From Candidatus Latescibacterota bacterium (GTDB lineage Bacteria; Latescibacterota; UBA2968; UBA8231), in NCBI GenBank assembly GCA_963422735.1, contig OY730476.1:1888001-1952000 (forward strand): 64,000 bases of DNA, in the 5' to 3' direction. The notes under the pieces are model-generated. The model saw only the letters and a program-made list of their open reading frames with translations, searched no databases and was not told the origin of the DNA. Below, one piece after another: positions 1 to 64,000 of the stretch (position 1 is the first letter of the stretch; every line of letters starts with the position of its first letter). The position numbers and the translations under genes were made by a program.

Positions 1-1090
1 GCTTCTTGAGGTTTTCAACGCCTCTTTCAACCATCCCGACATTGGGTTTGGCGATGCGCTTGAGCGTAGCACCACCGTGAAATTTGAGGGCGCGCACTGT
101 GGCTACCAACACCACGAGGTCGGGTGTTAGGCCGCTCTGGCGGCACTTGATGTTGGCGAATTTCTCCGCGCCCAAGTCCGCGCCAAAGCCGGCCTCGGTG
201 ACGGTGTATTCGGAGAGGCGCGTACCCAGACGGGTGGCGGCAATGGAGTTGCAGCCGTGGGCGATATTGGCAAAAGGGCCGCCGTGGACTAAAGCCGGGT
301 TGCCCTCTAGGGTTTGCACCAAGTTGGGTTGGCAGGCGTCTTTGAGCAGCACCGCCATGGCGCCGTGGACTGCTAGGTCCGCAGCGCGAATGGTCTCGCG
401 GGAGCGGGTCTGGGCGACGACGATCCGGCCGAGCCGCTCTTTGAGTTCGGCCCGCGATTCAGAAAGGCAGAGGATGGCCATAACCTCCGAGGCGACGGCA
501 ATGTCGAATCCCGCTTGGCGCGGAAAGGAGTTGGCGGTCCCTCCTAGCCCGACGACGATATCGCGCAGTGCTCGGTCGTTTATGTCGAGGACGCGGTTCC
601 AGACGATGCGACGGGGATCAATGCGGCGTGCATTGCCGTGGTGGATGTAGTTGTCGAGAGCAGCGGCGAGTAGGTTGTGCGCGGTGGAGACGGCGTGAAT
701 ATCCCCAGTGAAGTGCAAGTTGATGTCCTCCATCGGCGCCACCTGAGCGTAGCCGCCGCCGGCGCCGCCGCCCTTCAGGCCGAAGCAAGGCCCCAGCGAA
801 GGCTCCCGCAGGCAGACGGTGGCGCGCTTGCCAATGCGGTTGAGCGCGTCGCCGAGCCCGATGGTGGTGGTGGTCTTGCCCTCGCCAGCCGGAGTCGGGT
901 TGATGGCCGAGACGAGAATCAGCTTGCCGGCGGTAGGCGCGTTTTCGAGCTGCTGGCAGAAATCCTGCGAGATCTTGGCCTTGACGCGGCCGTAGTGTTC
1001 GAGGTGTTCGGGGCCGATTCCGAGCTGGGCGGCCACGTCGTCAATGGGGCGGAGCGGGGTCTGGCGGGCGATTTCAATATCGGGTAACAA
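1..1090 (-). CDS. fhs: Formate--tetrahydrofolate ligase (3' end runs off the window)
   Basis: Manual minus-strand translation from TTG at 1090 (RBS GGAG): [20 protein letters not shown]...[33 protein letters not shown]...[40 protein letters not shown], the canonical FTHFS motifs. Absent from the ORF track because it has no stop in the window. Confidence 0.97.
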
Positions 1091-1118
1091 AGTAAGCTCC
1101 TGATTTAAATGGATTGGT

Positions 1119-1937
1119 CTATACGCCGCAAAATGCGGAAAAGCCGCCATCGATGGGCACAATAGTACCGGTGACAAACGCGGCTGCGTCTGAAAAGAGC
1201 CACAGGGACGCGCCGACGACCTCGTGCGGGTCGCCAAAGCGGGCCATGGGGACATTTTTGAGAATGGTCTCGCCGCGATCGGTTAGCTCTCCGCTTGTTT
1301 CGTCGAGGAGCAGGAAGCGGTTTTGCGTAGTGATCATAAAGCCAGGGGCCACGGCATTGACGCGGATTTTGGGCGCGTAGGTTGTGGCCATATGCACGGC
1401 TAGCCAGCGGGTGAAGCTGTCGGCAGCAGCCTTGCCGTTGGAATACGCCAAAGCCCGCGACAGCGGCAGCCCTCCGCCGATTGAGGTGATATTGACGACA
1501 GCTCCCTCGCCTTTAGCGGCGAAGACGCGGCCCACCGCCTGTGAGGGCAGGACGGCGCTTAGATAGTTGAGATCCATCACCATCTTGACCGCCTCTGGGT
1601 CCATATCAAAGAATTCTAGTTCGGGGGAGGTCGTGGTGTCCTTGTGGCTGCCGCCGGCCCCATTGAGCAGGAAGTCGATGGTGCCAAAGTGCTCGATGGT
1701 CTCGGCGAGCGCGGCCGCGATGCTATTTTTGTTGACGACGTTGCACTCGACGGGGAGGGCCTTGTCGGGGAAATCTTGGTTGATCTCGTCGGCTTTGGCG
1801 CGTGCCGCCTCTGGAGCAATGTCCCAGATCGCCACCTCTGCGCCGGCTCGAGCAAGGCCACGGGCGATCTCGCCGCCAATGGCACCGCCAGCACCGGTCG
1901 CCACGGCCTTTTTGCCACGGAAGTCAAAAGTAGTCAA
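1119..1937 (-). CDS. SDR oxidoreductase, D-mannonate/gluconate dehydrogenase-like
   Basis: TGAGGAIG Rossmann motif, NGAGG, catalytic [16 protein letters not shown]-terminal IDGGFSA. Confidence 0.9.
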
Positions 1938-2072
1938 GGTGATGCCTCTCCTTCTGCTAAAATTCAGGTGCTGAGCCGTAGGCTTCGGCCTCGGGGTCGG
2001 TGGTTTTGACGGAAAATGTTATTCTATTTAATCAGACCCCTTTTTGCAATTTCACCGCAGAGGAGGCACGAC

Positions 2073-3155
2073 ATGGCACAACCGTTGGGCGCAGCCTACA
2101 GACAGATCGCAGCGACGCGGCCGCGCGGAACGTATCGCGGCGCAGTAGTCGGCTGTGGGCGGATGGGCAGCACCATCGATGACGAGCATATCGGGATGGC
2201 GCACTATCCGTGGCCGTGGGCACACGCCCCGGCCATGATCGAGGCACGGGGCATTGAGTTGATCAGCGCGGCCGACGTGGATCGAGCCAAGCTGGACGAC
2301 TTTGCCCGGCGCTGGGGAGTAGAAGCCCTGTACGAAGACTACCGCGAGTTGGTCGCCCAAGAGCGGCCCGACGTGGTGGCGGTGACGACGCGGCCCGACG
2401 AGCGGGCCGAAGTGGTTATCGGCCTGGCCGAGGCCGGGGTGCGGGCGATTTTTGCCACCAAGCCGATGTGCCGCACCTTGGCCGAGGCCGATGCGATGAT
2501 TGCGGGGTGCAAGGCAAGCGGAACGATTCTTTCCATCGCCTGCCATCTCAACTGGTATAGCTGGTACACCAGTGCGCGGCGTGCTATGGCCGACGGGGCG
2601 ATTGGCCGGTTGCGCTCCATGGTGTGCCACAGCCCGCACAGCCTGTCGAACCTGCAAAGCCATACGCTGGCCCTGTTTCGGCTCTTTGCCGAGGCACCAG
2701 CCGAGTGGGTAATGGGCGAGATGGACGACGACGCGCAGGCCGCAGCCGACCGGGATTTATCCGGCTCCGGCTACATTGCCTACGCCAACGGGGTGCGCGG
2801 CTTTCTCAACTCCCGCGCCGACCGCTCGGGGCATGGGTGGACCTTGGAATTTATCGGCGAACACGGGATGATTGTCTCGCGCAACGCCCACGCGCAATTC
2901 GAGCTGTGGGGGGCGCACCCAGAGACCGGCGAGCCGATCCAGCGGCCATTCCCCAACCCGTGGCACCCGCGCTCGTCCATGGTCGATGCGATTGAGGGCG
3001 TCTGTCGGGCGATCGAGGAGGGGGAAGAGCGGATTTGCCCAGGGGAATTTGGGCGCGAGGCCCTAGAGCTTGCCATTGGCTTGCGCGAGTCGCATCGGCA
3101 GGGCAATAGGCGGGTGGATTTGCCGCTGGCGAATCGGGCGTTGCGAATGGGCTAA
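2073..3155 (+). CDS. Gfo/Idh/MocA family oxidoreductase
   Basis: AVVGCGRMG, YEDYRELV..ERPDVV, IFATKPM (EKP variant); RBS AGGAGG before ATG 2073. Confidence 0.88.
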   Translation: MAQPLGAAYRQIAATRPRGTYRGAVVGCGRMGSTIDDEHIGMAHYPWPWAHAPAMIEARGIELISAADVDRAKLDDFARRWGVEALYEDYRELVAQERPDVVAVTTRPDERAEVVIGLAEAGVRAIFATKPMCRTLAEADAMIAGCKASGTILSIACHLNWYSWYTSARRAMADGAIGRLRSMVCHSPHSLSNLQSHTLALFRLFAEAPAEWVMGEMDDDAQAAADRDLSGSGYIAYANGVRGFLNSRADRSGHGWTLEFIGEHGMIVSRNAHAQFELWGAHPETGEPIQRPFPNPWHPRSSMVDAIEGVCRAIEEGEERICPGEFGREALELAIGLRESHRQGNRRVDLPLANRALRMG

Positions 3156-3424
3156 ATGGCAGCCGTTCCGAAGGCCGTCTTTCCATCGTTGACGGCAATC
3201 CAAATCCATCTATCCGATGAACTGGCCCCGTTGTCTTACCAGAGAGCAGCCATAGGAATTTACCGCGAAACACAGGAATCGGGAAACGGAATTTCCTAGT
3301 GTACGGTTGGGGATTCAGGTTTCATGTAGGCGGTTTCACTCGGCTGGCCCGTAGCCCTCGTCCGAGCCAGCGCGGTCCCCGCGTCGATGTTCCGGGGCCC
3401 GTCGCCAAGAGGGCGAATGGGACG

Positions 3425-3494
3425 GACCCCTGACCCCTGACCCCTGACCCCTGACCCCTGACCCCTGACCCCTGACCCCTGACCACTGACCACT
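3425..3494. repeat. Heptamer tandem repeat (GACCCCT)x8 + (GACCACT)x2
   Basis: Read directly; intergenic. Confidence 0.95.
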
Positions 3495-3938
3495 GATTAA
3501 ACAGTCCTTATTCTAGGAAAGTCCGTCGGGAAAAAGCAAAGCGTGGGCTGTTCAGGGAGAAGTAGGAATCGGCTTCATTTGGAGACTGACAAAGAAGAAG
3601 CTGAGCCTATCAGTGCAGCAAGGGATCTCTCTTTTCTGTGGCAAACCTACAAGCGAAGAAGAGAGCAGACCGGCTGATCTGCTGTTAGTGCAAGTTATGC
3701 CGACCAGCCTGCTTGCAACCTTCAGCTTCTAAGGCCGTCCAGTTTCGGTATTTGGTCTTCCCTCGGTGCTCAGCGCATCGGGGAGATTTCTTTGCCCGGC
3801 GCATTCTCGCAGGAATAGGGGAAGAAGTGAAGATTGGGTAGGTGGGGGCCCGGAGTAGTGCTTGAGTAGGTGCGGGAATGAGTGTTGAATTGCTTGCGAT
3901 GGGAACGGAATTTTTCAGATGGGAGGTGGATTTTTGCT

Positions 3939-4191
3939 ATGGGACGAAACCAGTGGAAGCAGCCGACAGAGGCGAGTTTTACCCGCAGTGTGATCGCGCT
4001 GTTGATGATGCACGGCTGGCTTGGGACATCCCGGCTTGTCCGATGTCGTGGCGGTCGAGGAACGGTTCGGCAAACCGCGCTTGCTCATGCTGGAATTGAA
4101 GCGAGACAAGAGACGGTATCGCACGACCGCAGAGCAGAGACGGTGGGGAAAGGCCATCCAGCGAGCGGGGATTAAAGAGCCGACGGACTGA
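3939..4191 (+). pseudogene. Frameshifted VRR-NUC-like PD-(D/E)xK nuclease remnant
   Basis: RBS GGAGG then MGRNQWKQPTEASFTRSVIALLMMHGW; a different frame from ~4021 reads GHPGLSDVVAVEERFGKPRLLMLELKRDKRRYRTTAEQRRWG, matching the VRR-NUC pattern E..F...V/PG.(P)D/ELK/Q..W. Confidence 0.55.
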
Positions 4192-4226
4192 CGGGAGCTG
4201 GTGGAGCAGGTCAAGTAGGGTTTTCC

Positions 4227-4271
4227 TTCACCGCATGAGATCGGCGATGCGCTCGCCGATGGCCATAGAGG
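4227..4271 (-). repeat. Duplicate of the 3' end of the GMC oxidoreductase gene (left direct repeat)
   Basis: 4232-4271 is identical to 5243-5282 (40 bp); 45 bp with 1 mismatch when the stop codon is included. Confidence 0.95.
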
Positions 4272-4276
4272 ACTCG

Positions 4277-4762
4277 TTATTCTTCAGCGATACTCAAAAT
4301 AAGAGTCCGCACGTTATCGCTGAGATGAAAATGTATCTCTTGCAACCGATCGAGAAGCGGTTTTACCGCTAGGATATGACCCTCTTGTTTGGCTTTGAGT
4401 AATACACCTGCTGTGCCTGTTACACGCAAACCTCATAGGCGAGCTATTCTTCTTGCGAGTTTCTCATCGATAATAACTAGGCTGTCTGATTCTTCTAATG
4501 CCAAAGCCAGCACCTCGGTTTCACCCGGGCCAAAGTCTGTGCTCAATCCCAGAATTTGCGGAGACCGAATGGCTCGAGTTTCGATCCATTCATAACCGTC
4601 TATCTCTGGCACATCTTCACCTTGCCTGCGTCCTGCTTCCAACTCTGCTACAACTGCTTTTGGAACAATTATCTCCTGATAGAGTTTTTGCAGCAGAGCA
4701 AGGAGGCGGAGTCGATGGAGATAAAAAATTGGCGATGTATTGCTGATTACGACCTCAGGCAT
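4277..4762 (-). pseudogene. DUF3368 family PIN-like putative toxin with an in-frame TGA
   Basis: VISNTSPI, VPKAVVAEL, GPGETEVLALA, IIDEKLAR; after TGA (4433-4435) the same frame continues GLRVTGTAGVLLKAKQEGHI...SIAEE to TAA at 4277. Confidence 0.85.
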
Positions 4763-5006
4763 TTTGGAGGTCCTGTTCTAATTCCTCATCTGTCATATCA
4801 AAGATAGGCACACCGTAGTGACCCATATTTTGGAGAAATTGGACGCGCGACATGCCAGCCAATTCAGCCGCACGCCCGGAAGACATTTTACCCATTTCAT
4901 AGAGCTTGGCGGCAGCAGCCATGCGGACCTCTTGGGTAAATTCTTCGGGCGTCTCTTTTAAGGAGAGAAAAATCTCTTCTGGCACTTCAATCTGAATCGT
5001 CTGCAT
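4755..5006 (-). CDS. UPF0175 family putative antitoxin
   Basis: AAAKLYEMGKMSSGRAAELAGMSRVQFLQ...YGVPIF..EELEQDL; overlaps the DUF3368 start. Confidence 0.9.
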   Translation of the reverse strand: MQTIQIEVPEEIFLSLKETPEEFTQEVRMAAAAKLYEMGKMSSGRAAELAGMSRVQFLQNMGHYGVPIFDMTDEELEQDLQNA

Positions 5007-5237
5007 TTTTATTTCTTTGGTTTCATTATGACCACAGGTGAAGGCATTATTCAATAGATTCACTGCCAATATGAACCAGAATGCTCTTCTTGGAAATTTC
5101 TAAATATACTCAATCTCTTTGTAAATTGGCGATCCCAAAACCCTGTAGAATGGTGTACAGATGTTCACGCCCGAGTATGCAGATTTGCAGCGCAATGGTA
5201 TCAGTGGTCTGATGGGATGAGTGGGACTCGATGCCTG

Positions 5238-5282
5238 TTCAACGCATGAGATCGGCGATGCGCTCGCCGATGGCCATAGAGG
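5238..5282 (-). repeat. Right direct repeat (3' end of GMC gene)
   Basis: Matches 4227-4271. Confidence 0.95.
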
Positions 5283-6804
5283 TAATGTTGGTGTTGGCGC
5301 GCACGCAGTCGGGCATAATGGCCGCGTCGGCCACGCGCAGGTTTTCGAGGCCGTGAACTCGGCCGTACTGATCGACGACGGCCATCGAGTCTGTCTCCGG
5401 CCCCATCTTGCAGGTCGAGGAGACGTGGTGGCTGGTGCCTACTTCGCGCCGCATCCACTCGTCGAGCGCGTCGTCTGTGTCGAGTTCGGCGTCGGTTGGG
5501 CCGATGCGCTCGGCCACGAGCCCGCTGAGTGCATCGTGTTTGAGGAGGTCAATGATGATGCGGATGGATTCGCGCAGACGGCGGCAGTCTGAAGATTCGG
5601 CCAAGTAGTTGTAGTCGAGCACGGGCTGCGCGTGCGGGTCGGTGGAGGCCAGTTTGAGTTCGCCCTGTCCCTCAGCCAAGTAGATGCAGCCGACTAAGTA
5701 GAAGCCCAAGGGCTTGGAATGCGACGAGGCGTAGTAGCCCTCGGTCGTGGCAAAGGAAGCCGGGATAATGAACATGTCGTTGCGCCAGTCCGATCCGGTG
5801 GCGGTGTAGCGCAGGCCGATTTGCAGCCGAGGCTCGGTGCCGTCGCCGAGGTACTCGTCCTTGGCCCGCAGAGTCGCGCTCACTTGCGGATGGTCGCGCA
5901 GATTCTGCCCGACGCCGGGAAGCTCGCACACCACGTCAATGCCCATTGCCTCCAAGTGCGCGGCCGGCCCAATGCCCGACAGCAAGAGCAGATGCGGCGA
6001 GCCAATGGCCCCGCCGCAAAGCACGATTTCTCCGCCGTGGACCGCGGAGAGGGCACCGTCGCACTCGACGAGCAGGCCGGTGGCACGCTGGCCGGCAAAG
6101 AGTACGCGGTGGACGTGTGCGTTGGCTTGAATGGTGAGATTGGGGCGACCGCGAGCTGGATTGAGGTAGCCGATGTTGGTGCTCCAGCGGATGCCCTCGG
6201 CGTTGTTGAGGGCCAAGGGGCCGACGCCGGTGGAAGCAGGATCGTTGTGATCGGGGCAGTCGGGGTAGCCAGCGGCGAGCGCGGCCTTGTAGAAGGCGCG
6301 ATGCTCGGGGTTGAGTTCGCGGTCGGTGAACCGCCGAGCGCGGATGGGACCGTCGGCACCGTGGTAGGGAGTGTCGCCGTAGTCGGGATCGGATTCGAGG
6401 CGACGCAAAAAGGGCAACAGGGCGTCATGGCTCCACAGGTCATTGCCCGCCGCCGCCCAAGAGTCGTAGTCTTCGGGCACCCCGCGCAAAAAAATCTGCG
6501 CGTTGACCGCACTCGACCCGCCGACGATTTTGCCGCGTGGCACAAACATATCGGGACGCAGGTCCGTAGCCCGGGCGCGATACTCCCAGCCAAATCGGGT
6601 GCCCAAGCCAAAGGCGCGGTCCCAGATATTGCGATCGCTCCCGTAGGCATAGCGGATCTCCTCGGGCAAGTCCTCAACCGCAGCAAAATCCGGCCCAGCC
6701 TCCAGCAGCAAGACCGACCGACTCTGATCCTCGCTGAGCCGCGCCGCGAGCACCGCACCCGCTGCTCCAGCCCCGGCAATGACGACATCGTAAGACGCAG
6801 ACAT
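5239..6804 (-). CDS. GMC family FAD oxidoreductase (choline dehydrogenase-like)
   Basis: GAGAAG FAD motif, RGKIVGGSSAVN, GVGQNLRDHP, HHVSSTCKMG, LRVADAAIMP..ANTN. Confidence 0.93.
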   Translation of the reverse strand: MSASYDVVIAGAGAAGAVLAARLSEDQSRSVLLLEAGPDFAAVEDLPEEIRYAYGSDRNIWDRAFGLGTRFGWEYRARATDLRPDMFVPRGKIVGGSSAVNAQIFLRGVPEDYDSWAAAGNDLWSHDALLPFLRRLESDPDYGDTPYHGADGPIRARRFTDRELNPEHRAFYKAALAAGYPDCPDHNDPASTGVGPLALNNAEGIRWSTNIGYLNPARGRPNLTIQANAHVHRVLFAGQRATGLLVECDGALSAVHGGEIVLCGGAIGSPHLLLLSGIGPAAHLEAMGIDVVCELPGVGQNLRDHPQVSATLRAKDEYLGDGTEPRLQIGLRYTATGSDWRNDMFIIPASFATTEGYYASSHSKPLGFYLVGCIYLAEGQGELKLASTDPHAQPVLDYNYLAESSDCRRLRESIRIIIDLLKHDALSGLVAERIGPTDAELDTDDALDEWMRREVGTSHHVSSTCKMGPETDSMAVVDQYGRVHGLENLRVADAAIMPDCVRANTNITSMAIGERIADLMR

Positions 6805-6947
6805 AAGATCCCCTTTGTTGTCCTAATCCTCAATATAACCTCTTAATACACGACAGTAGTCCAATGGACGTTACGTATGGGCATCTTATACCGCTTCTAC
6901 TGTCATGTACTTAGACATAGCCCTAATCCTTGTAATATAGGACGCCC

Positions 6948-8327
6948 CTACAACTGCTCCGCTAATTCCTCGGCCGGATAGGTGAGAATCTCCGCCAAGG
7001 TCGGATGATAATGGGGAATTCTCGCCAAATCTTGCACTGTCCCGCGAAAGTACATCACCGCGATCAACTCGTGGATCAGCTCGCCGGCCTCTGGGCCGAC
7101 AATGTGGCCCCCGAGCATTTCGCCTGAGCGCGGGTCGCAGAGAATTTTTGCGTGGCCGCAGGTTTCGCCCATCGTCAGCGACTTGCCGTGGTCGTCAAAA
7201 GGGTAGCTGGCGACCAAATAGGGCCGGTCCGCGTCGCGGCAGTCCCGCTCGCTGAGGCCGACGCTGGCCACCTGCGGATCGGTGAACACGACCAGCGCGT
7301 TGAGGCGGTCGTCGAAGCGATGCTCGGGGCGGTCGGGATGCGTGGCATTGTACGCGGCGATTTCACCCTGCTCGATGGCGATGTGGACGATCTCGTGCTC
7401 GCCGTTGACGTCGCCGACAGCGTAGATGTGGGGCTGGCTAGTGCGCATGGCCGCATCGACGACAATGCGCCCGCGGGCGACCTCGACGCCGGCTTGGTCC
7501 AAGCCCAACCCGTTGATGTGTGGACGGCGACCGAGGGCTTGGAGGACGAGGTCAGCCGAGGTCGTTTTTTCTGCGCCATTGCAGAAAAAATGCGCTGTCT
7601 TGCGCCCGTTTTCCTCGGTGAATTGGCGCAGTTGAGTGCCGGTGTACACCTCCATGCCCTCCTCGCGGAAGCGCGCTTCAACCGGCCGCGCCAAATCCTC
7701 GTCGCCGGCCGAGAGAATGTGATTGCTGCGCTGGATGAGCGTTACCTGCGTGCCAATGCGCTGAAAGAACTGGGCCAACTCCACGGCGACCGGGCCGCCG
7801 CCGAGGACGAGCAGGCTCTCTGGCTGCTGGCACATGTCGAGGGCCTCGTCGCTGGTGAGGTAGCCGACGCGGTCCAGCCCCGAGATCGGGACGCGGTGGG
7901 GTGTAGAGCCGGTGGCAATAATAAAATGCCCGGCCTCAATGACGCCGTCGCCGGCTTGGAGCGTCTGCGGCGAGAGGAAGCGGGCACGCGCTTCGTAGAG
8001 CGCGAAGCGGCCGTCGCTGAGTTGCTCGCGGCGATAGGCGGCAAAGTCGGCGACCAGCCGCGCCTTGCGTTCGACGATGGCGGCTAAGTCAGCGCAAACT
8101 TCCACCGGCGCTAGGCCAAATTCGGAGGCGCGGCTTAGATGTGAGGCCATCTCGGCTGAGCGCAGGATCGCCTTGCTGGGCATACAGCCGCGCAGAATGC
8201 ACAGGCCACCCCACGGACCTTGGTCGATAACCGCAACATTTGCGCCGGCCGCGTGGGCCGTGCGCGCCGCTGCGTACCCGGCCGAGCCACCGCCGATGAC
8301 CGCGATGTCGCATTGCACAGTTGCCAT
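6948..8327 (-). CDS. Pyridine nucleotide-disulfide oxidoreductase (dihydrolipoamide dehydrogenase/MerA-like)
   Basis: IGGGSAG, redox motif GGLCILRGCMPSK, LGGGPVAVE, C-terminal HYHPTLAE; no C-terminal CC pair of MerA. Confidence 0.9.
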   Translation of the reverse strand: MATVQCDIAVIGGGSAGYAAARTAHAAGANVAVIDQGPWGGLCILRGCMPSKAILRSAEMASHLSRASEFGLAPVEVCADLAAIVERKARLVADFAAYRREQLSDGRFALYEARARFLSPQTLQAGDGVIEAGHFIIATGSTPHRVPISGLDRVGYLTSDEALDMCQQPESLLVLGGGPVAVELAQFFQRIGTQVTLIQRSNHILSAGDEDLARPVEARFREEGMEVYTGTQLRQFTEENGRKTAHFFCNGAEKTTSADLVLQALGRRPHINGLGLDQAGVEVARGRIVVDAAMRTSQPHIYAVGDVNGEHEIVHIAIEQGEIAAYNATHPDRPEHRFDDRLNALVVFTDPQVASVGLSERDCRDADRPYLVASYPFDDHGKSLTMGETCGHAKILCDPRSGEMLGGHIVGPEAGELIHELIAVMYFRGTVQDLARIPHYHPTLAEILTYPAEELAEQL

Positions 8328-8329
8328 AG

Positions 8330-9598
8330 TTGGTTTTTGTCCTACTCTTGAGCGGCTTGGTTTTTGTTTTACTGTTGAGCGATGAGGTATGTTTCTTGAA
8401 TGCACTACACCCCATAGGCGCGGTCTTGTTCTGCTGCGCGCTGGCCCTGCCCGCTTGGAGCGAGGATGCTGCCTATACGATGCGCGGCTTTGATGCGCGC
8501 ATTCAGCGGGGCATAGATCTGACCTACAATCTGCGCTTTGAGGAGGCCGAGCGCCACTTTCAGGCCATCGTCGCGGCCGAGCCGGACAACCCGCTCGGCT
8601 ACTTCTTTCGCGCGATGGTGTCTTGGTGGCGGATCCTCATAGATTTAGCCGACAAAACCCACGACGCGGAGTTCCACGCCCGGCTTCAGCAGTGCATTGA
8701 GGTCTGCGACCGGCGTCTTGCAAAAGACTCGATGGACTTCGACGCGATTCTCTTCAAAGGCGGTGCCATTGGTTTTCGCGGCCGCCTGTACGGCGACAGA
8801 GAACAGTACCTAAAGGCGGCGCGCGACGGGTTGCGCGGTCTGCCCCTCCTGAAGAAGAGCCGTCAGCTCGAGCCTACCAACAAGGACATCCTCTTTGGGC
8901 AGGGCCTGTACCACTACTTCGCCGAAGTCATGCCCCAACGCCACCGAATCCTCCGTCCGATTATGGCTTTTTTGCCCGACGGAGATCGCTTGCTGGGCCT
9001 CCAGCAACTCAAAGAAGTTGCTCGCGAAGGGGCCTACGCCCGCGCCGAGGCCGCCTATTTCCTAGGCCAGATCTACCGGATTTTTGAAAAGGATAATCGC
9101 AGAGCATTGCCCTATTTTGAGGAACTCTACACGCGTTACCCCGACAATGCGGTCTTCCACCGCTACGCCGCGCGGACTATGGTCGAACTCGGTCGCTGGC
9201 GATCAGGAGTGGCTTTGTACGAAGAATACGTGCGGCGCGGCTTGGCTAGCCAGACCGGCTATCACCGCCACGGCCGCTTGGAGGCGCATTATTACGTGGG
9301 CAAATACGCGTACTTCGAGCGGCGCTTTCCCGAGGCCGCTGACCACTTGGCGGCAACTGACAGCCTCGCCGCAGGTTCCGAGCGCAAGCGGGACCTAGCA
9401 TTTGCCGTACTGGCCAACCTGCTGCTCGGCCAAGTATGCGATCTAGAAGGGCGCCGCGAGGAAGCGATTCTCCGCTACCAGCGGGTGCGACGCTTGCCCG
9501 ACCACGCGGACAGCCACCAACGGGCGCAACTCTATCTGCATGTGCCCTATCGAGGGGACGCAAGTGGGGCGGTCAATCCTGTGCCTCCAACCGAATGA
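8330..9598 (+). CDS. Secreted tetratricopeptide-repeat protein (start uncertain)
   Basis: Signal-like segment ALALPAWS, TPR-like helices (EAERHFQAIVAAEPDNPLGYF; LLGQVCDLEGRREEAILRY). Confidence 0.75.
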   Translation: MVFVLLLSGLVFVLLLSDEVCFLNALHPIGAVLFCCALALPAWSEDAAYTMRGFDARIQRGIDLTYNLRFEEAERHFQAIVAAEPDNPLGYFFRAMVSWWRILIDLADKTHDAEFHARLQQCIEVCDRRLAKDSMDFDAILFKGGAIGFRGRLYGDREQYLKAARDGLRGLPLLKKSRQLEPTNKDILFGQGLYHYFAEVMPQRHRILRPIMAFLPDGDRLLGLQQLKEVAREGAYARAEAAYFLGQIYRIFEKDNRRALPYFEELYTRYPDNAVFHRYAARTMVELGRWRSGVALYEEYVRRGLASQTGYHRHGRLEAHYYVGKYAYFERRFPEAADHLAATDSLAAGSERKRDLAFAVLANLLLGQVCDLEGRREEAILRYQRVRRLPDHADSHQRAQLYLHVPYRGDASGAVNPVPPTE

Positions 9599-11405
9599 CT
9601 TCCTCGTGGTACACTCGCATCAAATCTGAGTGCATCAGATAGCCCCAAAACTCGCCTTCCCCCTCGCCTGTGGTGTGCATCACGGGCAGCTTGTCGTAGC
9701 CAGAATCGAGCAGCTTTTGCAGGGCCTCGTGCAGGTTGTCCTCAGCGTCTATGGGCCGGACATCGTCGACGAGCATGTCCTCAATGAGGACTAGGTTGGA
9801 CAGCATCTCGTCTTCGGGCAGATCGAGGTCTTCAAGGCTGATCATCCCGCGCAAGCCGCCGTCGGCATCGGTGACGACAAAGTGCACGTGGCCCAGCTTT
9901 TTGCTCAAGGTGCTCAGGGAAAAGTAGGAAAGCCGATTGCTGACGATGGCCTCGGAGGTGTTTTTGAGGCGGGGAAATACTTCGCGGACTTGGAGATTGT
10001 GCAGCACATCGACGGTTAGGTCTTTGATATGGGCTGGGGAGTGGAACTTGTTTTGGACTTGGTTTTGGTAGATGGAAAAGTTGCGCGCGAAGATCAGCGC
10101 GAGGGCACTGACGACCATCAGCGGCGGCAGCAGGTGGTAGGAGCCGCTCATCTCGATGACGAGAATCAGGGCCGCTAGCGGCGTATTGGCCACCGCACCG
10201 AAGAACGAGGCCATGCCCACCACGATATAAGCGGCCGGTTGGTGGACGATGTGGGGAAAGTACTGCTGGCCCAGCAGGCCCACGGCACCGCCGAGCATCC
10301 CGCCGATAAAGAGCGAGGGACCGAAGACCCCGCCCGAGCCACCGCTGGAGATCGTGCAGCTAGAAGCGAGGATTTTGAGCAGGGCAAGGGCTAGAAAGGC
10401 GCGGATTCCGAGCTCTCCGTCGAGCCCCTGTTGGATGACGCCGAACCCATCGCTCAGCACTTGCGGGTCGATAAAGGCCACCAGCCCCACCAGCAAACCC
10501 CCGCAGCAGACGATCCCGTAGCGGGGCAGCGGCAGGTGGCCGAAGAGGGTGCGCGCAAGGCGCAGGGCCTTAACGTAAAAAATGCCGACCAATGCACATA
10601 AAAACCCCAGTACCAGGTAGAATATCAACTCGCGCACATCAGTGAACAGCAGGTCGGGCAGGGCGAAAATGTGCGAGAAGCCAAAGATGGCTATGTAGAG
10701 AGCATAGGCGACAAAGGAACTGATGACGCAGGGGATGAGCGCGTCGCTTTCAAAGTCTTCTCGGTAGAGTACTTCCACGCTGGCGATCGCAGCACCGAGG
10801 GGGGCGCGGAAAATGGCACCCAAGCCTCCGGCTGTGCCCGCCAACAACAAAATCCGCCGCTGGGCTACCGAGAGCTTGAGTTTGTCCCCGACCCAAGAGC
10901 CTAAGCCTGCGCCAATATGCACCAAAGGACCTTGCTGACCAGCAGCACCACCGGAGGCGAGCGTGATGATGGTCGCCAGGGCTTTGACCGGGGCGACGAT
11001 GGGGCGAATGTGGCCGCGCTGGTTGTGGAAGGCATCGATCGTGGCGTCGGTGCCCGCGCCTTGGGCTTCGGGCGCGAAGCGGTGAGTCAGGTAGCCGCTG
11101 AGCAGGCCACCCAGCGCCGGCAGCAACAGCAACAGCCACAAGTACTCGCCATAAGTGGGCGCGTCGAGGAAGGAGAAATCGAATAGAGCCTTGTTGTGAG
11201 GATGGAACTGGCGGTATCCAGCCAGTTTCTCGACTAGCAGGAACTTGGCCAGTTCGAGGCCATAAGTGAAGAGCACCGCTCCCAAGCCGGAAATCAGGCC
11301 GATCAGCGCACTGTAGAGATAGATGCGGGAGACGAACTCAAAGCCGAGCCAGTCGCGGAAGAAGCGGGCGGCTGGCCCCCGAGTCTCCGGGGCCGCTTCA
11401 GGCAT
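9573..11405 (-). CDS. CLC family chloride channel/transporter with C-terminal CBS pair
   Basis: GAGTD, SGGAAGQQGP, FRAPLGAA, GGSGGVFGPSL, ANTPLA, SIY; CBS-like tail. Confidence 0.92.
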   Translation of the reverse strand: MPEAAPETRGPAARFFRDWLGFEFVSRIYLYSALIGLISGLGAVLFTYGLELAKFLLVEKLAGYRQFHPHNKALFDFSFLDAPTYGEYLWLLLLLPALGGLLSGYLTHRFAPEAQGAGTDATIDAFHNQRGHIRPIVAPVKALATIITLASGGAAGQQGPLVHIGAGLGSWVGDKLKLSVAQRRILLLAGTAGGLGAIFRAPLGAAIASVEVLYREDFESDALIPCVISSFVAYALYIAIFGFSHIFALPDLLFTDVRELIFYLVLGFLCALVGIFYVKALRLARTLFGHLPLPRYGIVCCGGLLVGLVAFIDPQVLSDGFGVIQQGLDGELGIRAFLALALLKILASSCTISSGGSGGVFGPSLFIGGMLGGAVGLLGQQYFPHIVHQPAAYIVVGMASFFGAVANTPLAALILVIEMSGSYHLLPPLMVVSALALIFARNFSIYQNQVQNKFHSPAHIKDLTVDVLHNLQVREVFPRLKNTSEAIVSNRLSYFSLSTLSKKLGHVHFVVTDADGGLRGMISLEDLDLPEDEMLSNLVLIEDMLVDDVRPIDAEDNLHEALQKLLDSGYDKLPVMHTTGEGEGEFWGYLMHSDLMRVYHEEVIRLEAQD

Positions 11406-11988
11406 GGGCGGTGGGCTGGCAAGTGGGGCTGACGGCCTGCCATTGGCGCAGGACCTCAAAGACGAGAACGGCGCTGGCTGCGGCGACATTGAGGCTGTTT
11501 TTGTAGCCGTACATGGGAATCTCAACCAGCTCGTCGCAGCACTCGAGCGCGGCGCAACTTACGCCAAGGGCTTCATTACCCACGATTAGGGCTAAAGGGC
11601 ACGGATAATACAACTCGGTGTAGCAGCGACTTTGCGACGTCGTCTCCAGTGCCCACACCAGCACTTGGCGAGCACGCAAGTGCTCAATGGCTTGTAGGGT
11701 GGTGGCGAAGTGACGAGTCTCTATGTACGAAAGGGTTCCCAACGCCGTCTTGTCGAGCTTGGGATGGGGCGGATGGGCCGTGTAGCCGCAGGTGTAGATG
11801 CCGCCGAGACGGCCCGCGTCGGCCGTGCGGAAAATCGAGCCAACATTGAAGGCGCTGCGCAAATTGTCGAGCACCAGATAGAGCGGGTGTTTAGGCAGGT
11901 GGGCGTATTCGTCGAGGGGCATCTCAGCGTCGAAAGTGCGGACCTCAAAGCTGGTCTCCTTGCCGTAGTTACCCGGCCGGAGTTTCAC
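11398..11988 (-). CDS. TrmH/SpoU family RNA 2'-O-methyltransferase
   Basis: LDNLRSAFNVGSIFRTAD, LIVGNEALGV, EIPMYGYKNSLNVA. Confidence 0.92.
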   Translation of the reverse strand: MKLRPGNYGKETSFEVRTFDAEMPLDEYAHLPKHPLYLVLDNLRSAFNVGSIFRTADAGRLGGIYTCGYTAHPPHPKLDKTALGTLSYIETRHFATTLQAIEHLRARQVLVWALETTSQSRCYTELYYPCPLALIVGNEALGVSCAALECCDELVEIPMYGYKNSLNVAAASAVLVFEVLRQWQAVSPTCQPTAHA

Positions 11989-13034
11989 CCGACTTCCTCC
12001 GGAGCTATGGGCCGCTGCTGGGCGGCGGAGAGCCGGGCGGCCTCCATGGCGACCATGGTCTGCCGCACACTCTGGGCGGTGACGGCCAGTGCGGCTCGGC
12101 CGGCTAGTGAATCGGCGATGTTTTCATAGTAGGAACGCCAGCGCCCAGGCGCAGTCTCAATGATGGTCTCCGCCATCCGGCTCGCCGCTGGCCTATAGAG
12201 GCGGGCGTAGTGTTCGGGTGCTTCTTCGGCCGCGTCGATATTGCCGGCAATCATGGCCTTTTCCTGCGGGTCAACGCCTTCTTTGACCAGTGCGCCTTCC
12301 GTACCCAGCACATACCAGCGCGGTTTGGCTTTGCGCGCCAGCGACGAGGTCTCCACGCGGGCTTCGACGCCGTTGGCAAAGTGGAGCACGGCCAGCGCGT
12401 GGGCCTCGACGTCGAGGCCGAGCGGGTCGCCGGAGTGGAAAGAGGCGTAAACCTTTGTGAGCGGCGCGTCGATAAGCTGGAGTGCTTGATCGACCAGATG
12501 GGCACCCAGATCGAAGAATTTGCCGCCGCCGTGCCGCGCTATGCTGCGCCAGCCGCGCGGGGGACCGTATTGGCCCCAGAACATTTCTAGCAAAAAGGGA
12601 TCGCCTAACAGCCCTTGGCCCAGCGCGTCTTTAACGGCGAGGAAATCGCCATCCCAGCGGCGGTTCTGGAAGACGCTGAGCAGGCGGTCGTGCGCTTGGC
12701 TGGCGGCGATCATCTGGTCGGCCTCGGCCATGCTCAAGCACATGGGCTTGTCGGTGACGACGTGTTTGCCGGCCGCTAGCGCTTGGATCGCATGCGGGGC
12801 GTGGAGGTCGTTGGGCGTGGCGAGGACGACTAGATCGACGGCTGGGTCGGCAAGCACTTCGTCGAAGTGGCGGAAGGTCTTTACCCCCAAGTCGCGCTGA
12901 ATCTGGTCGCGGGCCTGCGGCCGACTGGAGGCGATGCCGTAGAGATTCAGGCCGCTGGCCAGCCCCACTAGATAGGCGTGAAAGCAGCGGCCGGCAAAAC
13001 CATAACCGACGACGGCGACATTGGGTTTTTCCAT
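11985..13034 (-). CDS. Gfo/Idh/MocA oxidoreductase (IolW/YdgJ-like)
   Basis: VVGYGFAG, ATPNDLH, HVVTDKP, FQNRRWDGDF, DLGAHLVDQ. Confidence 0.9.
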   Translation of the reverse strand: MEKPNVAVVGYGFAGRCFHAYLVGLASGLNLYGIASSRPQARDQIQRDLGVKTFRHFDEVLADPAVDLVVLATPNDLHAPHAIQALAAGKHVVTDKPMCLSMAEADQMIAASQAHDRLLSVFQNRRWDGDFLAVKDALGQGLLGDPFLLEMFWGQYGPPRGWRSIARHGGGKFFDLGAHLVDQALQLIDAPLTKVYASFHSGDPLGLDVEAHALAVLHFANGVEARVETSSLARKAKPRWYVLGTEGALVKEGVDPQEKAMIAGNIDAAEEAPEHYARLYRPAASRMAETIIETAPGRWRSYYENIADSLAGRAALAVTAQSVRQTMVAMEAARLSAAQQRPIAPEEVG

Positions 13035-13285
13035 GGTTCTTACCTGACTGATGTTGTGCAGGTCTCGTGTTTCTGTCATGCTGACAAAGCATCTTTTACC
13101 CCTGAAGGGATCGGGGGTAGAAGATGCTTCGACTCCGCTATGCTCAGAATAACAGGCGCATTATGCATTATAGTGCCTGTGTGCAACGTCAGTTATCTGA
13201 GTAAAAAGGGCGTTTTTGCAGCCGACAAATAGGCACTTATAGTAAGCGAAGTCAAAGGCTTGGGCAAGTTTTCAGGAGGAGTGCA

Positions 13286-13657
13286 ATGCGGATTCGGATT
13301 AGCTGGGATGATGGCGCGGTCGAAGCGGTTTTGGACGCTACGCCGACGGCCGAAAAGGTCTGGGCAGCCCTACCCTGCACCTCGACAGCGAACACTTGGG
13401 GCGAGGAAGTGTACTTCGAGCTACCCGTGCAGGCCGAGCTAGAATCCGACGCCCGTCAAGTCGTCGAAAAAGGCGCGGTGTGCTTTTGGATCGAGGGGCA
13501 ATCACTAGCCCTGCCCTACGGCCCGACCCCGATTTCCGCAGGCGACGAGTGCCGGCTGGTAAGCAAGGTCAATGTCCTCGGGCAAGTCGAAGGTGCGCCG
13601 CGGGCGTTGGCGGCGGTGCATACAGGCGCACCGATCCGGGTCGAACGCGTCGAATAA
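13286..13657 (+). CDS. Cyclophilin-like fold protein (TM1367-like)
   Basis: TPTAEKVWAALP..ANTWGEEVYF...FW...LALPYGPTPIS...VNVLG. Confidence 0.8.
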   Translation: MRIRISWDDGAVEAVLDATPTAEKVWAALPCTSTANTWGEEVYFELPVQAELESDARQVVEKGAVCFWIEGQSLALPYGPTPISAGDECRLVSKVNVLGQVEGAPRALAAVHTGAPIRVERVE

Positions 13658-13760
13658 TAGGGGACACTTTTTCCTCGCTTAGGTGTTATATATGGCACAC
13701 GGTCAATCGGGTGGACCCAACGTGGGGTCTTTATCCATGTCGCCGGCGCGAGGACAATGG

Positions 13761-15197
13761 ATGGAATCACTTATGCAGGGAAGCAGCAGATCGGTCTTCG
13801 GTCTCAGCGTCGTCCTGCTGCTCTTATTGAGCGGGTGCGGGGCCGCTTATTCGGGCTATGTGTCCCATTCGCTCAAACAGCTAGAAAAAGGCAACTACGA
13901 AGGGGCCCTCGGTAAGCTCGAAAAGCCCTCCGGCAAGACCAACAAGCTGCTCTACCACTTAGAAAAGGGGCTGATTTTGCACTATCAGGGCCAATACGAG
14001 GCGTCCAACTTGGAGTTTGCAGAGGCTGAGCGAGTGAGCGACTTGCTGTACACCCGCTCTGTCTCGCGCCACATCGCAGCTATGGTCTCCAACGACGCGA
14101 TCATCGCCTACCGCGGCGAGGAGTTTGAGCTAGCCCTGATTCACTACTACCGAGCGATGAACTACGCCCGGCTGGGCGATCGGCAGGCCGCGCTAGTCGA
14201 GTGCCGCAAGGCTAACCAGAAGCTCGAAGACTACGCTCAGCAAGCCGAATATGAACTGAGCTATAAGAACGACGCCTTTTTGCAGTACATGACCGGTCTT
14301 TTTTTTGAAGCCGAAGGCGAGTGGAACGATGCGTATATTTCCTACAAGGATGCCTTAAAGGGCTATCGTGCGTACGAGGCGGCCTTCGGCTTACAAGTGC
14401 CGCACATCTTGCTGATTGATCTGGCGCGGCTAGCCGGGCGCTTAGGCTACGAAGACGAAGTGCGAGAATACGTTGAGCGCTACCAGCTTGAGCCCGAGGA
14501 TCTCCAGTCGGTGTCTGGCGGCGAGATCGTAGTTTTCGTCGAGAGCGGCTTTGTGCCGCGCAAGCACCAAGTCGAATTCAATATGCCCATTATGGAAGGC
14601 GAAAAGGGTGTTAAGACGTGGACGGTGGCGGAGCGGGCCGTCCACCGCTACCACCATCCGCACACCTATCAGCGGCGCCGAGTAGATTACTGGCTCAAAG
14701 TGGCACTGCCCGAATACCGGGAGGTGTACTCGCAAGTGGCCGGGGTGCGGTTGCGGGCGGGCAACCAGAGCGCGACCGCAGCCCTGGGCGAGGACTTAGC
14801 GGCGATTGCCCAACAGACCTTTACTGAGAAGTTCGACTCGATCCTGCTGCGTGCCGTCGCTCGCAACTTGGTCAAGTATTTGGCGTCAAAAGGCATAGAA
14901 AAGGTATTTGAGGACGATGAGGACGATGAGGACGACTGGGCCAAAGAGGGAGTGGGCAAGGCCCTCGGCGGCTTGGTCAACCTCTTAGGTGCGGCGACTG
15001 AGGCGGCCGATACCCGAAGCTGGCTATCGCTGCCGCGCACCATCCACATCGCACGTCTGTCTGTGACCCCGGGTACGGCCACTCCAACTCTGGAGTTTAT
15101 CGATGCCCGAGGTCAGGCACTAGCCGTAGAGCCGCTGCCCGAGGTGGCGGTCGCGGCCGGAGAAAAGGTCTTCCTAAACTTTCGCACTTTTCGCTGA
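13761..15197 (+). CDS. COG3014-like TPR lipoprotein
   Basis: Lipobox LSGC, LYHLEKG, YRGEEFE, ALVECRK, EAADTRSWLSLP; operon with an LpoB-like gene. Confidence 0.8.
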   Translation: MESLMQGSSRSVFGLSVVLLLLLSGCGAAYSGYVSHSLKQLEKGNYEGALGKLEKPSGKTNKLLYHLEKGLILHYQGQYEASNLEFAEAERVSDLLYTRSVSRHIAAMVSNDAIIAYRGEEFELALIHYYRAMNYARLGDRQAALVECRKANQKLEDYAQQAEYELSYKNDAFLQYMTGLFFEAEGEWNDAYISYKDALKGYRAYEAAFGLQVPHILLIDLARLAGRLGYEDEVREYVERYQLEPEDLQSVSGGEIVVFVESGFVPRKHQVEFNMPIMEGEKGVKTWTVAERAVHRYHHPHTYQRRRVDYWLKVALPEYREVYSQVAGVRLRAGNQSATAALGEDLAAIAQQTFTEKFDSILLRAVARNLVKYLASKGIEKVFEDDEDDEDDWAKEGVGKALGGLVNLLGAATEAADTRSWLSLPRTIHIARLSVTPGTATPTLEFIDARGQALAVEPLPEVAVAAGEKVFLNFRTFR

Positions 15198-15210
15198 GGA
15201 GCAAAAAGTC

Positions 15211-16047
15211 ATGTACGTCAAATTATGGATAGCCGCGCTGGCGTTGGTGCTGCCGGCCGCGGCGCAGCAGAGCACACCGGCGGCAGATCGGGCCACGGAC
15301 CCACTGGCCGAAGGGGCGATCTTCAATATCGTCGATTGGGACGGCGGCCAGCTACCCAAGCGCTACGAGCGGTCGGACCAACTGCCGATGAGCCTCGACG
15401 ACGTGCGCAAGCTGAGCGCGAACAAGTTCAGCACCGCGACGATTATCAAGATGCTCGAGCAGCGGCGCTGTGTCTGCGATGCCTCGGTGGATAAGTTGGT
15501 CGCCTTGAAGGAAGCCGGCGTCGCCGAGCAGGTGATCGATGCGGTATCGCTCCACGCGCTGCCGCCCAACCGCTCGTTCGGGCTGACGATCTCCCTCGAC
15601 TTCGAGGGATTGGGCGGCGCGGCCGCAGTATCGACGCAGGCGCGCAAGGGCTATCTCTATTTGATCGTGCCCGACGGCGACAAGGAGCGGGTCTTTATCG
15701 GCAACTTGCAGGCGATCCTCGCCGGCCGCTGGCAGCGCGATGCGCTGATCGACAACACCGATCTGCTGCTGCCCAAAAAGGTGCGGCGCGTGACCTTTGC
15801 CTCCGAGGTTCCGCTCAAGACCTACGGCCGCAAGAAGGCCCTAGTGTTTACCTCGACCAAACCGGATATCTACACTTCAGCCGATATTCCCGAGGCGGAC
15901 CGGGCAGGGGTGCAGGAGTTCGAGTTCGAGTACCCAGCCGCGTCGCTAGAGCGCCAATGCAGTCTCCAGGTGCTCTACCGGCAGGACGCGATGTTGGCCA
16001 ACCGCTGGCACTTAGTGCGCACCCATTTCCAGTGCGAATGGGATTGA
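15211..16047 (+). CDS. Secreted hypothetical protein
   Basis: RBS GAGGAG, signal peptide, host-like codon use, operon spacing. Confidence 0.75.
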   Translation: MYVKLWIAALALVLPAAAQQSTPAADRATDPLAEGAIFNIVDWDGGQLPKRYERSDQLPMSLDDVRKLSANKFSTATIIKMLEQRRCVCDASVDKLVALKEAGVAEQVIDAVSLHALPPNRSFGLTISLDFEGLGGAAAVSTQARKGYLYLIVPDGDKERVFIGNLQAILAGRWQRDALIDNTDLLLPKKVRRVTFASEVPLKTYGRKKALVFTSTKPDIYTSADIPEADRAGVQEFEFEYPAASLERQCSLQVLYRQDAMLANRWHLVRTHFQCEWD

Positions 16048-16061
16048 AAGGAGCTTATGCA

Positions 16062-16658
16062 ATGAGACACTACGTTTTCGCGGCAATCGCCTTGGCCTTG
16101 GGGCTTGCCGCCTGTGGCGGCCCGAGGGCCTTTACCAAGGGCCAGTACGGAGATCCAGAAGAAATCTCCATGCTCGACGACAAGTGGAACCAGAACGACA
16201 TGCAGCTAGTCGCCAAGAAGATGATCAACTCGATGGAGGTCTGGTCGGATGCCCGGGCGCTGGCTGAAAAGCCGATTGTCATCTTGGAGATGCCGCGCAA
16301 CAAGACCACCGAGCACATCGACATGCAGGCACTGTACGACCACGTCAAGACCGCGCTCATCCAGAGCGGGCAGTTTACGTTCCTCGACAAAGCCGCGCGG
16401 CGAGAGATCGCCCAAGAGTACGAGTACCAAGGCTCGGGTTACGTGCGTCCGGAGGAGGCCGAGGGGCCGGGCAACCAGCGCGGCGCACGCTTCTTGCTCG
16501 GTGGAGTCATCACCTCGACCGTGCAGCAGGTGGGCAAAAATAAGGTCATCTACTACAAGGCGACCTTTGAGCTGACCGACATCTCGACTACCGAGATCGT
16601 CTGGACCGACCAGAAAGAAATCACCAAGCACTTCCAGAAAAAGAGCATCGGCTTCTAG
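16062..16658 (+). CDS. Penicillin-binding protein activator LpoB-like lipoprotein
   Basis: Lipobox LAAC, DMQLVAKKMINS, NKTTEHID, YYKATFELTD..EIVW. Confidence 0.8.
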   Translation: MRHYVFAAIALALGLAACGGPRAFTKGQYGDPEEISMLDDKWNQNDMQLVAKKMINSMEVWSDARALAEKPIVILEMPRNKTTEHIDMQALYDHVKTALIQSGQFTFLDKAARREIAQEYEYQGSGYVRPEEAEGPGNQRGARFLLGGVITSTVQQVGKNKVIYYKATFELTDISTTEIVWTDQKEITKHFQKKSIGF

Positions 16659-16674
16659 GAAAGGAGCACGGAGC

Positions 16675-17211
16675 ATGAGACGCATTGCACTGATTGCCCT
16701 GCTGGCACTGGCCGTTGGGGCGCAGGCCGCGACGCCGGGGCGCACCGACGGCCCTGAAGGCCGCGAGTACGGCAAGGGCGGCTACCATCACAAGACCCAG
16801 TACGGCCGCTTCTACACCGAGGGCTTTTTGGGCGCGGCGATGGTGGAAAGGGACCTTGGGGGGGACGAGACCGATCTCATTTCGGGGCTTAACGTCGGCT
16901 ACATGGTCGAGGAATGGCTGGCCTTCCAGCTAGGATTCGCCCGCATATTGGACCAAGACATTAACCTCTATGCAGGCGGGGTGCGTTCAGCCCACGTCAA
17001 TCGGCCGTTCAACTACTATTTTTTGCTCGACGCCGAGCTATACTCGCCTGAGATCGGCGACACTCGCTTCGGAATCGCCCCGGGAGTTGGGGCCGAGGTG
17101 ATTATAAGCGACCGTCTGCGGGCGGGCTTGCGCTTCCAACGCGACTTTATCTTTGCCGACGATATGATCCACATCAGCCGCTTCACGGCGAAGATACAGG
17201 TGGATTTTTAG
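16675..17211 (+). CDS. Small outer-membrane beta-barrel protein
   Basis: Signal peptide, alternating beta-strand pattern, terminal Phe (KIQVDF). Confidence 0.7.
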   Translation: MRRIALIALLALAVGAQAATPGRTDGPEGREYGKGGYHHKTQYGRFYTEGFLGAAMVERDLGGDETDLISGLNVGYMVEEWLAFQLGFARILDQDINLYAGGVRSAHVNRPFNYYFLLDAELYSPEIGDTRFGIAPGVGAEVIISDRLRAGLRFQRDFIFADDMIHISRFTAKIQVDF

Positions 17212-17749
17212 AGCATGTCGCGTTGGTTTGCACAAATCGCAGTCAGTGAGCCCGGAAAGATCCTTCTCTGCTCACATTGCAGGGAGATTATCGCCCTCTG
17301 CCAACGTTCGCCATCTGTCAGCTAGTCGATCTGGAAAGAGAGTCCCTTACGCGGCAAGTCGGAGCCCACGAATACTAATCGCGCTTTATCTCCTATAATT
17401 GGTTTCACAACCGTCTCAGGACAACCAACAGACAGGCGAGATTAACAAAGGCTTGATACCTTTCAATTCAATGCGGTGGACGTATAGGAGGGCCGGTCTG
17501 GATTTCGAGCCGCGCAGACCCTAGGCCCCAGCGGTTTGGCGAGCCGCTTCGCACACATTGTCACCGGCGACTAAGTCGCCTTGGGCAAACCAGCCCCGCC
17601 CGCCGTTTGGGTTTGCCTCCGGCTGCTTGTATCGCCCTAGAGGATTCGGAAGCCGGGGCCCAAGCGTACAAAATCCTGTCCTCGCTGCATCAAGCAGCTC
17701 CTTTGATTGCCGTCTTGCTGGCGCGCTAAACGGAAATGGCTCGTAGGGC

Positions 17750-17959
17750 TTAGGCTTGAGCCGCCTCGGCCTGGTACCACACAGATACGACTGTCCTTGC
17801 TGGCTCCAGGCTGCCACCGCACGACGACTGCTTGATGTTCGTAATCCGAATATTGGGATTTGCACGAAGCCACGAATTGATATCCTGCTCAAGGTCAGAG
17901 GAAGCCTTGGTGATCGGACTAAAGTAACCCTCTCGCATTACAAATATCTTTACTAACAT
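17750..17959 (-). CDS. Small hypothetical protein (Cse60-like pattern)
   Basis: RBS AAGGAG; VKIF...DLEQDINSWL...ITNIKQS...VSVWY. Confidence 0.55.
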   Translation of the reverse strand: MLVKIFVMREGYFSPITKASSDLEQDINSWLRANPNIRITNIKQSSCGGSLEPARTVVSVWYQAEAAQA

Positions 17960-17993
17960 GTCGTCGCTCCTTCAGCGCAAAACGCGAATAGAT

Positions 17994-18818
17994 TTATTTC
18001 GATCGATTCTCTTCGAGCCAACCGACCGAGAAATCTACGACGTCCCGTTGTGGCATGAGCTGGCAATCTGCAAGACCAACCCGACCACGACGGACGACAT
18101 GGCCCGCGTCTGATCGCAGGAAGTCCTCGCCGATGCGATCAAAATCTGAACTATCGGTGTCAACGTCTTCAAAGGTGGTCCATCTCCGCGAATCCGACGT
18201 AGAGATCGGTGCGCCCTGTTGGATGACGCGTTTGGCGGGAAAAGTCGCCCGATACTCTGCGAGGTGCATAGATGTATTGTTTCCGTGATTCACACCGAGC
18301 AGAAGGACAAAACCGTGCAAATCGTAGATTCTCGCGAGCGGCGAATGCTCGCCGAGACCAAAGGCCAATGAATGATTATTGGCGATGCGCGATGCCTGGG
18401 GTCCAGATACACAAAACGAGACGTGCGGATGTGCGCTGCGGAGAACGCCTCTTTGCTTGCGGAACGTCTCCGCGATAATGCCCATAGCACGAGTGGGGGT
18501 AAGCCCCGGGTCGTAGGCCGGCATGTTCTCGCGGATTACCGGCCACCACGATTCGGGGACGGGCGGACTTTCCCACTTGCTCGGTTCAGTCAGGTCGGGC
18601 GAGTGGGCGGGCATCACAAGCGTTCCAGTGGGACCCAAGACTTTCTGCAGGGCGACGATGACCGCCACAGCTCCTCCGCACACCCATCCCAGCGCCCTCA
18701 AGGACGAATGCACCAACACGATCATCTCCGGTTCGACGCCAAGCGCACGGAAGTCCGCCTGTAGCGATTCGACCGTGGCGGGAACTTCTGTTTTTTGAAC
18801 GATCTTATCTTCACTCAT
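17994..18818 (-). CDS. AAC(3)/YokD family N-acetyltransferase
   Basis: VLVHSSLRALGWVCGG, GTLVMPAHS, MGIIAETFR, RSAHP..SF, NNTSMHLAE. Confidence 0.92.
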   Translation of the reverse strand: MSEDKIVQKTEVPATVESLQADFRALGVEPEMIVLVHSSLRALGWVCGGAVAVIVALQKVLGPTGTLVMPAHSPDLTEPSKWESPPVPESWWPVIRENMPAYDPGLTPTRAMGIIAETFRKQRGVLRSAHPHVSFCVSGPQASRIANNHSLAFGLGEHSPLARIYDLHGFVLLLGVNHGNNTSMHLAEYRATFPAKRVIQQGAPISTSDSRRWTTFEDVDTDSSDFDRIGEDFLRSDAGHVVRRGRVGLADCQLMPQRDVVDFSVGWLEENRSK

Positions 18819-18989
18819 TCATTCCACGAATCGATGTAAATCCGCGCTACATCTCGGCATCAGCGGACGTAGCGGATCGGATCATTGGTGGTAATTCCCG
18901 TGCCCTGTCTAGCCTCATCTGATTGCTATTCAAATACATGAATCAAAATTCAATTGAAGTCGATGATTCCTAGTAATTGCCCATATAGG

Positions 18990-19307
18990 AGTACATTGGG
19001 GACACGTAGATCTCCGTGGACGAGCGACGTATATCGTCGCGGATCCAGTTGACCTCCACCGGTCTGCCTTCGGCCTTTGACCTAGCAAGGATAAGCATCG
19101 GCTCCGCATAGTCAATTCCAGTGACCTCAATGTCGTGCTCCGCCAAGGGGATCGCTACCGGCCTGTCCCACAGGCCAACTCCAAGACCCTTCCGCGGGAG
19201 GCGAGCTCAGCCAGAAACCAATCTGGAAGCTCAGCATACGCGCCGTAGCATTGGTCGTATTTCGCTGGGGCCAGATAGTCTGCGTCGATTGATTCTTCTT
19301 TTTCCAT
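18990..19307 (-). pseudogene. Class I SAM-dependent methyltransferase remnant
   Basis: RVLELACGTGR, frameshift near 19157, then VAIPLAEHDIEVTGIDYAEPML..ARSKA..VNWIRDDIR; degenerates further on. Confidence 0.75.
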
Positions 19308-19427
19308 TTCAGTTATCGTTGTGCCAGTTTGCGAACCGCGAAGTGATGGCTGAAGGCCAAGGCGCATCAGCGCAGCGGAAACCAGTTGTTACGCGATGCC
19401 CATGTTATTTCGGAGGCGACTAACCAG

Positions 19428-19652
19428 TTAGATTTTCTCCAATAGCTCGCGGATCTGCCTTTCCTCGCCCGCGTGCGCTTTCATCGCCTTCCAACGAGAC
19501 ACCGAGGAGGGAGCGGCTTTGAACAGACGAGCTACTTCGTTGACGCTTCTGCCTTCATCAAGCAACTGAGCCGCCCATTGAAGACGATATTCCAGCCGAT
19601 CGGTGCTACCTTCAGGTCGCATATAGATGAGAGAGGCGATGGTATTCTCCAT
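19428..19652 (-). mobile_element. HTH fragment resembling an IS630-family transposase N-terminus
   Basis: LEYRLQWAAQLLDEGRSVNEVARLFKAAPSSVSRWK; no DDE domain follows. Confidence 0.55.
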
Positions 19653-19839
19653 GGATTCCTTCCATTGTGGGTAAAGTAGTTACGATTCTGCGGTCTTTGA
19701 ATGGTGAATTTTCGCGTTGACAAAGAGTATTGGAGGATGTTACTCTGTCGAGATGAAAATTTTTTATCTATCTATTTATATTGAGTTTATGATTTATTTA
19801 ATCGACGGCATTCAGCCGATTGTTTATATTTTATGTACG

Positions 19840-19885
19840 ACAAAAAGATGGGGACCGCTTACGTGGGCAGTCCCCATCTTTTTGT
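19840..19885. terminator. Bidirectional intrinsic terminator-like hairpin
   Basis: ACAAAAAGATGGGGAC-14 nt-GTCCCCATCTTTTTGT, a 16-bp inverted repeat with A/T tails. Confidence 0.7.
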
Positions 19886-20043
19886 TTTTCTACGCTTTCA
19901 GAATTGGGTGGATTGCAGGCGCGTGGAACCTGCGATCAAATTTCCCCTAGGTAATCTCTACTTCTGGGAATTGAAAAAAGGTTCGTCCGCTCCCGCGGGC
20001 CATGGTCGCTGCCAACTGCGGCGACGCGGAGGCCAGTGCGTTT

Positions 20044-20496
20044 TTACTTTTCAGCGTGTTTGAATTGCACGTAGGTCGGCTGCTGGTTGGCTACCGCCTT
20101 ATCGGAGGCTCTGTCAAAAGCATCCATGATCTGCGCGTAATCGGAACCGTATGGCAAGCTGACGACCGCTTCTTCACCCTCGTCAACTGCCGACAGGTCC
20201 TTTGCAGCACACGTCACTGTTACCGTCAGAGGTGTGTATATCCCAAAGGTAAGCGCACCTACCAACCCGTTGGCGAAGCTCTGCTGCGTCTCAACTTTAG
20301 CTACACCATTTTCGCATTCACTTTGCGCTTCGACCACTGATGGCGGTGCTAGACCATATATCCAACTATGCTTCCACATCTGCACCGTCTTAGCACCTGG
20401 AGCAAGCCCGGTTTCAATGGTCGCGTGATAACATCCGGCCAAAAGAAACAGGCCCAAAAAAGCTAGGACAAAGTTTGTCCGCTGACGCTTACTCAT
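20044..20496 (-). CDS. Bor/Iss family lipoprotein with C-terminal extension
   Basis: Lipobox LAGC, SWIYGL, ECENGVAKVETQQSFANGLVGALTFGIYTP..VTVTC. Confidence 0.85.
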   Translation of the reverse strand: MSKRQRTNFVLAFLGLFLLAGCYHATIETGLAPGAKTVQMWKHSWIYGLAPPSVVEAQSECENGVAKVETQQSFANGLVGALTFGIYTPLTVTVTCAAKDLSAVDEGEEAVVSLPYGSDYAQIMDAFDRASDKAVANQQPTYVQFKHAEK

Positions 20497-20725
20497 TGCA
20501 AATCCCTCCTTGGATTATTGGAAAAATTACCAACTCCTATACTGCGAATGGGCTAATATAAAGAACGCGCCAAAGGCTACTCAACTAGGGACCGGCCCCG
20601 TGTGGTCGTCCCTTATTTGGACGGGGAAAGGGGCGGGCCTTTTGCAAATGTGACGGGGGTCCTTCCCTACGTACACATAGCTTACGTTTTTGCCGCCATA
20701 ATCTCAGCCGCCTCTATTTGATCCA

Positions 20726-21646
20726 CTAAAGCGACCGAGCGGACCACGTCGCGGATGTCGGTGATCGGCTGCCGTTTTCAACCACGCAATCGACGAAGTG
20801 CTCGTGCATGGACAGCAGACCCTCGTAGCGGGGCACGTCGTCTTTGGGTACGCCGTCGATTTCCCAGCCGCCAAGGGTGCGAACTCGATTGTCCTCGTGG
20901 ATTTCGATTTCACCGGGAATTTTCATGTAGCAGCCAATGCCCACGCCGTGCAATTCCGAGTGCAGCACCCGCCCGCCGGAGGCGCGATTGCCGAGCATCA
21001 CGCCGGTTGCGCGGTTGTCGAAGCGCATCAGCGCGGTGTAGTGGTCGAAGCCCGCGCCGCCGAACTTGTCTTGGTAGGCAGTAACTTCCACCGGCTCGCC
21101 GCCGGCCATATAGCGCAGAAGATCGACGATGTGGATCAGGTCGTTCCACAGGGTGGTGGTGAATTCGTCGGCGCGCTGCGGGAGCTGTTTGTTGAAGGTT
21201 GTCGTTGCCAGCGACACCAGGCCTTTAGCCGCGACTAGGCGCATGGCTTCGCAAGTTACGGCACTGTAGCGGCGTTGGAGGCCGACCATCACCCAGACGC
21301 CGCGTTGTTCGGCGGCCTCTAAAATCGCCCGGGTTTCGTCGCTGTTGGCTCCGGGCGGCTTTTCGATAAACAGGTGCTTGCCAGCAGCGATGCAGTCGAG
21401 GGCCGGCTGCAGGAGCCATTTCTCGTTCATCACGCAATAGACGATGTCCGGGTCGATCTCGTCGAGCATAATGCGATGATCGCGGTACGCGTACTCGAAG
21501 CCGTAGCGCTTGACCACCTGCCCCAGCCGCTTATCGTCCAATTCGCAAACCGCGGCCATCTGCACCCGGTCAGAGAGGCGATGGACCGTTGGATAGTGAG
21601 CGCTCTGGCCGCGGCCCCCCGCGCCGATGAATCCCGCTTTAAGCAT
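20726..21646 (-). CDS. Gfo/Idh/MocA oxidoreductase with a probable frameshift near the C-terminus
   Basis: FIGAGGRG, HLFIEKP, IHIVDLLRY; a more typical C-terminus (QPITDIRDVVRSVALVDQIE) lies in another frame from ~20775. Confidence 0.82.
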   Translation of the reverse strand: MLKAGFIGAGGRGQSAHYPTVHRLSDRVQMAAVCELDDKRLGQVVKRYGFEYAYRDHRIMLDEIDPDIVYCVMNEKWLLQPALDCIAAGKHLFIEKPPGANSDETRAILEAAEQRGVWVMVGLQRRYSAVTCEAMRLVAAKGLVSLATTTFNKQLPQRADEFTTTLWNDLIHIVDLLRYMAGGEPVEVTAYQDKFGGAGFDHYTALMRFDNRATGVMLGNRASGGRVLHSELHGVGIGCYMKIPGEIEIHEDNRVRTLGGWEIDGVPKDDVPRYEGLLSMHEHFVDCVVENGSRSPTSATWSARSL

Positions 21647-22508
21647 GATCTTCCCCTTTCTGGCACAAAGCCGTAAAAAAGCGCACATCAATGCGCGCCA
21701 AGTCGATGACGGTTTCTACCGGCTCGCCGCTGTACTCGCTGTGGAAGCTGACCGGGCCGACAAAATTTAGCCGCTTCAAGGCCGCGATCACGGCCGGCCA
21801 ATCGACCAAGCCCTGCCCCATGCGCACGACGCTGGTGGCAGGTGCGCCCTGCTGGGTGATGCTCAAAGGCCGCTGGTGGGCCAGATCCTTAAAAGCAACC
21901 AGACACAAGTGCGAGCGCACGATGTCGAGGGCCATGGCGATCGGCTCGCCGCACAGCGCCAAGTGCCCAGGGTCGGCGAAGACGCCCACGTATTGCGGAT
22001 CGCAGTCGCCGACGATGTTCATAGCGGCGCAGGCATTGAGGCCCATGGACGCGCCCGAATGATTGTGAATGGCGGTTTTGACGCCGTATTTTTCCGACAG
22101 CACTTGAAACCCCTGCACAAAGCCGCGCACCTCGTCTAAATGCGTCCAGTAGGATACGTCCGGCTGCCAGTGCCAGTAGCCGAGCTTGACGTGGGCCACG
22201 CCAGCCTCGCCCAAGGCCGCGTAATACCTTTCCGCGTAGTCGATGTCCGGGCGGTTGAAGTCGCCTGGGGCCGTGACCAAGGGGATGCAGAGACCGGCGT
22301 CGGCAAAGCGGCGCGCGGCCTCCGGCAGGGCCGTGGCCACATTGGCGGGGTTGACCGGATAGCCGTCGCGCACGCATAGGTCGGCCCCCTGCACGCCGAT
22401 GGACTGCAAGGCGTCGATGAGTTGCGGGATATTGAGGCCCTCTAAGTGCTTGGTAAATGCGATATACGTCAGCTCCACTATGCGCGCTCCTTTCTCTCTG
22501 TTTGACAA
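21639..22508 (-). CDS. Sugar phosphate isomerase/epimerase (xylose isomerase-like TIM barrel)
   Basis: AIHNHSG, FADPGH, VAFKD, GQGLVDW, SFHSEY. Confidence 0.85.
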   Translation of the reverse strand: MSNREKGARIVELTYIAFTKHLEGLNIPQLIDALQSIGVQGADLCVRDGYPVNPANVATALPEAARRFADAGLCIPLVTAPGDFNRPDIDYAERYYAALGEAGVAHVKLGYWHWQPDVSYWTHLDEVRGFVQGFQVLSEKYGVKTAIHNHSGASMGLNACAAMNIVGDCDPQYVGVFADPGHLALCGEPIAMALDIVRSHLCLVAFKDLAHQRPLSITQQGAPATSVVRMGQGLVDWPAVIAALKRLNFVGPVSFHSEYSGEPVETVIDLARIDVRFFTALCQKGEDHA

Positions 22509-22571
22509 TGTGGAGTAAGGGTATCAAAATATCGGCTACGTGCCAACGAATTAAACGGAGCAAGTCCAGTT

Positions 22572-23501
22572 ATGGAAGCAATCAAAATGGAACCCAGCCC
22601 GGCGATTGAGGTCCCCAAACCGATCACCCCTGCCCAAGTGCAGTCCTTTATCGACGACGGCTATCTCGTCGTGTCGGGCCTGATGGAAGAAGCCGAACTC
22701 GCCGAACTCAAACGCGACCTCTTAGACGTAGCACGCGGTCGCTACGAGTGCGATAACATCGAGCCGGTCGATCCCGCCCTCAGCGATCAAGCAGTGCTGG
22801 AAAGCATCCTCTGCATCCACCAGCCTCACTACGTCAGTCCAGTCATCGAAAAGTACGTCCGCCACCCCAAAATCTGCGGCATCCTGAGCCAGATCACGGC
22901 CGCGCACTTGCCCTTTTGGGACGGCAGCGTCAAGTGCATGCAGTCCATGTACTTCGTCAAGCCGCCCAACTTTCAAGGACAGGCTTGGCACCAAGACGAG
23001 ATATACATCCCCACGCGGGATCGCTCGCTGATCGGCGCGTGGATCGCCGTGGATGACGCCACCGTAGAAAACGGCTGCTTGTACGTCATTCCGGGGTCGC
23101 ACCGCCCCGGGTACCTCTACCCGCAGCGGCCCCACGAAAACCCGGATGAGTTCGACTTCGCGCCGGAGAGCTACGGCTTTGACGAGAGAGTCGATATCCC
23201 GGTTGAAGTGCAAGCCGGTGCCCTCGTGTTTTTCAACGGCTATCTCCTCCACCGCTCGTACAAAAACCGAGGCACCACGTACCGCCGCGTCTTGGTCAAC
23301 CACTACTGCAATGCTTGGAGCCTGTTGCCTTGGAGCATTGAAGAGGGCGAGTCGCCCGCCCGCGCCGACCGGCGCAACATCGTTCCCGTGGCCGGCATCG
23401 ACCCCTACGCCTGGAAGGGCTATCAAACGCCGGCCAAAGCCGTGGGGCTGCGGCACTGCAAGGCCATCGATGAGGTCCGCGCTGCCCGCGACAAGCCCTA
23501 A
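22572..23501 (+). CDS. Phytanoyl-CoA dioxygenase (PhyH) family 2OG-Fe(II) oxygenase
   Basis: SFIDDGYL, AWHQDE, WIAVDDATVENGCLYVIPGSH, LLHRS. Confidence 0.92.
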   Translation: MEAIKMEPSPAIEVPKPITPAQVQSFIDDGYLVVSGLMEEAELAELKRDLLDVARGRYECDNIEPVDPALSDQAVLESILCIHQPHYVSPVIEKYVRHPKICGILSQITAAHLPFWDGSVKCMQSMYFVKPPNFQGQAWHQDEIYIPTRDRSLIGAWIAVDDATVENGCLYVIPGSHRPGYLYPQRPHENPDEFDFAPESYGFDERVDIPVEVQAGALVFFNGYLLHRSYKNRGTTYRRVLVNHYCNAWSLLPWSIEEGESPARADRRNIVPVAGIDPYAWKGYQTPAKAVGLRHCKAIDEVRAARDKP

Positions 23502-23504
23502 CCG

Positions 23505-24050
23505 TTGACCGCAGCGACACACAGCCCCAGCCACCGAGCGGCCCTAGCGCGCGGGCTGACCCTCCGCTCCCTCGGCCTCGGTCTGCTGCTGGCCTTTGGG
23601 GGTCGGCGCGGCGGTTTCTTTCCTCGGCCTTTACGTACAAGGCTCGAATTCCGGGGCGTACTTCACCAGCCAAATTGCCCATCTCCTCCTCTTCCTGCTC
23701 ATTCTAGTCGCCAACGCCGGCCTCGGCTCCATCCGCCGGTCTTGGGTCCTCCAGCGGGGCGAGCTGGTCGTCATTTTTATTATGACCAGCTTGGCCAACT
23801 CGGTCCTTGGGCTGATCAGCTACTGGGTTCCGCTGGTGTCGAGTCCGTTTTACTACGCCAGCCCTGAGAACACCTGCCCCATATCCCCACCTGGCTGGTG
23901 CCCCAATTCGCGCTTTCTTTGAGGGCAACGAAAGCGCAATCCCCTATCAGGTGTGGCTTACGCCGCTGTTGAGTTGGTTGCCGCTGGTCGTCGCGCTGCA
24001 CACAGCCACCTTGTGCCTGATGGTCGTCCTCGTGTTGGGCGGGCTGTGGG
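23505..24050 (+). pseudogene. Multiply frameshifted N-terminal fragment of a DUF6785-like membrane protein
   Basis: RGLTLRSLGLGLLL / LQRGELVVIF...PFYYASPEN / IPTWLVP / IPYQVWLTPLLSWLP spread over three frames. Confidence 0.55.
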
Positions 24051-24149
24051 TCGGGCGATGCAGCTAAGCGAGGTGGAAAGCGGGGCCGTCTATGAGTACC
24101 AAGCAGAAATCGATGCGGCGCTGGACATCGGCTAACAGGAGGCCAGCAT

Positions 24150-24430
24150 AAAAAAACTCACCGACAAGGTCGCGCTAGTGATGGGTGCCGGCCGCGGCCT
24201 AGGGCGGTCGTACGCATTGCGCTTGGCAAAGCTCGGGGCCGATTTAGATTCGGCCAAGCAATAGGGCGAAAAACTGAGCGCGGACACCGTAGTTGAAGAA
24301 ATCCGCTCCCTCGGCATAGAGGCCGATGTGTCGCAAAAGGCCGCCGCCAAAGTCGTCAACCGCATCTTGAGCGAATGGGGCCGCCTCGACATTCTGGTCA
24401 GCAACGCCGGCGGCGGCTTGCGTCCACCGG
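24150..24430 (+). pseudogene. SDR family fragment
   Basis: LTDKVALVMGAGRGLGRSYALRLAKLGAD..stop..WGRLDILVSNAGG, truncated. Confidence 0.75.
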
Positions 24431-24465
24431 GCCAACCCTCGGAAGAAGAGTACTTCCGCTTATCA

Positions 24466-24617
24466 AGGCAGAAAAGGCAGCGAAAATCTGGCTACACCCT
24501 GTGTCTGTCGAGTACAATCGTGGATACCACCGAGCCGAATTGAACCGAATTTTAAGACGGACCCACAAAAATATAGAACGATTAGAGGAGGCTTGGAATG
24601 CTTATTTCTCCCGATAA
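24466..24617 (+). pseudogene. C-terminal part of a DUF4160 family protein
   Basis: AEKAAKIWLHPV...YNRGY...ELNRI...LEEAWNAYF; N-terminal HEPPHVH region missing; overlaps the DUF2442 gene. Confidence 0.7.
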
Positions 24618-24858
24618 AAAGACCGTCACCGCAACAAGTGTCCGTTTTGACCATAACTTTCTATATGTCGCCTTAAGCGATGGGCGCGAAATCAGTCTCC
24701 TGTTAGACACCGTTTATTGGTTGGATTGGTTGCGCCGGGCAACCGACGAACAACGGGCCAACTGGTCCATAGAACCGGGCGGTTTTGCCACTTATTGGCA
24801 AGAATTGGACGACGGCATTGAACTTTGCCATCTATTGAGCCTCGAAGCCCTTTCCTGA
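24598..24858 (+). CDS. DUF2442 family protein (partner of DUF4160)
   Basis: LYVALSDGREISL, LRRATDEQRANW, YWQELDDGI. Confidence 0.85.
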   Translation: MLISPDKKTVTATSVRFDHNFLYVALSDGREISLLLDTVYWLDWLRRATDEQRANWSIEPGGFATYWQELDDGIELCHLLSLEALS

Positions 24859-25003
24859 AATCGGCGTCCACTGTATCCCCATTCTCGCAAGAAGGTATCG
24901 CGCCGCGGGCCCGCTACCCCTAGACGCCCTATCGCTCTCGCAGACCGTTCCTTCCCTCCTTCGCGTTTTCCAAGCGGCCGGGCCGGAGCTATTCCCGCTC
25001 GGT

Positions 25004-26158
25004 CTAAAGGCGTTCCTTAACCTCGTCAAAGAACGTCTTAAAGGCGCCTGTAGTGGCGTGCTCCCAACGGTCGAAGGTCGCCTGCAGTGCTTCTAACCAA
25101 CGCTCTTGTGGCAGGCTTTGCACCCTTAGGCAGACGTAACAGGCGTCGGTCAACGCCAAGCCGCGCCGTCCCTCCACGAGGGCTTGCTCCATGCGCTCAA
25201 CCCATGGAGCCATCGCGGGCAAGGCTTCGACGCACTTTGCCTTGTGAATGACAAAGTTTGCCAAGTGGTTGACCAAGCTCCGGCTAAAATCGTGCTGCTT
25301 TGCTGTGCCGGATACATCGCCAAGGTCCAGCTCTCCCCTGCGATACAAGTCCAACAACTGCTGGGTGAGCGTGCGTTGCTTCGCAGCAACGGTTGATTGC
25401 CGCACCCTGCACAAGCCGCTGGTGAGAGCCGACATCTCGTGGCAGCAATTGAGCCAGCGCGTACCTTTGGCAACTACGCGGCGCATGGACGCGCCCGGGC
25501 CGACGGCCGTGCCCATAGCCTTGCCGCTGGCGGCGCAGGCCGCACCCACCCTGCTGAAGGCCGCCTGTACGCGGTCGTGGTCTATGTGCGGGACGCCATC
25601 GCGCTCGACTCCGTAGCTATGCGCCAAGTCGCTCGGCCCCACGAAGAGCAGGTCGAGTCCTTCGACCGCGGCAATCGCTTCCACGTCCTCCACGCCCTCG
25701 GCGTCTTCGATCATCGCGCCGAGCAGGGTCTCGGCATCGGCCCTTTCCATGTACTCGGCGGGGTCCAGCGTACCGTAGTCCGAATCCCGGCCACAGCCCA
25801 TGCCGCGCAAACCCAGCGGCCGGAACTTGGCCATCCGCACGAAGGCCCGCGCCTCGTCCGCGCTCTTGCAATGGGGCCAAACCAATCCCCCGGCCCCTAA
25901 CTCCAGCGGCTTGATCACTTGGTTGTACGGCCCCTTAGGGATGCGGACCACCGAATCAACCCCCATAGCCCGCGCCGCCAAAATCAGATGCGAAAGCGCA
26001 TTCAGCTCGAGATGGGAATGCTCCATGTCGATCCAGACGCAGCCAAAGCCCGCTTGGGCCGCGAGTTCGACTACGACCGGGTCGAAGATCCGATTGATTT
26101 CGACTATCTCCACGGTCTCCCCCCCGAGCAGGGCGGCCTTGGTCTGGTTGGTTTTCAC
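25004..26158 (-). CDS. HpcH/HpaI aldolase family protein with a ~120 aa C-terminal extension
   Basis: GFGCVWIDMEH, KFRPLGLRG, MIED, LFVGPSDL. Confidence 0.85.
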   Translation of the reverse strand: MKTNQTKAALLGGETVEIVEINRIFDPVVVELAAQAGFGCVWIDMEHSHLELNALSHLILAARAMGVDSVVRIPKGPYNQVIKPLELGAGGLVWPHCKSADEARAFVRMAKFRPLGLRGMGCGRDSDYGTLDPAEYMERADAETLLGAMIEDAEGVEDVEAIAAVEGLDLLFVGPSDLAHSYGVERDGVPHIDHDRVQAAFSRVGAACAASGKAMGTAVGPGASMRRVVAKGTRWLNCCHEMSALTSGLCRVRQSTVAAKQRTLTQQLLDLYRRGELDLGDVSGTAKQHDFSRSLVNHLANFVIHKAKCVEALPAMAPWVERMEQALVEGRRGLALTDACYVCLRVQSLPQERWLEALQATFDRWEHATTGAFKTFFDEVKERL

Positions 26159-26167
26159 GATGCCTCC

Positions 26168-26494
26168 TCAAATTGTGGCAACACGTCGCGGCCAAACCAC
26201 TCGATGGTTTGCCGGGTCGCCTCCGGTGGGATGCCCAGCGCTCCGGCACCAATAGGGCAATTGCGCTTGGATTTCAGTGAGCCAAGCACCATCGCGCACC
26301 AAATCGCGCACCGTCGGCAAGCCGGCCTGCGCCGCCAACGCCCCGTCGTACGTGGCCGCGATTTGCGCCTCAGTCAGCGTCGGCATCCGGCCTAAGGAGG
26401 CCAGACCAAATCCCAGCCTCGCGCCTCGCCTGCTCTTGGGTATTCCCAAGTCGTCCGTGGCGACGTGACCACCGTAAAAGTAGTCAAATTTCAC
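26168..26494 (-). CDS. Hypothetical protein or fragment
   Basis: ORF with AGAGGGG RBS, co-directional with the aldolase; no recognised motif. Confidence 0.35.
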   Translation of the reverse strand: MKFDYFYGGHVATDDLGIPKSRRGARLGFGLASLGRMPTLTEAQIAATYDGALAAQAGLPTVRDLVRDGAWLTEIQAQLPYWCRSAGHPTGGDPANHRVVWPRRVATI

Positions 26495-26590
26495 TGATAC
26501 CCCTCTCTTTTACCTACTCGCTTTCGCAGCGCGGTTTTTCTATATTCGCCCACCTGTCAACGCCCATTATAAAACCACAGGAGACCTGTT

Positions 26591-27322
26591 ATGACAGCAA
26601 GTGGACCCGTTCCCACCGCCCGCGCCCAAGGCCGCGGCCCAACCATCTGGCTGGCCGGCTCGCCCGACGAGCTAAAGGAGTGGATGCCCCTCGGGATCAC
26701 CGGAATCGTCACCAACACGGTGGTACTCAACCAGTATGCCAAGCAGTACGGCGCGGTCATTAGCCTGATAGAGCAATATCTCGCGCTCACGGACAAACCC
26801 ATCGTCGTGGAAATCGACGGCCATTGCGTCGAAGAGCTCCTCGAGGTCGGGCAGGTTTTCACCAACTTGTCGGAGCAGATCATCCTCAAGATCCCCTGCA
26901 ACGTCAACGGACTCAAGGCATTTAGTATCCTCAAGGACCAAGGCGTCGAGACCTTCTGCACCACGGTGTTCTCGCTGACGCAAGCCGCGGCCGTCGCCCA
27001 AGCTGGAGTTGACCACATCCTGCCGTTTTGCGAGCCGGTCAAGGAAGTGGGTGGCGACCCGACTAAGCTGATCCGCGAGTGCGCGCAGATGTTCAGCGGC
27101 TGGGGCCAGCGCCCTTTCATTATGGCCGCCCTCATCCGCTCGGTAGAGACCGCTCACGCGGCCTTCTGCGATGGGGCCGACGAACTGGTCACCATGTGGA
27201 CGGTGTACCGCGACATGATGGACCACCCGCTGACCGCACAGTGGAACAAGACCTTCATGGACGAGTGGATCGATATGTACCAGAGCGGATTGTTGGCGGG
27301 AGTGCCGGTCCGCTCCCATTGA
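26591..27322 (+). CDS. Divergent transaldolase / fructose-6-phosphate aldolase family protein
   Basis: GIVTN, IILKIP (Schiff-base Lys), TTVFSLTQA..AQAG, IMAALIR, C-terminal DHPLT. Confidence 0.8.
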   Translation: MTASGPVPTARAQGRGPTIWLAGSPDELKEWMPLGITGIVTNTVVLNQYAKQYGAVISLIEQYLALTDKPIVVEIDGHCVEELLEVGQVFTNLSEQIILKIPCNVNGLKAFSILKDQGVETFCTTVFSLTQAAAVAQAGVDHILPFCEPVKEVGGDPTKLIRECAQMFSGWGQRPFIMAALIRSVETAHAAFCDGADELVTMWTVYRDMMDHPLTAQWNKTFMDEWIDMYQSGLLAGVPVRSH

Positions 27323-27335
27323 CCGCGACGCGCCC

Positions 27336-28121
27336 TCACCCGCGCTCGGCCGGGATCTGGCGCAGCAATTCGCTCCAAGCCGCGCCCAGATCCATCACGT
27401 CCCCACCGCAGATTACCAAATCGCAGCCGGCGTCCATGGCGGCCGTAAGCAGCGGCCCCGGCAAGGTGAAAATGCCGCTCAGCTTGCCGGCGGCCCGCGC
27501 CTTGGCCAAGCACGAGAGCACGGCCTCGCGCAGACGAGGATCGCCCATCTGGCCGGTGCAGCCCATATCGACCGCTAGGTCCCCCGGCCCCATAAAGATC
27601 CCAGAGAGGCCCTCCACGGCGAGTATCGCATCGACATTCGCTACGGCCTCCACGGTCTCAATCTGGACGAAGAGGTGGGTGCGCGCATTGGCGCGGGCTA
27701 GGGCGTCGTGCAGGTTTTCCAGCCCAAACCCCATGCTGCGCGTGCGCACGTTGAAGCCGCGCCGGCCCAACGGCGGGTACTTGCCCACCTCGACGATGCG
27801 GCGCGTGTACTCCGCATCGTCCACCATGGGGACGAGAATGATCCGCGCCCCGATTTCGAGTGCCCGCAGTACGTGGTGGCGCTCGCCATCGGGCAGGCGA
27901 ATGAGGGGAAAAATGCCACCGGCCTCCGCGGCCAAGCACAAGGTCTCGGCCCGCTCAAAGCCGACCGGGCCGTGTTCGCTTTCGATCCACACCGCTTCAA
28001 AACCGACCTGCGCCGCCAATGAGACGAGCAGGGGTGAGGCGCTGTTGACGGTGACGCCGCGAATTCGGCGCGGGCGACCGGCCTGATCTGAGAACACATC
28101 GTCCGTGATTTTTAAGGTCAT
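27336..28121 (-). CDS. HpcH/HpaI aldolase family protein
   Basis: GFEAVWIESEH, KYPPLGRRG, VQIET, FMGPGDL. Confidence 0.9.
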   Translation of the reverse strand: MTLKITDDVFSDQAGRPRRIRGVTVNSASPLLVSLAAQVGFEAVWIESEHGPVGFERAETLCLAAEAGGIFPLIRLPDGERHHVLRALEIGARIILVPMVDDAEYTRRIVEVGKYPPLGRRGFNVRTRSMGFGLENLHDALARANARTHLFVQIETVEAVANVDAILAVEGLSGIFMGPGDLAVDMGCTGQMGDPRLREAVLSCLAKARAAGKLSGIFTLPGPLLTAAMDAGCDLVICGGDVMDLGAAWSELLRQIPAERG

Positions 28122-28259
28122 GGGAGTCGTTTCTCGTCGGTTGAAGTCACTCTTAATGTAGCCTTATTTTCCCCTCGTCCCAATACGAATAGCTAAAGTG
28201 GCCTGTGGCTTGTGGTCCGCAGCCTGAGCCTGTCCCCGCACCGTTCCATGGGGACTGAT

Positions 28260-28287
28260 CACTAACCACTAACCACTAACCACTAAC
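28260..28287. repeat. Heptamer repeat (CACTAAC)x4
   Basis: Read directly, immediately before the RBS of the 28301 ORF. Confidence 0.85.
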
Positions 28288-28300
28288 TAGGAGCCTTATC

Positions 28301-29005
28301 TTGATACCATTAGACTACGGACGCTCATTTCTAATCGGCAATGGCCCCGAAAACGAGGTGCGGTTCTGGGTCGAGTCGCGGACGCGCATCATCGACGAAG
28401 CCTCCGGCCAGAGCGAGGACTACGTGCAAGTGGGGTCGTGCAAGAGCGAACACACCTTCGCCAAAAAGAACCTCCTGCACGACGACAACTACGACTTTCT
28501 GCCGGTTTTTGGCCCGGAGTGGTCGGTCGTCTATCGGCGTCACGCCTACCTGCACGACGGCTATCGGGAGATCCGCCGCTCAGAGGAATGGTGGAACGGG
28601 CAGCAATACCGTCTGATTGTCGGGAGCGATGTGGAGGAACTGACCAGCGATGCGGCAGTGCGCGAGGCGACCTACGATTCGGTGCCAATCGTGGCGCAGA
28701 CCCAAGTGCGAAACGAGAAAACCGGGTTGCAGGCGATCATGGAATATCCGGTCAAGACCATGAACACCAACCGCGCCAACGATATCTACCAAGTTGACAC
28801 CGGCCCGGTGGCCTTCCCGGACCTGAGCCAGCACCGCGCCCGCCACATTGATGCCCTATCCCTAGCCTTTGTCGTCTTCAATGCGCCGCACTTTGCCGAC
28901 TTCGTCCTCGAAGTGCCGACCCACGTAGGCGACGAGCAAGCGTATCACTATTCCAAGCTGGTGTCCCTAGCGGCAATAAACAGGCTCTACGCGGTGCGAT
29001 CTTAG
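28301..29005 (+). CDS. Hypothetical protein
   Basis: RBS AGGAG, host-like codon use, protein-like motifs (RFWVESR, CKSEHTF, YQVDTGP). Confidence 0.75.
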   Translation: MIPLDYGRSFLIGNGPENEVRFWVESRTRIIDEASGQSEDYVQVGSCKSEHTFAKKNLLHDDNYDFLPVFGPEWSVVYRRHAYLHDGYREIRRSEEWWNGQQYRLIVGSDVEELTSDAAVREATYDSVPIVAQTQVRNEKTGLQAIMEYPVKTMNTNRANDIYQVDTGPVAFPDLSQHRARHIDALSLAFVVFNAPHFADFVLEVPTHVGDEQAYHYSKLVSLAAINRLYAVRS

Positions 29006-29082
29006 AAGCTGTTTGGAAATTTTGCCAAAATCACTTATTTCACTGTAGTCTATAAGTAGATGTGCGAATCAAAGGAGGCACC

Positions 29083-30068
29083 ATGTACAGAGTAGGAGTC
29101 ATTGGCTGCAGGGGCATTGGCAATCGGCACGCCCGCGGGGCCGAGAGCTTAAAAAACGCCGAAGTCGTGGCTGGTTGCGACCTCGTGCCAGAGCAACGCG
29201 ACGAATTTGCAGCGCAGTTCAAGGCAACTAGTCCCGAGTTGAAAATGTACGCCGATTACCGGGAGATGCTAGAAAAGGCACAACTCGACATCGTCTCGGT
29301 GGCCACCGGCGACAACAAGCACGCCGACCTAGTGGTGGCCGCCGCCGAAGCCGGTGCTAAGGGAATTTTCTGCGAAAAACCGCTGGCCACCAGTGTGGAG
29401 GACGCCGACCGCATGGTAGCGGCAGCGGAACGCCACAACGCCTTGCTGTCCGTTGACCACACTCGCCACTGGATGCCAGTCTGGCATCGCTGCCGCGAAC
29501 TGGTGGCCACGGGCGAGATTGGCGACGTGAGAGCGGTCGTGTGCGAGCACTACGGTACGCGATCGATGCTGTTCCGCAACGGCACCCACCTGCTCGACGC
29601 CATCGTGTGGTTCGCCGGCAGTAAACCAGAGTGGCTCGTCGCCGAGCTAGAGGACGGGTACGAAGACTACGGTGAGTATCGCGGCGACGGCGGACACGAC
29701 CCAGCCACCGAGCCGAGCGCCAACGCCTACATACACTTTGCCAACGGTGTGCGCGGGATGTACCTCGGGGAGAAACAAACCCCAACCGACTCGACTTCAC
29801 CGTGTCGGGAACCACGGGAGCTATTTTCATCGAGCGGGAAGGCGACGCGTACATTGAGCGAGCCGGAGAACGGGAGCTGATTGAACCGCGCCAGTGGGAA
29901 GTCGATGGAATCGAAGCGGGCGTACGCGAACTCGTGCGCACACTCGATGGCGAAGGCGAACTGTCGTGTACCGGCCGAGATGGTCTGACCGTTGTGGAGA
30001 TGATGATCGCCTGCCTGCAATCGCAGCAGCAGAACAACGCAAAAGTCGCGCTGCCGCTGCCTCGGTAG
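29083..30068 (+). pseudogene. Gfo/Idh/MocA oxidoreductase with a frameshift near 29790
   Basis: VIGCRGIG, IFCEKP, GTHLLD; the C-terminus (GTTGAIFIE...TGRDGLTVVEMMIACLQS..VALPL) is in the 29802-30068 frame. Confidence 0.82.
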
Positions 30069-30159
30069 GCGCACGAGGAGGGATCAACGGGAGAGTGGTT
30101 TCCCGGAAGACAGGGGAATAATGCCGGAAGAACTGGCCGCGCCCACCACACTGAATCGA

Positions 30160-30665
30160 ACCGATACCTCACCCAACAATAGGAGTTGACCACGGGACTT
30201 GGATCCAACGTGCCCCCACGCCCCGCCACAACCTGCAGTCCATTGCCATCGACGGTATCATCTACGCCATTTCCGGCACCGACGATCTCACTGTCGATGT
30301 GGTCGAGATCTACGATGTGGCCAGCGACACTGGACCCAAGGACCGCCCATTCCCACCAAACGGGGATGGCTGGGTGCCGCTCGCATCGGCCGCAGGATCT
30401 ATGTGGCTGGCGGCAAAACCCTTCGCACATCCGCAGAGAAGAAAGCCTACGGCCACGACTACCATTTCACCTCCCGCGACAACCTCGAGATGCTCGACTT
30501 GGTCGGATCTGGCACCCATGCCCGGCGGACCGTGCGCCGGCTTGGCCGTCACCGCTTGCCAAGGCCAGATATGGGCCATCGGCGGCAACACCATGCTCCG
30601 CGAAGACCCGCGCATTCTCGATCGCGTCGAAGTGTGCGATGTCGCCACCAATACTTGGGCACGTC
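30160..30665 (+). pseudogene. Kelch-repeat protein remnant
   Basis: Kelch pieces in alternating frames: IDGIIYAISG, VEIYDVASD, IGRRIYVAGG, GQIWAIGG...VEVCDVATNTW. Confidence 0.7.
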
Positions 30666-30669
30666 GTTC

Positions 30670-31079
30670 GCAGGCCAAGTCTTCGACTCGGAGCGGCCTG
30701 GGGAAGTGGCGCAGCAAGTGGTGCCTGGAAATGCCACCTTTCGGCTGGATGGCGACCACCAGTTCTTGCAGCAGGTGGAAGTGCAACCGCAGGTGATCAC
30801 GCCCAATGGGACGGCATCAACGACCGGACGGAGATTGCATACACCTTGCTGAAAGTGGCGGGCGAAGGCCAGGTGGAGATCGAAATTTTCGCCCTGTCGG
30901 GTCGCCCGGTGCGGAGGCTCTACAGCGGTCGGGAACGCAGCGGGCACTACCTGCGGCCGTGGGACGGACGCGGTGATGATGGCTTAATGGTCACGCCGGG
31001 ATTGTATCTGTTCCAAGTGCGCTTGAACGCGGACCGAGGGATAACGAAGGACAGCGGTCTCATTGCGGTGGTTTACTGA
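30670..31079 (+). pseudogene. C-terminal FlgD Ig-like domain of a secreted protein (fragment)
   Basis: ITPNG/DGINDRTEIAY..VEIEIFALSGRPVRRL...WDGRGDDG..VTPGLYL...IAVVY, frameshifted, no N-terminus. Confidence 0.75.
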
Positions 31080-31130
31080 TTTTAGGGCCTGCACCAAGGA
31101 ATTACGAATTGCGAATTCGCAATTCCTACC

Positions 31131-31311
31131 TGACGTTCCGCAGTGCTTTGTCGCGGACGAACCAGTCCATGCGGGCGAAACCACGCTGGATGTCACGCCA
31201 AAGGCACGGTGAAGCCTGCTTCCGCAGGAAGGACGAGCCTTTAGGCGTAGACATCCAGTAGGGAGGCAGCGGGGCGAAACCACGCTTGGTGCGGTAAACT
31301 GCGTAACATCA
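31131..31311. mobile_element. Structured ~180 bp non-coding element (MITE-like or ncRNA)
   Basis: Terminal inverted repeats TGACGTTCCGCAGT / ACTGCGTAACATCA (12/14), internal direct repeat GGGCGAAACCACGCT x2, long internal hairpin 31186-31258. Confidence 0.55.
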
Positions 31312-31315
31312 CTTC

Positions 31316-31642
31316 CTAGTCGTAATAGCCGTATTCGCCCCGGGCTACGTATTCGTCCATCCGTTCTTGCGGCAAGGTCTCGACATCGTGGACGGGAAAC
31401 CCTTCCCCGGCGATTCGCTCAATATGGGGGCCGCGTCCGGCGCACTCGACCGGATACCCTCGCTCTTGCAGGACGCGAGCGAGCACGAGCGGGCGAATGG
31501 TGTGCGCCAAGCTGTACCCGTGAAAAAAGACGAGGATTTTCCGTTGGTCTCGCGCTAGCTGGTCCAGTTCCGTCCATCGACGGAGCCAACGATCCCAAAG
31601 CAGCAGGTGCTCAGAAAGTTTAGCTATAATAGAATGGAGCAT
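31316..31642 (-). pseudogene. Truncated N-terminal copy of the GT-B glycosyltransferase (cassette C)
   Basis: Near-identical to 46775-47112 (KILVFFHGYSLAHTIRPLVLA...); ends at EYGYYD*. Confidence 0.9.
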
Positions 31643-31658
31643 ATGCCCTCAATTTGAC

Positions 31659-32603
31659 CTACCGCGTCAGGGCGAATATGGGAATCGCTACTGGGTTGTC
31701 CCTAATGTGGACGATAATTTCACAATCGGTCTGGCCCGGTGGGAAGTCACTCTGGTTGCGTACTGCAACGACCAATCGCCGATCCGTCTCCCAGCGCCCA
31801 TCGAAAGCGAATGCGGGTGCTAAGCACTTCGATTGCACCCGGATCGGTGCCTGCGCCGCATCGGGTACAACGCGCACCGCGACCGTTTTCATTTGCCGTC
31901 GGTGAGGCTTGCCCATGCCAAAAGAAAGAGCGGACGGATCTACTTGGAACCGGTCTATAACCTTCCCTTCGACATGTACGATCTGTCGCAGTGTTTGGTC
32001 ATTCCCTACCAAATGGACTTCGACTAGGCCGTCTATGCGACTGCCCCAAGTCAACGCCTCATCTGTCCGAATCAACAACCCCGTACCCGCATCGGTAGGA
32101 TATGCCACGACGCCTTCACCCTGCACCGCAACCGAGTCGATCACGAGTGGCTGGTCGGCAATCTGAGCAAGCGATAGATGGCGCTCTAAAGGCAAGGTAG
32201 TGAAGTCTATTTCTCCTAAGTCTATTTCGGCGGGAAAGGGCGGCACGGCCTGTACTTGGAGATTCAGAGCCCACAGGGAATCCGCGCCGGCGATTTTGAC
32301 TGCGACTTGGCCCTTAAAGGAACCGGCGATATCCGCTGTATTTACATCGACCTTCAGATGATATCCTTCGCCGGCTTTCAGCACACCCTTGGGGAATTCG
32401 ACTCCGGTGCAGCCGCAGCCCGTCCGCACGTTTTCTATCTCGATATCAGTGGCGGGTTTGAACGCAATGGAGTGTGTGCTGTTTTGGCCGCTATACACCG
32501 AATCCAGTACCACCTCCGAGGGCAACTGAGCACCTATCGGGTAGGCGATCAACAAAAGCATGAGCAGGAACATAACCAACGCCTTTTGTTTCGGGTAAAG
32601 CAC
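31659..32603 (-). CDS. Secreted DUF1573-type Ig-like domain protein (cassette C)
   Basis: Signal peptide, IENVRTGCGCT motif, tandem beta-sandwich repeats (VDPSALSFG). Confidence 0.8.
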   Translation of the reverse strand: MLYPKQKALVMFLLMLLLIAYPIGAQLPSEVVLDSVYSGQNSTHSIAFKPATDIEIENVRTGCGCTGVEFPKGVLKAGEGYHLKVDVNTADIAGSFKGQVAVKIAGADSLWALNLQVQAVPPFPAEIDLGEIDFTTLPLERHLSLAQIADQPLVIDSVAVQGEGVVAYPTDAGTGLLIRTDEALTWGSRIDGLVEVHLVGNDQTLRQIVHVEGKVIDRFQVDPSALSFGMGKPHRRQMKTVAVRVVPDAAQAPIRVQSKCLAPAFAFDGRWETDRRLVVAVRNQSDFPPGQTDCEIIVHIRDNPVAIPIFALTR

Positions 32604-32608
32604 CTTTA

Positions 32609-34036
32609 CTAACCAACAATAGACGAGCGCAGCCAGACCCAGTACGCGGCCAGGTAGGTGAACACCGCAAAGAAGCCCAGCAAAACCAAATCGACGACAG
32701 CAGTGCTAGCTAACGCCGCTGCGGAGAGGTTTTCTGCAAACACCGGTATCTGCTCCAACTCTACCTTTTGCGTGGACAGTCCGTTCTCGACAAGCGGAAT
32801 ATGCAGACTACGCCCGTCCGCTCGGTCCATCGCCAAGAGCGTCTCCTCAAAACGTTGGGCATAACTCCTGACTTGATCGATGAAATGCCGATAGCGCGGT
32901 AGACCCGTACCCGCCATTGCCTCCATGGCGTATTGGTACGGCCCCATAGGAGAAAGCCGGACGATGTTCTGTGCTAAATTGACCTGTTGTATCCGTTGCC
33001 GCAGCAAGGCGTTTTCTATTTCTTGATGATGAGCACGCTCTGACCGCAATAGGCTTGAAAATTCTTTGAGAAATACGGGGTCGCGCAGATGACCTTTCGC
33101 CACCGCTTCCTTGCTTACTAATTCCGCGGCCTTTTGTCGAAGAGGACCGTATATGTTCACCTCCTGTATATCTTCATAGGATAGCTCGGCAATAGCCTTC
33201 CCCATCTGCGGCCACAGCAGGACCACGCTCACCCAGACGAAAAGCACCGTCGTCAGACTGCCCTGCCTACTCGAACTATGAGCCGATATCAGCAGCCCCA
33301 ACGCGGTACAGCCCGCCAGATAGACCACAGAGATCAAAACCATGATGGCGATACGCACCGCGTGAGCGACATTCAACGACAGGTCGGCGAGAACTAGGAC
33401 GATTAGCAGGTTCAGAGTGAGGCCGAGAAGTAGCACCCCGATCGAGACCATCATCGCGCCCCAGAACTTGCCCCACAGCAGCGTATGGCGCAGCAGGCTG
33501 TTGGCCATGACCAGCTTGAGGGTGCCGCTCTCCTTTTCGCCGACAATGGCGTCGTGGGTGAAAAGGAGGGCGGCCAAGCTCAGCAAGACGCCAACGATGA
33601 ATACCCAGTCAATGGTAATAAAGGTGGAGAGTAGCGGAACATCCTCTAACTCGTTAGGAAAAGATAGAATCCAAGGCCAGTAGAAACTGCAATCGAATCT
33701 AGCCCACATCCCGTGACGTCTCGCTACGGCATCTATGTTATCTGGTAGTTTATTGTCGGCGAAACCGGCGCAAAATGCCAATTCACTAGGTTGCTTATAG
33801 AGTAGCCCAAGGCCCTTGATTAGAAGCATCTGTAGGCTTGCCGCTCCATTAGTACGCAATGTTCGGTGTTGCTGGGTGACGTTTTCTATATAGGTATCTC
33901 GCTCTAGCTGATAAGTACTATGGACGAGGCCTAACGCGTTGAGCACCATCAAGCTAACGCACAATACCAGCGCCAGGCTGAACCGCAGGCTTTGGATATG
34001 CGCGACGAATTCCCGTTTGATAATAGTTATCAGCAT
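32609..34036 (-). CDS. ABC-2 type permease, subtype B (cassette C)
   Basis: IIKREF, AIVGEKESGTLKLVMAN..R..LLWGKF, ~6 TM segments with two large soluble loops. Confidence 0.88.
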   Translation of the reverse strand: MLITIIKREFVAHIQSLRFSLALVLCVSLMVLNALGLVHSTYQLERDTYIENVTQQHRTLRTNGAASLQMLLIKGLGLLYKQPSELAFCAGFADNKLPDNIDAVARRHGMWARFDCSFYWPWILSFPNELEDVPLLSTFITIDWVFIVGVLLSLAALLFTHDAIVGEKESGTLKLVMANSLLRHTLLWGKFWGAMMVSIGVLLLGLTLNLLIVLVLADLSLNVAHAVRIAIMVLISVVYLAGCTALGLLISAHSSSRQGSLTTVLFVWVSVVLLWPQMGKAIAELSYEDIQEVNIYGPLRQKAAELVSKEAVAKGHLRDPVFLKEFSSLLRSERAHHQEIENALLRQRIQQVNLAQNIVRLSPMGPYQYAMEAMAGTGLPRYRHFIDQVRSYAQRFEETLLAMDRADGRSLHIPLVENGLSTQKVELEQIPVFAENLSAAALASTAVVDLVLLGFFAVFTYLAAYWVWLRSSIVG

Positions 34037-34061
34037 GGTCTATTCCCCTCACCTGTTCTCC

Positions 34062-35585
34062 TCACCGAGTAACGTCATAGCGAGAAAAGAGCCCTATTAC
34101 GGCCAGCCATATTAGACCCGCATAGAGGAATAGAGGCAGGATGCTTGGCACAATTCTATCCAGCCGACGAGAAAGGGGTTCACGACGTTCCTCAAAGGCT
34201 GGCAGCGTGCGGGAGTCGAGGGTGCCTTTGTTATCCATAGCTTTGCCATCCTCGCCGATTATTTGCATCCCTTGTCCACTAAAAAAATCCTTGCTCCCGA
34301 ATGCGTCGTGTGCCCTTAGATACTCCAAGAGTTGCTTGCGGTACTGGCGAGCTTGATCGATGAAATCGTAAAAAACACCTGCATCCGTACCGGCCAAGCC
34401 GCCGGTAACCTCTAGATAGGCCCCTGCCGGCGTTATTCTTTGTAACTGCTCGTTTAAACGAATGAGCGACCGGGGTCGGTCTTCCCAAAGAGGGCCGCAG
34501 GCATTCCAAGCCTTTTGGGCATACTGAAGGCGTAAATTCTCCCCGGTTCTCAGAAGGCTTAGGAAGTTGGCTAGAGGAGCGTCCTCCTTAATCGGTCCGA
34601 TCGCAAAATGTGGGTTATTCCCAGGGCCCCCTGTCCCATACATATTACTGATCAAGTGTAGTGGGGGGTAGTCATCGCCCATCTCTGCCGTACGTACCAA
34701 TCCATCAACCCGTTGTTGGTATTCGCGCCACAACTCGTCTTGCACAGCCTCGGCTGTCTGGGCATCCGCCTGCCGATGGAATTGCTGATTGATGAAAAAA
34801 ATAATGCTGCTCGGCAGGACAATCACCAAAAAGGCCCAAGTGAATAGACCGTATATCAGGCTCGTCGAAGTGTTGTGTGTGTAGCACGAGATGGCCATGC
34901 CAATCAGGTAGAATATGGCTATGTAAAATAGGGATATCGCCCAAATCCCAATGAGACCCATCCAATCGTCCCCCGTAAGCCGGATGTGCTCGGAAGCGAG
35001 AAGAAAGATCGAGACACCGAGAAAACCCAAGAAGATCGGTATGTTGAGGAGTGTAATACCACTGAGGAACTTGCCCGTCGCGATCTGTACTCGGGACACA
35101 TTCATCGTCAACACCAGTGATAAGGTCCCTTTTTCTTTTTCGCCGGAGATAGATTCACACGCAAGGAGAACGGCTAGCAACGATAGAAAGACTTGGATGA
35201 CATGAACGACATCAAACGAACCTATTATGGCGAGTAAGGAATTGCCAGTAGTCGATAGGGTATGCTTGTCGGTAGCGTAGGGTATCTCATATATCCCAAT
35301 AGGGACTACGGAGCTCTTTTGCTCGGTGACGCCCCGGTCAAAGACTTCCAGCGGACTCGGAGTACGGACGACCTTGGTCCGCAATACGGCATATCCATCT
35401 ATTTTGCGAAATTCGTCGGCGATTTCTGCGACGATTCGATCTTTCTCTGCCCGTGCTTTTTCATGACTCGCTATTCGCAGCAGCCCGAGGACCCATATAA
35501 GCGACACTATAATCAGGGTACAGTAGATAAAGCGTCGGCTGATTAGCTGCTCTAGCAGTTCTTTCCTCCAGATGGCTTTTATCAT
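34062..35585 (-). CDS. ABC-2 type permease, subtype A (cassette C)
   Basis: IWRKEL, ESISGEKEKGTLSLVLT..SR..IATGKF, C-terminal FSRYDV. Confidence 0.88.
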   Translation of the reverse strand: MIKAIWRKELLEQLISRRFIYCTLIIVSLIWVLGLLRIASHEKARAEKDRIVAEIADEFRKIDGYAVLRTKVVRTPSPLEVFDRGVTEQKSSVVPIGIYEIPYATDKHTLSTTGNSLLAIIGSFDVVHVIQVFLSLLAVLLACESISGEKEKGTLSLVLTMNVSRVQIATGKFLSGITLLNIPIFLGFLGVSIFLLASEHIRLTGDDWMGLIGIWAISLFYIAIFYLIGMAISCYTHNTSTSLIYGLFTWAFLVIVLPSSIIFFINQQFHRQADAQTAEAVQDELWREYQQRVDGLVRTAEMGDDYPPLHLISNMYGTGGPGNNPHFAIGPIKEDAPLANFLSLLRTGENLRLQYAQKAWNACGPLWEDRPRSLIRLNEQLQRITPAGAYLEVTGGLAGTDAGVFYDFIDQARQYRKQLLEYLRAHDAFGSKDFFSGQGMQIIGEDGKAMDNKGTLDSRTLPAFEERREPLSRRLDRIVPSILPLFLYAGLIWLAVIGLFSRYDVTR

Positions 35586-35604
35586 GGTTCTATCTCAAAA
35601 CAAG

Positions 35605-35643
35605 AAAATAAAAAGGTGGGGGAACCCGAGGCTCACCCACCTT
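35605..35643 (-). terminator. Stem-loop plus U-tract after peptide gene P-C
   Basis: Minus strand AAGGTGGG-TGAGCCTCGGGTTCC-CCCACCTT-TTTATTTT. Confidence 0.7.
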
Positions 35644-35667
35644 CTTTGGAGCTATTGAGCGAACTCG

Positions 35668-35868
35668 CTACGGGCAAGAAATCGAGTAACCGCCTCCCTC
35701 TAGCGGCTTAAATATGCAATCACTGCCGTCGGGGCAATCATATTTGCAGAACTTATCCCCATTCGCCTTTATCACACAGCAGTCCTTGCCAGCCCAAGCT
35801 TGGACCGGCAAAAATTGCACGGCAAGACCAACGAGGCCGATGGCTATTTTCGATAATTCTCGCTTCAT
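35668..35868 (-). CDS. Small secreted 6-Cys peptide P-C (alternative GTG start at 35874)
   Basis: RBS GGGAGG; MKRELSKIAIGLVGLAVQFLPVQAWA|GKDCCVIKANGDKFCKYDCPDGSDCIFKPLEGGGYSISCP. Confidence 0.78.
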   Translation of the reverse strand: MKRELSKIAIGLVGLAVQFLPVQAWAGKDCCVIKANGDKFCKYDCPDGSDCIFKPLEGGGYSISCP

Positions 35869-35964
35869 CTTCACGATGTCCCTCCCTATCCTTAGAGTTT
35901 GGTTGGGTAAAAAACCATTCCTATCCAATATAGAAATGGGCTAATATAAATCTTCTCTTCTTTC

Positions 35965-36864
35965 TTAAAACTTATTAAATAAGTAGGATTCTGCTACGCT
36001 AGGGCTATAGAATACCTCTAGGTGGTGCCAGAGCTTCTTGTCTCGATCCCACATCAAACGAAAAAAAGACGGTGTGCGTCTTGTCGTCGTTGGGTCAAAC
36101 GCAGATTCGGACGGCTCTTCTACAATGAACATTATGTCCATACAGATGATCTTCTCTCCTGCTAGACGGGCGGGAAGTTGTTCTTTTAATTCCGTAGACA
36201 GAGAATACTTGATGAAGCCCGTAGGTAACATACCTCGGTCTTTTGCCAGACTGAAGAACGTTTGATCTCCTTTGTTTAGCTCAAATACCCTAAATTCGCT
36301 GTCGTGGAACGATACGTTTTCTATGAAGTACTCTTTGTTGAGAGAGAGAAGTATCGCTTTATGATCTGAACGAATTATGGATAGCGGGCTCTTTTCCATT
36401 AAAGCCGTCTCGACCTCCTCCCTAGTTCTTTCAACCATGTTCTCTATTTCCTCATCGTTTGAGCTTTGACTCCGGGCGTACTGTTGTTGGAATTCAGCCC
36501 AGTCTTCAGCCCATTCCATCTTTGTTCTCTTATATTTTTCCGCATCAAACCCCTCCCTCAGATAAAAGACTGCCGCCAAGCTATCATTGCCCGAATCGGA
36601 AAACGCAACTAGATACTGGCGCAACCAGTCTCTTAGACCCCGCTCTTGCTCCAAGTCTATAGCCGTTTCCAAGTTAATAGGTATAGCGTCGATTGCTTGG
36701 TCCAACTCCTCGCCTTCTTGAACCTTAATCATCTCTTGGCCGTTTATGTAGTTGTAAAACTCTTGGAAGTTTTCTCGGGTAAAGCCGCCATACCCCCCTT
36801 CTCGCGCTTGGCTAGGTGCTAATATAGCACTTATGCACGTAAGCGCACTCAACAGAATTTTCAT
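35965..36864 (-). CDS. Exported 'protein X' family member X-C (function unknown)
   Basis: Signal peptide (PSQA); shares YGGF, LRDWL..LVAFS..GNDSLAAVFYLR, VSF.DS.FRVF, FIVEEP and FFRLMWD..W.HLEV with three paralogs in the window. Confidence 0.82.
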   Translation of the reverse strand: MKILLSALTCISAILAPSQAREGGYGGFTRENFQEFYNYINGQEMIKVQEGEELDQAIDAIPINLETAIDLEQERGLRDWLRQYLVAFSDSGNDSLAAVFYLREGFDAEKYKRTKMEWAEDWAEFQQQYARSQSSNDEEIENMVERTREEVETALMEKSPLSIIRSDHKAILLSLNKEYFIENVSFHDSEFRVFELNKGDQTFFSLAKDRGMLPTGFIKYSLSTELKEQLPARLAGEKIICMDIMFIVEEPSESAFDPTTTRRTPSFFRLMWDRDKKLWHHLEVFYSPSVAESYLFNKF

Positions 36865-36935
36865 AGTAAACTCCACCTATTAAATAAAAGACAGATATTC
36901 TTTTGAGGCGGGGATCGAACCCCTCTACCTTAATA

Positions 36936-36962
36936 GACGGATGTAGGCAGCGAAAAGTTACA
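36936..36962 (-). promoter_or_regulatory. Candidate ECF sigma promoter upstream of X-C
   Basis: Minus strand TGTAAC-17 nt-CGTC (the AAC/CGT pattern of ECF promoters); conserved at 58542-58568. Confidence 0.65.
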
Positions 36963-37016
36963 GGGAGGGCAAAAAAGCTAAAAATGGGGTAGATTGCAGA
37001 GCACGAAAGAAATTGA

Positions 37017-37155
37017 GAAGCTGTCTAAAAACCCCCGTCGGGCCGCTTTGCGGGGCTATCGGTTTCCCGTCAAGAGTTTTTCGAGGGCGAGACGCCCTCG
37101 TTCCGAGGTTCTTTGACCCGTTTGAGGAACCGAACTTGGAATTTTCAACAGCGTC
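37017..37155. mobile_element. 139-bp MITE with a 3-bp TGA target-site duplication
   Basis: Absent from the paralogous site (~58620: AATTGAAGACATAG); flanked TGA...TGA; imperfect TIRs GAAGCTGTCTAAAAA / ATTTTCAACAGCGTC. Confidence 0.85.
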
Positions 37156-37172
37156 TGAAGACATAGATCGAT

Positions 37173-37640
37173 TTACTCCAAAAAGATGCGCAATTGCCTC
37201 CGTCCGCGGTGGAGATATACTTTGACCGTATTAAGGGGCATCATTAGCTCCCGACAGATATCCTTATAAGACAGCCCCCCAACGTCCCGCAGAAGGACAA
37301 GCGTTCGGTAGGGATCCTCCAACCGATTCAAGGCCGCTTTTAGGTACTGGGGCAAGTCTGTCTCGATAGCTTGGGCGTTCTGCCGGATCCGTTCGGAATC
37401 TTGAACACTGACTACCAAGCGATAGCTTTTCCGTCGGCGCAAGGCGTCCAAACAGGCATTGCGTGTCACCTGACGTATCCAAGCCTCCACATCTTTGAGG
37501 ACAATGGGGGAGCTATATTTCCACAGGCGGACCAGAACGTCTTGGACGACATCCTCGGTATCCTCGCGGTTGGCCATATATTCGTAGGCTAATGTGTAAA
37601 GGCTTCGTTGGTCTATTGGGCCGAGATGGGTGTTTTCCAT
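37173..37640 (-). CDS. ECF RNA polymerase sigma factor (cassette C)
   Basis: Region 2 DTEDVVQDVLVRLW..AWIRQVTRNACLD; region 4 LSYKDIC..LNTVKVYLHRGR. Confidence 0.92.
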   Translation of the reverse strand: MENTHLGPIDQRSLYTLAYEYMANREDTEDVVQDVLVRLWKYSSPIVLKDVEAWIRQVTRNACLDALRRRKSYRLVVSVQDSERIRQNAQAIETDLPQYLKAALNRLEDPYRTLVLLRDVGGLSYKDICRELMMPLNTVKVYLHRGRRQLRIFLE

Positions 37641-37755
37641 AGAGATACCCCTTTTCTTAGAAGTCACTGGGAGCACTCAGTAACGTAGCCGGCCAGTACA
37701 AGTTTTACCAAAAACCCTACAACGAAAGGCCGATAGAAGAATATGCCCAGCGGAC

Positions 37756-37784
37756 AGTATAGCCCCGACTTGACCTACATGCAA
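37756..37784 (-). promoter_or_regulatory. Candidate sigma-70 promoter of the ECF sigma gene
   Basis: TTGCAT-17 nt-TATACT; counterpart TTGTGT-17-TATACT at 59194-59222. Confidence 0.5.
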
Positions 37785-37904
37785 TGGCATCCGGGTGCTC
37801 CGAGTCGGCCGCCGGGTACTTGATGGCCGAGAGGCCGAGAGGTTGCCTTCGATGATTCGTACAAAGTGGAGGGGGCGTAGCTCAATCCACGCCCCCTCCT
37901 CCCC

Positions 37905-38627
37905 CTAGGCTGCTGGCAGGACGGGCCGTTCGACGTATTCGACGTAGAGTTGCTCCAAGTCGGCTTCTTGGAACTCGTCGCGGGTGAGCGTCTTGACCAG
38001 ATGGCCCTCGACCATGATGCCGAGCCGGTCGGCGATCACGCGTGCGCGGAACACGTCGTGGGTGGTCATCCAAATGGCCTTGCCTTCGTGGCGCAGCTCA
38101 TCCAACAGCTCCAAAAACTCGGCCCCAGACTTGGGATCGAGACCCGAGGTCGGCTCGTCGAGCAGCACGATGCGGGCGTCTTTGGCGATGGCAATGGCAA
38201 TGCCTAGCTTCTGGCGCATCCCCTTGGAAAACTCCTTGACCCGTCGGTCAAACGCCTCCTCTTGCAAGCCCACGCGTGCCATGATCGAGTCGTAGTGCGC
38301 GGCGTCTTGGGACGGCTGGCCGCTCAAGCGGGTGAAGAAATCCAAGTTCTGCCGGGCACTAAAGTTGCCGTAGAGCATGACGTTTTCCGAGACATAGGCC
38401 ACGTGCTTTTTGGCCTCTAAGGGCTGCTCGGTGATGTCGATGCCGCACAGCTTGACCGTGCCTTTTGTGGGTTCGGTAAAGCCCAACGCGACCATCAAGG
38501 TGGTGGTCTTGCCCGCGCCGTTGGCGCCGAGCATGGTGAAGACCTCGCCTTCGTGAATGGTCAGGTTGAGGTCGGTGACGGCTTTGACGTCCCCGTAGTG
38601 CTTGGAAAGTCCGATGATCTCCAACAT
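37905..38627 (-). CDS. ABC transporter ATP-binding protein
   Basis: Walker A GANGAGKTT, signature FSKGMRQ, Walker B IVLLDEP, H-loop TTHD. Confidence 0.96.
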   Translation of the reverse strand: MLEIIGLSKHYGDVKAVTDLNLTIHEGEVFTMLGANGAGKTTTLMVALGFTEPTKGTVKLCGIDITEQPLEAKKHVAYVSENVMLYGNFSARQNLDFFTRLSGQPSQDAAHYDSIMARVGLQEEAFDRRVKEFSKGMRQKLGIAIAIAKDARIVLLDEPTSGLDPKSGAEFLELLDELRHEGKAIWMTTHDVFRARVIADRLGIMVEGHLVKTLTRDEFQEADLEQLYVEYVERPVLPAA

Positions 38628-38651
38628 GAGGCGATCCTTTCGTGTGAGTGG

Positions 38652-40046
38652 TTAGGGGTTCGTGGTTTTGTACCACTCGCTTTGGAGTGCGCGGCCGAGT
38701 ATGCGCCGCAGCTCTTCGGCTGCGAGGATGTAGGCTAGGCGCTCGGCAAAATAGCTTTGCTCGGCGAGGTTGACGGCCACCCGCTGGCGGCGGAGGTCAT
38801 CGAAGTTGAGGTTGCCCATCGCGTTTTCAAATAGCTCTTCGACCGTGTCCAACCGCTGGCGGGCGACATCGGCGCGCCGGCGCAAAAGCTGGGTGTTTTC
38901 CCGCCGGCTTTGCAACTCGTAGAAGGCTTCGACCACTTCGAGTTCAATCAAGTGGCGGGTCTCGTCGCGGTCTTGGCGCAGTTCGGTAAGCCGCGCCCGT
39001 TCCTCGGCCGACTGCGCCAACCGCCGACCGCCTTGGAACAGCGGCAGCGACAGGTTGGCCATCACCCGCCAGCCCTCGCCCCTGGCCAGCGCGGGGTCTA
39101 AGCCCTGGCTGGCCAGCGACCGGCGACCGGAACCCACTACCGTCCACGTTTGGCCGTTGCCACTCCAGTGCAAGCCGAGGTCGGTGTCTTGGACCTTCTT
39201 GGTCAGTTGCAGGCCGACGTGGGGTAGCCACTGCCAGAACACCCGGCGCGCCTGCCGCCGCTGTTGGTCTATTTGCCAGCCGAGTTCGGCCAGATGCGGC
39301 CGGTTGGCACAGGCTTCCTCAATGAGGGCGGGCAAATCCGCTTCGCTGGGATCGAGGAGCTGGAGTTTTTCGTAGGGCGGACCGACGATCTCGATGGCGC
39401 GGAGCGAGCGTTTGCCCACCAGGCCGATCTGGGTGAATAGCTGCAGATGCAGGGTGCGCAGGGTGCGCTGGAGGTGGTTGATGCGCGTCTGCTCCTCCAA
39501 CACCTCTAGCTCGGCCTCGTGCCGTTCCACCGGCCGCGCCAAGCCCGCGTCGAGGCGCGTCTGCACCCGCTCCATTTTGGCGCGGAAGTAGGCGAGCAAC
39601 TCGTCGCGGCTGGCGATTTCGTCGCGGGTCAGCAGCAGGCGGTAATAGGCTTGGCGCACCTGGCTATCCACGGCGAGGATCGCCTCGCGGTAGCGCGCCT
39701 GGGCCGCCTGCTCCCGATGCTGGGCGGCCCAGCGCGATGAGGTGATGGCGCCGTAGCGCACCAACTCTTGCTGGGCTTGTAAGAACAGCTCGCGTTGCTC
39801 CGGTTCCGGCTCCGGCGCATCGGCGAATTCGCGGCGTTCGTACTCGGCGTTCAGGCCGAGGGTCGGAAGCTGGTCGGCGTAGTCGAGGCGGGTGCGGGCC
39901 GACATTTGGTTCCAGCGGGCACGCGCCGCGCCGAGTACCGGGCTGTGCTGGCCTGCGGCGCGCTGACACGTCGTTAAATCCCATTCCTCGGCATGGGCAA
40001 CCACCGCGACGCCGAGGACGGCCCAGACCCATCGATAGGCAGTCAT
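38652..40046 (-). CDS. TolC-like outer membrane efflux protein
   Basis: Signal peptide, two OEP-like halves (LPTLGL..VRQAYYRL; NLSLPLFQGG..VVEAFYEL); ATG overlaps the upstream stop (ATGA). Confidence 0.85.
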   Translation of the reverse strand: MTAYRWVWAVLGVAVVAHAEEWDLTTCQRAAGQHSPVLGAARARWNQMSARTRLDYADQLPTLGLNAEYERREFADAPEPEPEQRELFLQAQQELVRYGAITSSRWAAQHREQAAQARYREAILAVDSQVRQAYYRLLLTRDEIASRDELLAYFRAKMERVQTRLDAGLARPVERHEAELEVLEEQTRINHLQRTLRTLHLQLFTQIGLVGKRSLRAIEIVGPPYEKLQLLDPSEADLPALIEEACANRPHLAELGWQIDQQRRQARRVFWQWLPHVGLQLTKKVQDTDLGLHWSGNGQTWTVVGSGRRSLASQGLDPALARGEGWRVMANLSLPLFQGGRRLAQSAEERARLTELRQDRDETRHLIELEVVEAFYELQSRRENTQLLRRRADVARQRLDTVEELFENAMGNLNFDDLRRQRVAVNLAEQSYFAERLAYILAAEELRRILGRALQSEWYKTTNP

Positions 40047-41554
40047 CGCTTGCTCCATTGCACGGTGAAGATGGCGATGCCCAGCACGATGCTCACCAGC
40101 AAGAGCACCAACCCGGTGATGCCCCAAAACGACCCCTCGCTCTTGATGTTGAGGGTGACGGTGCGCTCGACCGACTCGACCCACTGCCCCTTGTGCTGGG
40201 TACTCGCACGGGTCTTGACTTCGTAGCGTCCTATCTCGGCGCTGTTGACCGGCCGCACGGTCAGTGTGGCCTCTATCTCCTCGCGCGGCGGCAACCGGGC
40301 GAGGGCCTGCGGCTCAAAGACGACCTCCCAGCCCGGCGGCGCCAGGGCTTGCAGGCGGATGTCGAGCAATTCAACCGTGCCGAGGTTGCGTAGCTGCCAA
40401 ACGGACTTCGACTCGCCCTCGCCCTGGACCGACAGGTCCAGGTTGAGGGTGGTCAACTCCAATTCGGCGCGGCCGGTGGGCACCAGTTGCAGTTGCTCGT
40501 AGCCAATGCCGAGGGCTTGCAAGCGCACCGGATCGGCGGTGGCCAACACTGCGGCGTCCACCGCCTGGGGCTCGTAGGCCAGCACCGAGAACAGCAGCGG
40601 CTGATCGACGGTGAAGTGCTCGGCCTGTTCGGGGACGTACACGGTGAGGAGGAGCGAGTCGCTGGAGTGGTCGCGGGAAAAGCGCAGCCGCGACAGCTGG
40701 CGGCCCCCGCTCTCGAACGCCCAGCGGAAGTCGGCCGGCAGCCCGTGCGCCATCAGTTGGAAAATCTTTTCGTCTTCGGCCAGCCGCTCTAACTGCAGCT
40801 CGTAGGCGACCGAGTGGCCCAACGAACCTTCTTGAGAAAACTGGGTGGCATACACGCGCACGACGTCGCGGGCGGAAGCCTTCTCGAGGTGAATGACGTG
40901 CTCGTCGGTGCGGTTGAGGTATTCAAGTTGCACGGTGATTTCCTCGACTTCGGGACGCTGCAAGCCGACCTCGATTTCGACTTCTTCGCCCAGGACCAGC
41001 ACCGGGATGTGGACTTGGTAGGGCTGGCCGACCATGACGCGGTCGGCGAGGAGGGTGACGAAGAGGTTGTTGACCTGCAACAGGGAGGCGGCGTCTTGGT
41101 CGAGGCCGTTGATGTGGTAGCGGCGGCGAGCGCGATCAACCATTTGCGCCAAGGGGAGGTCGGAGTCGTTGCGCAAGGTGAGCCGCACGCGGACCTTGTC
41201 GCCTTCAACGCCGTATTTTTGTCCGTTGACGACCGTCAGGTGGGTGGCGTCGGCCAGCGAGTGGAGGAAGGCGCGCTGGAGGTTCAATTCGGCTCGTTGC
41301 CGCGCTTGGCGGGCACGCTCGTAGCGCTCGCGGGCTAGGCGTAGCTCTTGGCCGGTGACCACGCCGCGCGCCTTGAGGCCGATCATCTGCTCGTGCTCGA
41401 TGGTGATCTCGGCCTCGCGCGCGTTGGCCTGCTCCAGCGTCAAGTGAGCCTCTTCGAGGTCGAGCAGGATGCGCTGTTGTTCCTTAGTCAAGGTCTCGGC
41501 CGAGGCCGCGAAAGCCCACAGCAGCCAGCCGAAAACGTAGAAGATAGAGCACAT
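40043..41554 (-). CDS. Exported protein: coiled-coil hairpin, Ig-like/NEW3-like domains and a C-terminal membrane anchor
   Basis: RBS AAGGAG; signal peptide; long helical segment; LRNLGT..L.DI.L..LAPPGWEV.FEP..L.P NEW3-like pattern; C-terminal TM. Confidence 0.72.
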   Translation of the reverse strand: MCSIFYVFGWLLWAFAASAETLTKEQQRILLDLEEAHLTLEQANAREAEITIEHEQMIGLKARGVVTGQELRLARERYERARQARQRAELNLQRAFLHSLADATHLTVVNGQKYGVEGDKVRVRLTLRNDSDLPLAQMVDRARRRYHINGLDQDAASLLQVNNLFVTLLADRVMVGQPYQVHIPVLVLGEEVEIEVGLQRPEVEEITVQLEYLNRTDEHVIHLEKASARDVVRVYATQFSQEGSLGHSVAYELQLERLAEDEKIFQLMAHGLPADFRWAFESGGRQLSRLRFSRDHSSDSLLLTVYVPEQAEHFTVDQPLLFSVLAYEPQAVDAAVLATADPVRLQALGIGYEQLQLVPTGRAELELTTLNLDLSVQGEGESKSVWQLRNLGTVELLDIRLQALAPPGWEVVFEPQALARLPPREEIEATLTVRPVNSAEIGRYEVKTRASTQHKGQWVESVERTVTLNIKSEGSFWGITGLVLLLVSIVLGIAIFTVQWSKR

Positions 41555-41633
41555 GACGAACTCCTTTCTATACGATGCTGGCTCGCAGCCGCGACGGATA
41601 GGCCAGCGTAGAGTAAGCGTTCTACTATATTTT

Positions 41634-41649
41634 AGCAAGCATCGTGCCA
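41634..41649 (-). promoter_or_regulatory. Sigma-54 (-24/-12) promoter
   Basis: Minus strand TGGCACG-ATGC-TTGCT, an exact consensus match ~80 bp upstream of the 41554 start. Confidence 0.85.
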
Positions 41650-41771
41650 GATAGGCGACCTTGCGCTGATTCCTTTGCTTTATACTTCCTAACTACCTGT
41701 TAAGTAGTGCTTTATAAAAAGTACGCTCCATTTTTTACCGGTCTCTCAAGCGCTCTTCGATACCCTCTTGA

Positions 41772-41827
41772 CGCACTAAAAGTGCGCGAATTATCGCACC
41801 AGTGCGTCGAATTATCGCACCAGTGCG
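41772..41827. promoter_or_regulatory. Candidate enhancer (UAS): three CGCAC..GTGCG palindromes
   Basis: CGCACTAAAAGTGCG plus the 20-bp direct repeat CGAATTATCGCACCAGTGCG x2, ~125-180 bp upstream of the sigma-54 site. Confidence 0.5.
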
Positions 41828-41891
41828 GGGTCGGAGGTGGGTGAGAGCGCTGCTGTTTTTGGGCCGCCAGAACCCCCAGTAGCAGGCCGAT

Positions 41892-41919
41892 AAGAATTAG
41901 GAATTAAGAATTGAGAATT
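41892..41919. repeat. Degenerate heptamer repeat (RRGAATT)x4
   Basis: AAGAATT AGGAATT AAGAATT GAGAATT. Confidence 0.75.
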
Positions 41920-42190
41920 TCTAAGAGGCAGGGGTGGCTCTTTTGTTTCGATTAAAAAACCGAAAGGCGACAGAATAGGGCCAATACAGCCGTGCGCGGG
42001 GGAACTCTCCGCATTATGAGTTGTCCGTCTTCGCGCATAGAGTGCTGTATTCTGTGTGAAAGTGGCAAGCGCAGGCCGCCGGGCCAGCACACTACGCCAT
42101 AGAGCGGTCGGCTGAGTTCGCGGATGTCGGGAGGCCCAAAATACAAACTCAGTCCCTGCCGTCGTATTGCATCGAACATCGTTTCTTCCT

Positions 42191-43396
42191 TTATAGTTGG
42201 CCGCTCGTTCTCAGCAATTTTTCTACGAACTCAACCCGGTCGTCTAGCTGGAGTTCGCTGTACAGTTCCAATGCTTGCCGCCACTGAAGCAAGGCATCAA
42301 AAGGAGCCTGATTCGACGCATAGACCCTCCCTAAGCGAACTCTCACGTCGGCTACGGCCTTCAAGTCCGATACCTTCGCAAACAGTTGCACCGCCTGCCG
42401 ATATGCCTCCTCAGCCGCATGAAAGTTTTCAATGTTCATGTAGGCATTACCCAAAATAGCCGCTTGTGTCGCTTGGCCTTTGTCGTCTCCAATCGCGTCA
42501 AACAGTGCCTTCGCCTGCTGGAATAAGGCCGTGGCTTCTCGCGTGTCGCCTTTCTCCCATAGCACCTGCCCCAGACCACCCAAAGTGCGAGCCTCAAACT
42601 GTTTATGACCTAATTTTCGTTGAACGGCCAGCGTCCGACGATACATGGCTTCCGCCTCATCAAATCGACCCGTTTCGCTATATAAGGCCCCCAAGGCGCC
42701 GTAGTGATGCGCCAACCCCTCGTCGCGCTGGAGCCGTTCCTCAATCTCAATGCCTTTTTTGAGAATGTCTTCGGCCTCGGCCAGACGCTTTTGTCTGAGA
42801 TAGACCAGACCCAAGCCTTGATAGTGGCCAGAAATACCCGGCATATCGCCGAGTTCTTGGCAAACGTTCAGTCCCTGCTGGAAATAGCCCTCGGCTTCTT
42901 CCGTTTTGTTCTGCCAGAGGGACAACAGCCCCAAGTTGCCGCATTCTTCCGCCCAATAGGCTCTATTGCCCGACGCCTCGTGGAGTTGCTGAGCGCGGAT
43001 GTGCAATTCTCGTGCCTCCGCGATTTTTCCTTGGAGATGGGCGACAAAGCCTCTGTTGCTATAGTTGACGGCCAGACGCTCCTCATCGCCGCGTTGGCTA
43101 TTGATCGCAAAGGCTTTATTGAGATAGTCAACCGCCTTATCCATCGGCCCCAGAACTTGGTACATAAGCCCCAAGCCGCTATATGCATCGGCTTCCATTT
43201 CCTGATCCTGCCCCTGCCGTGCTTTCGCAAGAGCTCTTAGGTAAAGCCCTTCGGCCTTGTCGAGTTTACCTTGTTCCTTGTAATAGCGACCTAACAGGAG
43301 ACAAGCCTGCGCTTGGGCGTGTACATCTCGATTTTGCGCGACCCGCGCCTGCTGTATGGCTACGTCGCATTCGGGAATTAACGGAATGATTTCCAT
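42191..43396 (-). CDS. Cytoplasmic tetratricopeptide-repeat protein (~40-aa repeats)
   Basis: Repeated A..Y..LG..Y...G....A...Y..AL units; no signal peptide. Confidence 0.88.
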   Translation of the reverse strand: MEIIPLIPECDVAIQQARVAQNRDVHAQAQACLLLGRYYKEQGKLDKAEGLYLRALAKARQGQDQEMEADAYSGLGLMYQVLGPMDKAVDYLNKAFAINSQRGDEERLAVNYSNRGFVAHLQGKIAEARELHIRAQQLHEASGNRAYWAEECGNLGLLSLWQNKTEEAEGYFQQGLNVCQELGDMPGISGHYQGLGLVYLRQKRLAEAEDILKKGIEIEERLQRDEGLAHHYGALGALYSETGRFDEAEAMYRRTLAVQRKLGHKQFEARTLGGLGQVLWEKGDTREATALFQQAKALFDAIGDDKGQATQAAILGNAYMNIENFHAAEEAYRQAVQLFAKVSDLKAVADVRVRLGRVYASNQAPFDALLQWRQALELYSELQLDDRVEFVEKLLRTSGQL

Positions 43397-43525
43397 GTGT
43401 TTAAAATACTTTCTTTGTTTATTGCACCCGCCGAATGTACCCACAGATCAGGCTGTCGAGGTCGTGGATCAAGAACAGGTCAATGGAGTTGAAGCTCAAT
43501 CTCGGCAAGCTGTTTTCGTCAAGGC

Positions 43526-44566
43526 TCAGCCTAAAGCCCACCGGTTCGGCCGATGGTCCAACAGGAATTGGTACTGCTGCCAGTCGGCATCCGTGAGGGT
43601 CCGGTAGCGTCGGTCGAACTCGACTAAGTCCTCTACTAAGGCTTCTTCGGGCAGAAACGGGTCTGGCCACAAGTGCGCAAACCAAAAGTAGAGCAAACGG
43701 ATGCGCGGCTCCTGAAATTTATCGGCCATATACTCGATGGCCTGATGGCGCATCGCTGTCTCGGCGGCGTTGAAGTCGTGGTGGTGGTACAGATGGTACG
43801 TGTCGGCCGACACGCCATAGAGCCGACACCCGTATTGCTGGCACCGATACGCTAGCTCCCATCCCTCGCAAAAAGGAATGTGGATGTCGAACCCGCCGAT
43901 AGATCGCAATACCTCGCGGGGGAGGGCACTGTTGTGGGGCGTCAGACCCAGCCAAGCCACCGCCGCGTCCGGGCACCGGCGAAAGAGATCGATTTGTTCG
44001 TCCTGCATCTGTTCTAGTTCGGGAAACGGATAGCCGCCGGGGACAGCCCTCTCGCGGATTGTCGCGAAATCGCGGTGAACCATCGCTTCGGTCAGGATCA
44101 ATTCCTTCCGGTGGCGGTCTAGGTAGTCTTTCTGGACGCTAGGGATGGCGACATGAGCGAGCGACCCGCACTGAGGATCTTGGAAAAACTCCAACTCGGC
44201 CAGCGAGTACAGCCGGCCGCATAACACGCTATCCGGCCCGTGTTCCCCAAAGGCGTCTAGATACGTTTGGAGCAGGTCCGGGGCCGGCAAGGCGTCGCCA
44301 TCGAGCAACACGACGAGATCGCCCGCTGCTTGGTCGATCCCTCGGTTCCGCGCCGAGCAGCGCCCTTCGTTCGGATAGAGTCGGATCGACTTCATATTGT
44401 CGATGTCCAACGCATCGAGCATCTCTGCCGTGCCATCGGTCGATCCGTCATCAATCACCAAAACTTCAAAGCACTCAGGCGAAAGGGTCTGGCCTTCCAA
44501 GCCGCTCAAGACTAGACGGAGCCGTTCCCGTTGGTTATATGTAGGTAAAACGACACTAACTTCCAT
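43526..44566 (-). CDS. Glycosyltransferase family 2 (GT-A)
   Basis: VSVVLPTYN, VIDDGSTDGT, ARNRG, LLDGD (DxD), IGGFD..WELAYR, YHLYH. Confidence 0.92.
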   Translation of the reverse strand: MEVSVVLPTYNQRERLRLVLSGLEGQTLSPECFEVLVIDDGSTDGTAEMLDALDIDNMKSIRLYPNEGRCSARNRGIDQAAGDLVVLLDGDALPAPDLLQTYLDAFGEHGPDSVLCGRLYSLAELEFFQDPQCGSLAHVAIPSVQKDYLDRHRKELILTEAMVHRDFATIRERAVPGGYPFPELEQMQDEQIDLFRRCPDAAVAWLGLTPHNSALPREVLRSIGGFDIHIPFCEGWELAYRCQQYGCRLYGVSADTYHLYHHHDFNAAETAMRHQAIEYMADKFQEPRIRLLYFWFAHLWPDPFLPEEALVEDLVEFDRRYRTLTDADWQQYQFLLDHRPNRWALG

Positions 44567-44579
44567 GGTATCACTCGGT

Positions 44580-45959
44580 TCAGCCTTCGTCGAGGATCTT
44601 GGTCTGCAAGTGGCACTCGTACGGCAATTCGGTCTGCAAGTCCCACCGATTGGGATCGTTGTCCTGAGCGTCCAATCGCTCTACGAGGCATTGCGGAATT
44701 CTTTTGACAGAATTGGAACACCGGATGCGTTGGGTGTCTAAGTGACCAAAGTAATAGGTCCAATACGGCTCGGTATTCTCCTCGATTAGGCCGCGTAGTG
44801 ATGGGTCGGCAACATTGTGGTCCGTCAGGGCGGTCTGCCCGATGACGATGCCGTGAAATTCGACGGGCACCCAGCCTTTTTTCGCCAAATAGACCTCAAG
44901 CCACGTATGGCCAAAGAGGGGTTCCCTATATGAATGGATAGCAAAGCTATCGTCCCCGGTAGGATACCCGATCAGGGCACCGGCGACCTCGCGCACGGGG
45001 ATTCCATCTAGACGGCACAGGGCCATAAACGCTCGGGAAAGCGTGATACAATGACCGCCGGTATCGCTCAAGATGGCTTGGGTGCTATATCCGATACTCT
45101 GGGCGGAGTCTTTGGTTTTCTTGAACCGTTTGGTGTGCATCAGGGCCTCGTATATAGCACGGGCATGACACTCGTCGCTGCGCCTTTCCCTAGGACCTAG
45201 TTCCTGCCGGAAGACCTCGACTTCGGGACAATCCGCTAGCTCGGGGTCTAAGCGCAAATACCGTTTCCGTTCGACGGGGCTTAAAGATACCGGCTGAAAT
45301 CCATTAGCCGACGGGAATTCTTCTACGGTCAACTCGCAGACATAGCTCAGTTCCCAAGGCTCGCTCTCAGCGGAACCTTTGGTCAACTCGTAGTTGTAGA
45401 AAAAGCCCATCGCCGGCACCAACACGGCTTCCATATCAGCAGGCTCGCAGGTGATGTATTGGATATCTCGTTGACCGCCCCCTTCGATGGGATAAGGCAG
45501 GAAGATTCGAGTGCGCTGACCGGGCTGAAGCGGCACTGGATGGATCCGCAATTGATAGGTCATTCGGTATCGCTGCCATTTCTTGCGGCCCCGGACGCCT
45601 TTTTCGTCTTGAATAAAAAACCGGTTGCGTTTCTGCTCCAACGCCCGGTAGTCGGCCTCAAAAAAGCGAGGCTCGTGGTCGTAGAGCCAATTCCACGAAT
45701 CGATCCGGTCGTAGTACAACGCCCCGTGAACTTTGTGGTATGGCAATCCCCGGCCCATGCCTTCGTGCAAAATCGTCTCTACATCCTCCGTTGAAAGCGG
45801 AGTACTGGCGACCAGATAGCGGACGAATTCCCGTTCTTCCATCGCATAAAGGGAATCGAGTTGATGCGGTTGTTCTTGGGCGAGGAAGAAGCCATCTACT
45901 AGATCAGCAGCGACTTGGCCTCCGTGCCATGGGACGCCGTTTCTGCAAAAGCACGGCAC
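44580..45959 (-). CDS. Transglutaminase-like domain protein (probably the C-terminal part of a GT fusion)
   Basis: GHCITLSRAFMALCRLDGIPVR, GHTWLEVY, GWVPVEF (Cys-His-acid triad); the ORF starts with a GT-like terminal helix WHGGQVAADLV. Confidence 0.85.
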   Translation of the reverse strand: MPCFCRNGVPWHGGQVAADLVDGFFLAQEQPHQLDSLYAMEEREFVRYLVASTPLSTEDVETILHEGMGRGLPYHKVHGALYYDRIDSWNWLYDHEPRFFEADYRALEQKRNRFFIQDEKGVRGRKKWQRYRMTYQLRIHPVPLQPGQRTRIFLPYPIEGGGQRDIQYITCEPADMEAVLVPAMGFFYNYELTKGSAESEPWELSYVCELTVEEFPSANGFQPVSLSPVERKRYLRLDPELADCPEVEVFRQELGPRERRSDECHARAIYEALMHTKRFKKTKDSAQSIGYSTQAILSDTGGHCITLSRAFMALCRLDGIPVREVAGALIGYPTGDDSFAIHSYREPLFGHTWLEVYLAKKGWVPVEFHGIVIGQTALTDHNVADPSLRGLIEENTEPYWTYYFGHLDTQRIRCSNSVKRIPQCLVERLDAQDNDPNRWDLQTELPYECHLQTKILDEG

Positions 45960-47112
45960 GATGCCGCGAACTGGGAATCATCTCCCACCACTCGATACAG
46001 GGCCGTCAAAATCTCGTCGGCTCGAAAGGCCTTCCGGTCGAGCTTTACGCCCAATCCGAGTTGCTCAACGCGATTCAAGTGGTACTCCTGATTTAGGTGC
46101 TCGGGTGCCCCGATGATGGGCACTCCACACCGCAATGCCTGATAAATAGCACCGATGCCGACGATGCCCACCAACGCCCGCGCCCGCTGCAAGACCCACT
46201 CGCCGGGGAGAAAGTCAGTGACTCGGACATTGCTATGGAGGCTCGTACCCGCCCAGCGGCCGGCCGTGGTGATGAGCAAACGGATGGGTTCATGCGCCAC
46301 GGCCTCAATCAGCCCCTCCAAGTATTCGGGGGATCGCCCGCTGCTGCCACAGGTCACATAGACCAGCGGCCAAGACAAATCCCAATCTTGGTCGAGCAGA
46401 GGGACCGTACCTTTCTCCTTTGGGGCGTCCAGCAAAGGACCCACGTAATGATACCCCGGAGCCGCCCGTTCTGGAGGCGGATGGAATTCGGGGATGTCCG
46501 CCAGCAGGTAAAACTTTTTTCGGGGTTTCACCTCACTTGCCTTACGCTTGAGATACGCACCAAACGGCCCCGGCTCGGTGCTAAACGACGCCATCAGCCA
46601 TATAGGAAACGGATAGCCCGGCTGATTATACGCTTGAGTCACGATGGCCTCGTCAACCCCTTCGAGTTGAGCCGCTACGGAGAGGGTCGGCTTCATATCT
46701 TGGATTACTAAGGCCGGCTTAATCGCTTGGATCAAGTTCCGTTCCGACTGAACGCAGCGGTCAATCCATGCTAGGTCGTAATAGCCGTATTCGCCCCGGG
46801 CTACGTATTCGTCCATCCGTTCTTGCGGCAAGGTCTCGACATCGTGGACGGGGAATCCCTCATCGGCGATTCGCTCAATATGAGGGCCGCGTCCGGCGCA
46901 CTCGACCGGATACCCTCGATCCCGCAGGGCGCGAGCGAGCACGAGTGGGCGGATGGTGTGCGCCAAGCTGTACCCGTGGAAAAAGACGAGGATTTTCCGC
47001 TGGCCTCGCGCCAGTTGATCTAGTTCCGTCCATCGACGGAGCCAACGATCCCAAAGCAGCAGGTGCTCAGAAAGTTTAGCTATAAAAGTTTAGCTATAAT
47101 AGAATGGAGCAT
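45899..47112 (-). pseudogene. GT-B fold glycosyltransferase (GT1/GT28-like), frameshifted near its start
   Basis: AHTIRPLVLARAL..RG, YVGPL, VYVTCGSSG, VTDFLP, GVPIIGAP..NQ; the 14-bp tandem duplication 47071-47098 shifts the first codons out of frame; a further apparent shift at ~45935 separates it from the transglutaminase part. Confidence 0.8.
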
Positions 47113-47128
47113 ATGTCCTCAACTTGAC

Positions 47129-47356
47129 CTACCGCGTCAGGGCGAATATGGGAATCGCTACTGGGTTGTCCCTAATGTGGACGATAATTTCGCAATCGGT
47201 CTGGCCCATCGGGAAGTCACTCTCGTTGCGTACCTCGACGACTAGCCGCCGATCCATCTCCCAGCGCCAATCGAAAGCGAATGTAGGTACTGGGCACTGC
47301 GATTGTACCCGGACCCGTGCCTGCGCCGCATCAGATGGAACACGCACCGCGACCAT
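47129..47356 (-). pseudogene. C-terminal fragment of the DUF1573-type protein (cassette B)
   Basis: Near-identical to the C-termini at 31659 and 53173 (CEIIVHIRDNPVAIPIFALTR). Confidence 0.85.
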
Positions 47357-47389
47357 TTTCGTTACTTACGTATGCGTACTCCGGTGACT

Positions 47390-48358
47390 TTAGATAAAAC
47401 TAAACAGAAAGCCGTGTGGTATATCTACTCCGAGGACTAGCTCTACGAGTTGCCATTGCTGTTGCTCAGCGTCCCAGACCATGCGAAAAAAGAACGGGGT
47501 CCACCCGGGTATCGGAGCAGTAGAAAATGCCACCGGCTCTTGTACGACGAAGCCGACTTCGGCAAAAACCAAGTTATTTCCCTCTGCTAGATGCTTGATT
47601 GTGGCTTGTTGGTTGCTCAAGTCAGCCGTCCAATGGCCTGTTGGCAGCCCTTCTTGACTCTCAATAGAAGAGAGATATATCTCGTACCTCTTCTGCATCC
47701 CGAAGATCCGGAACGCGCTATCGTGGAACGACACCTTCTCGATGTAGTGATCGCATTCATCTTGGTGCAGCAGATACTTATGTCCTTCTCGAAGGATATC
47801 GAATAGAAACGGTGCTTCTTCTCGGCGGATCCTCATGAGCGAGGCAGAATTATCGCTAGATTCCTGTAAGGCTTTGATGAAAGACAGTCCTATTTCTTCA
47901 TTCCATTTTTCGTTCAGTTCCGCTAGCAGAAAGAAGTGTTTGTCGCTCTTTAATCGGATATTTTCCTCTATACTCCGCGTGTAAAACGCCGCTGCCAAAC
48001 TGTCGTTGCCCGCTACAGAAAATGCGACCAGAAAGTCGTAGAACCAGTTGTGCAAGGTCGTCTTCTGCACTGCATTTGCCTTCAGTTCCCCTTCAAAGGG
48101 GATAGCTGTAATAGCTCGGCGTAGCGAATCGCTGGCTTCCACCGTGAGTAAACTTTGGCTATGGCTGTATTCATTCTGAGGTGCTCGTCGTTTGCACTGC
48201 GCTATGAGGGTGCCGGAGCAACCGAGTGCTTCGACTTTGACCGAGCAACGGCTGCTACTTATGCCGAAACTAGTCGAACATTGGGCACTTGTGTCTTGTG
48301 CTTGGAAAACAGTGCTCAATCCTATCAGGACGAGGCTGATTCGCAGGATCCGTTTCAT
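47390..48358 (-). CDS. Protein X family member with an N-terminal 4-Cys module (X-B2)
   Basis: Signal peptide, then QCSTSFGISSSRCSVKVEALGCSGTLIAQC, then X motifs (FLVAFSVAGNDSLAAAFY, VSFHDSAFRIF, FFRMVWD). Confidence 0.8.
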   Translation of the reverse strand: MKRILRISLVLIGLSTVFQAQDTSAQCSTSFGISSSRCSVKVEALGCSGTLIAQCKRRAPQNEYSHSQSLLTVEASDSLRRAITAIPFEGELKANAVQKTTLHNWFYDFLVAFSVAGNDSLAAAFYTRSIEENIRLKSDKHFFLLAELNEKWNEEIGLSFIKALQESSDNSASLMRIRREEAPFLFDILREGHKYLLHQDECDHYIEKVSFHDSAFRIFGMQKRYEIYLSSIESQEGLPTGHWTADLSNQQATIKHLAEGNNLVFAEVGFVVQEPVAFSTAPIPGWTPFFFRMVWDAEQQQWQLVELVLGVDIPHGFLFSFI

Positions 48359-48412
48359 GGTTGCATTGTCCTTTCTCCAAGGGGTTGGGTAGAAATACAA
48401 ATCGAAAATCCC

Positions 48413-49852
48413 TCACAGTATGCTGCTACGGAGCCAAGCAAGATAAGCCAGCATATAACTCAACACAGCAAAGAAAAAAAGGCCCCCCATGTCGAGCAGG
48501 CCCTGACGGGCTAAGGTCCCCGCCGAAATGTTTTCCTCGAATACGAGTATGATGTTCGGATCTACCTTTTTGCTCGATAAGCCCTCTTTGACCAGAGGAA
48601 TGTGCATGCTATGTGGATCATTCCGGTCGAGTGCAAGCACGGTTTGTTCAAATTGCTGGCCGTAAATGCGCACCTGAGCCACAAAGCTCTGATACCGGGC
48701 GAGACCGGTTCCCGCGAGGGCTTCCATGCTGTACTTAAAGCAGCCCATCGGTGAGAGACGAGTGAAGTAGCGTCCTACTTCTACCTGCCTCAGCCGTTGG
48801 GCCAAACCACTGTTGGAGAGGGCTTGGTGAGTTTGTCTCCACTCGCGTATCACTTGGGACAGTTCGCCGATCTTCTCTGGATTCCTCTGATCGCGGGGGT
48901 TCCGACTCAGGGTATTGATAACGTTGCCCACCTTTCTATTGACTGGAAAATCCTGATTGAAGCGGTACTCATTCTCCATTGCGCTCGACACATGGACCAA
49001 GCGGGCGGCTATTGAACCGCCAATTTCCGGCCAGACTAGCACTCCAATAGCCCACAGCAACAGTACGGTAACTAAACTAGAGCGCGTACTGTCACTAACA
49101 ATCGAAACGAGTAGTCCTATAGCAGTGAAAACGCTCAAGTAGATCAGGGAAAGGAAGAATAGGCCCCCCAATCGCACCCATTCCTCACCGCTGATATCAA
49201 CGTCGATCAAAAGCAGAACGAGCAATATGTTGATGACCAAGCTAAGGAAAAGGATACATGTCAACGCTAGCATGGTACTACAGAACTTGCCCCCGAGGAG
49301 GATGTGACGTGTGAGGGCATGGGACATAACCAGTTTGAGTGTACCTTGCTCTTTTTCGCCGATAATGGCATTAAAAGTAAACAGCAGTGCCGCCAAGCTC
49401 AACACCACACCGATGATAAAAACCCAGTCGAGCGATAGACCTAAAAATAGTTGCTGTGCATCGGGATCTAAGGAGATAGGGAAGCGCAAAATCCAGGGAT
49501 ACAGCACCGAGAAATGATTGTTGTGGAAAGACAAGCTTGTCTCGGCACTCACGTAGTCAGGCAAAGCATATGTCGCTCCAGCCGCAGCGAAAATTAGGGG
49601 GCTAGGTTTGATGTAGATCTTTTCCGGCCCTTCTAGGGCGAGGTATCTTAGCCCTCTGTTGGCATGCTCTCGAACCTTAGCGTATTCGGCAGCGGTATTT
49701 TTGATATAACGGTCGCGCTTAAAAGAATAGGTCCCTTTGGCAAAGCCAAAGGCATTGATGCCCATCAAGATGACCGTCAGCACTAGCAGTATGCTAAAGC
49801 GGAGGCTAATGAGGTGTTCAATTAGCTCGCGTCTAATCAGTAAAGCCAGCAT
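48413..49852 (-). CDS. ABC-2 type permease, subtype B (cassette B)
   Basis: LIRREL, AIIGEKEQGTLKLVMS, RLSPMG..YSMEALAGTGL, AWLRSSI shared with the other subtype B copies. Confidence 0.88.
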   Translation of the reverse strand: MLALLIRRELIEHLISLRFSILLVLTVILMGINAFGFAKGTYSFKRDRYIKNTAAEYAKVREHANRGLRYLALEGPEKIYIKPSPLIFAAAGATYALPDYVSAETSLSFHNNHFSVLYPWILRFPISLDPDAQQLFLGLSLDWVFIIGVVLSLAALLFTFNAIIGEKEQGTLKLVMSHALTRHILLGGKFCSTMLALTCILFLSLVINILLVLLLIDVDISGEEWVRLGGLFFLSLIYLSVFTAIGLLVSIVSDSTRSSLVTVLLLWAIGVLVWPEIGGSIAARLVHVSSAMENEYRFNQDFPVNRKVGNVINTLSRNPRDQRNPEKIGELSQVIREWRQTHQALSNSGLAQRLRQVEVGRYFTRLSPMGCFKYSMEALAGTGLARYQSFVAQVRIYGQQFEQTVLALDRNDPHSMHIPLVKEGLSSKKVDPNIILVFEENISAGTLARQGLLDMGGLFFFAVLSYMLAYLAWLRSSIL

Positions 49853-50057
49853 TTTATTGACCTTCACATAAGTAGATTTAGAGTTTTGATCTCAATCCCA
49901 ATACGGGAAAGTTGTAACCCAAGTTTGGTGTATTTCAATAGAACTCCGTCCACGAAAGAACGCGACACAAATGAACTGTGACAAATCCCGCCCGACTGCA
50001 TCGTAGCGTTTGAATGGTCATGTATGCCGGTTCTAATAGTTCCAGTAAGTCATTGTA

Positions 50058-50876
50058 TCAAAGAAATAAGAATACATGGTCTATGCCATAACTAAAAAGA
50101 ACCTCTAGATGTCTCCATATCAATTTTTGCTCATCCCAAACCAACCGGAAGAACGTCGGCGTTCGTCCGGCAACTTCCCATTTCATAAATTCCTCTGGTT
50201 CTTCCACAATGAACATGATCTCTGCGAATACGTGCGTTTCCCCTCTGGCTAAACGTTGTTTTATTTTGGGTAGGATGCGGGGTTGGTAACACGTCCTACC
50301 TCTAGGTATCATGCCGTGCTCCGCCGCATAGGACTCGTAGGTCTCATAATGGTTTGTCATATCGAAGACCCGGAACACACTATCGTAAAAAGATACTCCG
50401 TCAAAATAGTAGTCGCGATCGAGTTGCTCCATAAAGTACTTATGAGAGTGAGAGAGAATCTCAAAAGGAGATTCACCAACTGGTTGGTTCCAGTCTTCTA
50501 ACAGATGCTGACGCATTTCCGTCAAGGTTTGTGGATAATTGACTCCCTCTCGTATATAAAATGCCGCTACTAAGCTATCGCTTCCCGATTCAGAGAAGGC
50601 AACTAAAAAATCGTAGAGCCAACTCCGCAGACCTGCTTCCTGGTCTAGATCAATGGACGTTTCTAATTGAACGGGGATTGCTCGGATGGACTGATACAAC
50701 GAGTCCCCCGCCAGCACCTTCATCATCTTTTGACGATGGATATAATCGTAAAAAACTTGCAAACTGTCGGGCGAAAATCCACCGTATCGTAGCGGCTTTT
50801 CAGAGGCAAAACCAATCGACGAGATTATGCCTACAGCGACGAGCCCCTGAAGTGAGAGCAGTAGGATCTTTGACAT
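50058..50876 (-). CDS. Protein X family member X-B1
   Basis: Signal peptide; YGGFS, LRSWLYDFLVAFSESGSDSLVAAFYIR, VSFYDSVFRVF, FIVEEP, RTPTFFRLVWD..WRHLEV. Confidence 0.82.
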   Translation of the reverse strand: MSKILLLSLQGLVAVGIISSIGFASEKPLRYGGFSPDSLQVFYDYIHRQKMMKVLAGDSLYQSIRAIPVQLETSIDLDQEAGLRSWLYDFLVAFSESGSDSLVAAFYIREGVNYPQTLTEMRQHLLEDWNQPVGESPFEILSHSHKYFMEQLDRDYYFDGVSFYDSVFRVFDMTNHYETYESYAAEHGMIPRGRTCYQPRILPKIKQRLARGETHVFAEIMFIVEEPEEFMKWEVAGRTPTFFRLVWDEQKLIWRHLEVLFSYGIDHVFLFL

Positions 50877-50933
50877 GTTTCCTTTCTCCTTCTTTAGAGA
50901 GGTACTACCTCAATTGTGGCACAATACTTTCTA

Positions 50934-52466
50934 TCAGATTACCTCGTAACGTCCGAAAAGCCACACACACAGCGAGAATAACCCGCACGTATAGAAAAGG
51001 AGTACTCCCAAGCCGGGCAGCGTGCGGCTTAGGCTCTCTATGAGCGTCTCTTTTTGATCCATAAAGCGCGGCATGTCACGTAAGTTTGCTTGCTCAGTTC
51101 CATCGTTAAACCATGTCTGCTGACCAAAGGCATCGCGATCTTCGAGAAAGGTAATGATCTGTTGGCGGTAGTCGCGAGCCTGGTCGAGGAAGCCGTAAAA
51201 CCCCTCATAGTCAGTACGAGCGATGATGGCGGAGACCTCGGCGTAAGCACCCGCTGGCGATAGTCGCTGGAGAAGGGAATGGAGCCGTACTAGGCGGCGG
51301 GGATGGTCTTCGAGCAACGGTTTGCGGGCGTTCCACACGCGCAGGGCGAATTGCAGTCGTAGGCGCTCGCCACTGCGTTGGATATCGAGAAACTGGCTCA
51401 AGGCAGGTGTGTCCACTAACTCGCCGTTTGTATAGATAAAATCTCCCATCTCTCCGCCACCACTCGCCGTGTATCGAACCATATTCGCCAAAGGCACGAT
51501 TTCCACCATGTCCATAGGTGGATACCTATTCCCATGTACTATATCGTCAGCAGTACGATGGAATTCTCTCTTTAGTTGTCTGTATCGCTCTTCAGCTATC
51601 AGCTTGTTACTTCCCTGATGTGCGATTTCGTTCAGTAGAGAGGTAACACCTGTAGGCAATACGATGACCATAAAAGCCCAGACAAACAAGCCGCTGATCA
51701 CGCTGGTCGAAGAACGCTCGGTCACGCATGAAATTACCAAGCCAATTAGGTAGAAAAGTGTCAGATAGAGGAAGGATAACAAAAGCAACATACCTAGTCG
51801 CAGCCAGTCTTCGACATGGAGCTGTATGCCTTCTGTACCAACTAGCAAAATAATTAAAATAATAAAGGCCAGCGCGGTGGGAATGGCTAAAATAACGCCC
51901 CCGCCCAGCAACTTGCCAGCCAGTACTTGTGCCCGCGAGACATAGGTCGTGAGTATTAGCTGCAAGGTCCCATCCTCTCTTTCTTTAGAAATAGCCTCGC
52001 TACCCATGAGAATGGCCAATAGGCCGAGTACTAACTGAAAAACAAAGACAGTATCATAAGAAAGGAATATTGACAGGTACGGATTATCCGAATTAAAGGG
52101 GTCAACCTTATCTGCTTTATAGGGAACTTTGAAAGGAGAAACACTGACCACCTGCCCCAATTGTCTCTCTTGTCCTTGGGCAAACAACTCCAGCGGTTGA
52201 GGGTGGCGAAATGCTTTGGGGGTCTGAGCGCGATACTGCCCAGGGTTTTCGTTATCCCTTGTTAAACCCAAGTAGAATGTCACTTCGCGCAGGGCCGCTT
52301 CATAGTTCGCTATATGCTGGTGGTAATTCGCCATTTTCTGGACAAAGTTGCGGCTATTTACTAAGCCGGTGCCCAGTATTAGGATCACAGCCACCGCTGT
52401 ACAGATAGCGAAGTACTGGTTGAGCAGGTTATCAAGCCCTTCTTTTTTGAATACAATAAAAATCAT
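50934..52466 (-). CDS. ABC-2 type permease, subtype A (cassette B)
   Basis: VFKKE, EAISKEREDGTLQLILT..SR..LAGKL, QRLSPAGAY, FGRYEV. Confidence 0.88.
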   Translation of the reverse strand: MIFIVFKKEGLDNLLNQYFAICTAVAVILILGTGLVNSRNFVQKMANYHQHIANYEAALREVTFYLGLTRDNENPGQYRAQTPKAFRHPQPLELFAQGQERQLGQVVSVSPFKVPYKADKVDPFNSDNPYLSIFLSYDTVFVFQLVLGLLAILMGSEAISKEREDGTLQLILTTYVSRAQVLAGKLLGGGVILAIPTALAFIILIILLVGTEGIQLHVEDWLRLGMLLLLSFLYLTLFYLIGLVISCVTERSSTSVISGLFVWAFMVIVLPTGVTSLLNEIAHQGSNKLIAEERYRQLKREFHRTADDIVHGNRYPPMDMVEIVPLANMVRYTASGGGEMGDFIYTNGELVDTPALSQFLDIQRSGERLRLQFALRVWNARKPLLEDHPRRLVRLHSLLQRLSPAGAYAEVSAIIARTDYEGFYGFLDQARDYRQQIITFLEDRDAFGQQTWFNDGTEQANLRDMPRFMDQKETLIESLSRTLPGLGVLLFYTCGLFSLCVWLFGRYEVI

Positions 52467-52550
52467 GGTCCGCTCGTTCAGAAATTACTGAGGCGGTATT
52501 AACTGAAGTCTCGAGAACATCAACAGTGGCTCGTGCAACAAAATAAGGAG

Positions 52551-52588
52551 ACAGTTTGGGAGTGTACCGAAATCCACTCCCAAACTGT
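52551..52588 (-). terminator. 14-bp stem-loop after peptide gene P-B
   Basis: ACAGTTTGGGAGTG-10 nt-CACTCCCAAACTGT, perfect inverted repeat. Confidence 0.7.
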
Positions 52589-52609
52589 ACACCTAACTAG
52601 ACAAGCAGC

Positions 52610-52897
52610 CTAAGCTACCATGCATTTCGCCTCTAACTCATCACAGATGCAAGAAGGCGTTTCCCCTGGGTAAAGGACAGTGTCTCCAGATAGGGTGCAT
52701 TTATTTGTTACCATCACCGAAATACCGAGCAGCTTCTTCCAGCCGACCGCGGCGTCGTAGGTAAACGAGCAATCGCACCCGCCGTGGCCGTGAGTGTCCT
52801 CGATCGTATGTGCTCCTGCCAGCATTGGAAGAATGTTGAGTACTAGGGCGGTTAGGGAAATGCCTACTTTCATAAGGCGTTTCACAAGAAGATTCAT
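52610..52897 (-). CDS. Small secreted 6-Cys peptide P-B
   Basis: RBS AAGGAG; MNLLVKRLMKVGISLTALVLNILPMLAGA|HTIEDTHGHGGCDC...NKC...PSCICDELEAKCMVA. Confidence 0.8.
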   Translation of the reverse strand: MNLLVKRLMKVGISLTALVLNILPMLAGAHTIEDTHGHGGCDCSFTYDAAVGWKKLLGISVMVTNKCTLSGDTVLYPGETPSCICDELEAKCMVA

Positions 52898-52979
52898 GAG
52901 GTTTCACTCCTTATAAGAAAGGGTAACTAAGCTACGAAAAGAAAGAGATACAACTACTTCGCCGCAGAGCGGAGGCTGA

Positions 52980-53156
52980 TTATCGAGAACTACATAGTTC
53001 CTCCTTTCTAATGGTGTGCTCCAAGCTGTACCCGTGAAAAAAGACGAGGATTTTCCGTTGGTCTCGCGCTAGCTGGTTCAGTTCCGTCCAGCGATGGAGC
53101 CAACGATCCCAAAATAGCAATCGCTCAGAAAATTTAGCTAGGATAGAATGGAGCAT
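52980..53156 (-). pseudogene. Short N-terminal fragment of the GT-B glycosyltransferase (cassette A)
   Basis: MLHSILAKFSERLLFWDRWLHRWTELNQLARDQRKILVFFHGYSLEHTIR, then homology ends (~53010). Confidence 0.85.
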
Positions 53157-53172
53157 AGACCCTCAACTTGAC

Positions 53173-54104
53173 CTACCGCGTCAGGGCAAATACGGGAATC
53201 GCTACCGGATTATCCCCAATATGGACGATAATTTCGCAATTGGTTTGGCCCGGTGGGAAGTCACTCTGGTTGCGTACCGCAACGACCAATCGCCGATCCG
53301 TCTCCCAGAGCCAATCGAAAGCGAATGTGGGTGCTGGGCACTTCGATTGCACCCGGATCGGAGCCTGCGCTGCCTCGGGTACAACGCGCACCGCGACCGT
53401 TTTCATTTGCCGCCGGTGAGGCTTGCCCATGCCAAAAGAAAGAGCGGACGGATCTACTTGGAACCGGTCTATAACCTTCCCTTCGACATGCACGGTTTGT
53501 CGCAGTGTTTGGTCATTCCCTACCAAATGGACTTCGACTAGGCCGTCTATACCACGGCCCCAAGTCAACGCCTCATCTGTCCGAATTAATAACCCCGTAC
53601 CCGCATCGGTAGGATATGCCACGACGCCTTCACCGAGTCGATAGCAAGCGGCTGGTCAGCAATCTGGGCAAGCGATAGGTGGCGCTCTAAGGGCAAGGTA
53701 ATGAGGTCTATTTCTCCCAAGTCTATTTCGGCGGGAAAGGGCGGCACGGCCTGTACTTGGAGATTCAGAGCCCACAGGGAATCCGCGCCGGCGATTTTGA
53801 CTGCGACTTGGCTCTTAAAGGAACCGGCGATATCCGCTGTATTTACATCGACCTTCAAATGATATTCTTCGCCGGCTTTCAGCACACCTTTGGGGAACTC
53901 GACTCCGGTGCAGCCGCAGCCCGTCCGCACGTTTACTATCTCGATATCGGTGGTGGGTTTGAACGCAATGAAGTGTGTGCTGTTTTGGCCGCTATACACC
54001 GAATCCAGTACCACCTCTGAGGGCAACTGAGCACCTATCGGGTAGGCGATCAACAAAAGCATGATCAGGAACATAACCAACGCCTTTTGTTTCGGATAAA
54101 GCAC
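53173..54104 (-). pseudogene. DUF1573-type protein (cassette A) with a 13-bp deletion frameshift
   Basis: Near-identical to 31659-32603; CTGCACCGCAACC is missing at ~53634 between ACC microhomologies. Confidence 0.88.
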
Positions 54105-54125
54105 CTTTAAGACGCACGACAAGTC

Positions 54126-55592
54126 CTAATCGGCAATAGACGAGCGCAGCCAGACCCAGTACGCGGCCAGATAGGTGAACACCGCAAAGAAGCCCAGCAA
54201 AACCAAATCGACGACGGCCGAGCTAGCTAACGCCGCTGCGGAGAGGTTTTCTGCAAACACCGGCATCTCCTCCAGTTCTACCTTCTGCGTGGACAGCCCA
54301 TTCTTTACAAGCGGAACATGCAGACTGCGCGAGTCTGCCCTATCTATGGCGAGGAGAGCTCCTTCGAAATGCTGTGCATAACTTCGGGCTTGATCGATGA
54401 AATGACGATACCGCGGTAGGCCAGTACCCGCCATTGCCTCCATCGCGTATTGGTAGGCTCCCATGGGAGAGACCCGGACAATGTTCTGGGCTAAATTGAC
54501 CTGTTGTACCCGACGCCGCAGCAGGACATCTGCTAATTCTTGATGGTGAACACGTTCTGACCGCAATGCGCTCGAAAATTTTTTGACAAACGTAGGATCG
54601 AGCCGATTGCCCTCCATTGCCAAGCCGAAAGCACGCCCCCGAATGGGATGCCAAGTGAACGTACCGTCGCCGTGCTCGTACACGTACTTGGTATGTTCTA
54701 ATTCATGTACCTCTTCATGGAATAGCTCGGCTAGGGTCTTCCCCATCTGTGGCCACAGCAAAACCATACCCACCCAGACGAAGAGCACGGTCGTCAGACT
54801 GACCCGCCGACTGGAACTATGCGCCGATATGAGCAGCCCCAGCGAGGTACAGCCCGCCAGATAGACCATAGAGATCAAAACCATAGCGGCGATGCGCACC
54901 GCGTGGGAGAAATCCAGCGATAGCTCGGCGAGCATCAAGACGATCAACAGATTGAGGGTAACGCAGAGGAGCAGTACCCCGCTCAAGACCATCATCGCAC
55001 CCCAGAATTTGCCCCACAGTAGCGTATGGCGTGGCAGGCTGTTGGCCATGACTAGCTTGAGGACGCCGCTCTCCCTTTCGCCGACAATGGCGTCGTGTGT
55101 AAACAGGAAGGCGGCCAAGCTCAGCAAGACGCCGATGATGAATACCCAGTCAATGGTGATAAAAGTGGAGAGTAGGGGAGCATCCTTTAGTTCGGTAGGA
55201 AAAGATAGAATCCACGGCCAATAAAAACCTTTATCAATGGGTTTACCCCCGCTATATGCCATTATATAGATCCCGTCCGTTACAGCATCTACTTTGTCTG
55301 GTAATTTATTGTCGGCGAAACCGGCACAAAACGCTAATTCACTAGGTTTCTTATAAAGTACCCCAGGACCTTCGAGCAGTAGCTGTCGCAGGCCTGCGAC
55401 ACCATTATCGCGCAGCCTTTGGTGTTGCTGCGAGATGTTTTCTCTATATACATCTCGCTCGAATTGATAGGTACTATGGACGAGGACGAGCGCATTGAGC
55501 ACCATCAAGCCAACGCACAGCATCAGCACCAGGCTGAACCGCAGGCTTTGGATATGCGAGATGAATTCCCGTTTGACAATAGTCGTCAGCAT
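54126..55592 (-). CDS. ABC-2 type permease, subtype B (cassette A)
   Basis: Close paralog of 32609-34036 (AIVGERESGVLKLVMAN). Confidence 0.88.
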   Translation of the reverse strand: MLTTIVKREFISHIQSLRFSLVLMLCVGLMVLNALVLVHSTYQFERDVYRENISQQHQRLRDNGVAGLRQLLLEGPGVLYKKPSELAFCAGFADNKLPDKVDAVTDGIYIMAYSGGKPIDKGFYWPWILSFPTELKDAPLLSTFITIDWVFIIGVLLSLAAFLFTHDAIVGERESGVLKLVMANSLPRHTLLWGKFWGAMMVLSGVLLLCVTLNLLIVLMLAELSLDFSHAVRIAAMVLISMVYLAGCTSLGLLISAHSSSRRVSLTTVLFVWVGMVLLWPQMGKTLAELFHEEVHELEHTKYVYEHGDGTFTWHPIRGRAFGLAMEGNRLDPTFVKKFSSALRSERVHHQELADVLLRRRVQQVNLAQNIVRVSPMGAYQYAMEAMAGTGLPRYRHFIDQARSYAQHFEGALLAIDRADSRSLHVPLVKNGLSTQKVELEEMPVFAENLSAAALASSAVVDLVLLGFFAVFTYLAAYWVWLRSSIAD

Positions 55593-55599
55593 GGTCCGT

Positions 55600-57108
55600 T
55601 CATCGCATAAGATCGTAGCGAGAAAAAAGCCTTATTACGGCAAGCCAACTTAGGCCCGCATAGATAAACAGAGACAGGAGGCCCGGCGCAATTCTACTTA
55701 GCCGTTCGGAAAGGGGCTCACGGTGCTCTGCAAAGACAGGAAGATCGCTGAGGTCGAGTGCCGATCTCTTAGCTGCTCTTTCCTCGGATGACATACCTGG
55801 TTTACCTATAAATTCCATGCTCCCGAACGCGTCGTGCGCCCTTAAATAGTCCAACAGTTGATCTCGGTACTGACGAGCCTGATTGATAAAATCGTAAAAA
55901 CCCCCCGCATCCGTACCGGCCAAGCCCCCGGTAACCTCTAGATAGGCCCCTGCCGGCGTAATCCTCTGCAACTGGGTGTTTAGGCGGATGAGCGACCGGG
56001 GCCGGCCTTCCCAAAGAGGACTGCAAGCATTCCAAACTTTTTGGGCATACTGGAGGCGTAGATTCTCCCCGGCCCTCAGAATGTTTAAGAAGTCGGCTAT
56101 GCGGGCATCCCTCCGAATCGATCCGATATTGAAACCCGGCGTACTCCCACCGTCATACCCAAACGCCCTAGCGACCAAGTATATCGGGGGGTAGGTACGG
56201 TCTATCCCCGCCGTACGCACCAAGTCGTTCGCCTGTCTTTCGTGCTCGCTCCACAGTTCGTCTTCCAGAGCCTTGGCTTTTTGGGCATCCGCTTGCCGAT
56301 GGAATTGCTGATTGACGAAAAATGTAATGCTGATCGGCAGGACAATCACCAAGAAGGTCCAGATGAATAGGCTGTATATCAGGCTCGTCGAAGTGTTGTG
56401 TGTGTAGCACGAAATGGCCATGCCAATCAGGTAAAATATGGCTATGTAAAATAGGGAAGCCATCCAAGTTCCGATGAGGCCTACCCAGTCGGCCTCTGTA
56501 AGCCGGACATGCTCAGAAGCAATGAAAAAAATTGCCAGACCGAGAAAGCCTAGGAAGATAGGTATATTGAGGAGCGTAATACCGCCCAAGAATTTGCCTA
56601 TCACGACCTGCATTCGGAAGACGTTCGTCGTCAGCATCAGTGCTAGGGTGCCGTCTTCTTTTTCTCCTGAAATAGACTCGCAGGCGAAGAGAATGGCCAA
56701 CAACGCTAAAAAGATTTGGATGACATGAACGACATCCAATGAACCTATTATGGAGAGTAAAGGATTGCCAGTGGTCGCTAGGGTATGCTTATCGGCAAGG
56801 TAGGGTATCTGGTATATCTCAATGGGCACTACGGAACTCTTTTGCTCGGTAACGCCTCGGTCAGTGACTTCCAGCGGGCTCGGTGTGCGGACGACCTTGG
56901 TCCGCAATTTGTGGTAACTATCTATCTTGCGGAGTTCGTCGGCCGTTTCTGCGACTATGCGATCCTTCTCGGCCTGTGCTCTTTCGTAACTTGCTATTCG
57001 CAGCAGTCCGATGACCCATATAAGCGATACTGTAATCAGGATACAGTAGATAAAGCGCCGGCTGGCTAGCTGCTCTAGCAACTCTTTTTTCCAGATGATT
57101 TTTATCAT
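55600..57108 (-). CDS. ABC-2 type permease, subtype A (cassette A)
   Basis: Close paralog of 34062-35585 (ESISGEKEDGTLALMLT). Confidence 0.88.
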   Translation of the reverse strand: MIKIIWKKELLEQLASRRFIYCILITVSLIWVIGLLRIASYERAQAEKDRIVAETADELRKIDSYHKLRTKVVRTPSPLEVTDRGVTEQKSSVVPIEIYQIPYLADKHTLATTGNPLLSIIGSLDVVHVIQIFLALLAILFACESISGEKEDGTLALMLTTNVFRMQVVIGKFLGGITLLNIPIFLGFLGLAIFFIASEHVRLTEADWVGLIGTWMASLFYIAIFYLIGMAISCYTHNTSTSLIYSLFIWTFLVIVLPISITFFVNQQFHRQADAQKAKALEDELWSEHERQANDLVRTAGIDRTYPPIYLVARAFGYDGGSTPGFNIGSIRRDARIADFLNILRAGENLRLQYAQKVWNACSPLWEGRPRSLIRLNTQLQRITPAGAYLEVTGGLAGTDAGGFYDFINQARQYRDQLLDYLRAHDAFGSMEFIGKPGMSSEERAAKRSALDLSDLPVFAEHREPLSERLSRIAPGLLSLFIYAGLSWLAVIRLFSRYDLMR

Positions 57109-57261
57109 TTGCTGGGGCGAAAAAGGGGGGCTTTGGGCGGAAAGACCAAACGCGGCTTCACCGCGCCTTTAGGTACAACCAAGGTGATCGAAAACTACGG
57201 CGTTACAAGATCGAGTTGTTGGTTGGCTTAGTGAATAGGTGAATATAATTACATGCGTTAT

Positions 57262-57310
57262 AAGACAGAAAGCAGGTAAGCTCAATACTCGCTTACCTGC
57301 TTTCTGTCTT
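57262..57310 (-). terminator. 20-bp stem-loop after peptide gene P-A
   Basis: AAGACAGAAAGCAGGTAAGC-9 nt-GCTTACCTGCTTTCTGTCTT, perfect inverted repeat. Confidence 0.75.
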
Positions 57311-57332
57311 TGCTAGATGGATGTGCTATCTG

Positions 57333-57536
57333 CTATGCACAGTAAAGCGAAATTTCGATGCTAGTTTTGGTTATAGAAACATCCATTCGGCAATCATTCT
57401 GAGAAGCGCATGACCACTTGTATTCTCTACCATCCACCTCTCCGTGGCAGTTGTGCCAGCCGTCGGTCCTTACTTGATTCGGTAAGAGCCAAGCTGCCAT
57501 GCCAATGAAGGTGATACCCAATCGTGCGAATACCAC
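57333..57536 (-). CDS. Small secreted 4-Cys peptide P-A
   Basis: GTG 2 nt after the X-A stop; VFARLGITFIGMAAWLLPNQVRT|DGWHNCHGEVDGREYKWSCASQNDCRMDVSITKTSIEISLYCA; same position as P-C in its cassette. Confidence 0.7.
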   Translation of the reverse strand: MVFARLGITFIGMAAWLLPNQVRTDGWHNCHGEVDGREYKWSCASQNDCRMDVSITKTSIEISLYCA

Positions 57537-57538
57537 CT

Positions 57539-58480
57539 CTACAGTAAGTTAAAGAAGTAAGTATCTCTTACCCCAGCTCCAGAACTATAGAATACTTCCA
57601 AATGACGCCATAGCTCCTTGTCTCGATCCCACATCAAACGAAAAAATGATGATGTGCGTCTTGGGACTGGATCAGGTACAAATTCTGGTGGCTCCTCTAC
57701 AATGAATAATATATCCGCACAGATGATCTTCTCTCCAGCCTCTAGAAGTGCTGGAAGTTTATCACTTAGTCCTGTCTCCTGATGACTATATCCCCTAGGT
57801 AACATTCCTTGGTCAGATGCTAGGCGTAAAAACGTCGGAGTCTCTTGCCCTAACTCAAACACCCTAAAGCCACTGTCTTGGAACGATACACTTTCTATAA
57901 AATACTCCTTGTTGTGATTTCTTAGCGCATCTTTATGCTTTGAACGAAACAGAGGTAGTGCCCCTTCCTTCAAAGCGGTCTCAGCACTCACTCTGACACT
58001 ATCAACCATTTCTTGAACAGCTTTCTCTATTTCTTCTTTATCGGTTAGTATGGTACCGTCTGCACTTTTAATATTGATGCTTGGGTTTTGGGCATTTTCC
58101 CGGACGAAATCAGCCCATGCCAGACTTTGAGCTATATATCTTTCCTTGTTAAATCCTGCCCTCAGATAGAAAACCGCCGCCAAGCTATCATTGCCCGACT
58201 CGGAAAACGCAATGAGATACTGGCGCAACCAGTCTCTCAAGCCGCGCTCTTGCTCCAAGTCTATCGCCGTTTCCAAGTTAATGGGTATCGCGTCAATCGC
58301 TTGGTCCAACTTCTCGCCCGCTTGTACCTTAATCATCTCAAGGCCGTTTATGTAGTCGTTAAACTCCTGCATGTTTTCTTGAGTAAAGCCGCCATACCCC
58401 CCTTCTCGCGCTTGACTCGGCGAGGATATCGAACTTAGGCCGATAATAAGCACACTACAAAATAGTATTAACGTTTTCAT
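57539..58480 (-). CDS. Protein X family member X-A
   Basis: Signal peptide (PSQA); N-terminal ~90 aa nearly identical to X-C, middle divergent. Confidence 0.82.
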   Translation of the reverse strand: MKTLILFCSVLIIGLSSISSPSQAREGGYGGFTQENMQEFNDYINGLEMIKVQAGEKLDQAIDAIPINLETAIDLEQERGLRDWLRQYLIAFSESGNDSLAAVFYLRAGFNKERYIAQSLAWADFVRENAQNPSINIKSADGTILTDKEEIEKAVQEMVDSVRVSAETALKEGALPLFRSKHKDALRNHNKEYFIESVSFQDSGFRVFELGQETPTFLRLASDQGMLPRGYSHQETGLSDKLPALLEAGEKIICADILFIVEEPPEFVPDPVPRRTSSFFRLMWDRDKELWRHLEVFYSSGAGVRDTYFFNLL

Positions 58481-58541
58481 AGAAAGTTTCTCTGCATGTT
58501 TCGTTCTTCGCAACGTTATAAAAGTGCTTCTACAATATAAA

Positions 58542-58568
58542 GACGTATGTCGGCAGCGAAAAGTTACA
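58542..58568 (-). promoter_or_regulatory. Candidate ECF sigma promoter upstream of X-A
   Basis: TGTAAC-17 nt-CGTC, as at 36936-36962. Confidence 0.65.
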
Positions 58569-58636
58569 GGGAGGGCAAAAAAATTAAAAATGGGGTAGAT
58601 TGCAGAGCACGAAAGAAATTGAAGACATAGATCGAT

Positions 58637-59104
58637 TTACTCCAAAAAGATGCGCAATTGCCTCCGTCCGCGGTGGAGATATACTTTGACCGTATTAAGG
58701 GGCATCATTAGCTCCCGACAGATATCCTTATAAGACAGCCCCCCAACGTCCCGCAGAAGGACAAGAGTTCGGTAGGGATCCTCCAACCGATTCAAGGCCG
58801 CTTTTAGGTACTGGGGCAAGTCTGTCTCGATAGCTTGGGCGTTCTGCCGGATCCGTTCGGAATCTTGAACACTGACTACCAAGCGATAGCTTTTCCGTCG
58901 GCGCAAGGCGTCCAAACAGGCATTGCGTGTCACCTGACGTATCCAAGCCTCCACATCTTTGAGGACAATGGAGGAGCTATATTTCCACAGGCGGACCAGA
59001 ACGTCTTGGACGACATCCTCGGTATCCTCGCGGTTGGCCATATATTCGTAGGCTAATGTGTAAAGGCTTCGTTGGTCTATTGGGCCGAGATGGGTGTTTT
59101 CCAT
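58637..59104 (-). CDS. ECF RNA polymerase sigma factor (cassette A)
   Basis: 155 aa; differs from 37173-37640 at one residue (SSIV vs SPIV). Confidence 0.92.
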   Translation of the reverse strand: MENTHLGPIDQRSLYTLAYEYMANREDTEDVVQDVLVRLWKYSSSIVLKDVEAWIRQVTRNACLDALRRRKSYRLVVSVQDSERIRQNAQAIETDLPQYLKAALNRLEDPYRTLVLLRDVGGLSYKDICRELMMPLNTVKVYLHRGRRQLRIFLE

Positions 59105-59193
59105 AGAGATACCCCTTTTCTTAAAAGTCGCTGGGAATGCCCAATAACGTAGCCAGAGAAACCTCGATAGAGCCACGAGTATGCCCGGTGAAC

Positions 59194-59222
59194 AGTATAG
59201 CCCTGATTTGACCTACACACAA
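59194..59222 (-). promoter_or_regulatory. Candidate sigma-70 promoter of the ECF sigma gene
   Basis: TTGTGT-17 nt-TATACT, paralogous to 37756-37784. Confidence 0.45.
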
Positions 59223-59399
59223 TCGCATTCGGGCGACCGCGTCGGGTGCCGGGTACTTGCTGGTATGCCTGCCCTCGATGAGTCGTAGCCCTTTATGGCC
59301 CAAGACTTTGAACCACATCACCCCCAAGGTGAAGACCGTCCCGGTCATGGCCCGTCCGTCGGGCACCCGACTTGTTATGGGGGCCTCTAGGAGCCATTA

Positions 59400-60230
59400 C
59401 TAGCAGAAAGCCCGGTACGCTTCCACCAGCTTGGTCGCCCCCTCCAATATCAGGTTGCGCTCATCTTCGGCCTCGAAGAACAAGGCCCCCTGTTCCACCC
59501 AGCACCGGGCCGCCTCTGGCCCCGAAGCCGTGGTGCCGAACGGGATTCCGTACTTTTTGCACAATTGTAAGACCTCTTTCATCGGGCCGCGCACATCCGG
59601 GTGATCCGGCTTTCCAGGCTGCCCCATTTCCACGGAAAAATCGCCCGGTCCGACATAGACCATGTCCACCCCCGGCGTCGAGACGATTTCCTCGGCCCGC
59701 TCGTAAGCCTGGCGCGTCTCTATATGCACCACGAGGGATATTTCCTCGTCCTGTTCCGCCATCCACGCCCGGTGGTCCGCGACTTTGCAATAGTCGCTGT
59801 TGCCGTACCCCGGCGCTGCAGCTCGGGTGCCCAAAGGGGGGAACTTGAGATAGCTGCGCAAGGTTTCGATGTCCTCTCTCGATTCCGTGCGCGGAAGCTG
59901 TAGGCCCACCACACCACACTCTAACAGCTTGGCCACTGCGGCCCGTTCTAGCTGCGGGGTTTTGGCAATGACCGGTAGGCCATTGTCGCGTGCAGCTTGC
60001 ACGGTATCGGCTAGGGCGGCTAAGTCAAAATAGCCGTGCTCAAACTCGATGTAGATAAAATCGCAGCCGGCCTGCTGAAAACACTTGACCAGCGACGGCC
60101 GCATATACTCGACAATCATGCCACCCACCAATACCTCCCCGCCTCGCAAACGGGCCTTGAGCTGGCGTCCAGGACCTCCTTCGGGATAGAGGTACGTATT
60201 GAGCGGTTTGTCGGCGGCAGACTTGGGCAT
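59400..60230 (-). CDS. HpcH/HpaI aldolase family protein
   Basis: GCDFIYIEFEH, KFPPLGTR, VHIET, YVGPGDF. Confidence 0.88.
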   Translation of the reverse strand: MPKSAADKPLNTYLYPEGGPGRQLKARLRGGEVLVGGMIVEYMRPSLVKCFQQAGCDFIYIEFEHGYFDLAALADTVQAARDNGLPVIAKTPQLERAAVAKLLECGVVGLQLPRTESREDIETLRSYLKFPPLGTRAAAPGYGNSDYCKVADHRAWMAEQDEEISLVVHIETRQAYERAEEIVSTPGVDMVYVGPGDFSVEMGQPGKPDHPDVRGPMKEVLQLCKKYGIPFGTTASGPEAARCWVEQGALFFEAEDERNLILEGATKLVEAYRAFC

Positions 60231-60299
60231 AGTCTATTTTCCTCTCTCCGCATCCACTTATGGACGCGGGATTAATAAAACATCGCGGCTAAGGCATCT

Positions 60300-61115
60300 T
60301 CAAACCGAGCGGTTATCCAGCGCATAGGCGCGGTTATCGCCGCCTATTTGCCAAGTGCCACGGAACAATGAGCGGCGCTTGGGCGGCATGGCCTCGATGA
60401 TCTCGTGGCTGAGGTTGAGCCGGTGCCATTGGGCCCATAGGGAATTGTAGCAATTGAATACGGCACAGCGCGGATTGTCCGAGTTGCGCCAATCGTTGGC
60501 TGCGTGTAGCAGGCTTTCGGTGAAGACAATCGCCGAGCCAGGCGGGCAATTATATTGGGCCATGGCCGCCCGCATGCGTTCCTCCCAAGGCGATTCGCCT
60601 ATATTGGGCCGGTTGGGATCGGGGCCGCCGTAGTTGAAATGGGCCTTGTGCGAGCCGGAAAGAAACGTGGTGCCCCCCTGGCCAGCTTTCACTTCTTCAA
60701 GCTCCCACACTACGCGCGTCAGCCCGGAAAATATCTTGTTCCCCGCCACTTGGTAGCGCATGGCGTTGGCCTGTTGCGGGGGCCGCACCACATGCGGCAG
60801 GCCGGTGCCATTGTCGGTGCTTTTCCAGCCGACCTGCCGCACTGTGGTAAAGGAATTTTCGCAGCGGAAGCTATAGTACCCGTCCCCGATGTACGGCTCT
60901 TCAGCGAGGATCTCGGTGAGGATGCCGACCACCGCCGGATGGTCCAAAAGTTCCTGCAAGGCACCTTGGTAGCCCTGGCGGGCGCCGCCGTACACTTCGG
61001 CCTTCATCGCTGCGATTTTCGCCTCAGACAGCACCGAGGGCAACAGAATCCAGCCTTGGAGGTCGAAAAAAAACTTCTGCTCTTCGGTCATGGGCACTGC
61101 ACTGTGCTCACTCAT
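60300..61115 (-). CDS. Phytanoyl-CoA dioxygenase-like protein
   Basis: QKFFFDLQGWILLPSVL, WELEEV..GGTTFLSGSHK, GSAIVFTESLLH. Confidence 0.8.
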   Translation of the reverse strand: MSEHSAVPMTEEQKFFFDLQGWILLPSVLSEAKIAAMKAEVYGGARQGYQGALQELLDHPAVVGILTEILAEEPYIGDGYYSFRCENSFTTVRQVGWKSTDNGTGLPHVVRPPQQANAMRYQVAGNKIFSGLTRVVWELEEVKAGQGGTTFLSGSHKAHFNYGGPDPNRPNIGESPWEERMRAAMAQYNCPPGSAIVFTESLLHAANDWRNSDNPRCAVFNCYNSLWAQWHRLNLSHEIIEAMPPKRRSLFRGTWQIGGDNRAYALDNRSV

Positions 61116-61146
61116 GGCGTTCTCCTTGTCAATTCTTTAAACCTGC

Positions 61147-61630
61147 TTAGTCCGCGCAATCGGCTCGGGGGAGATGCTCTGTTCCCGGGCCCATTCGACC
61201 AAGCCGTGGCTCGACTGCTTGCCAATATCATCGATTTGGCCCCGGTTGGACGAGATTCATATTATCCCGTAGCCCTCCCATCCAGCGATAGCTGTAGCCC
61301 ATTATGACCACCTTCGATGTGCGCTGGCTTAAATTGGGTGCTGTCGCGTGGAAGACGCGGTTCTCAAATAAAAAGGCGTCGCCAGCGCTGAGACACAAAT
61401 CCACCGGCTTGTCGCAATCCAAGCACAAGCCGAGGAGATGCCCGTCCTCGCGGCAGCGACGGCCGTCTTTGTAGGTAATTTGATGCCAGACCGTCTCGCC
61501 ATCCGCGGCGTAAAAAGCCCAAGTGCCCGTCTTGCGCCCGTCTGTGCTCTTGCCGCGATATTCGTTGAATTGTCCGGTCTGTTTCCGTTTGCCGTTTTTG
61601 CGCTCGACGTCTTCGAGGTGACTGGCCATG
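61147..61630 (-). pseudogene. Chimeric remnant: MORN-like fragment joined to a PhyH C-terminal fragment
   Basis: DGRKTGTWAFYAADG...ITYKDG followed by LSAGDAFLFENRVFHATAPNLSQRTSKVVIMGYSYRW. Confidence 0.55.
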
Positions 61631-61742
61631 ATCTTCTCCGTACTAAACGCCGCCGTCTTTCTGTTTAAAAACCGCGTACTAGGTGGTAATCTACATAGCC
61701 AACCTTTAGGATCAAAAACCTCCATCGCCGGCGTCGGATTCT

Positions 61743-62600
61743 TCAAGTAACGGCGCATTCATAAGGCCCCAAGTCCGGGTCGGTGTTGTGAACGCCGCGA
61801 TAAGTGCTCTTGCCCCGCAGGTAATGCACCTCCAGTTCCACGTCCCGCACATAGATGAGCGGCGTAGCCTCTGGCTCGCGCTCGTGCAGAGTGCCCTCCG
61901 CGACGTTGGTTCCCCGCGAGCCTCGTCCAGCCGGAAGACAAACCAGTAGCTCGAATGCGAGCGGTAGCGCGGCGCGGTCATCTGATAGATGTGGTCGATT
62001 TTGCGCGTGAGATGCGCTGGCAACTCGTCGCCGTTCAGCTTGAAGCTGAGGCGATCTCGGTCGGTGGCGCACATCAGCCGTATCCGCAAGATAACCGCGT
62101 GAACTCGACCCGCTGCGCCCCAGAGCGGCAGATCTAAGGCTACGGGCTGGTCTAGCGACAGCGAGGCCGGTAGCTGCCCGGCTCGGTCTCTGGCTGTGCG
62201 GCTGAACGATCCGTGGGCGTAGGGATCGCGTAGATTTTGTCTTTGACCGCCATCACGTCCGGGTGCGGCAGTTCGCGGAGCTGTTCGTAGAAGGACGGGC
62301 CGTACGGCCAACTGCCGGCCCAATGTATCAAGTTCAACCCATCGGCGCTGCACTGACGCGGCTGGCTTGTGGGCAGCGCTCGCTCAGACACAAGGCGACG
62401 AATGGGTCCACCTCGCAGAGGCCCCTCTGTGGCAGGGCGCGGCGTCGCGAATGCGGGGTGAGCAAGACGCGGCTGCCGAGTTAGCTGAATTGATCGCTGA
62501 TCTTCGCGCTCAACGCAGAACAGCGCACAGCGCAGACGCGGGTGCAACCGCGCTGGTAGATAGGTGCGCGACCTGCTCCTCGCGCTCTGCGACGGAGCCT
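61743..62600 (-). pseudogene. Multiply frameshifted C-terminal remnant of a TIM-barrel plus beta-sandwich protein (glycoside hydrolase-like)
   Basis: Pieces in different frames: ADGLNLIHWAGSWPY..FYEQLRELPHPDVMAVKDKIY; LRIRL..DRLSFKLNG.ELP; GTNVAE..L..R..YVRDVELEVHY. Confidence 0.5.
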
Positions 62601-62887
62601 TTGAGCTGACGCTAGCGTTTGGCGAAGTGGCGGTGAGACACTGTGCGGATAGCGGATCGATCCGTCTTAGAAGATCGGAAGAGACACACCAGGCAATTGA
62701 ACCACGATCAATTCTTAAAGGAAGGGTTTCTCGTCCGAGCACTTGGCATTGCTACGCGCCGCGAGCGAGAAAATGGTTGAGCGCCGCCGAGTGAACTGTC
62801 CTCTACGTCTTCAACGAAATGCCAAGCGACCTCGATCTCAGCACCTTCATTGGCGGTTGGGTCAAGGGGCATAGTGAGGCAAGCCGC

Positions 62888-63784
62888 TCAGAGGGGATTT
62901 ATCAGCCCGATGGCATCCAAGACGGCACCGATCTTCTCCACCTCTTCGTCTGTGGCTGTGACCATGGGTGGGCGCAACCAGCGCGAGGCAATGCCGTTGA
63001 GTTCGAGCGCGGTGCGCCACACAGCCTGGCCGCCGCCTAGCACATCTGTGGCCACTCCCCAGAAGGGCTCTTCGATTTGGGTGATGATGGTCCGGGCCGT
63101 TTTGGCGTCGCCGTCTCGGAAAGCCCGCCAGTAGCTTTGTGCTACGTGGGGGGCAAACGAAGATGGATAGCAAAAAAAGGCGCGGACGCCGCAAGGCCAT
63201 TGTGCAAAATTGCGCCATAGCCCGCCGCCGGTCATGAACTTCCACCGATCACCATAGCGGTGCATGGTCGCCTTCGCGTATTCGAGTGTGCCGTCTTCTT
63301 TGAAGGCGCAGATGTTGGGCGCGTCAAGTAGCTCGTCGAGGATTTCATAGGAAGGACACCCCACCAACATCAGGGGCATGGCTTGGGCCACTTTGCGGTA
63401 TTGGATGACCTTGCCCTGCGGCTGGGCTTGTTCCGGCGGCAGCACCATCAGCACGTCGGCCCCCCAGCTACGGCAATACTCGGCGAATTGGACCGCCCGG
63501 TCGTCTGGCCAGCGCCGAGTAGCCGCTACAGCCAACGCCCGTCCGGCGACCCGGTCAACCAAAAAGCGGGTAAGCTGGGCGACCTCTTCATCGCTGAGGA
63601 ACTCGAACTGGCTGTCCCCATAGGTCAGCAAGCTGACCCTACTGCCGCTGGCGATGCCGATGTCGATTATGTGGCCGATGCCCTCCCAGTCTAGCTGGCC
63701 GTTGGGCAGAAAGGTGGTGGGAATGGAATTGACCGGACCCTCGAGTAAGTTCTTAATCTCGTCCGGCGTCTTAGCTGATGGCAT
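62888..63784 (-). CDS. Dihydrodipicolinate synthase (DapA-like) family class I aldolase/dehydratase
   Basis: SIPTTF..GQLDW, LSDEE, GADVLMVLPP, NICAFKED (Schiff-base Lys), LRPPM; the GTTG motif is replaced by TYGDS. Confidence 0.82.
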   Translation of the reverse strand: MPSAKTPDEIKNLLEGPVNSIPTTFLPNGQLDWEGIGHIIDIGIASGSRVSLLTYGDSQFEFLSDEEVAQLTRFLVDRVAGRALAVAATRRWPDDRAVQFAEYCRSWGADVLMVLPPEQAQPQGKVIQYRKVAQAMPLMLVGCPSYEILDELLDAPNICAFKEDGTLEYAKATMHRYGDRWKFMTGGGLWRNFAQWPCGVRAFFCYPSSFAPHVAQSYWRAFRDGDAKTARTIITQIEEPFWGVATDVLGGGQAVWRTALELNGIASRWLRPPMVTATDEEVEKIGAVLDAIGLINPL

Positions 63785-64000
63785 GGAGCGATCCTTTCGC
63801 GAATAAAGGTAGAGGAAAACCCCAGTATCCTCCAGCCTAATGCCTCCCAAGCAAACATTGCTCAAAGCACCGCGAGATGCCAGATTATGCACTGGCCTTG
63901 TGCCACTCTCGCAATACCACCCAACCGCCGCTGTTAGCTAAACATGAATGCCGATTCGCTTAAGATACAACCCCTACAAAAGCCACTCGACGCCGTGGTC

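Follow-up and report, generated by a model that had tools for sequence, protein, structure and literature searches.

A repeated peptide, X-protein and ABC permease cassette locus around one ATPase/NEW3/TolC block in an uncultured Latescibacterota genus

ECF-type vitamin importers and sugar ABC importers run several specificity subunits on one energising module, and polymorphic toxin and bacteriocin loci hold cognate as well as orphan immunity genes. In lantibiotic producers the binding protein LanI works alongside the ABC transporter LanFEG, as described in the accessible portions of two sources (PMC4828448; bioRxiv 10.1101/2025.10.09.681468). E. coli STII uses Sec and DsbA and then MacAB-TolC, according to an excerpted account (PMC5985334). 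In conotoxins and mussel CRP-I, Cys-rich peptide families of animals, the available extracts describe a conserved signal region that precedes a hypervariable mature peptide whose Cys are fixed (PMC4558851, PMC7900195, PMC11860864). No bacterial family with a conserved signal and a hypervariable Cys-rich peptide was found in the literature, where the matches, going by the accessible text, concerned animals and plants or were reviews. Nor was a described system with the P/X/permease/shared-engine layout found there, in line with the first-pass annotation, which had not recognized the combination.

Here we describe a locus of repeated cassettes, each made up of a small, variable, secreted Cys-rich peptide (P), a predicted periplasmic binding protein (X) and two ABC permease subunits (A and B). 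It lies in the window, the whole 64-kb stretch of DNA that was analysed. From genome comparison, the system appears to be modular and specific to one uncultured Latescibacterota genus.

Layout and distribution of the locus

All genes of the locus (31316-59288) are on the minus strand, where ORF calls and Pfam place three cassettes around a single block of NEW3-protein, TolC and ABC-ATPase genes, the engine. Read 5' to 3', cassette C is followed by cassette B, the engine and cassette A (Table 1), and the gene content and order agree with those first annotated. ECF sigma genes are present in cassettes A and C and absent from B. Radical SAM and propeller genes, already reported as missing, were not found among the 30 ORFs scanned with Pfam, and neither were a C39 peptidase or an RRE.

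Table 1. Features of the locus, in minus-strand 5' to 3' order
Part	Feature	Coordinates	Strand	Details
C	ECF sigma factor	58637..59176	-	Sigma70_r2 + r4_2
C	Conserved sigma-to-X spacer, ECF-promoter-like GTAAC-N16-CGTC at 58542-58567	58514..58636	-	~90 nt common with cassette A
C	X-C, secreted X-family protein, predicted NTF2-like fold	57539..58513	-	no Pfam/NCBIfam family
C	P-C, class-3 peptide, signal-peptide-like leader, 4-Cys core	57333..57536	-	leader HMM E 4.9e-8
C	Permease A (ABC-2, DUF3526, 6 TM)	55600..57108	-	PF12679, PF12040
C	Permease B	54126..55592	-	PF12679, PF12040
C	DUF1573 gene split in two frames, probable pseudogene	53173..54122	-	
C	GT1 5' fragment, truncated, cassette C/B junction	52980..53156	-	58-aa ORF matching GT1 N-terminus; repeat family D1
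B	P-B, leader + 66-aa 6-Cys core	52610..52897	-	leader HMM E 2.1e-8
B	Permease A	50934..52466	-	PF12679, PF12698, PF12040
B	X-B1	50058..50876	-	AlphaFold2 model, NTF2-like matches
B	Permease B	48413..49867	-	PF12679, PF12040
B	X-B2, X domain with 4-Cys N-terminal extension after signal peptide	47390..48400	-	
B	DUF1573 3' fragment	47129..47356	-	75-aa ORF, 82% identical to cassette A copy residues 239-314
B	GT1 (MGT/EryCIII-like) + transglutaminase-like parts, broken fused gene	44580..47060	-	PF06722, PF00201, PF01841
B	GT2 glycosyltransferase	43526..44566	-	PF00535
B	TPR protein	42191..43444	-	TPR families
Engine	NEW3-domain bitopic protein, candidate periplasmic adaptor	40043..41638	-	PF10633
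Engine	TolC-family outer-membrane factor	38652..40184	-	PF02321, two stretches
Engine	ABC ATPase	37905..38627	-	PF00005 + tblastn
A	ECF sigma factor	37173..37676	-	Pfam
A	X-A	35965..36876	-	predicted P-A binder
A	P-A, class-2 peptide, leader + 40-aa 6-Cys core	35668..35874	-	leader HMM E 9e-12
A	Permease A	34062..35585	-	Pfam
A	Permease B	32609..34036	-	Pfam
A	DUF1573 protein, intact, signal peptide + GCGC motif	31659..32603	-	PF07610
A	GT1 5' fragment, truncated, end of locus	31316..31642	-	108-aa ORF, 94% nt identity to 46775-47074

The permeases are 6-TM ABC-2/DUF3526 proteins with two large loops, both periplasmic by topology analysis. The count of six permeases to one ATPase was upheld by tblastn with this ATPase (E<=1e-5), which found a single ABC ATPase in the window; its best NCBIfam matches are of the DrrA, NodI and GldA types, all under their cut-offs. 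A second locus in the closed genome carries a 99.8% identical engine (window 37776-41606, genome 383447-387277) and four further permease pairs. That permease pairs share one ATPase/TolC/NEW3 module, as proposed at first, also fits the related loci, 12 of 55 of which hold NEW3-TolC, in every case behind at least one permease pair. The model of the NEW3 protein, which is of mediocre quality (pLDDT 72.4, pTM 0.41), begins with a helix and an alpha-hairpin (24-62/68-103), continues with three beta-sandwich domains and ends in a TM helix. Its structure matches are strings of Ig-like domains only, with no membrane-fusion protein among them, and Pfam on the 30 ORFs detected no HlyD/MacA family adaptor.

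Of 30 other genomes of one genus, 24 carry X, against none of 137 from the rest of the phylum. X co-occurs with the close permease A subfamily: it is present in all 18 genus genomes that have a close permease A (at least 39% identity). The 55 related loci fetched are labelled Latescibacterota/Latescibacteria (52) or Gemmatimonadota/Gemmatimonadetes (3), with permeases beside X in 30.

Duplication, mosaic divergence and broken genes

Cassettes A and C arose by direct duplication and lie ~21.5 kb from each other. Identity between them is mosaic: 96-100% in sigma (97% at the amino acid level), 91-97% in DUF1573, 65-90% in the permeases (73% identical for permease A, 76% for permease B), 61-73% in the middle of X, and 51-56% between the P-A and P-C genes, which are effectively unrelated. 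The dS rises from 0.017 in sigma and 0.14 in DUF1573 to 0.55 in permease B, 0.58 in permease A and 0.83 in X, and dN/dS of 0.26-0.33 for X and both permeases indicates overall purifying selection. Permease A of cassette B is 37-39% identical to the A/C copies and 48-50% to those of locus 2. Non-synonymous hot spots in cassette A fall at residues 286-330 and 422-460 of permease A, in the periplasmic domain, and at 91-120 and 271-320 of permease B. The GC content is 45-49% in X genes, 48-51% in P genes and 49-53% in permeases, against 59.5% in the genome and 60-66% in the engine. Much of the first-pass annotation is thereby borne out: near-identical sigma and DUF1573 copies, diverging peptides, X middles and permease loops (the divergent stretches being the periplasmic ones), and variable genes AT-richer than their surroundings. 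The mosaic divergence shows that recombination at the conserved flanks (sigma, DUF1573 and the GT1 5' end) exchanges or converts cassettes.

Other early assignments had to be revised. The two 'GT start' pieces are truncated GT1 copies that mark the duplication junctions. The DUF1573 gene of cassette C is frame-split (53586-54122 and 53173-53622), and its two ORFs align with residues 1-158 and residues 162-314 of the unbroken protein in cassette A; a related contig has 13 additional bases at 53630. The GT1 and transglutaminase ORFs are the broken form of one 832-840-aa protein found elsewhere (GT1::transglutaminase). Its N-terminus is out of frame in the window, the frame switches near 45930, where related contigs carry an extra G, and read-through meets two TAG codons. 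All 12 distinct DUF1573 homologues retain the C-x-C motif, and a DUF1573 selenoprotein with the motif UGC is listed in a table of PMC13188914.

GT1 resembles the natural-product glycosyltransferases CalG2, OleD and GtfB, the structure matches of GT2 are generic GT-A among solved structures, and the TPR protein is 80% identical to a copy at 350 kb of the genome. It could be that GT1::transglutaminase, GT2 and TPR build a glycoconjugate for which ABC-2/NEW3/TolC is the exporter, with X and P in accessory or regulatory roles. ABC-2 transporters commonly export glycans and lipids, the types matched by the ATPase would suit such a function, and in three loci (L014, L017 and L018) GT1::transglutaminase, GT2, permease A, P, X, X, permease B, DUF1573, TPR, NEW3, TolC and ATPase form one same-strand string. 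However, 11 genomes from 8 other genera, in which X was not detected, also carry GT1::transglutaminase, and this genome has a solitary copy at 350 kb, remote from the cassettes; the cassettes are still intact although the window copy and the one at 410 kb are broken, and a single glycan product leaves the per-cassette diversification of X and permease loops unexplained. We regard glycoconjugate export as improbable. A link to glycosylation or cross-linking, suggested earlier, retains the association of GT genes with cassettes in many loci, but is made doubtful by the genera in which X was not detected, the solitary copy at 350 kb and the broken window copy.

Peptide, protein X and a proposed mechanism

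P genes combine a conserved leader, built like a Sec signal with n-, h- and c-regions and a small-x-small motif for cleavage, with fast-changing cores of 4-8 Cys. Across 17 class-1 peptides, dN is 0.115 and dN/dS 0.31 in the leader, and 0.50 and 0.74 in the core, which has six fixed Cys. The class of P-C is shared with peptides of L033 and L035. A leader HMM, the training set of which included most of the matches counted here, gave 9 hits (E<=5e-8) in 96,353 six-frame segments of its own genome, all within X/permease loci, with the next-best match at E 0.16. In 984 kb of related loci it gave 42 matches, of which 33 have at least 4 Cys; all are on the strand of X and at most 800 nt from another cassette or engine gene. 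Judged by these matches, the P family is confined to X/permease loci.

The claim that each permease pair has its peptide is not general. Among 45 distinct full-length permease A genes of related loci, P in the cassette is intact for 22, decayed for 3 (each beside intact X and permeases) and not recognisable for 15, and 5 genes lie at locus edges. About a third to nearly half of the permease pairs outside this locus are therefore without a P that can be recognised. This genome has 11 full-length X genes and 8 intact P genes. Because minimal operons of X, permease A, permease B, NEW3, TolC and ATPase exist without P (L027, L043 and L063), P can be neither the sole substrate nor an obligatory part.

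X has its own signal peptide and belongs to no family in Pfam or NCBIfam. An AlphaFold2 model of X-B1 (pLDDT 86.6, pTM 0.84) matched NTF2-like structures, one of them the RsgI9 anti-sigma factor's sensor domain (Z 5.8), at Z 5-6.6, a range too low to exclude chance arrangements, and Foldseek returned no match at E<=0.001. An NTF2-like fold is predicted for X. In a quick tree the X clades track peptide class and position: X-A clusters with X adjoining class-2 peptides and X-C, in the 'beforeP' clade, with X adjoining class-3 peptides, to two of which, from other genomes, it is 82% and 74% identical. Congruence with peptide class holds for X, but only loosely for permease identities; the class-2 permease A of L025 shares 78-80% identity with class-3 copies and 78% with the one in cassette A. 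The build of X-B2, with its 4-Cys N-terminal extension, is shared by one related cluster (P0368), and a decayed X-B2-like copy is present in L017. Solitary X genes adjoin TlpA-like redoxins in L036, L041 and L050, and in L036 also an ECF sigma gene; the solitary X of L051 follows a GntR-ATPase-ABC-2 permease operon.

Complex prediction for X-A (residues 25-303) and P-A (residues 29-68), the one cognate pair tested, gave a median score, a measure of model confidence, of 0.69 (runs 0.72, 0.26, 0.69) against 0.00 for the best of three controls. The pair passes a mark that 116 of 157 solved complexes attain but only 2 of 215 mismatched pairs, a benchmark only roughly valid here, where our own alignments were used. 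Contact agreement between runs was at least 44% and partner pLDDT at least 71. The predicted contact surface is where X paralogues differ: of the 26 interface residues of X-A only 4 are identical in X-C, compared with 177 of 253 in the rest of the mature protein (Fisher p 7e-8). With the complex prediction, the hypervariable interface and the match of clade to class, P and X look cognate, as had been claimed for each peptide.

We tentatively favour a mechanism in which Sec-exported P is captured by its cognate X and expelled via cognate permease pairs on the shared ATPase/NEW3/TolC, for secretion and/or self-protection. The Sec/signal-peptidase-I shape of the leader would send P to the periplasm, where its 4-8 Cys would be oxidised, possibly aided by the secreted C-x-C DUF1573 protein; the retained DUF1573 motif, the listed selenoprotein and the redoxins beside solitary X genes provide a fitting redox setting. 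The cognate NTF2-like X is predicted to bind P via a hypervariable helical insert and a strand edge, and the permease A/B heterodimer would recognise P or X-P by variable parts of its two periplasmic domains. Gene linkage and analogy suggest that the single ATPase powers the process and that the NEW3 protein couples it to TolC, so that the peptide leaves the envelope. The outcome might be a secreted, diversifying peptide arsenal, self-protection, or both, and P-less cassettes with X and permeases may be orphan protection modules.

It is unlikely, although worth weighing, that protection is the only function, X and the permease pair capturing and expelling Cys-rich peptides of other cells (relatives or host) and P being a secondary addition. 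The invariant core of X, permease A and permease B, the cassettes with missing or decayed P, the excess of X over P genes and the solitary X of L051 would all fit. This reading overlaps with the favoured one and differs from it mostly in emphasis; against it, conserved-leader P genes occur only in these loci (22 of 45 cassettes) and X-A is predicted to bind the P-A of the adjoining gene via a variable surface.

Leader conservation is unusual for a plain signal peptide, and together with the natural-product likeness of GT1 and the linkage of GT genes to cassettes it could point to a glycocin-like, leader-guided modified peptide. GT and TPR would then read the leader in the cytoplasm, the transglutaminase-like (papain-fold) domain would cut it, and ABC-2/NEW3/TolC would carry P out of the cytoplasm in a single step, much as microcins leave by type I secretion. 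We consider this very unlikely, since the leader has all parts of a Sec signal, no C39 peptidase, RRE or radical SAM was found in the ORF scan, and GT1::transglutaminase is also present in genomes in which X was not detected. P is placed in the periplasm because X has a signal peptide and is predicted to bind P.

The ECF sigma factor in class-2 and class-3 cassettes probably drives X-P-permease transcription. Sigma genes, which head cassettes A and C, recur in L016, L031 and L035, and class-1 cassettes are without one. The GTAAC-N16-CGTC motif precedes X-A and X-C in a conserved spacer but is not enriched (3 window matches, 1.29 expected); as an ECF promoter it is a lead only. It is also very unlikely that P is a signal and no weapon, with P-X complexes informing the sigma factor about cell density or kin identity while the pump sets the periplasmic signal level. 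The recurrence of sigma, the conserved spacer, the RsgI9 match and the sigma gene beside the solitary X of L036 speak for it; the sigma-less class-1 cassettes and the lack of motif enrichment speak against it, and no anti-sigma factor or membrane-spanning transducer was recognised beside sigma among the ORFs and Pfam matches.

The initial interpretation as a whole thus stands for the shared engine and the cognate P and X, and not for one peptide per permease pair or the glycosylation link.

Comparison with described systems

One close likeness in organisation, going by the accessible parts of the sources, is to LanFEG/LanI lantibiotic self-immunity (e.g. NisFEG/NisI), where one ATPase, two ABC-2-type subunits and an extracytoplasmic binder are encoded beside the peptide gene and the transporter expels the producer's own peptide. 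However, the permeases described here are twice as long, with two periplasmic domains (DUF3526), and score 17.5 bits against the LanG/MutG model (cut-off 117.2), while the ATPase scores 151.3 bits against TIGR03740 (cut-off 309.75). The host is of Gram-negative type, with TolC and NEW3, several permease pairs accompany one ATPase, and X differs from LanI in its predicted NTF2-like fold. The peptides look like unmodified Sec substrates, and Pfam found no lanthipeptide enzymes in the 30 ORFs.

MacAB-TolC with STII, as far as the excerpted account goes, likewise joins a small Sec peptide and periplasmic disulfides to an ABC transporter, adaptor and TolC across the outer membrane. MacB, of the FtsX type with 4 TM, carries its ATPase in the same protein, whereas the locus has separate ABC-2 6-TM heterodimers and no detected HlyD/MacA family adaptor; X, cassette multiplicity and peptide hypervariability have no counterpart there. 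Conotoxin and mussel CRP-I families show the same conserved signal, hypervariable mature part and fixed Cys, but in eukaryotic genes. Conserved flanks, hypervariable payload and partner, recombination mosaic, payload-less partners and decaying copies recall polymorphic toxin and bacteriocin loci, although no toxin domain is present here and the partner is a binding protein with a dedicated transporter pair. Many substrate-specific membrane parts on a common ATPase module are also seen in ECF-type and sugar importers; those carry in small nutrients, whereas the pairs described here are of the ABC-2 exporter type and are tied to TolC and secreted peptides.

Layout and divergence of the cassettes

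All genes between positions 31316 and 59288 were called on the minus strand. Along the coding strand, cassette C is followed by cassette B with the glycosyltransferase (GT) and TPR genes, then by the NEW3/TolC/ATPase engine, and finally by cassette A. Cassettes A and C share the order sigma, X, P, permease A, permease B, DUF1573, and in cassette B the order is P, permease A, X, permease B, X. The ECF sigma factors matched PF04542 and PF08281 and scored 75.4 bits on TIGR02937 (cut-off 42.9), and the DUF1573 proteins reached 43-45 bits on PF07610 (cut-off 26.1). Neither the four X proteins (272-336 aa) nor the three small P ORFs had any family match in Pfam or NCBIfam, and no second ABC ATPase was found in the window with the window ATPase as query. 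A 68-aa ORF was considered as an anti-sigma factor and rejected because cassette C lacks a counterpart.

Features of the locus and of related sites (window positions unless a genome or locus is named; L-numbers, related loci; G-numbers, other genomes)
Feature	Number	Location	Strand	Basis
ECF sigma factors	2		minus	Pfam, NCBIfam
ABC-2 permeases, ~500 aa	6		minus	PF12679, mostly with DUF3526
ABC ATPase	1		minus	Pfam, NCBIfam
TolC-family protein	1		minus	Pfam, NCBIfam
NEW3-domain protein, 531 aa	1		minus	Pfam, NCBIfam
DUF1573 proteins		31659-32603 (copy used for the C-x-C comparison)	minus	Pfam, NCBIfam
GT1 (MGT/EryCIII-like) part and transglutaminase-like part			minus	Pfam, NCBIfam
GT2 and TPR protein			minus	Pfam, NCBIfam
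68-aa ORF		36958-37164		
GTAAC-N16-CGTC motif upstream of X-A and X-C		36936-36961; 58542-58567	minus	
HpcH/HpaI aldolase genes		25004-26158; 59400-60230		
PhyH dioxygenase genes		22572-23501; 60300-61758		
Peptidase A24-like protein and redoxin		same genome, 347970-350227 (L064:4970-7227)		
Chimeric cassette remnant		same genome, 38744-39949		
GT1::TG genes with in-frame TGA (examples)		G144:C1:6246475-6248901; G139:C1:5524147-5526576		
Solitary X beside secreted redoxins		L036:9968-14312; L041:6119-12404; L050:6755-10717		
Solitary X after a GntR operon		L051:7924-10777		

The X, P and permease genes have a GC content of 45-53%, against 60-66% for the engine and 59.5% for the genome, in line with the first-pass annotation, which had described the peptides, X middles and permease loops as AT-richer than the flanks. 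Aldolase and PhyH dioxygenase genes occur on either flank, so the low-GC region seems to have entered, or grown inside, a neighborhood of metabolic genes; the downstream neighbor of the locus is a convergent gene ending at 31079. A conserved 90-nt spacer in front of X-A and of X-C contains the motif GTAAC-N16-CGTC, which resembles an ECF-type promoter. With 3 matches in the window for 1.29 expected, the motif shows no enrichment; a sigma-70 promoter scan gave 9 sites with 14.4 expected, and Rfam returned zero matches at gathering score across 30000-60500.

Cassettes A and C are direct repeats ∼21.5 kb apart, and their homology stops within a truncated 5′ fragment of GT1. Nucleotide identity between them is 96-100% for sigma, 93% for the 90-nt part of the sigma-X spacer and 91-97% for DUF1573, as opposed to 65-90% for the permeases, 88% for the 5′ part and 61-73% for the middle of X, and 51-56% for P; the contrast between near-identical flanking genes and divergent peptides and X middles, noticed at first pass, was thus borne out. 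Synonymous divergence is 0.017 for sigma and 0.14 for DUF1573, and rises to 0.83 for X, 0.58 for permease A and 0.55 for permease B, with dN/dS of 0.26-0.33 for X and the permeases. By these values the interiors of the cassettes are old and remain under selection, whereas their flanks have recently been homogenized or recombined. Non-synonymous hot spots between A and C fall at residues 286-330 and 422-460 of permease A, 91-120 and 271-320 of permease B, and 107-165 of X.

Some genes of the locus are decayed. The DUF1573 gene of cassette C is broken into two frames, and a related contig carries 13 additional bases at 53630. The GT1 and transglutaminase parts form a single protein of 832-840 aa in relatives and at two other places of the same genome; the window copy has its GT1 N-terminus out of frame and changes frame near 45930, where related contigs have an extra G. 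That cassettes A and C are misjoined strain variants, an assembly artefact, was considered and rejected. Against misassembly speak the single 4.95-Mb contig that constitutes the genome and holds the window, the position of the duplication junctions within truncated GT1 copies, and a 6102-nt contig from an independent run that spans 47097-52996 with 55 differences. A contig joint from 52996 to 59004 was too weak to be used, one side being 27 letters long, and low cover over parts of the stretch in some runs was likewise left out of the evidence.

Distribution in this and other genomes

The X family comprises 272 clusters at 90% identity, zero of them with a Pfam domain. Among 1.84 billion representatives, the X profile (E≤0.001) matched 60 clusters, about eleven of them over full length, and among species genomes of the phylum it matched 24 of the 30 other genomes of the window's genus and 0 of 137 from other genera. 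Close relatives of permease A (≥39% identity) occur in 18 genomes, all of the same genus and all with X (18/18); the best relative outside the genus has 34% identity. Of 168 genomes of the phylum, 77 have more distant DUF3526 permeases. Two long proteins also matched short stretches of the X profile repeatedly, P0405 (2010 aa; 16 times, E 1e-11) and P0408 (1066 aa; 15 times, E 8e-9), which may reflect a repeat protein or a low-complexity artefact.

In 55 related loci that were fetched, permeases stand beside X in 30, and a NEW3-TolC pair is present in 12, always after at least one permease pair. Many pairs on one engine are thus the rule, and the sharing of one ATPase/TolC module, proposed earlier from the window, recurs in the layout of these 12 loci. 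One peptide per permease pair, by contrast, did not hold as a general rule: of 45 permease A genes from related loci, 15 are without a recognizable P and 5 are at locus edges, and complete operons without P exist.

The same genome harbors a second locus of this kind at ∼383-419 kb (minus strand; L065, L066). Its engine copy shares 99.8% identity over 3831 nt, and it also contains seven X genes (one split), four permease pairs beyond those of the window, four P genes, and two sets of GT2 with the fused GT1-transglutaminase gene (GT1::TG), one of them broken. Cassette remnants are present at 38.7 kb and 947 kb. At the former, a P-type leader is fused to an N-terminal segment of X and followed by C-terminal permease fragments; this chimera looks to have arisen by deletions inside an old cassette.

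A TPR-GT1::TG-GT2 set also stands at 350-355 kb, away from any cassette, and within the genus GT1::TG is present in 21 of 30 genomes; 11 genomes of 8 other genera have it as well. Given this stand-alone set and this spread, the glycosyltransferase module, initially taken for tailoring enzymes, is probably an older neighbor rather than a dedicated tailoring set. The stand-alone set lies downstream of genes for a small secreted AhpC/TSA redoxin and for a membrane protein resembling peptidase A24, and a gene for a DUF4159 protein follows it. A paralogous GT1::TG clade (∼47-50% identical to the query; 12 matches in 9 genomes), absent from the genome under study, carries a single in-frame TGA, perhaps a selenocysteine codon, perhaps a lesion that its members have in common.

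Peptides, X partners and transport proteins

Small same-strand genes adjoining X or permeases were collected from related loci with a crude detector (hydrophobic N-terminus, ≥4 Cys, 35-140 aa), which recovered the three P genes of the window and gave one false match in 28.5 kb. The shared P leader is basic at its start, continues with ∼15 hydrophobic residues and closes with Pro-x-x-small-x-small; the cores are 29-66 aa long with 4-8 Cys and fall into at least three classes. P-A belongs to the CC...C..C...C...C class and P-C to the class with 4-6 Cys, and both classes recur in other species beside the same kind of X. A leader HMM found 9 places at E≤5e-8 in the whole genome, all within these loci, with the next match at E 0.16; the model was trained on most of its own matches, so that the independent information lies in the absence of matches elsewhere. 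In related loci it marked 42 places (four of them the same place counted twice in overlapping loci), 33 with at least 4 Cys and 9 truncated or frameshifted. Among 17 class-1 peptides, which were picked by their Cys spacing, the core has a non-synonymous divergence of 0.50 and the leader one of 0.115. Searching 9 peptides against Pfam at E≤1 gave only two sub-threshold rows at chance level, and NCBIfam yielded no informative match to either X or P.

The model of X-B1 (pLDDT 86.6, pTM 0.84) suggests an NTF2-like fold. It matched 34 solved chains at Z≥5 and none at Z≥8; NTF2-like domains, which align to its residues 71-268, make up nearly all of the top matches (Z 5.0-6.6, 104-134 residues aligned, rmsd 3.6-4.7). 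A Foldseek search started from the X model had zero matches at E≤0.001, and the ESM Atlas had none for X at ≥0.9, the best (0.89) being among hypothetical Bacteroidota clusters. Complex prediction with mature X-A and mature P-A gave a median score of 0.69, against 0.00 for the best control, and placed the contacts at X-A residues 117-129, 171-179 and 218-225. Only 4 of 26 contact residues are unchanged in X-C, compared with 177 of 253 other residues; binding is thus predicted at the variable surface of X, and the cognate X-P pairing suggested at first pass gained support from both results.

A quick tree was built from 118 X proteins, leaving out ORFs <230 aa and exact duplicates, and its clades sort by gene position: X directly after class-1 P (13 rows, support 100), second X (15 rows), X before class-2 or class-3 P (7 rows, support 100) and solitary X (30 rows, support 100). 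In the ‘before P’ clade, X-A groups with partners of class-2 peptides and X-C with partners of class-3 peptides. Identity matrices agree with this grouping for X and for permease B, whereas permease A gives a less clear picture. X-B2 has a 4-Cys segment between signal peptide and X domain, a build shared with one other cluster (P0368) and a decayed copy in locus L017; as this type of fusion is a single lineage, it lends weak support to a P-like segment that acts in cis with X. Solitary X proteins were seen beside TlpA/AhpC-like secreted redoxins in three loci, in L036 also next to an ECF sigma gene, and in another locus after a GntR-ABC ATPase-small ABC-2 permease operon.

All six window permeases pass PF12679 (77.6-97.6 bits, cut-off 27.2), and four pass PF12040 (cut-off 25), permease A of cassettes A and C scoring 22.5 and 21 bits. 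Permeases A and B are 23-27% identical to each other, always paired, and accompanied by a single separate ATPase. Hydropathy gives six hydrophobic segments, and with this topology the two large loops are outside the cytoplasm; the permease hot spots named above fall in these loops, so that the variable parts are periplasmic by this measure. The TolC-family protein matched PF02321 in two stretches (122.5 bits). Across 12 species the NEW3 protein keeps 71-87% identity, and it is modeled with an N-terminal helix, an alpha-hairpin of 2 × 38 residues, three beta-sandwich domains and a C-terminal TM helix. It had no HlyD match in Pfam; Foldseek returned only integrin-leg and Ig-like-domain strings and no adaptor family, and the ESM Atlas only NEW3-domain clusters. 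Going by position and shape, it would be the adaptor to TolC. The cassette DUF1573 homologues retain a G-C-G-C (C-x-C) motif in 12 of 12 distinct sequences, and a table of a review (PMC13188914) lists a DUF1573 selenoprotein with U-G-C, U taking the first position of the C-x-C motif; together these suggest redox chemistry at this site.

Proposed pathway and known systems

Gene linkage is conserved, P is confined to these loci, divergence is mosaic and purifying selection is evident. The best-supported mechanism is a two-step path of Sec export followed by X capture and pump expulsion. P would be exported by Sec and would fold oxidatively in the periplasm with formation of disulfides; there the cognate X is predicted to capture it, and the cognate permease pair, presumably coupled to the shared ATPase/NEW3/TolC engine, would expel it. 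The outcome, for whatever activity P may have, would be release, self-protection or both. A more far-reaching reading, which we consider possible but rather doubtful, is an unrecognized envelope system in which one ATPase/adaptor/TolC engine serves interchangeable ABC-2 pairs, each matched to a periplasmic NTF2-like receptor and a fast-diversifying disulfide-rich peptide: a conotoxin-like arsenal with plug-in specificity for secretion and immunity, restricted to one Latescibacterota genus and reshuffled by recombination at cassette flanks. If true, an ABC exporter would be modular like some importers, with several specificity pairs per motor, and many different peptides could be secreted or resisted by a new route that needs a single outer-membrane conduit. 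It would also bring a new family of small disulfide-rich bacterial peptides, a binding-protein family X without Pfam entry, and concrete cognate pairs for specificity experiments from an uncultured lineage of almost unknown biology.

Several specificity modules on one motor are known for importers. For a peptide-linked exporter, one motor shared by specificity modules was unreported in the literature searched. Searches found no literature on DUF3526 and none joining Latescibacteria, cysteine-rich peptides and sponge; those joining DUF1573, ABC transporter and peptide gave unrelated work only. A Latescibacterota genome paper (PMC12993501) mentions neither bacteriocin nor TolC nor ABC-2.

The proposed system would work like LanI/LanFEG self-immunity, and like secretion of STII by Sec, Dsb and MacAB-TolC. 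LanFEG has the same arrangement of two different membrane subunits and one separate ATPase beside a peptide gene. However, its family models were missed here: TIGR03733 (MutG/LanG) matched only permease A of cassette B, at 17.5 against 117.2 bits, and the ATPase model TIGR03740 was scored at 151.3 against 309.75 bits. The LanFEG substrate is a lanthipeptide made by LanB/C/M enzymes, and no such family was found in 30 ORFs scanned. MacAB-TolC-type pumps have a TolC-family factor in the operon, as is the case here (PF02321), but MacB is an FtsX/MacB-type 4-TM protein fused to its ATPase, whereas the permeases here are of ABC-2 type with six hydrophobic segments and a separate ATPase. The adaptor of such pumps is of the HlyD/MacA family; the candidate here is the NEW3 protein, modeled with a long alpha-hairpin and beta domains. 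Glycocins (SunA/SunS) rely on a double-glycine leader, a C39-peptidase exporter and a SunS-like peptide glycosyltransferase; here Peptidase_C39 is absent and the leader is signal-peptide-shaped. Of the 28 solved chains that match the window GT2, none carries the name of a peptide S-glycosyltransferase. In these comparisons and in the literature searched, no described system fitted the locus, in agreement with the earlier impression. X and P are two unnamed protein families.
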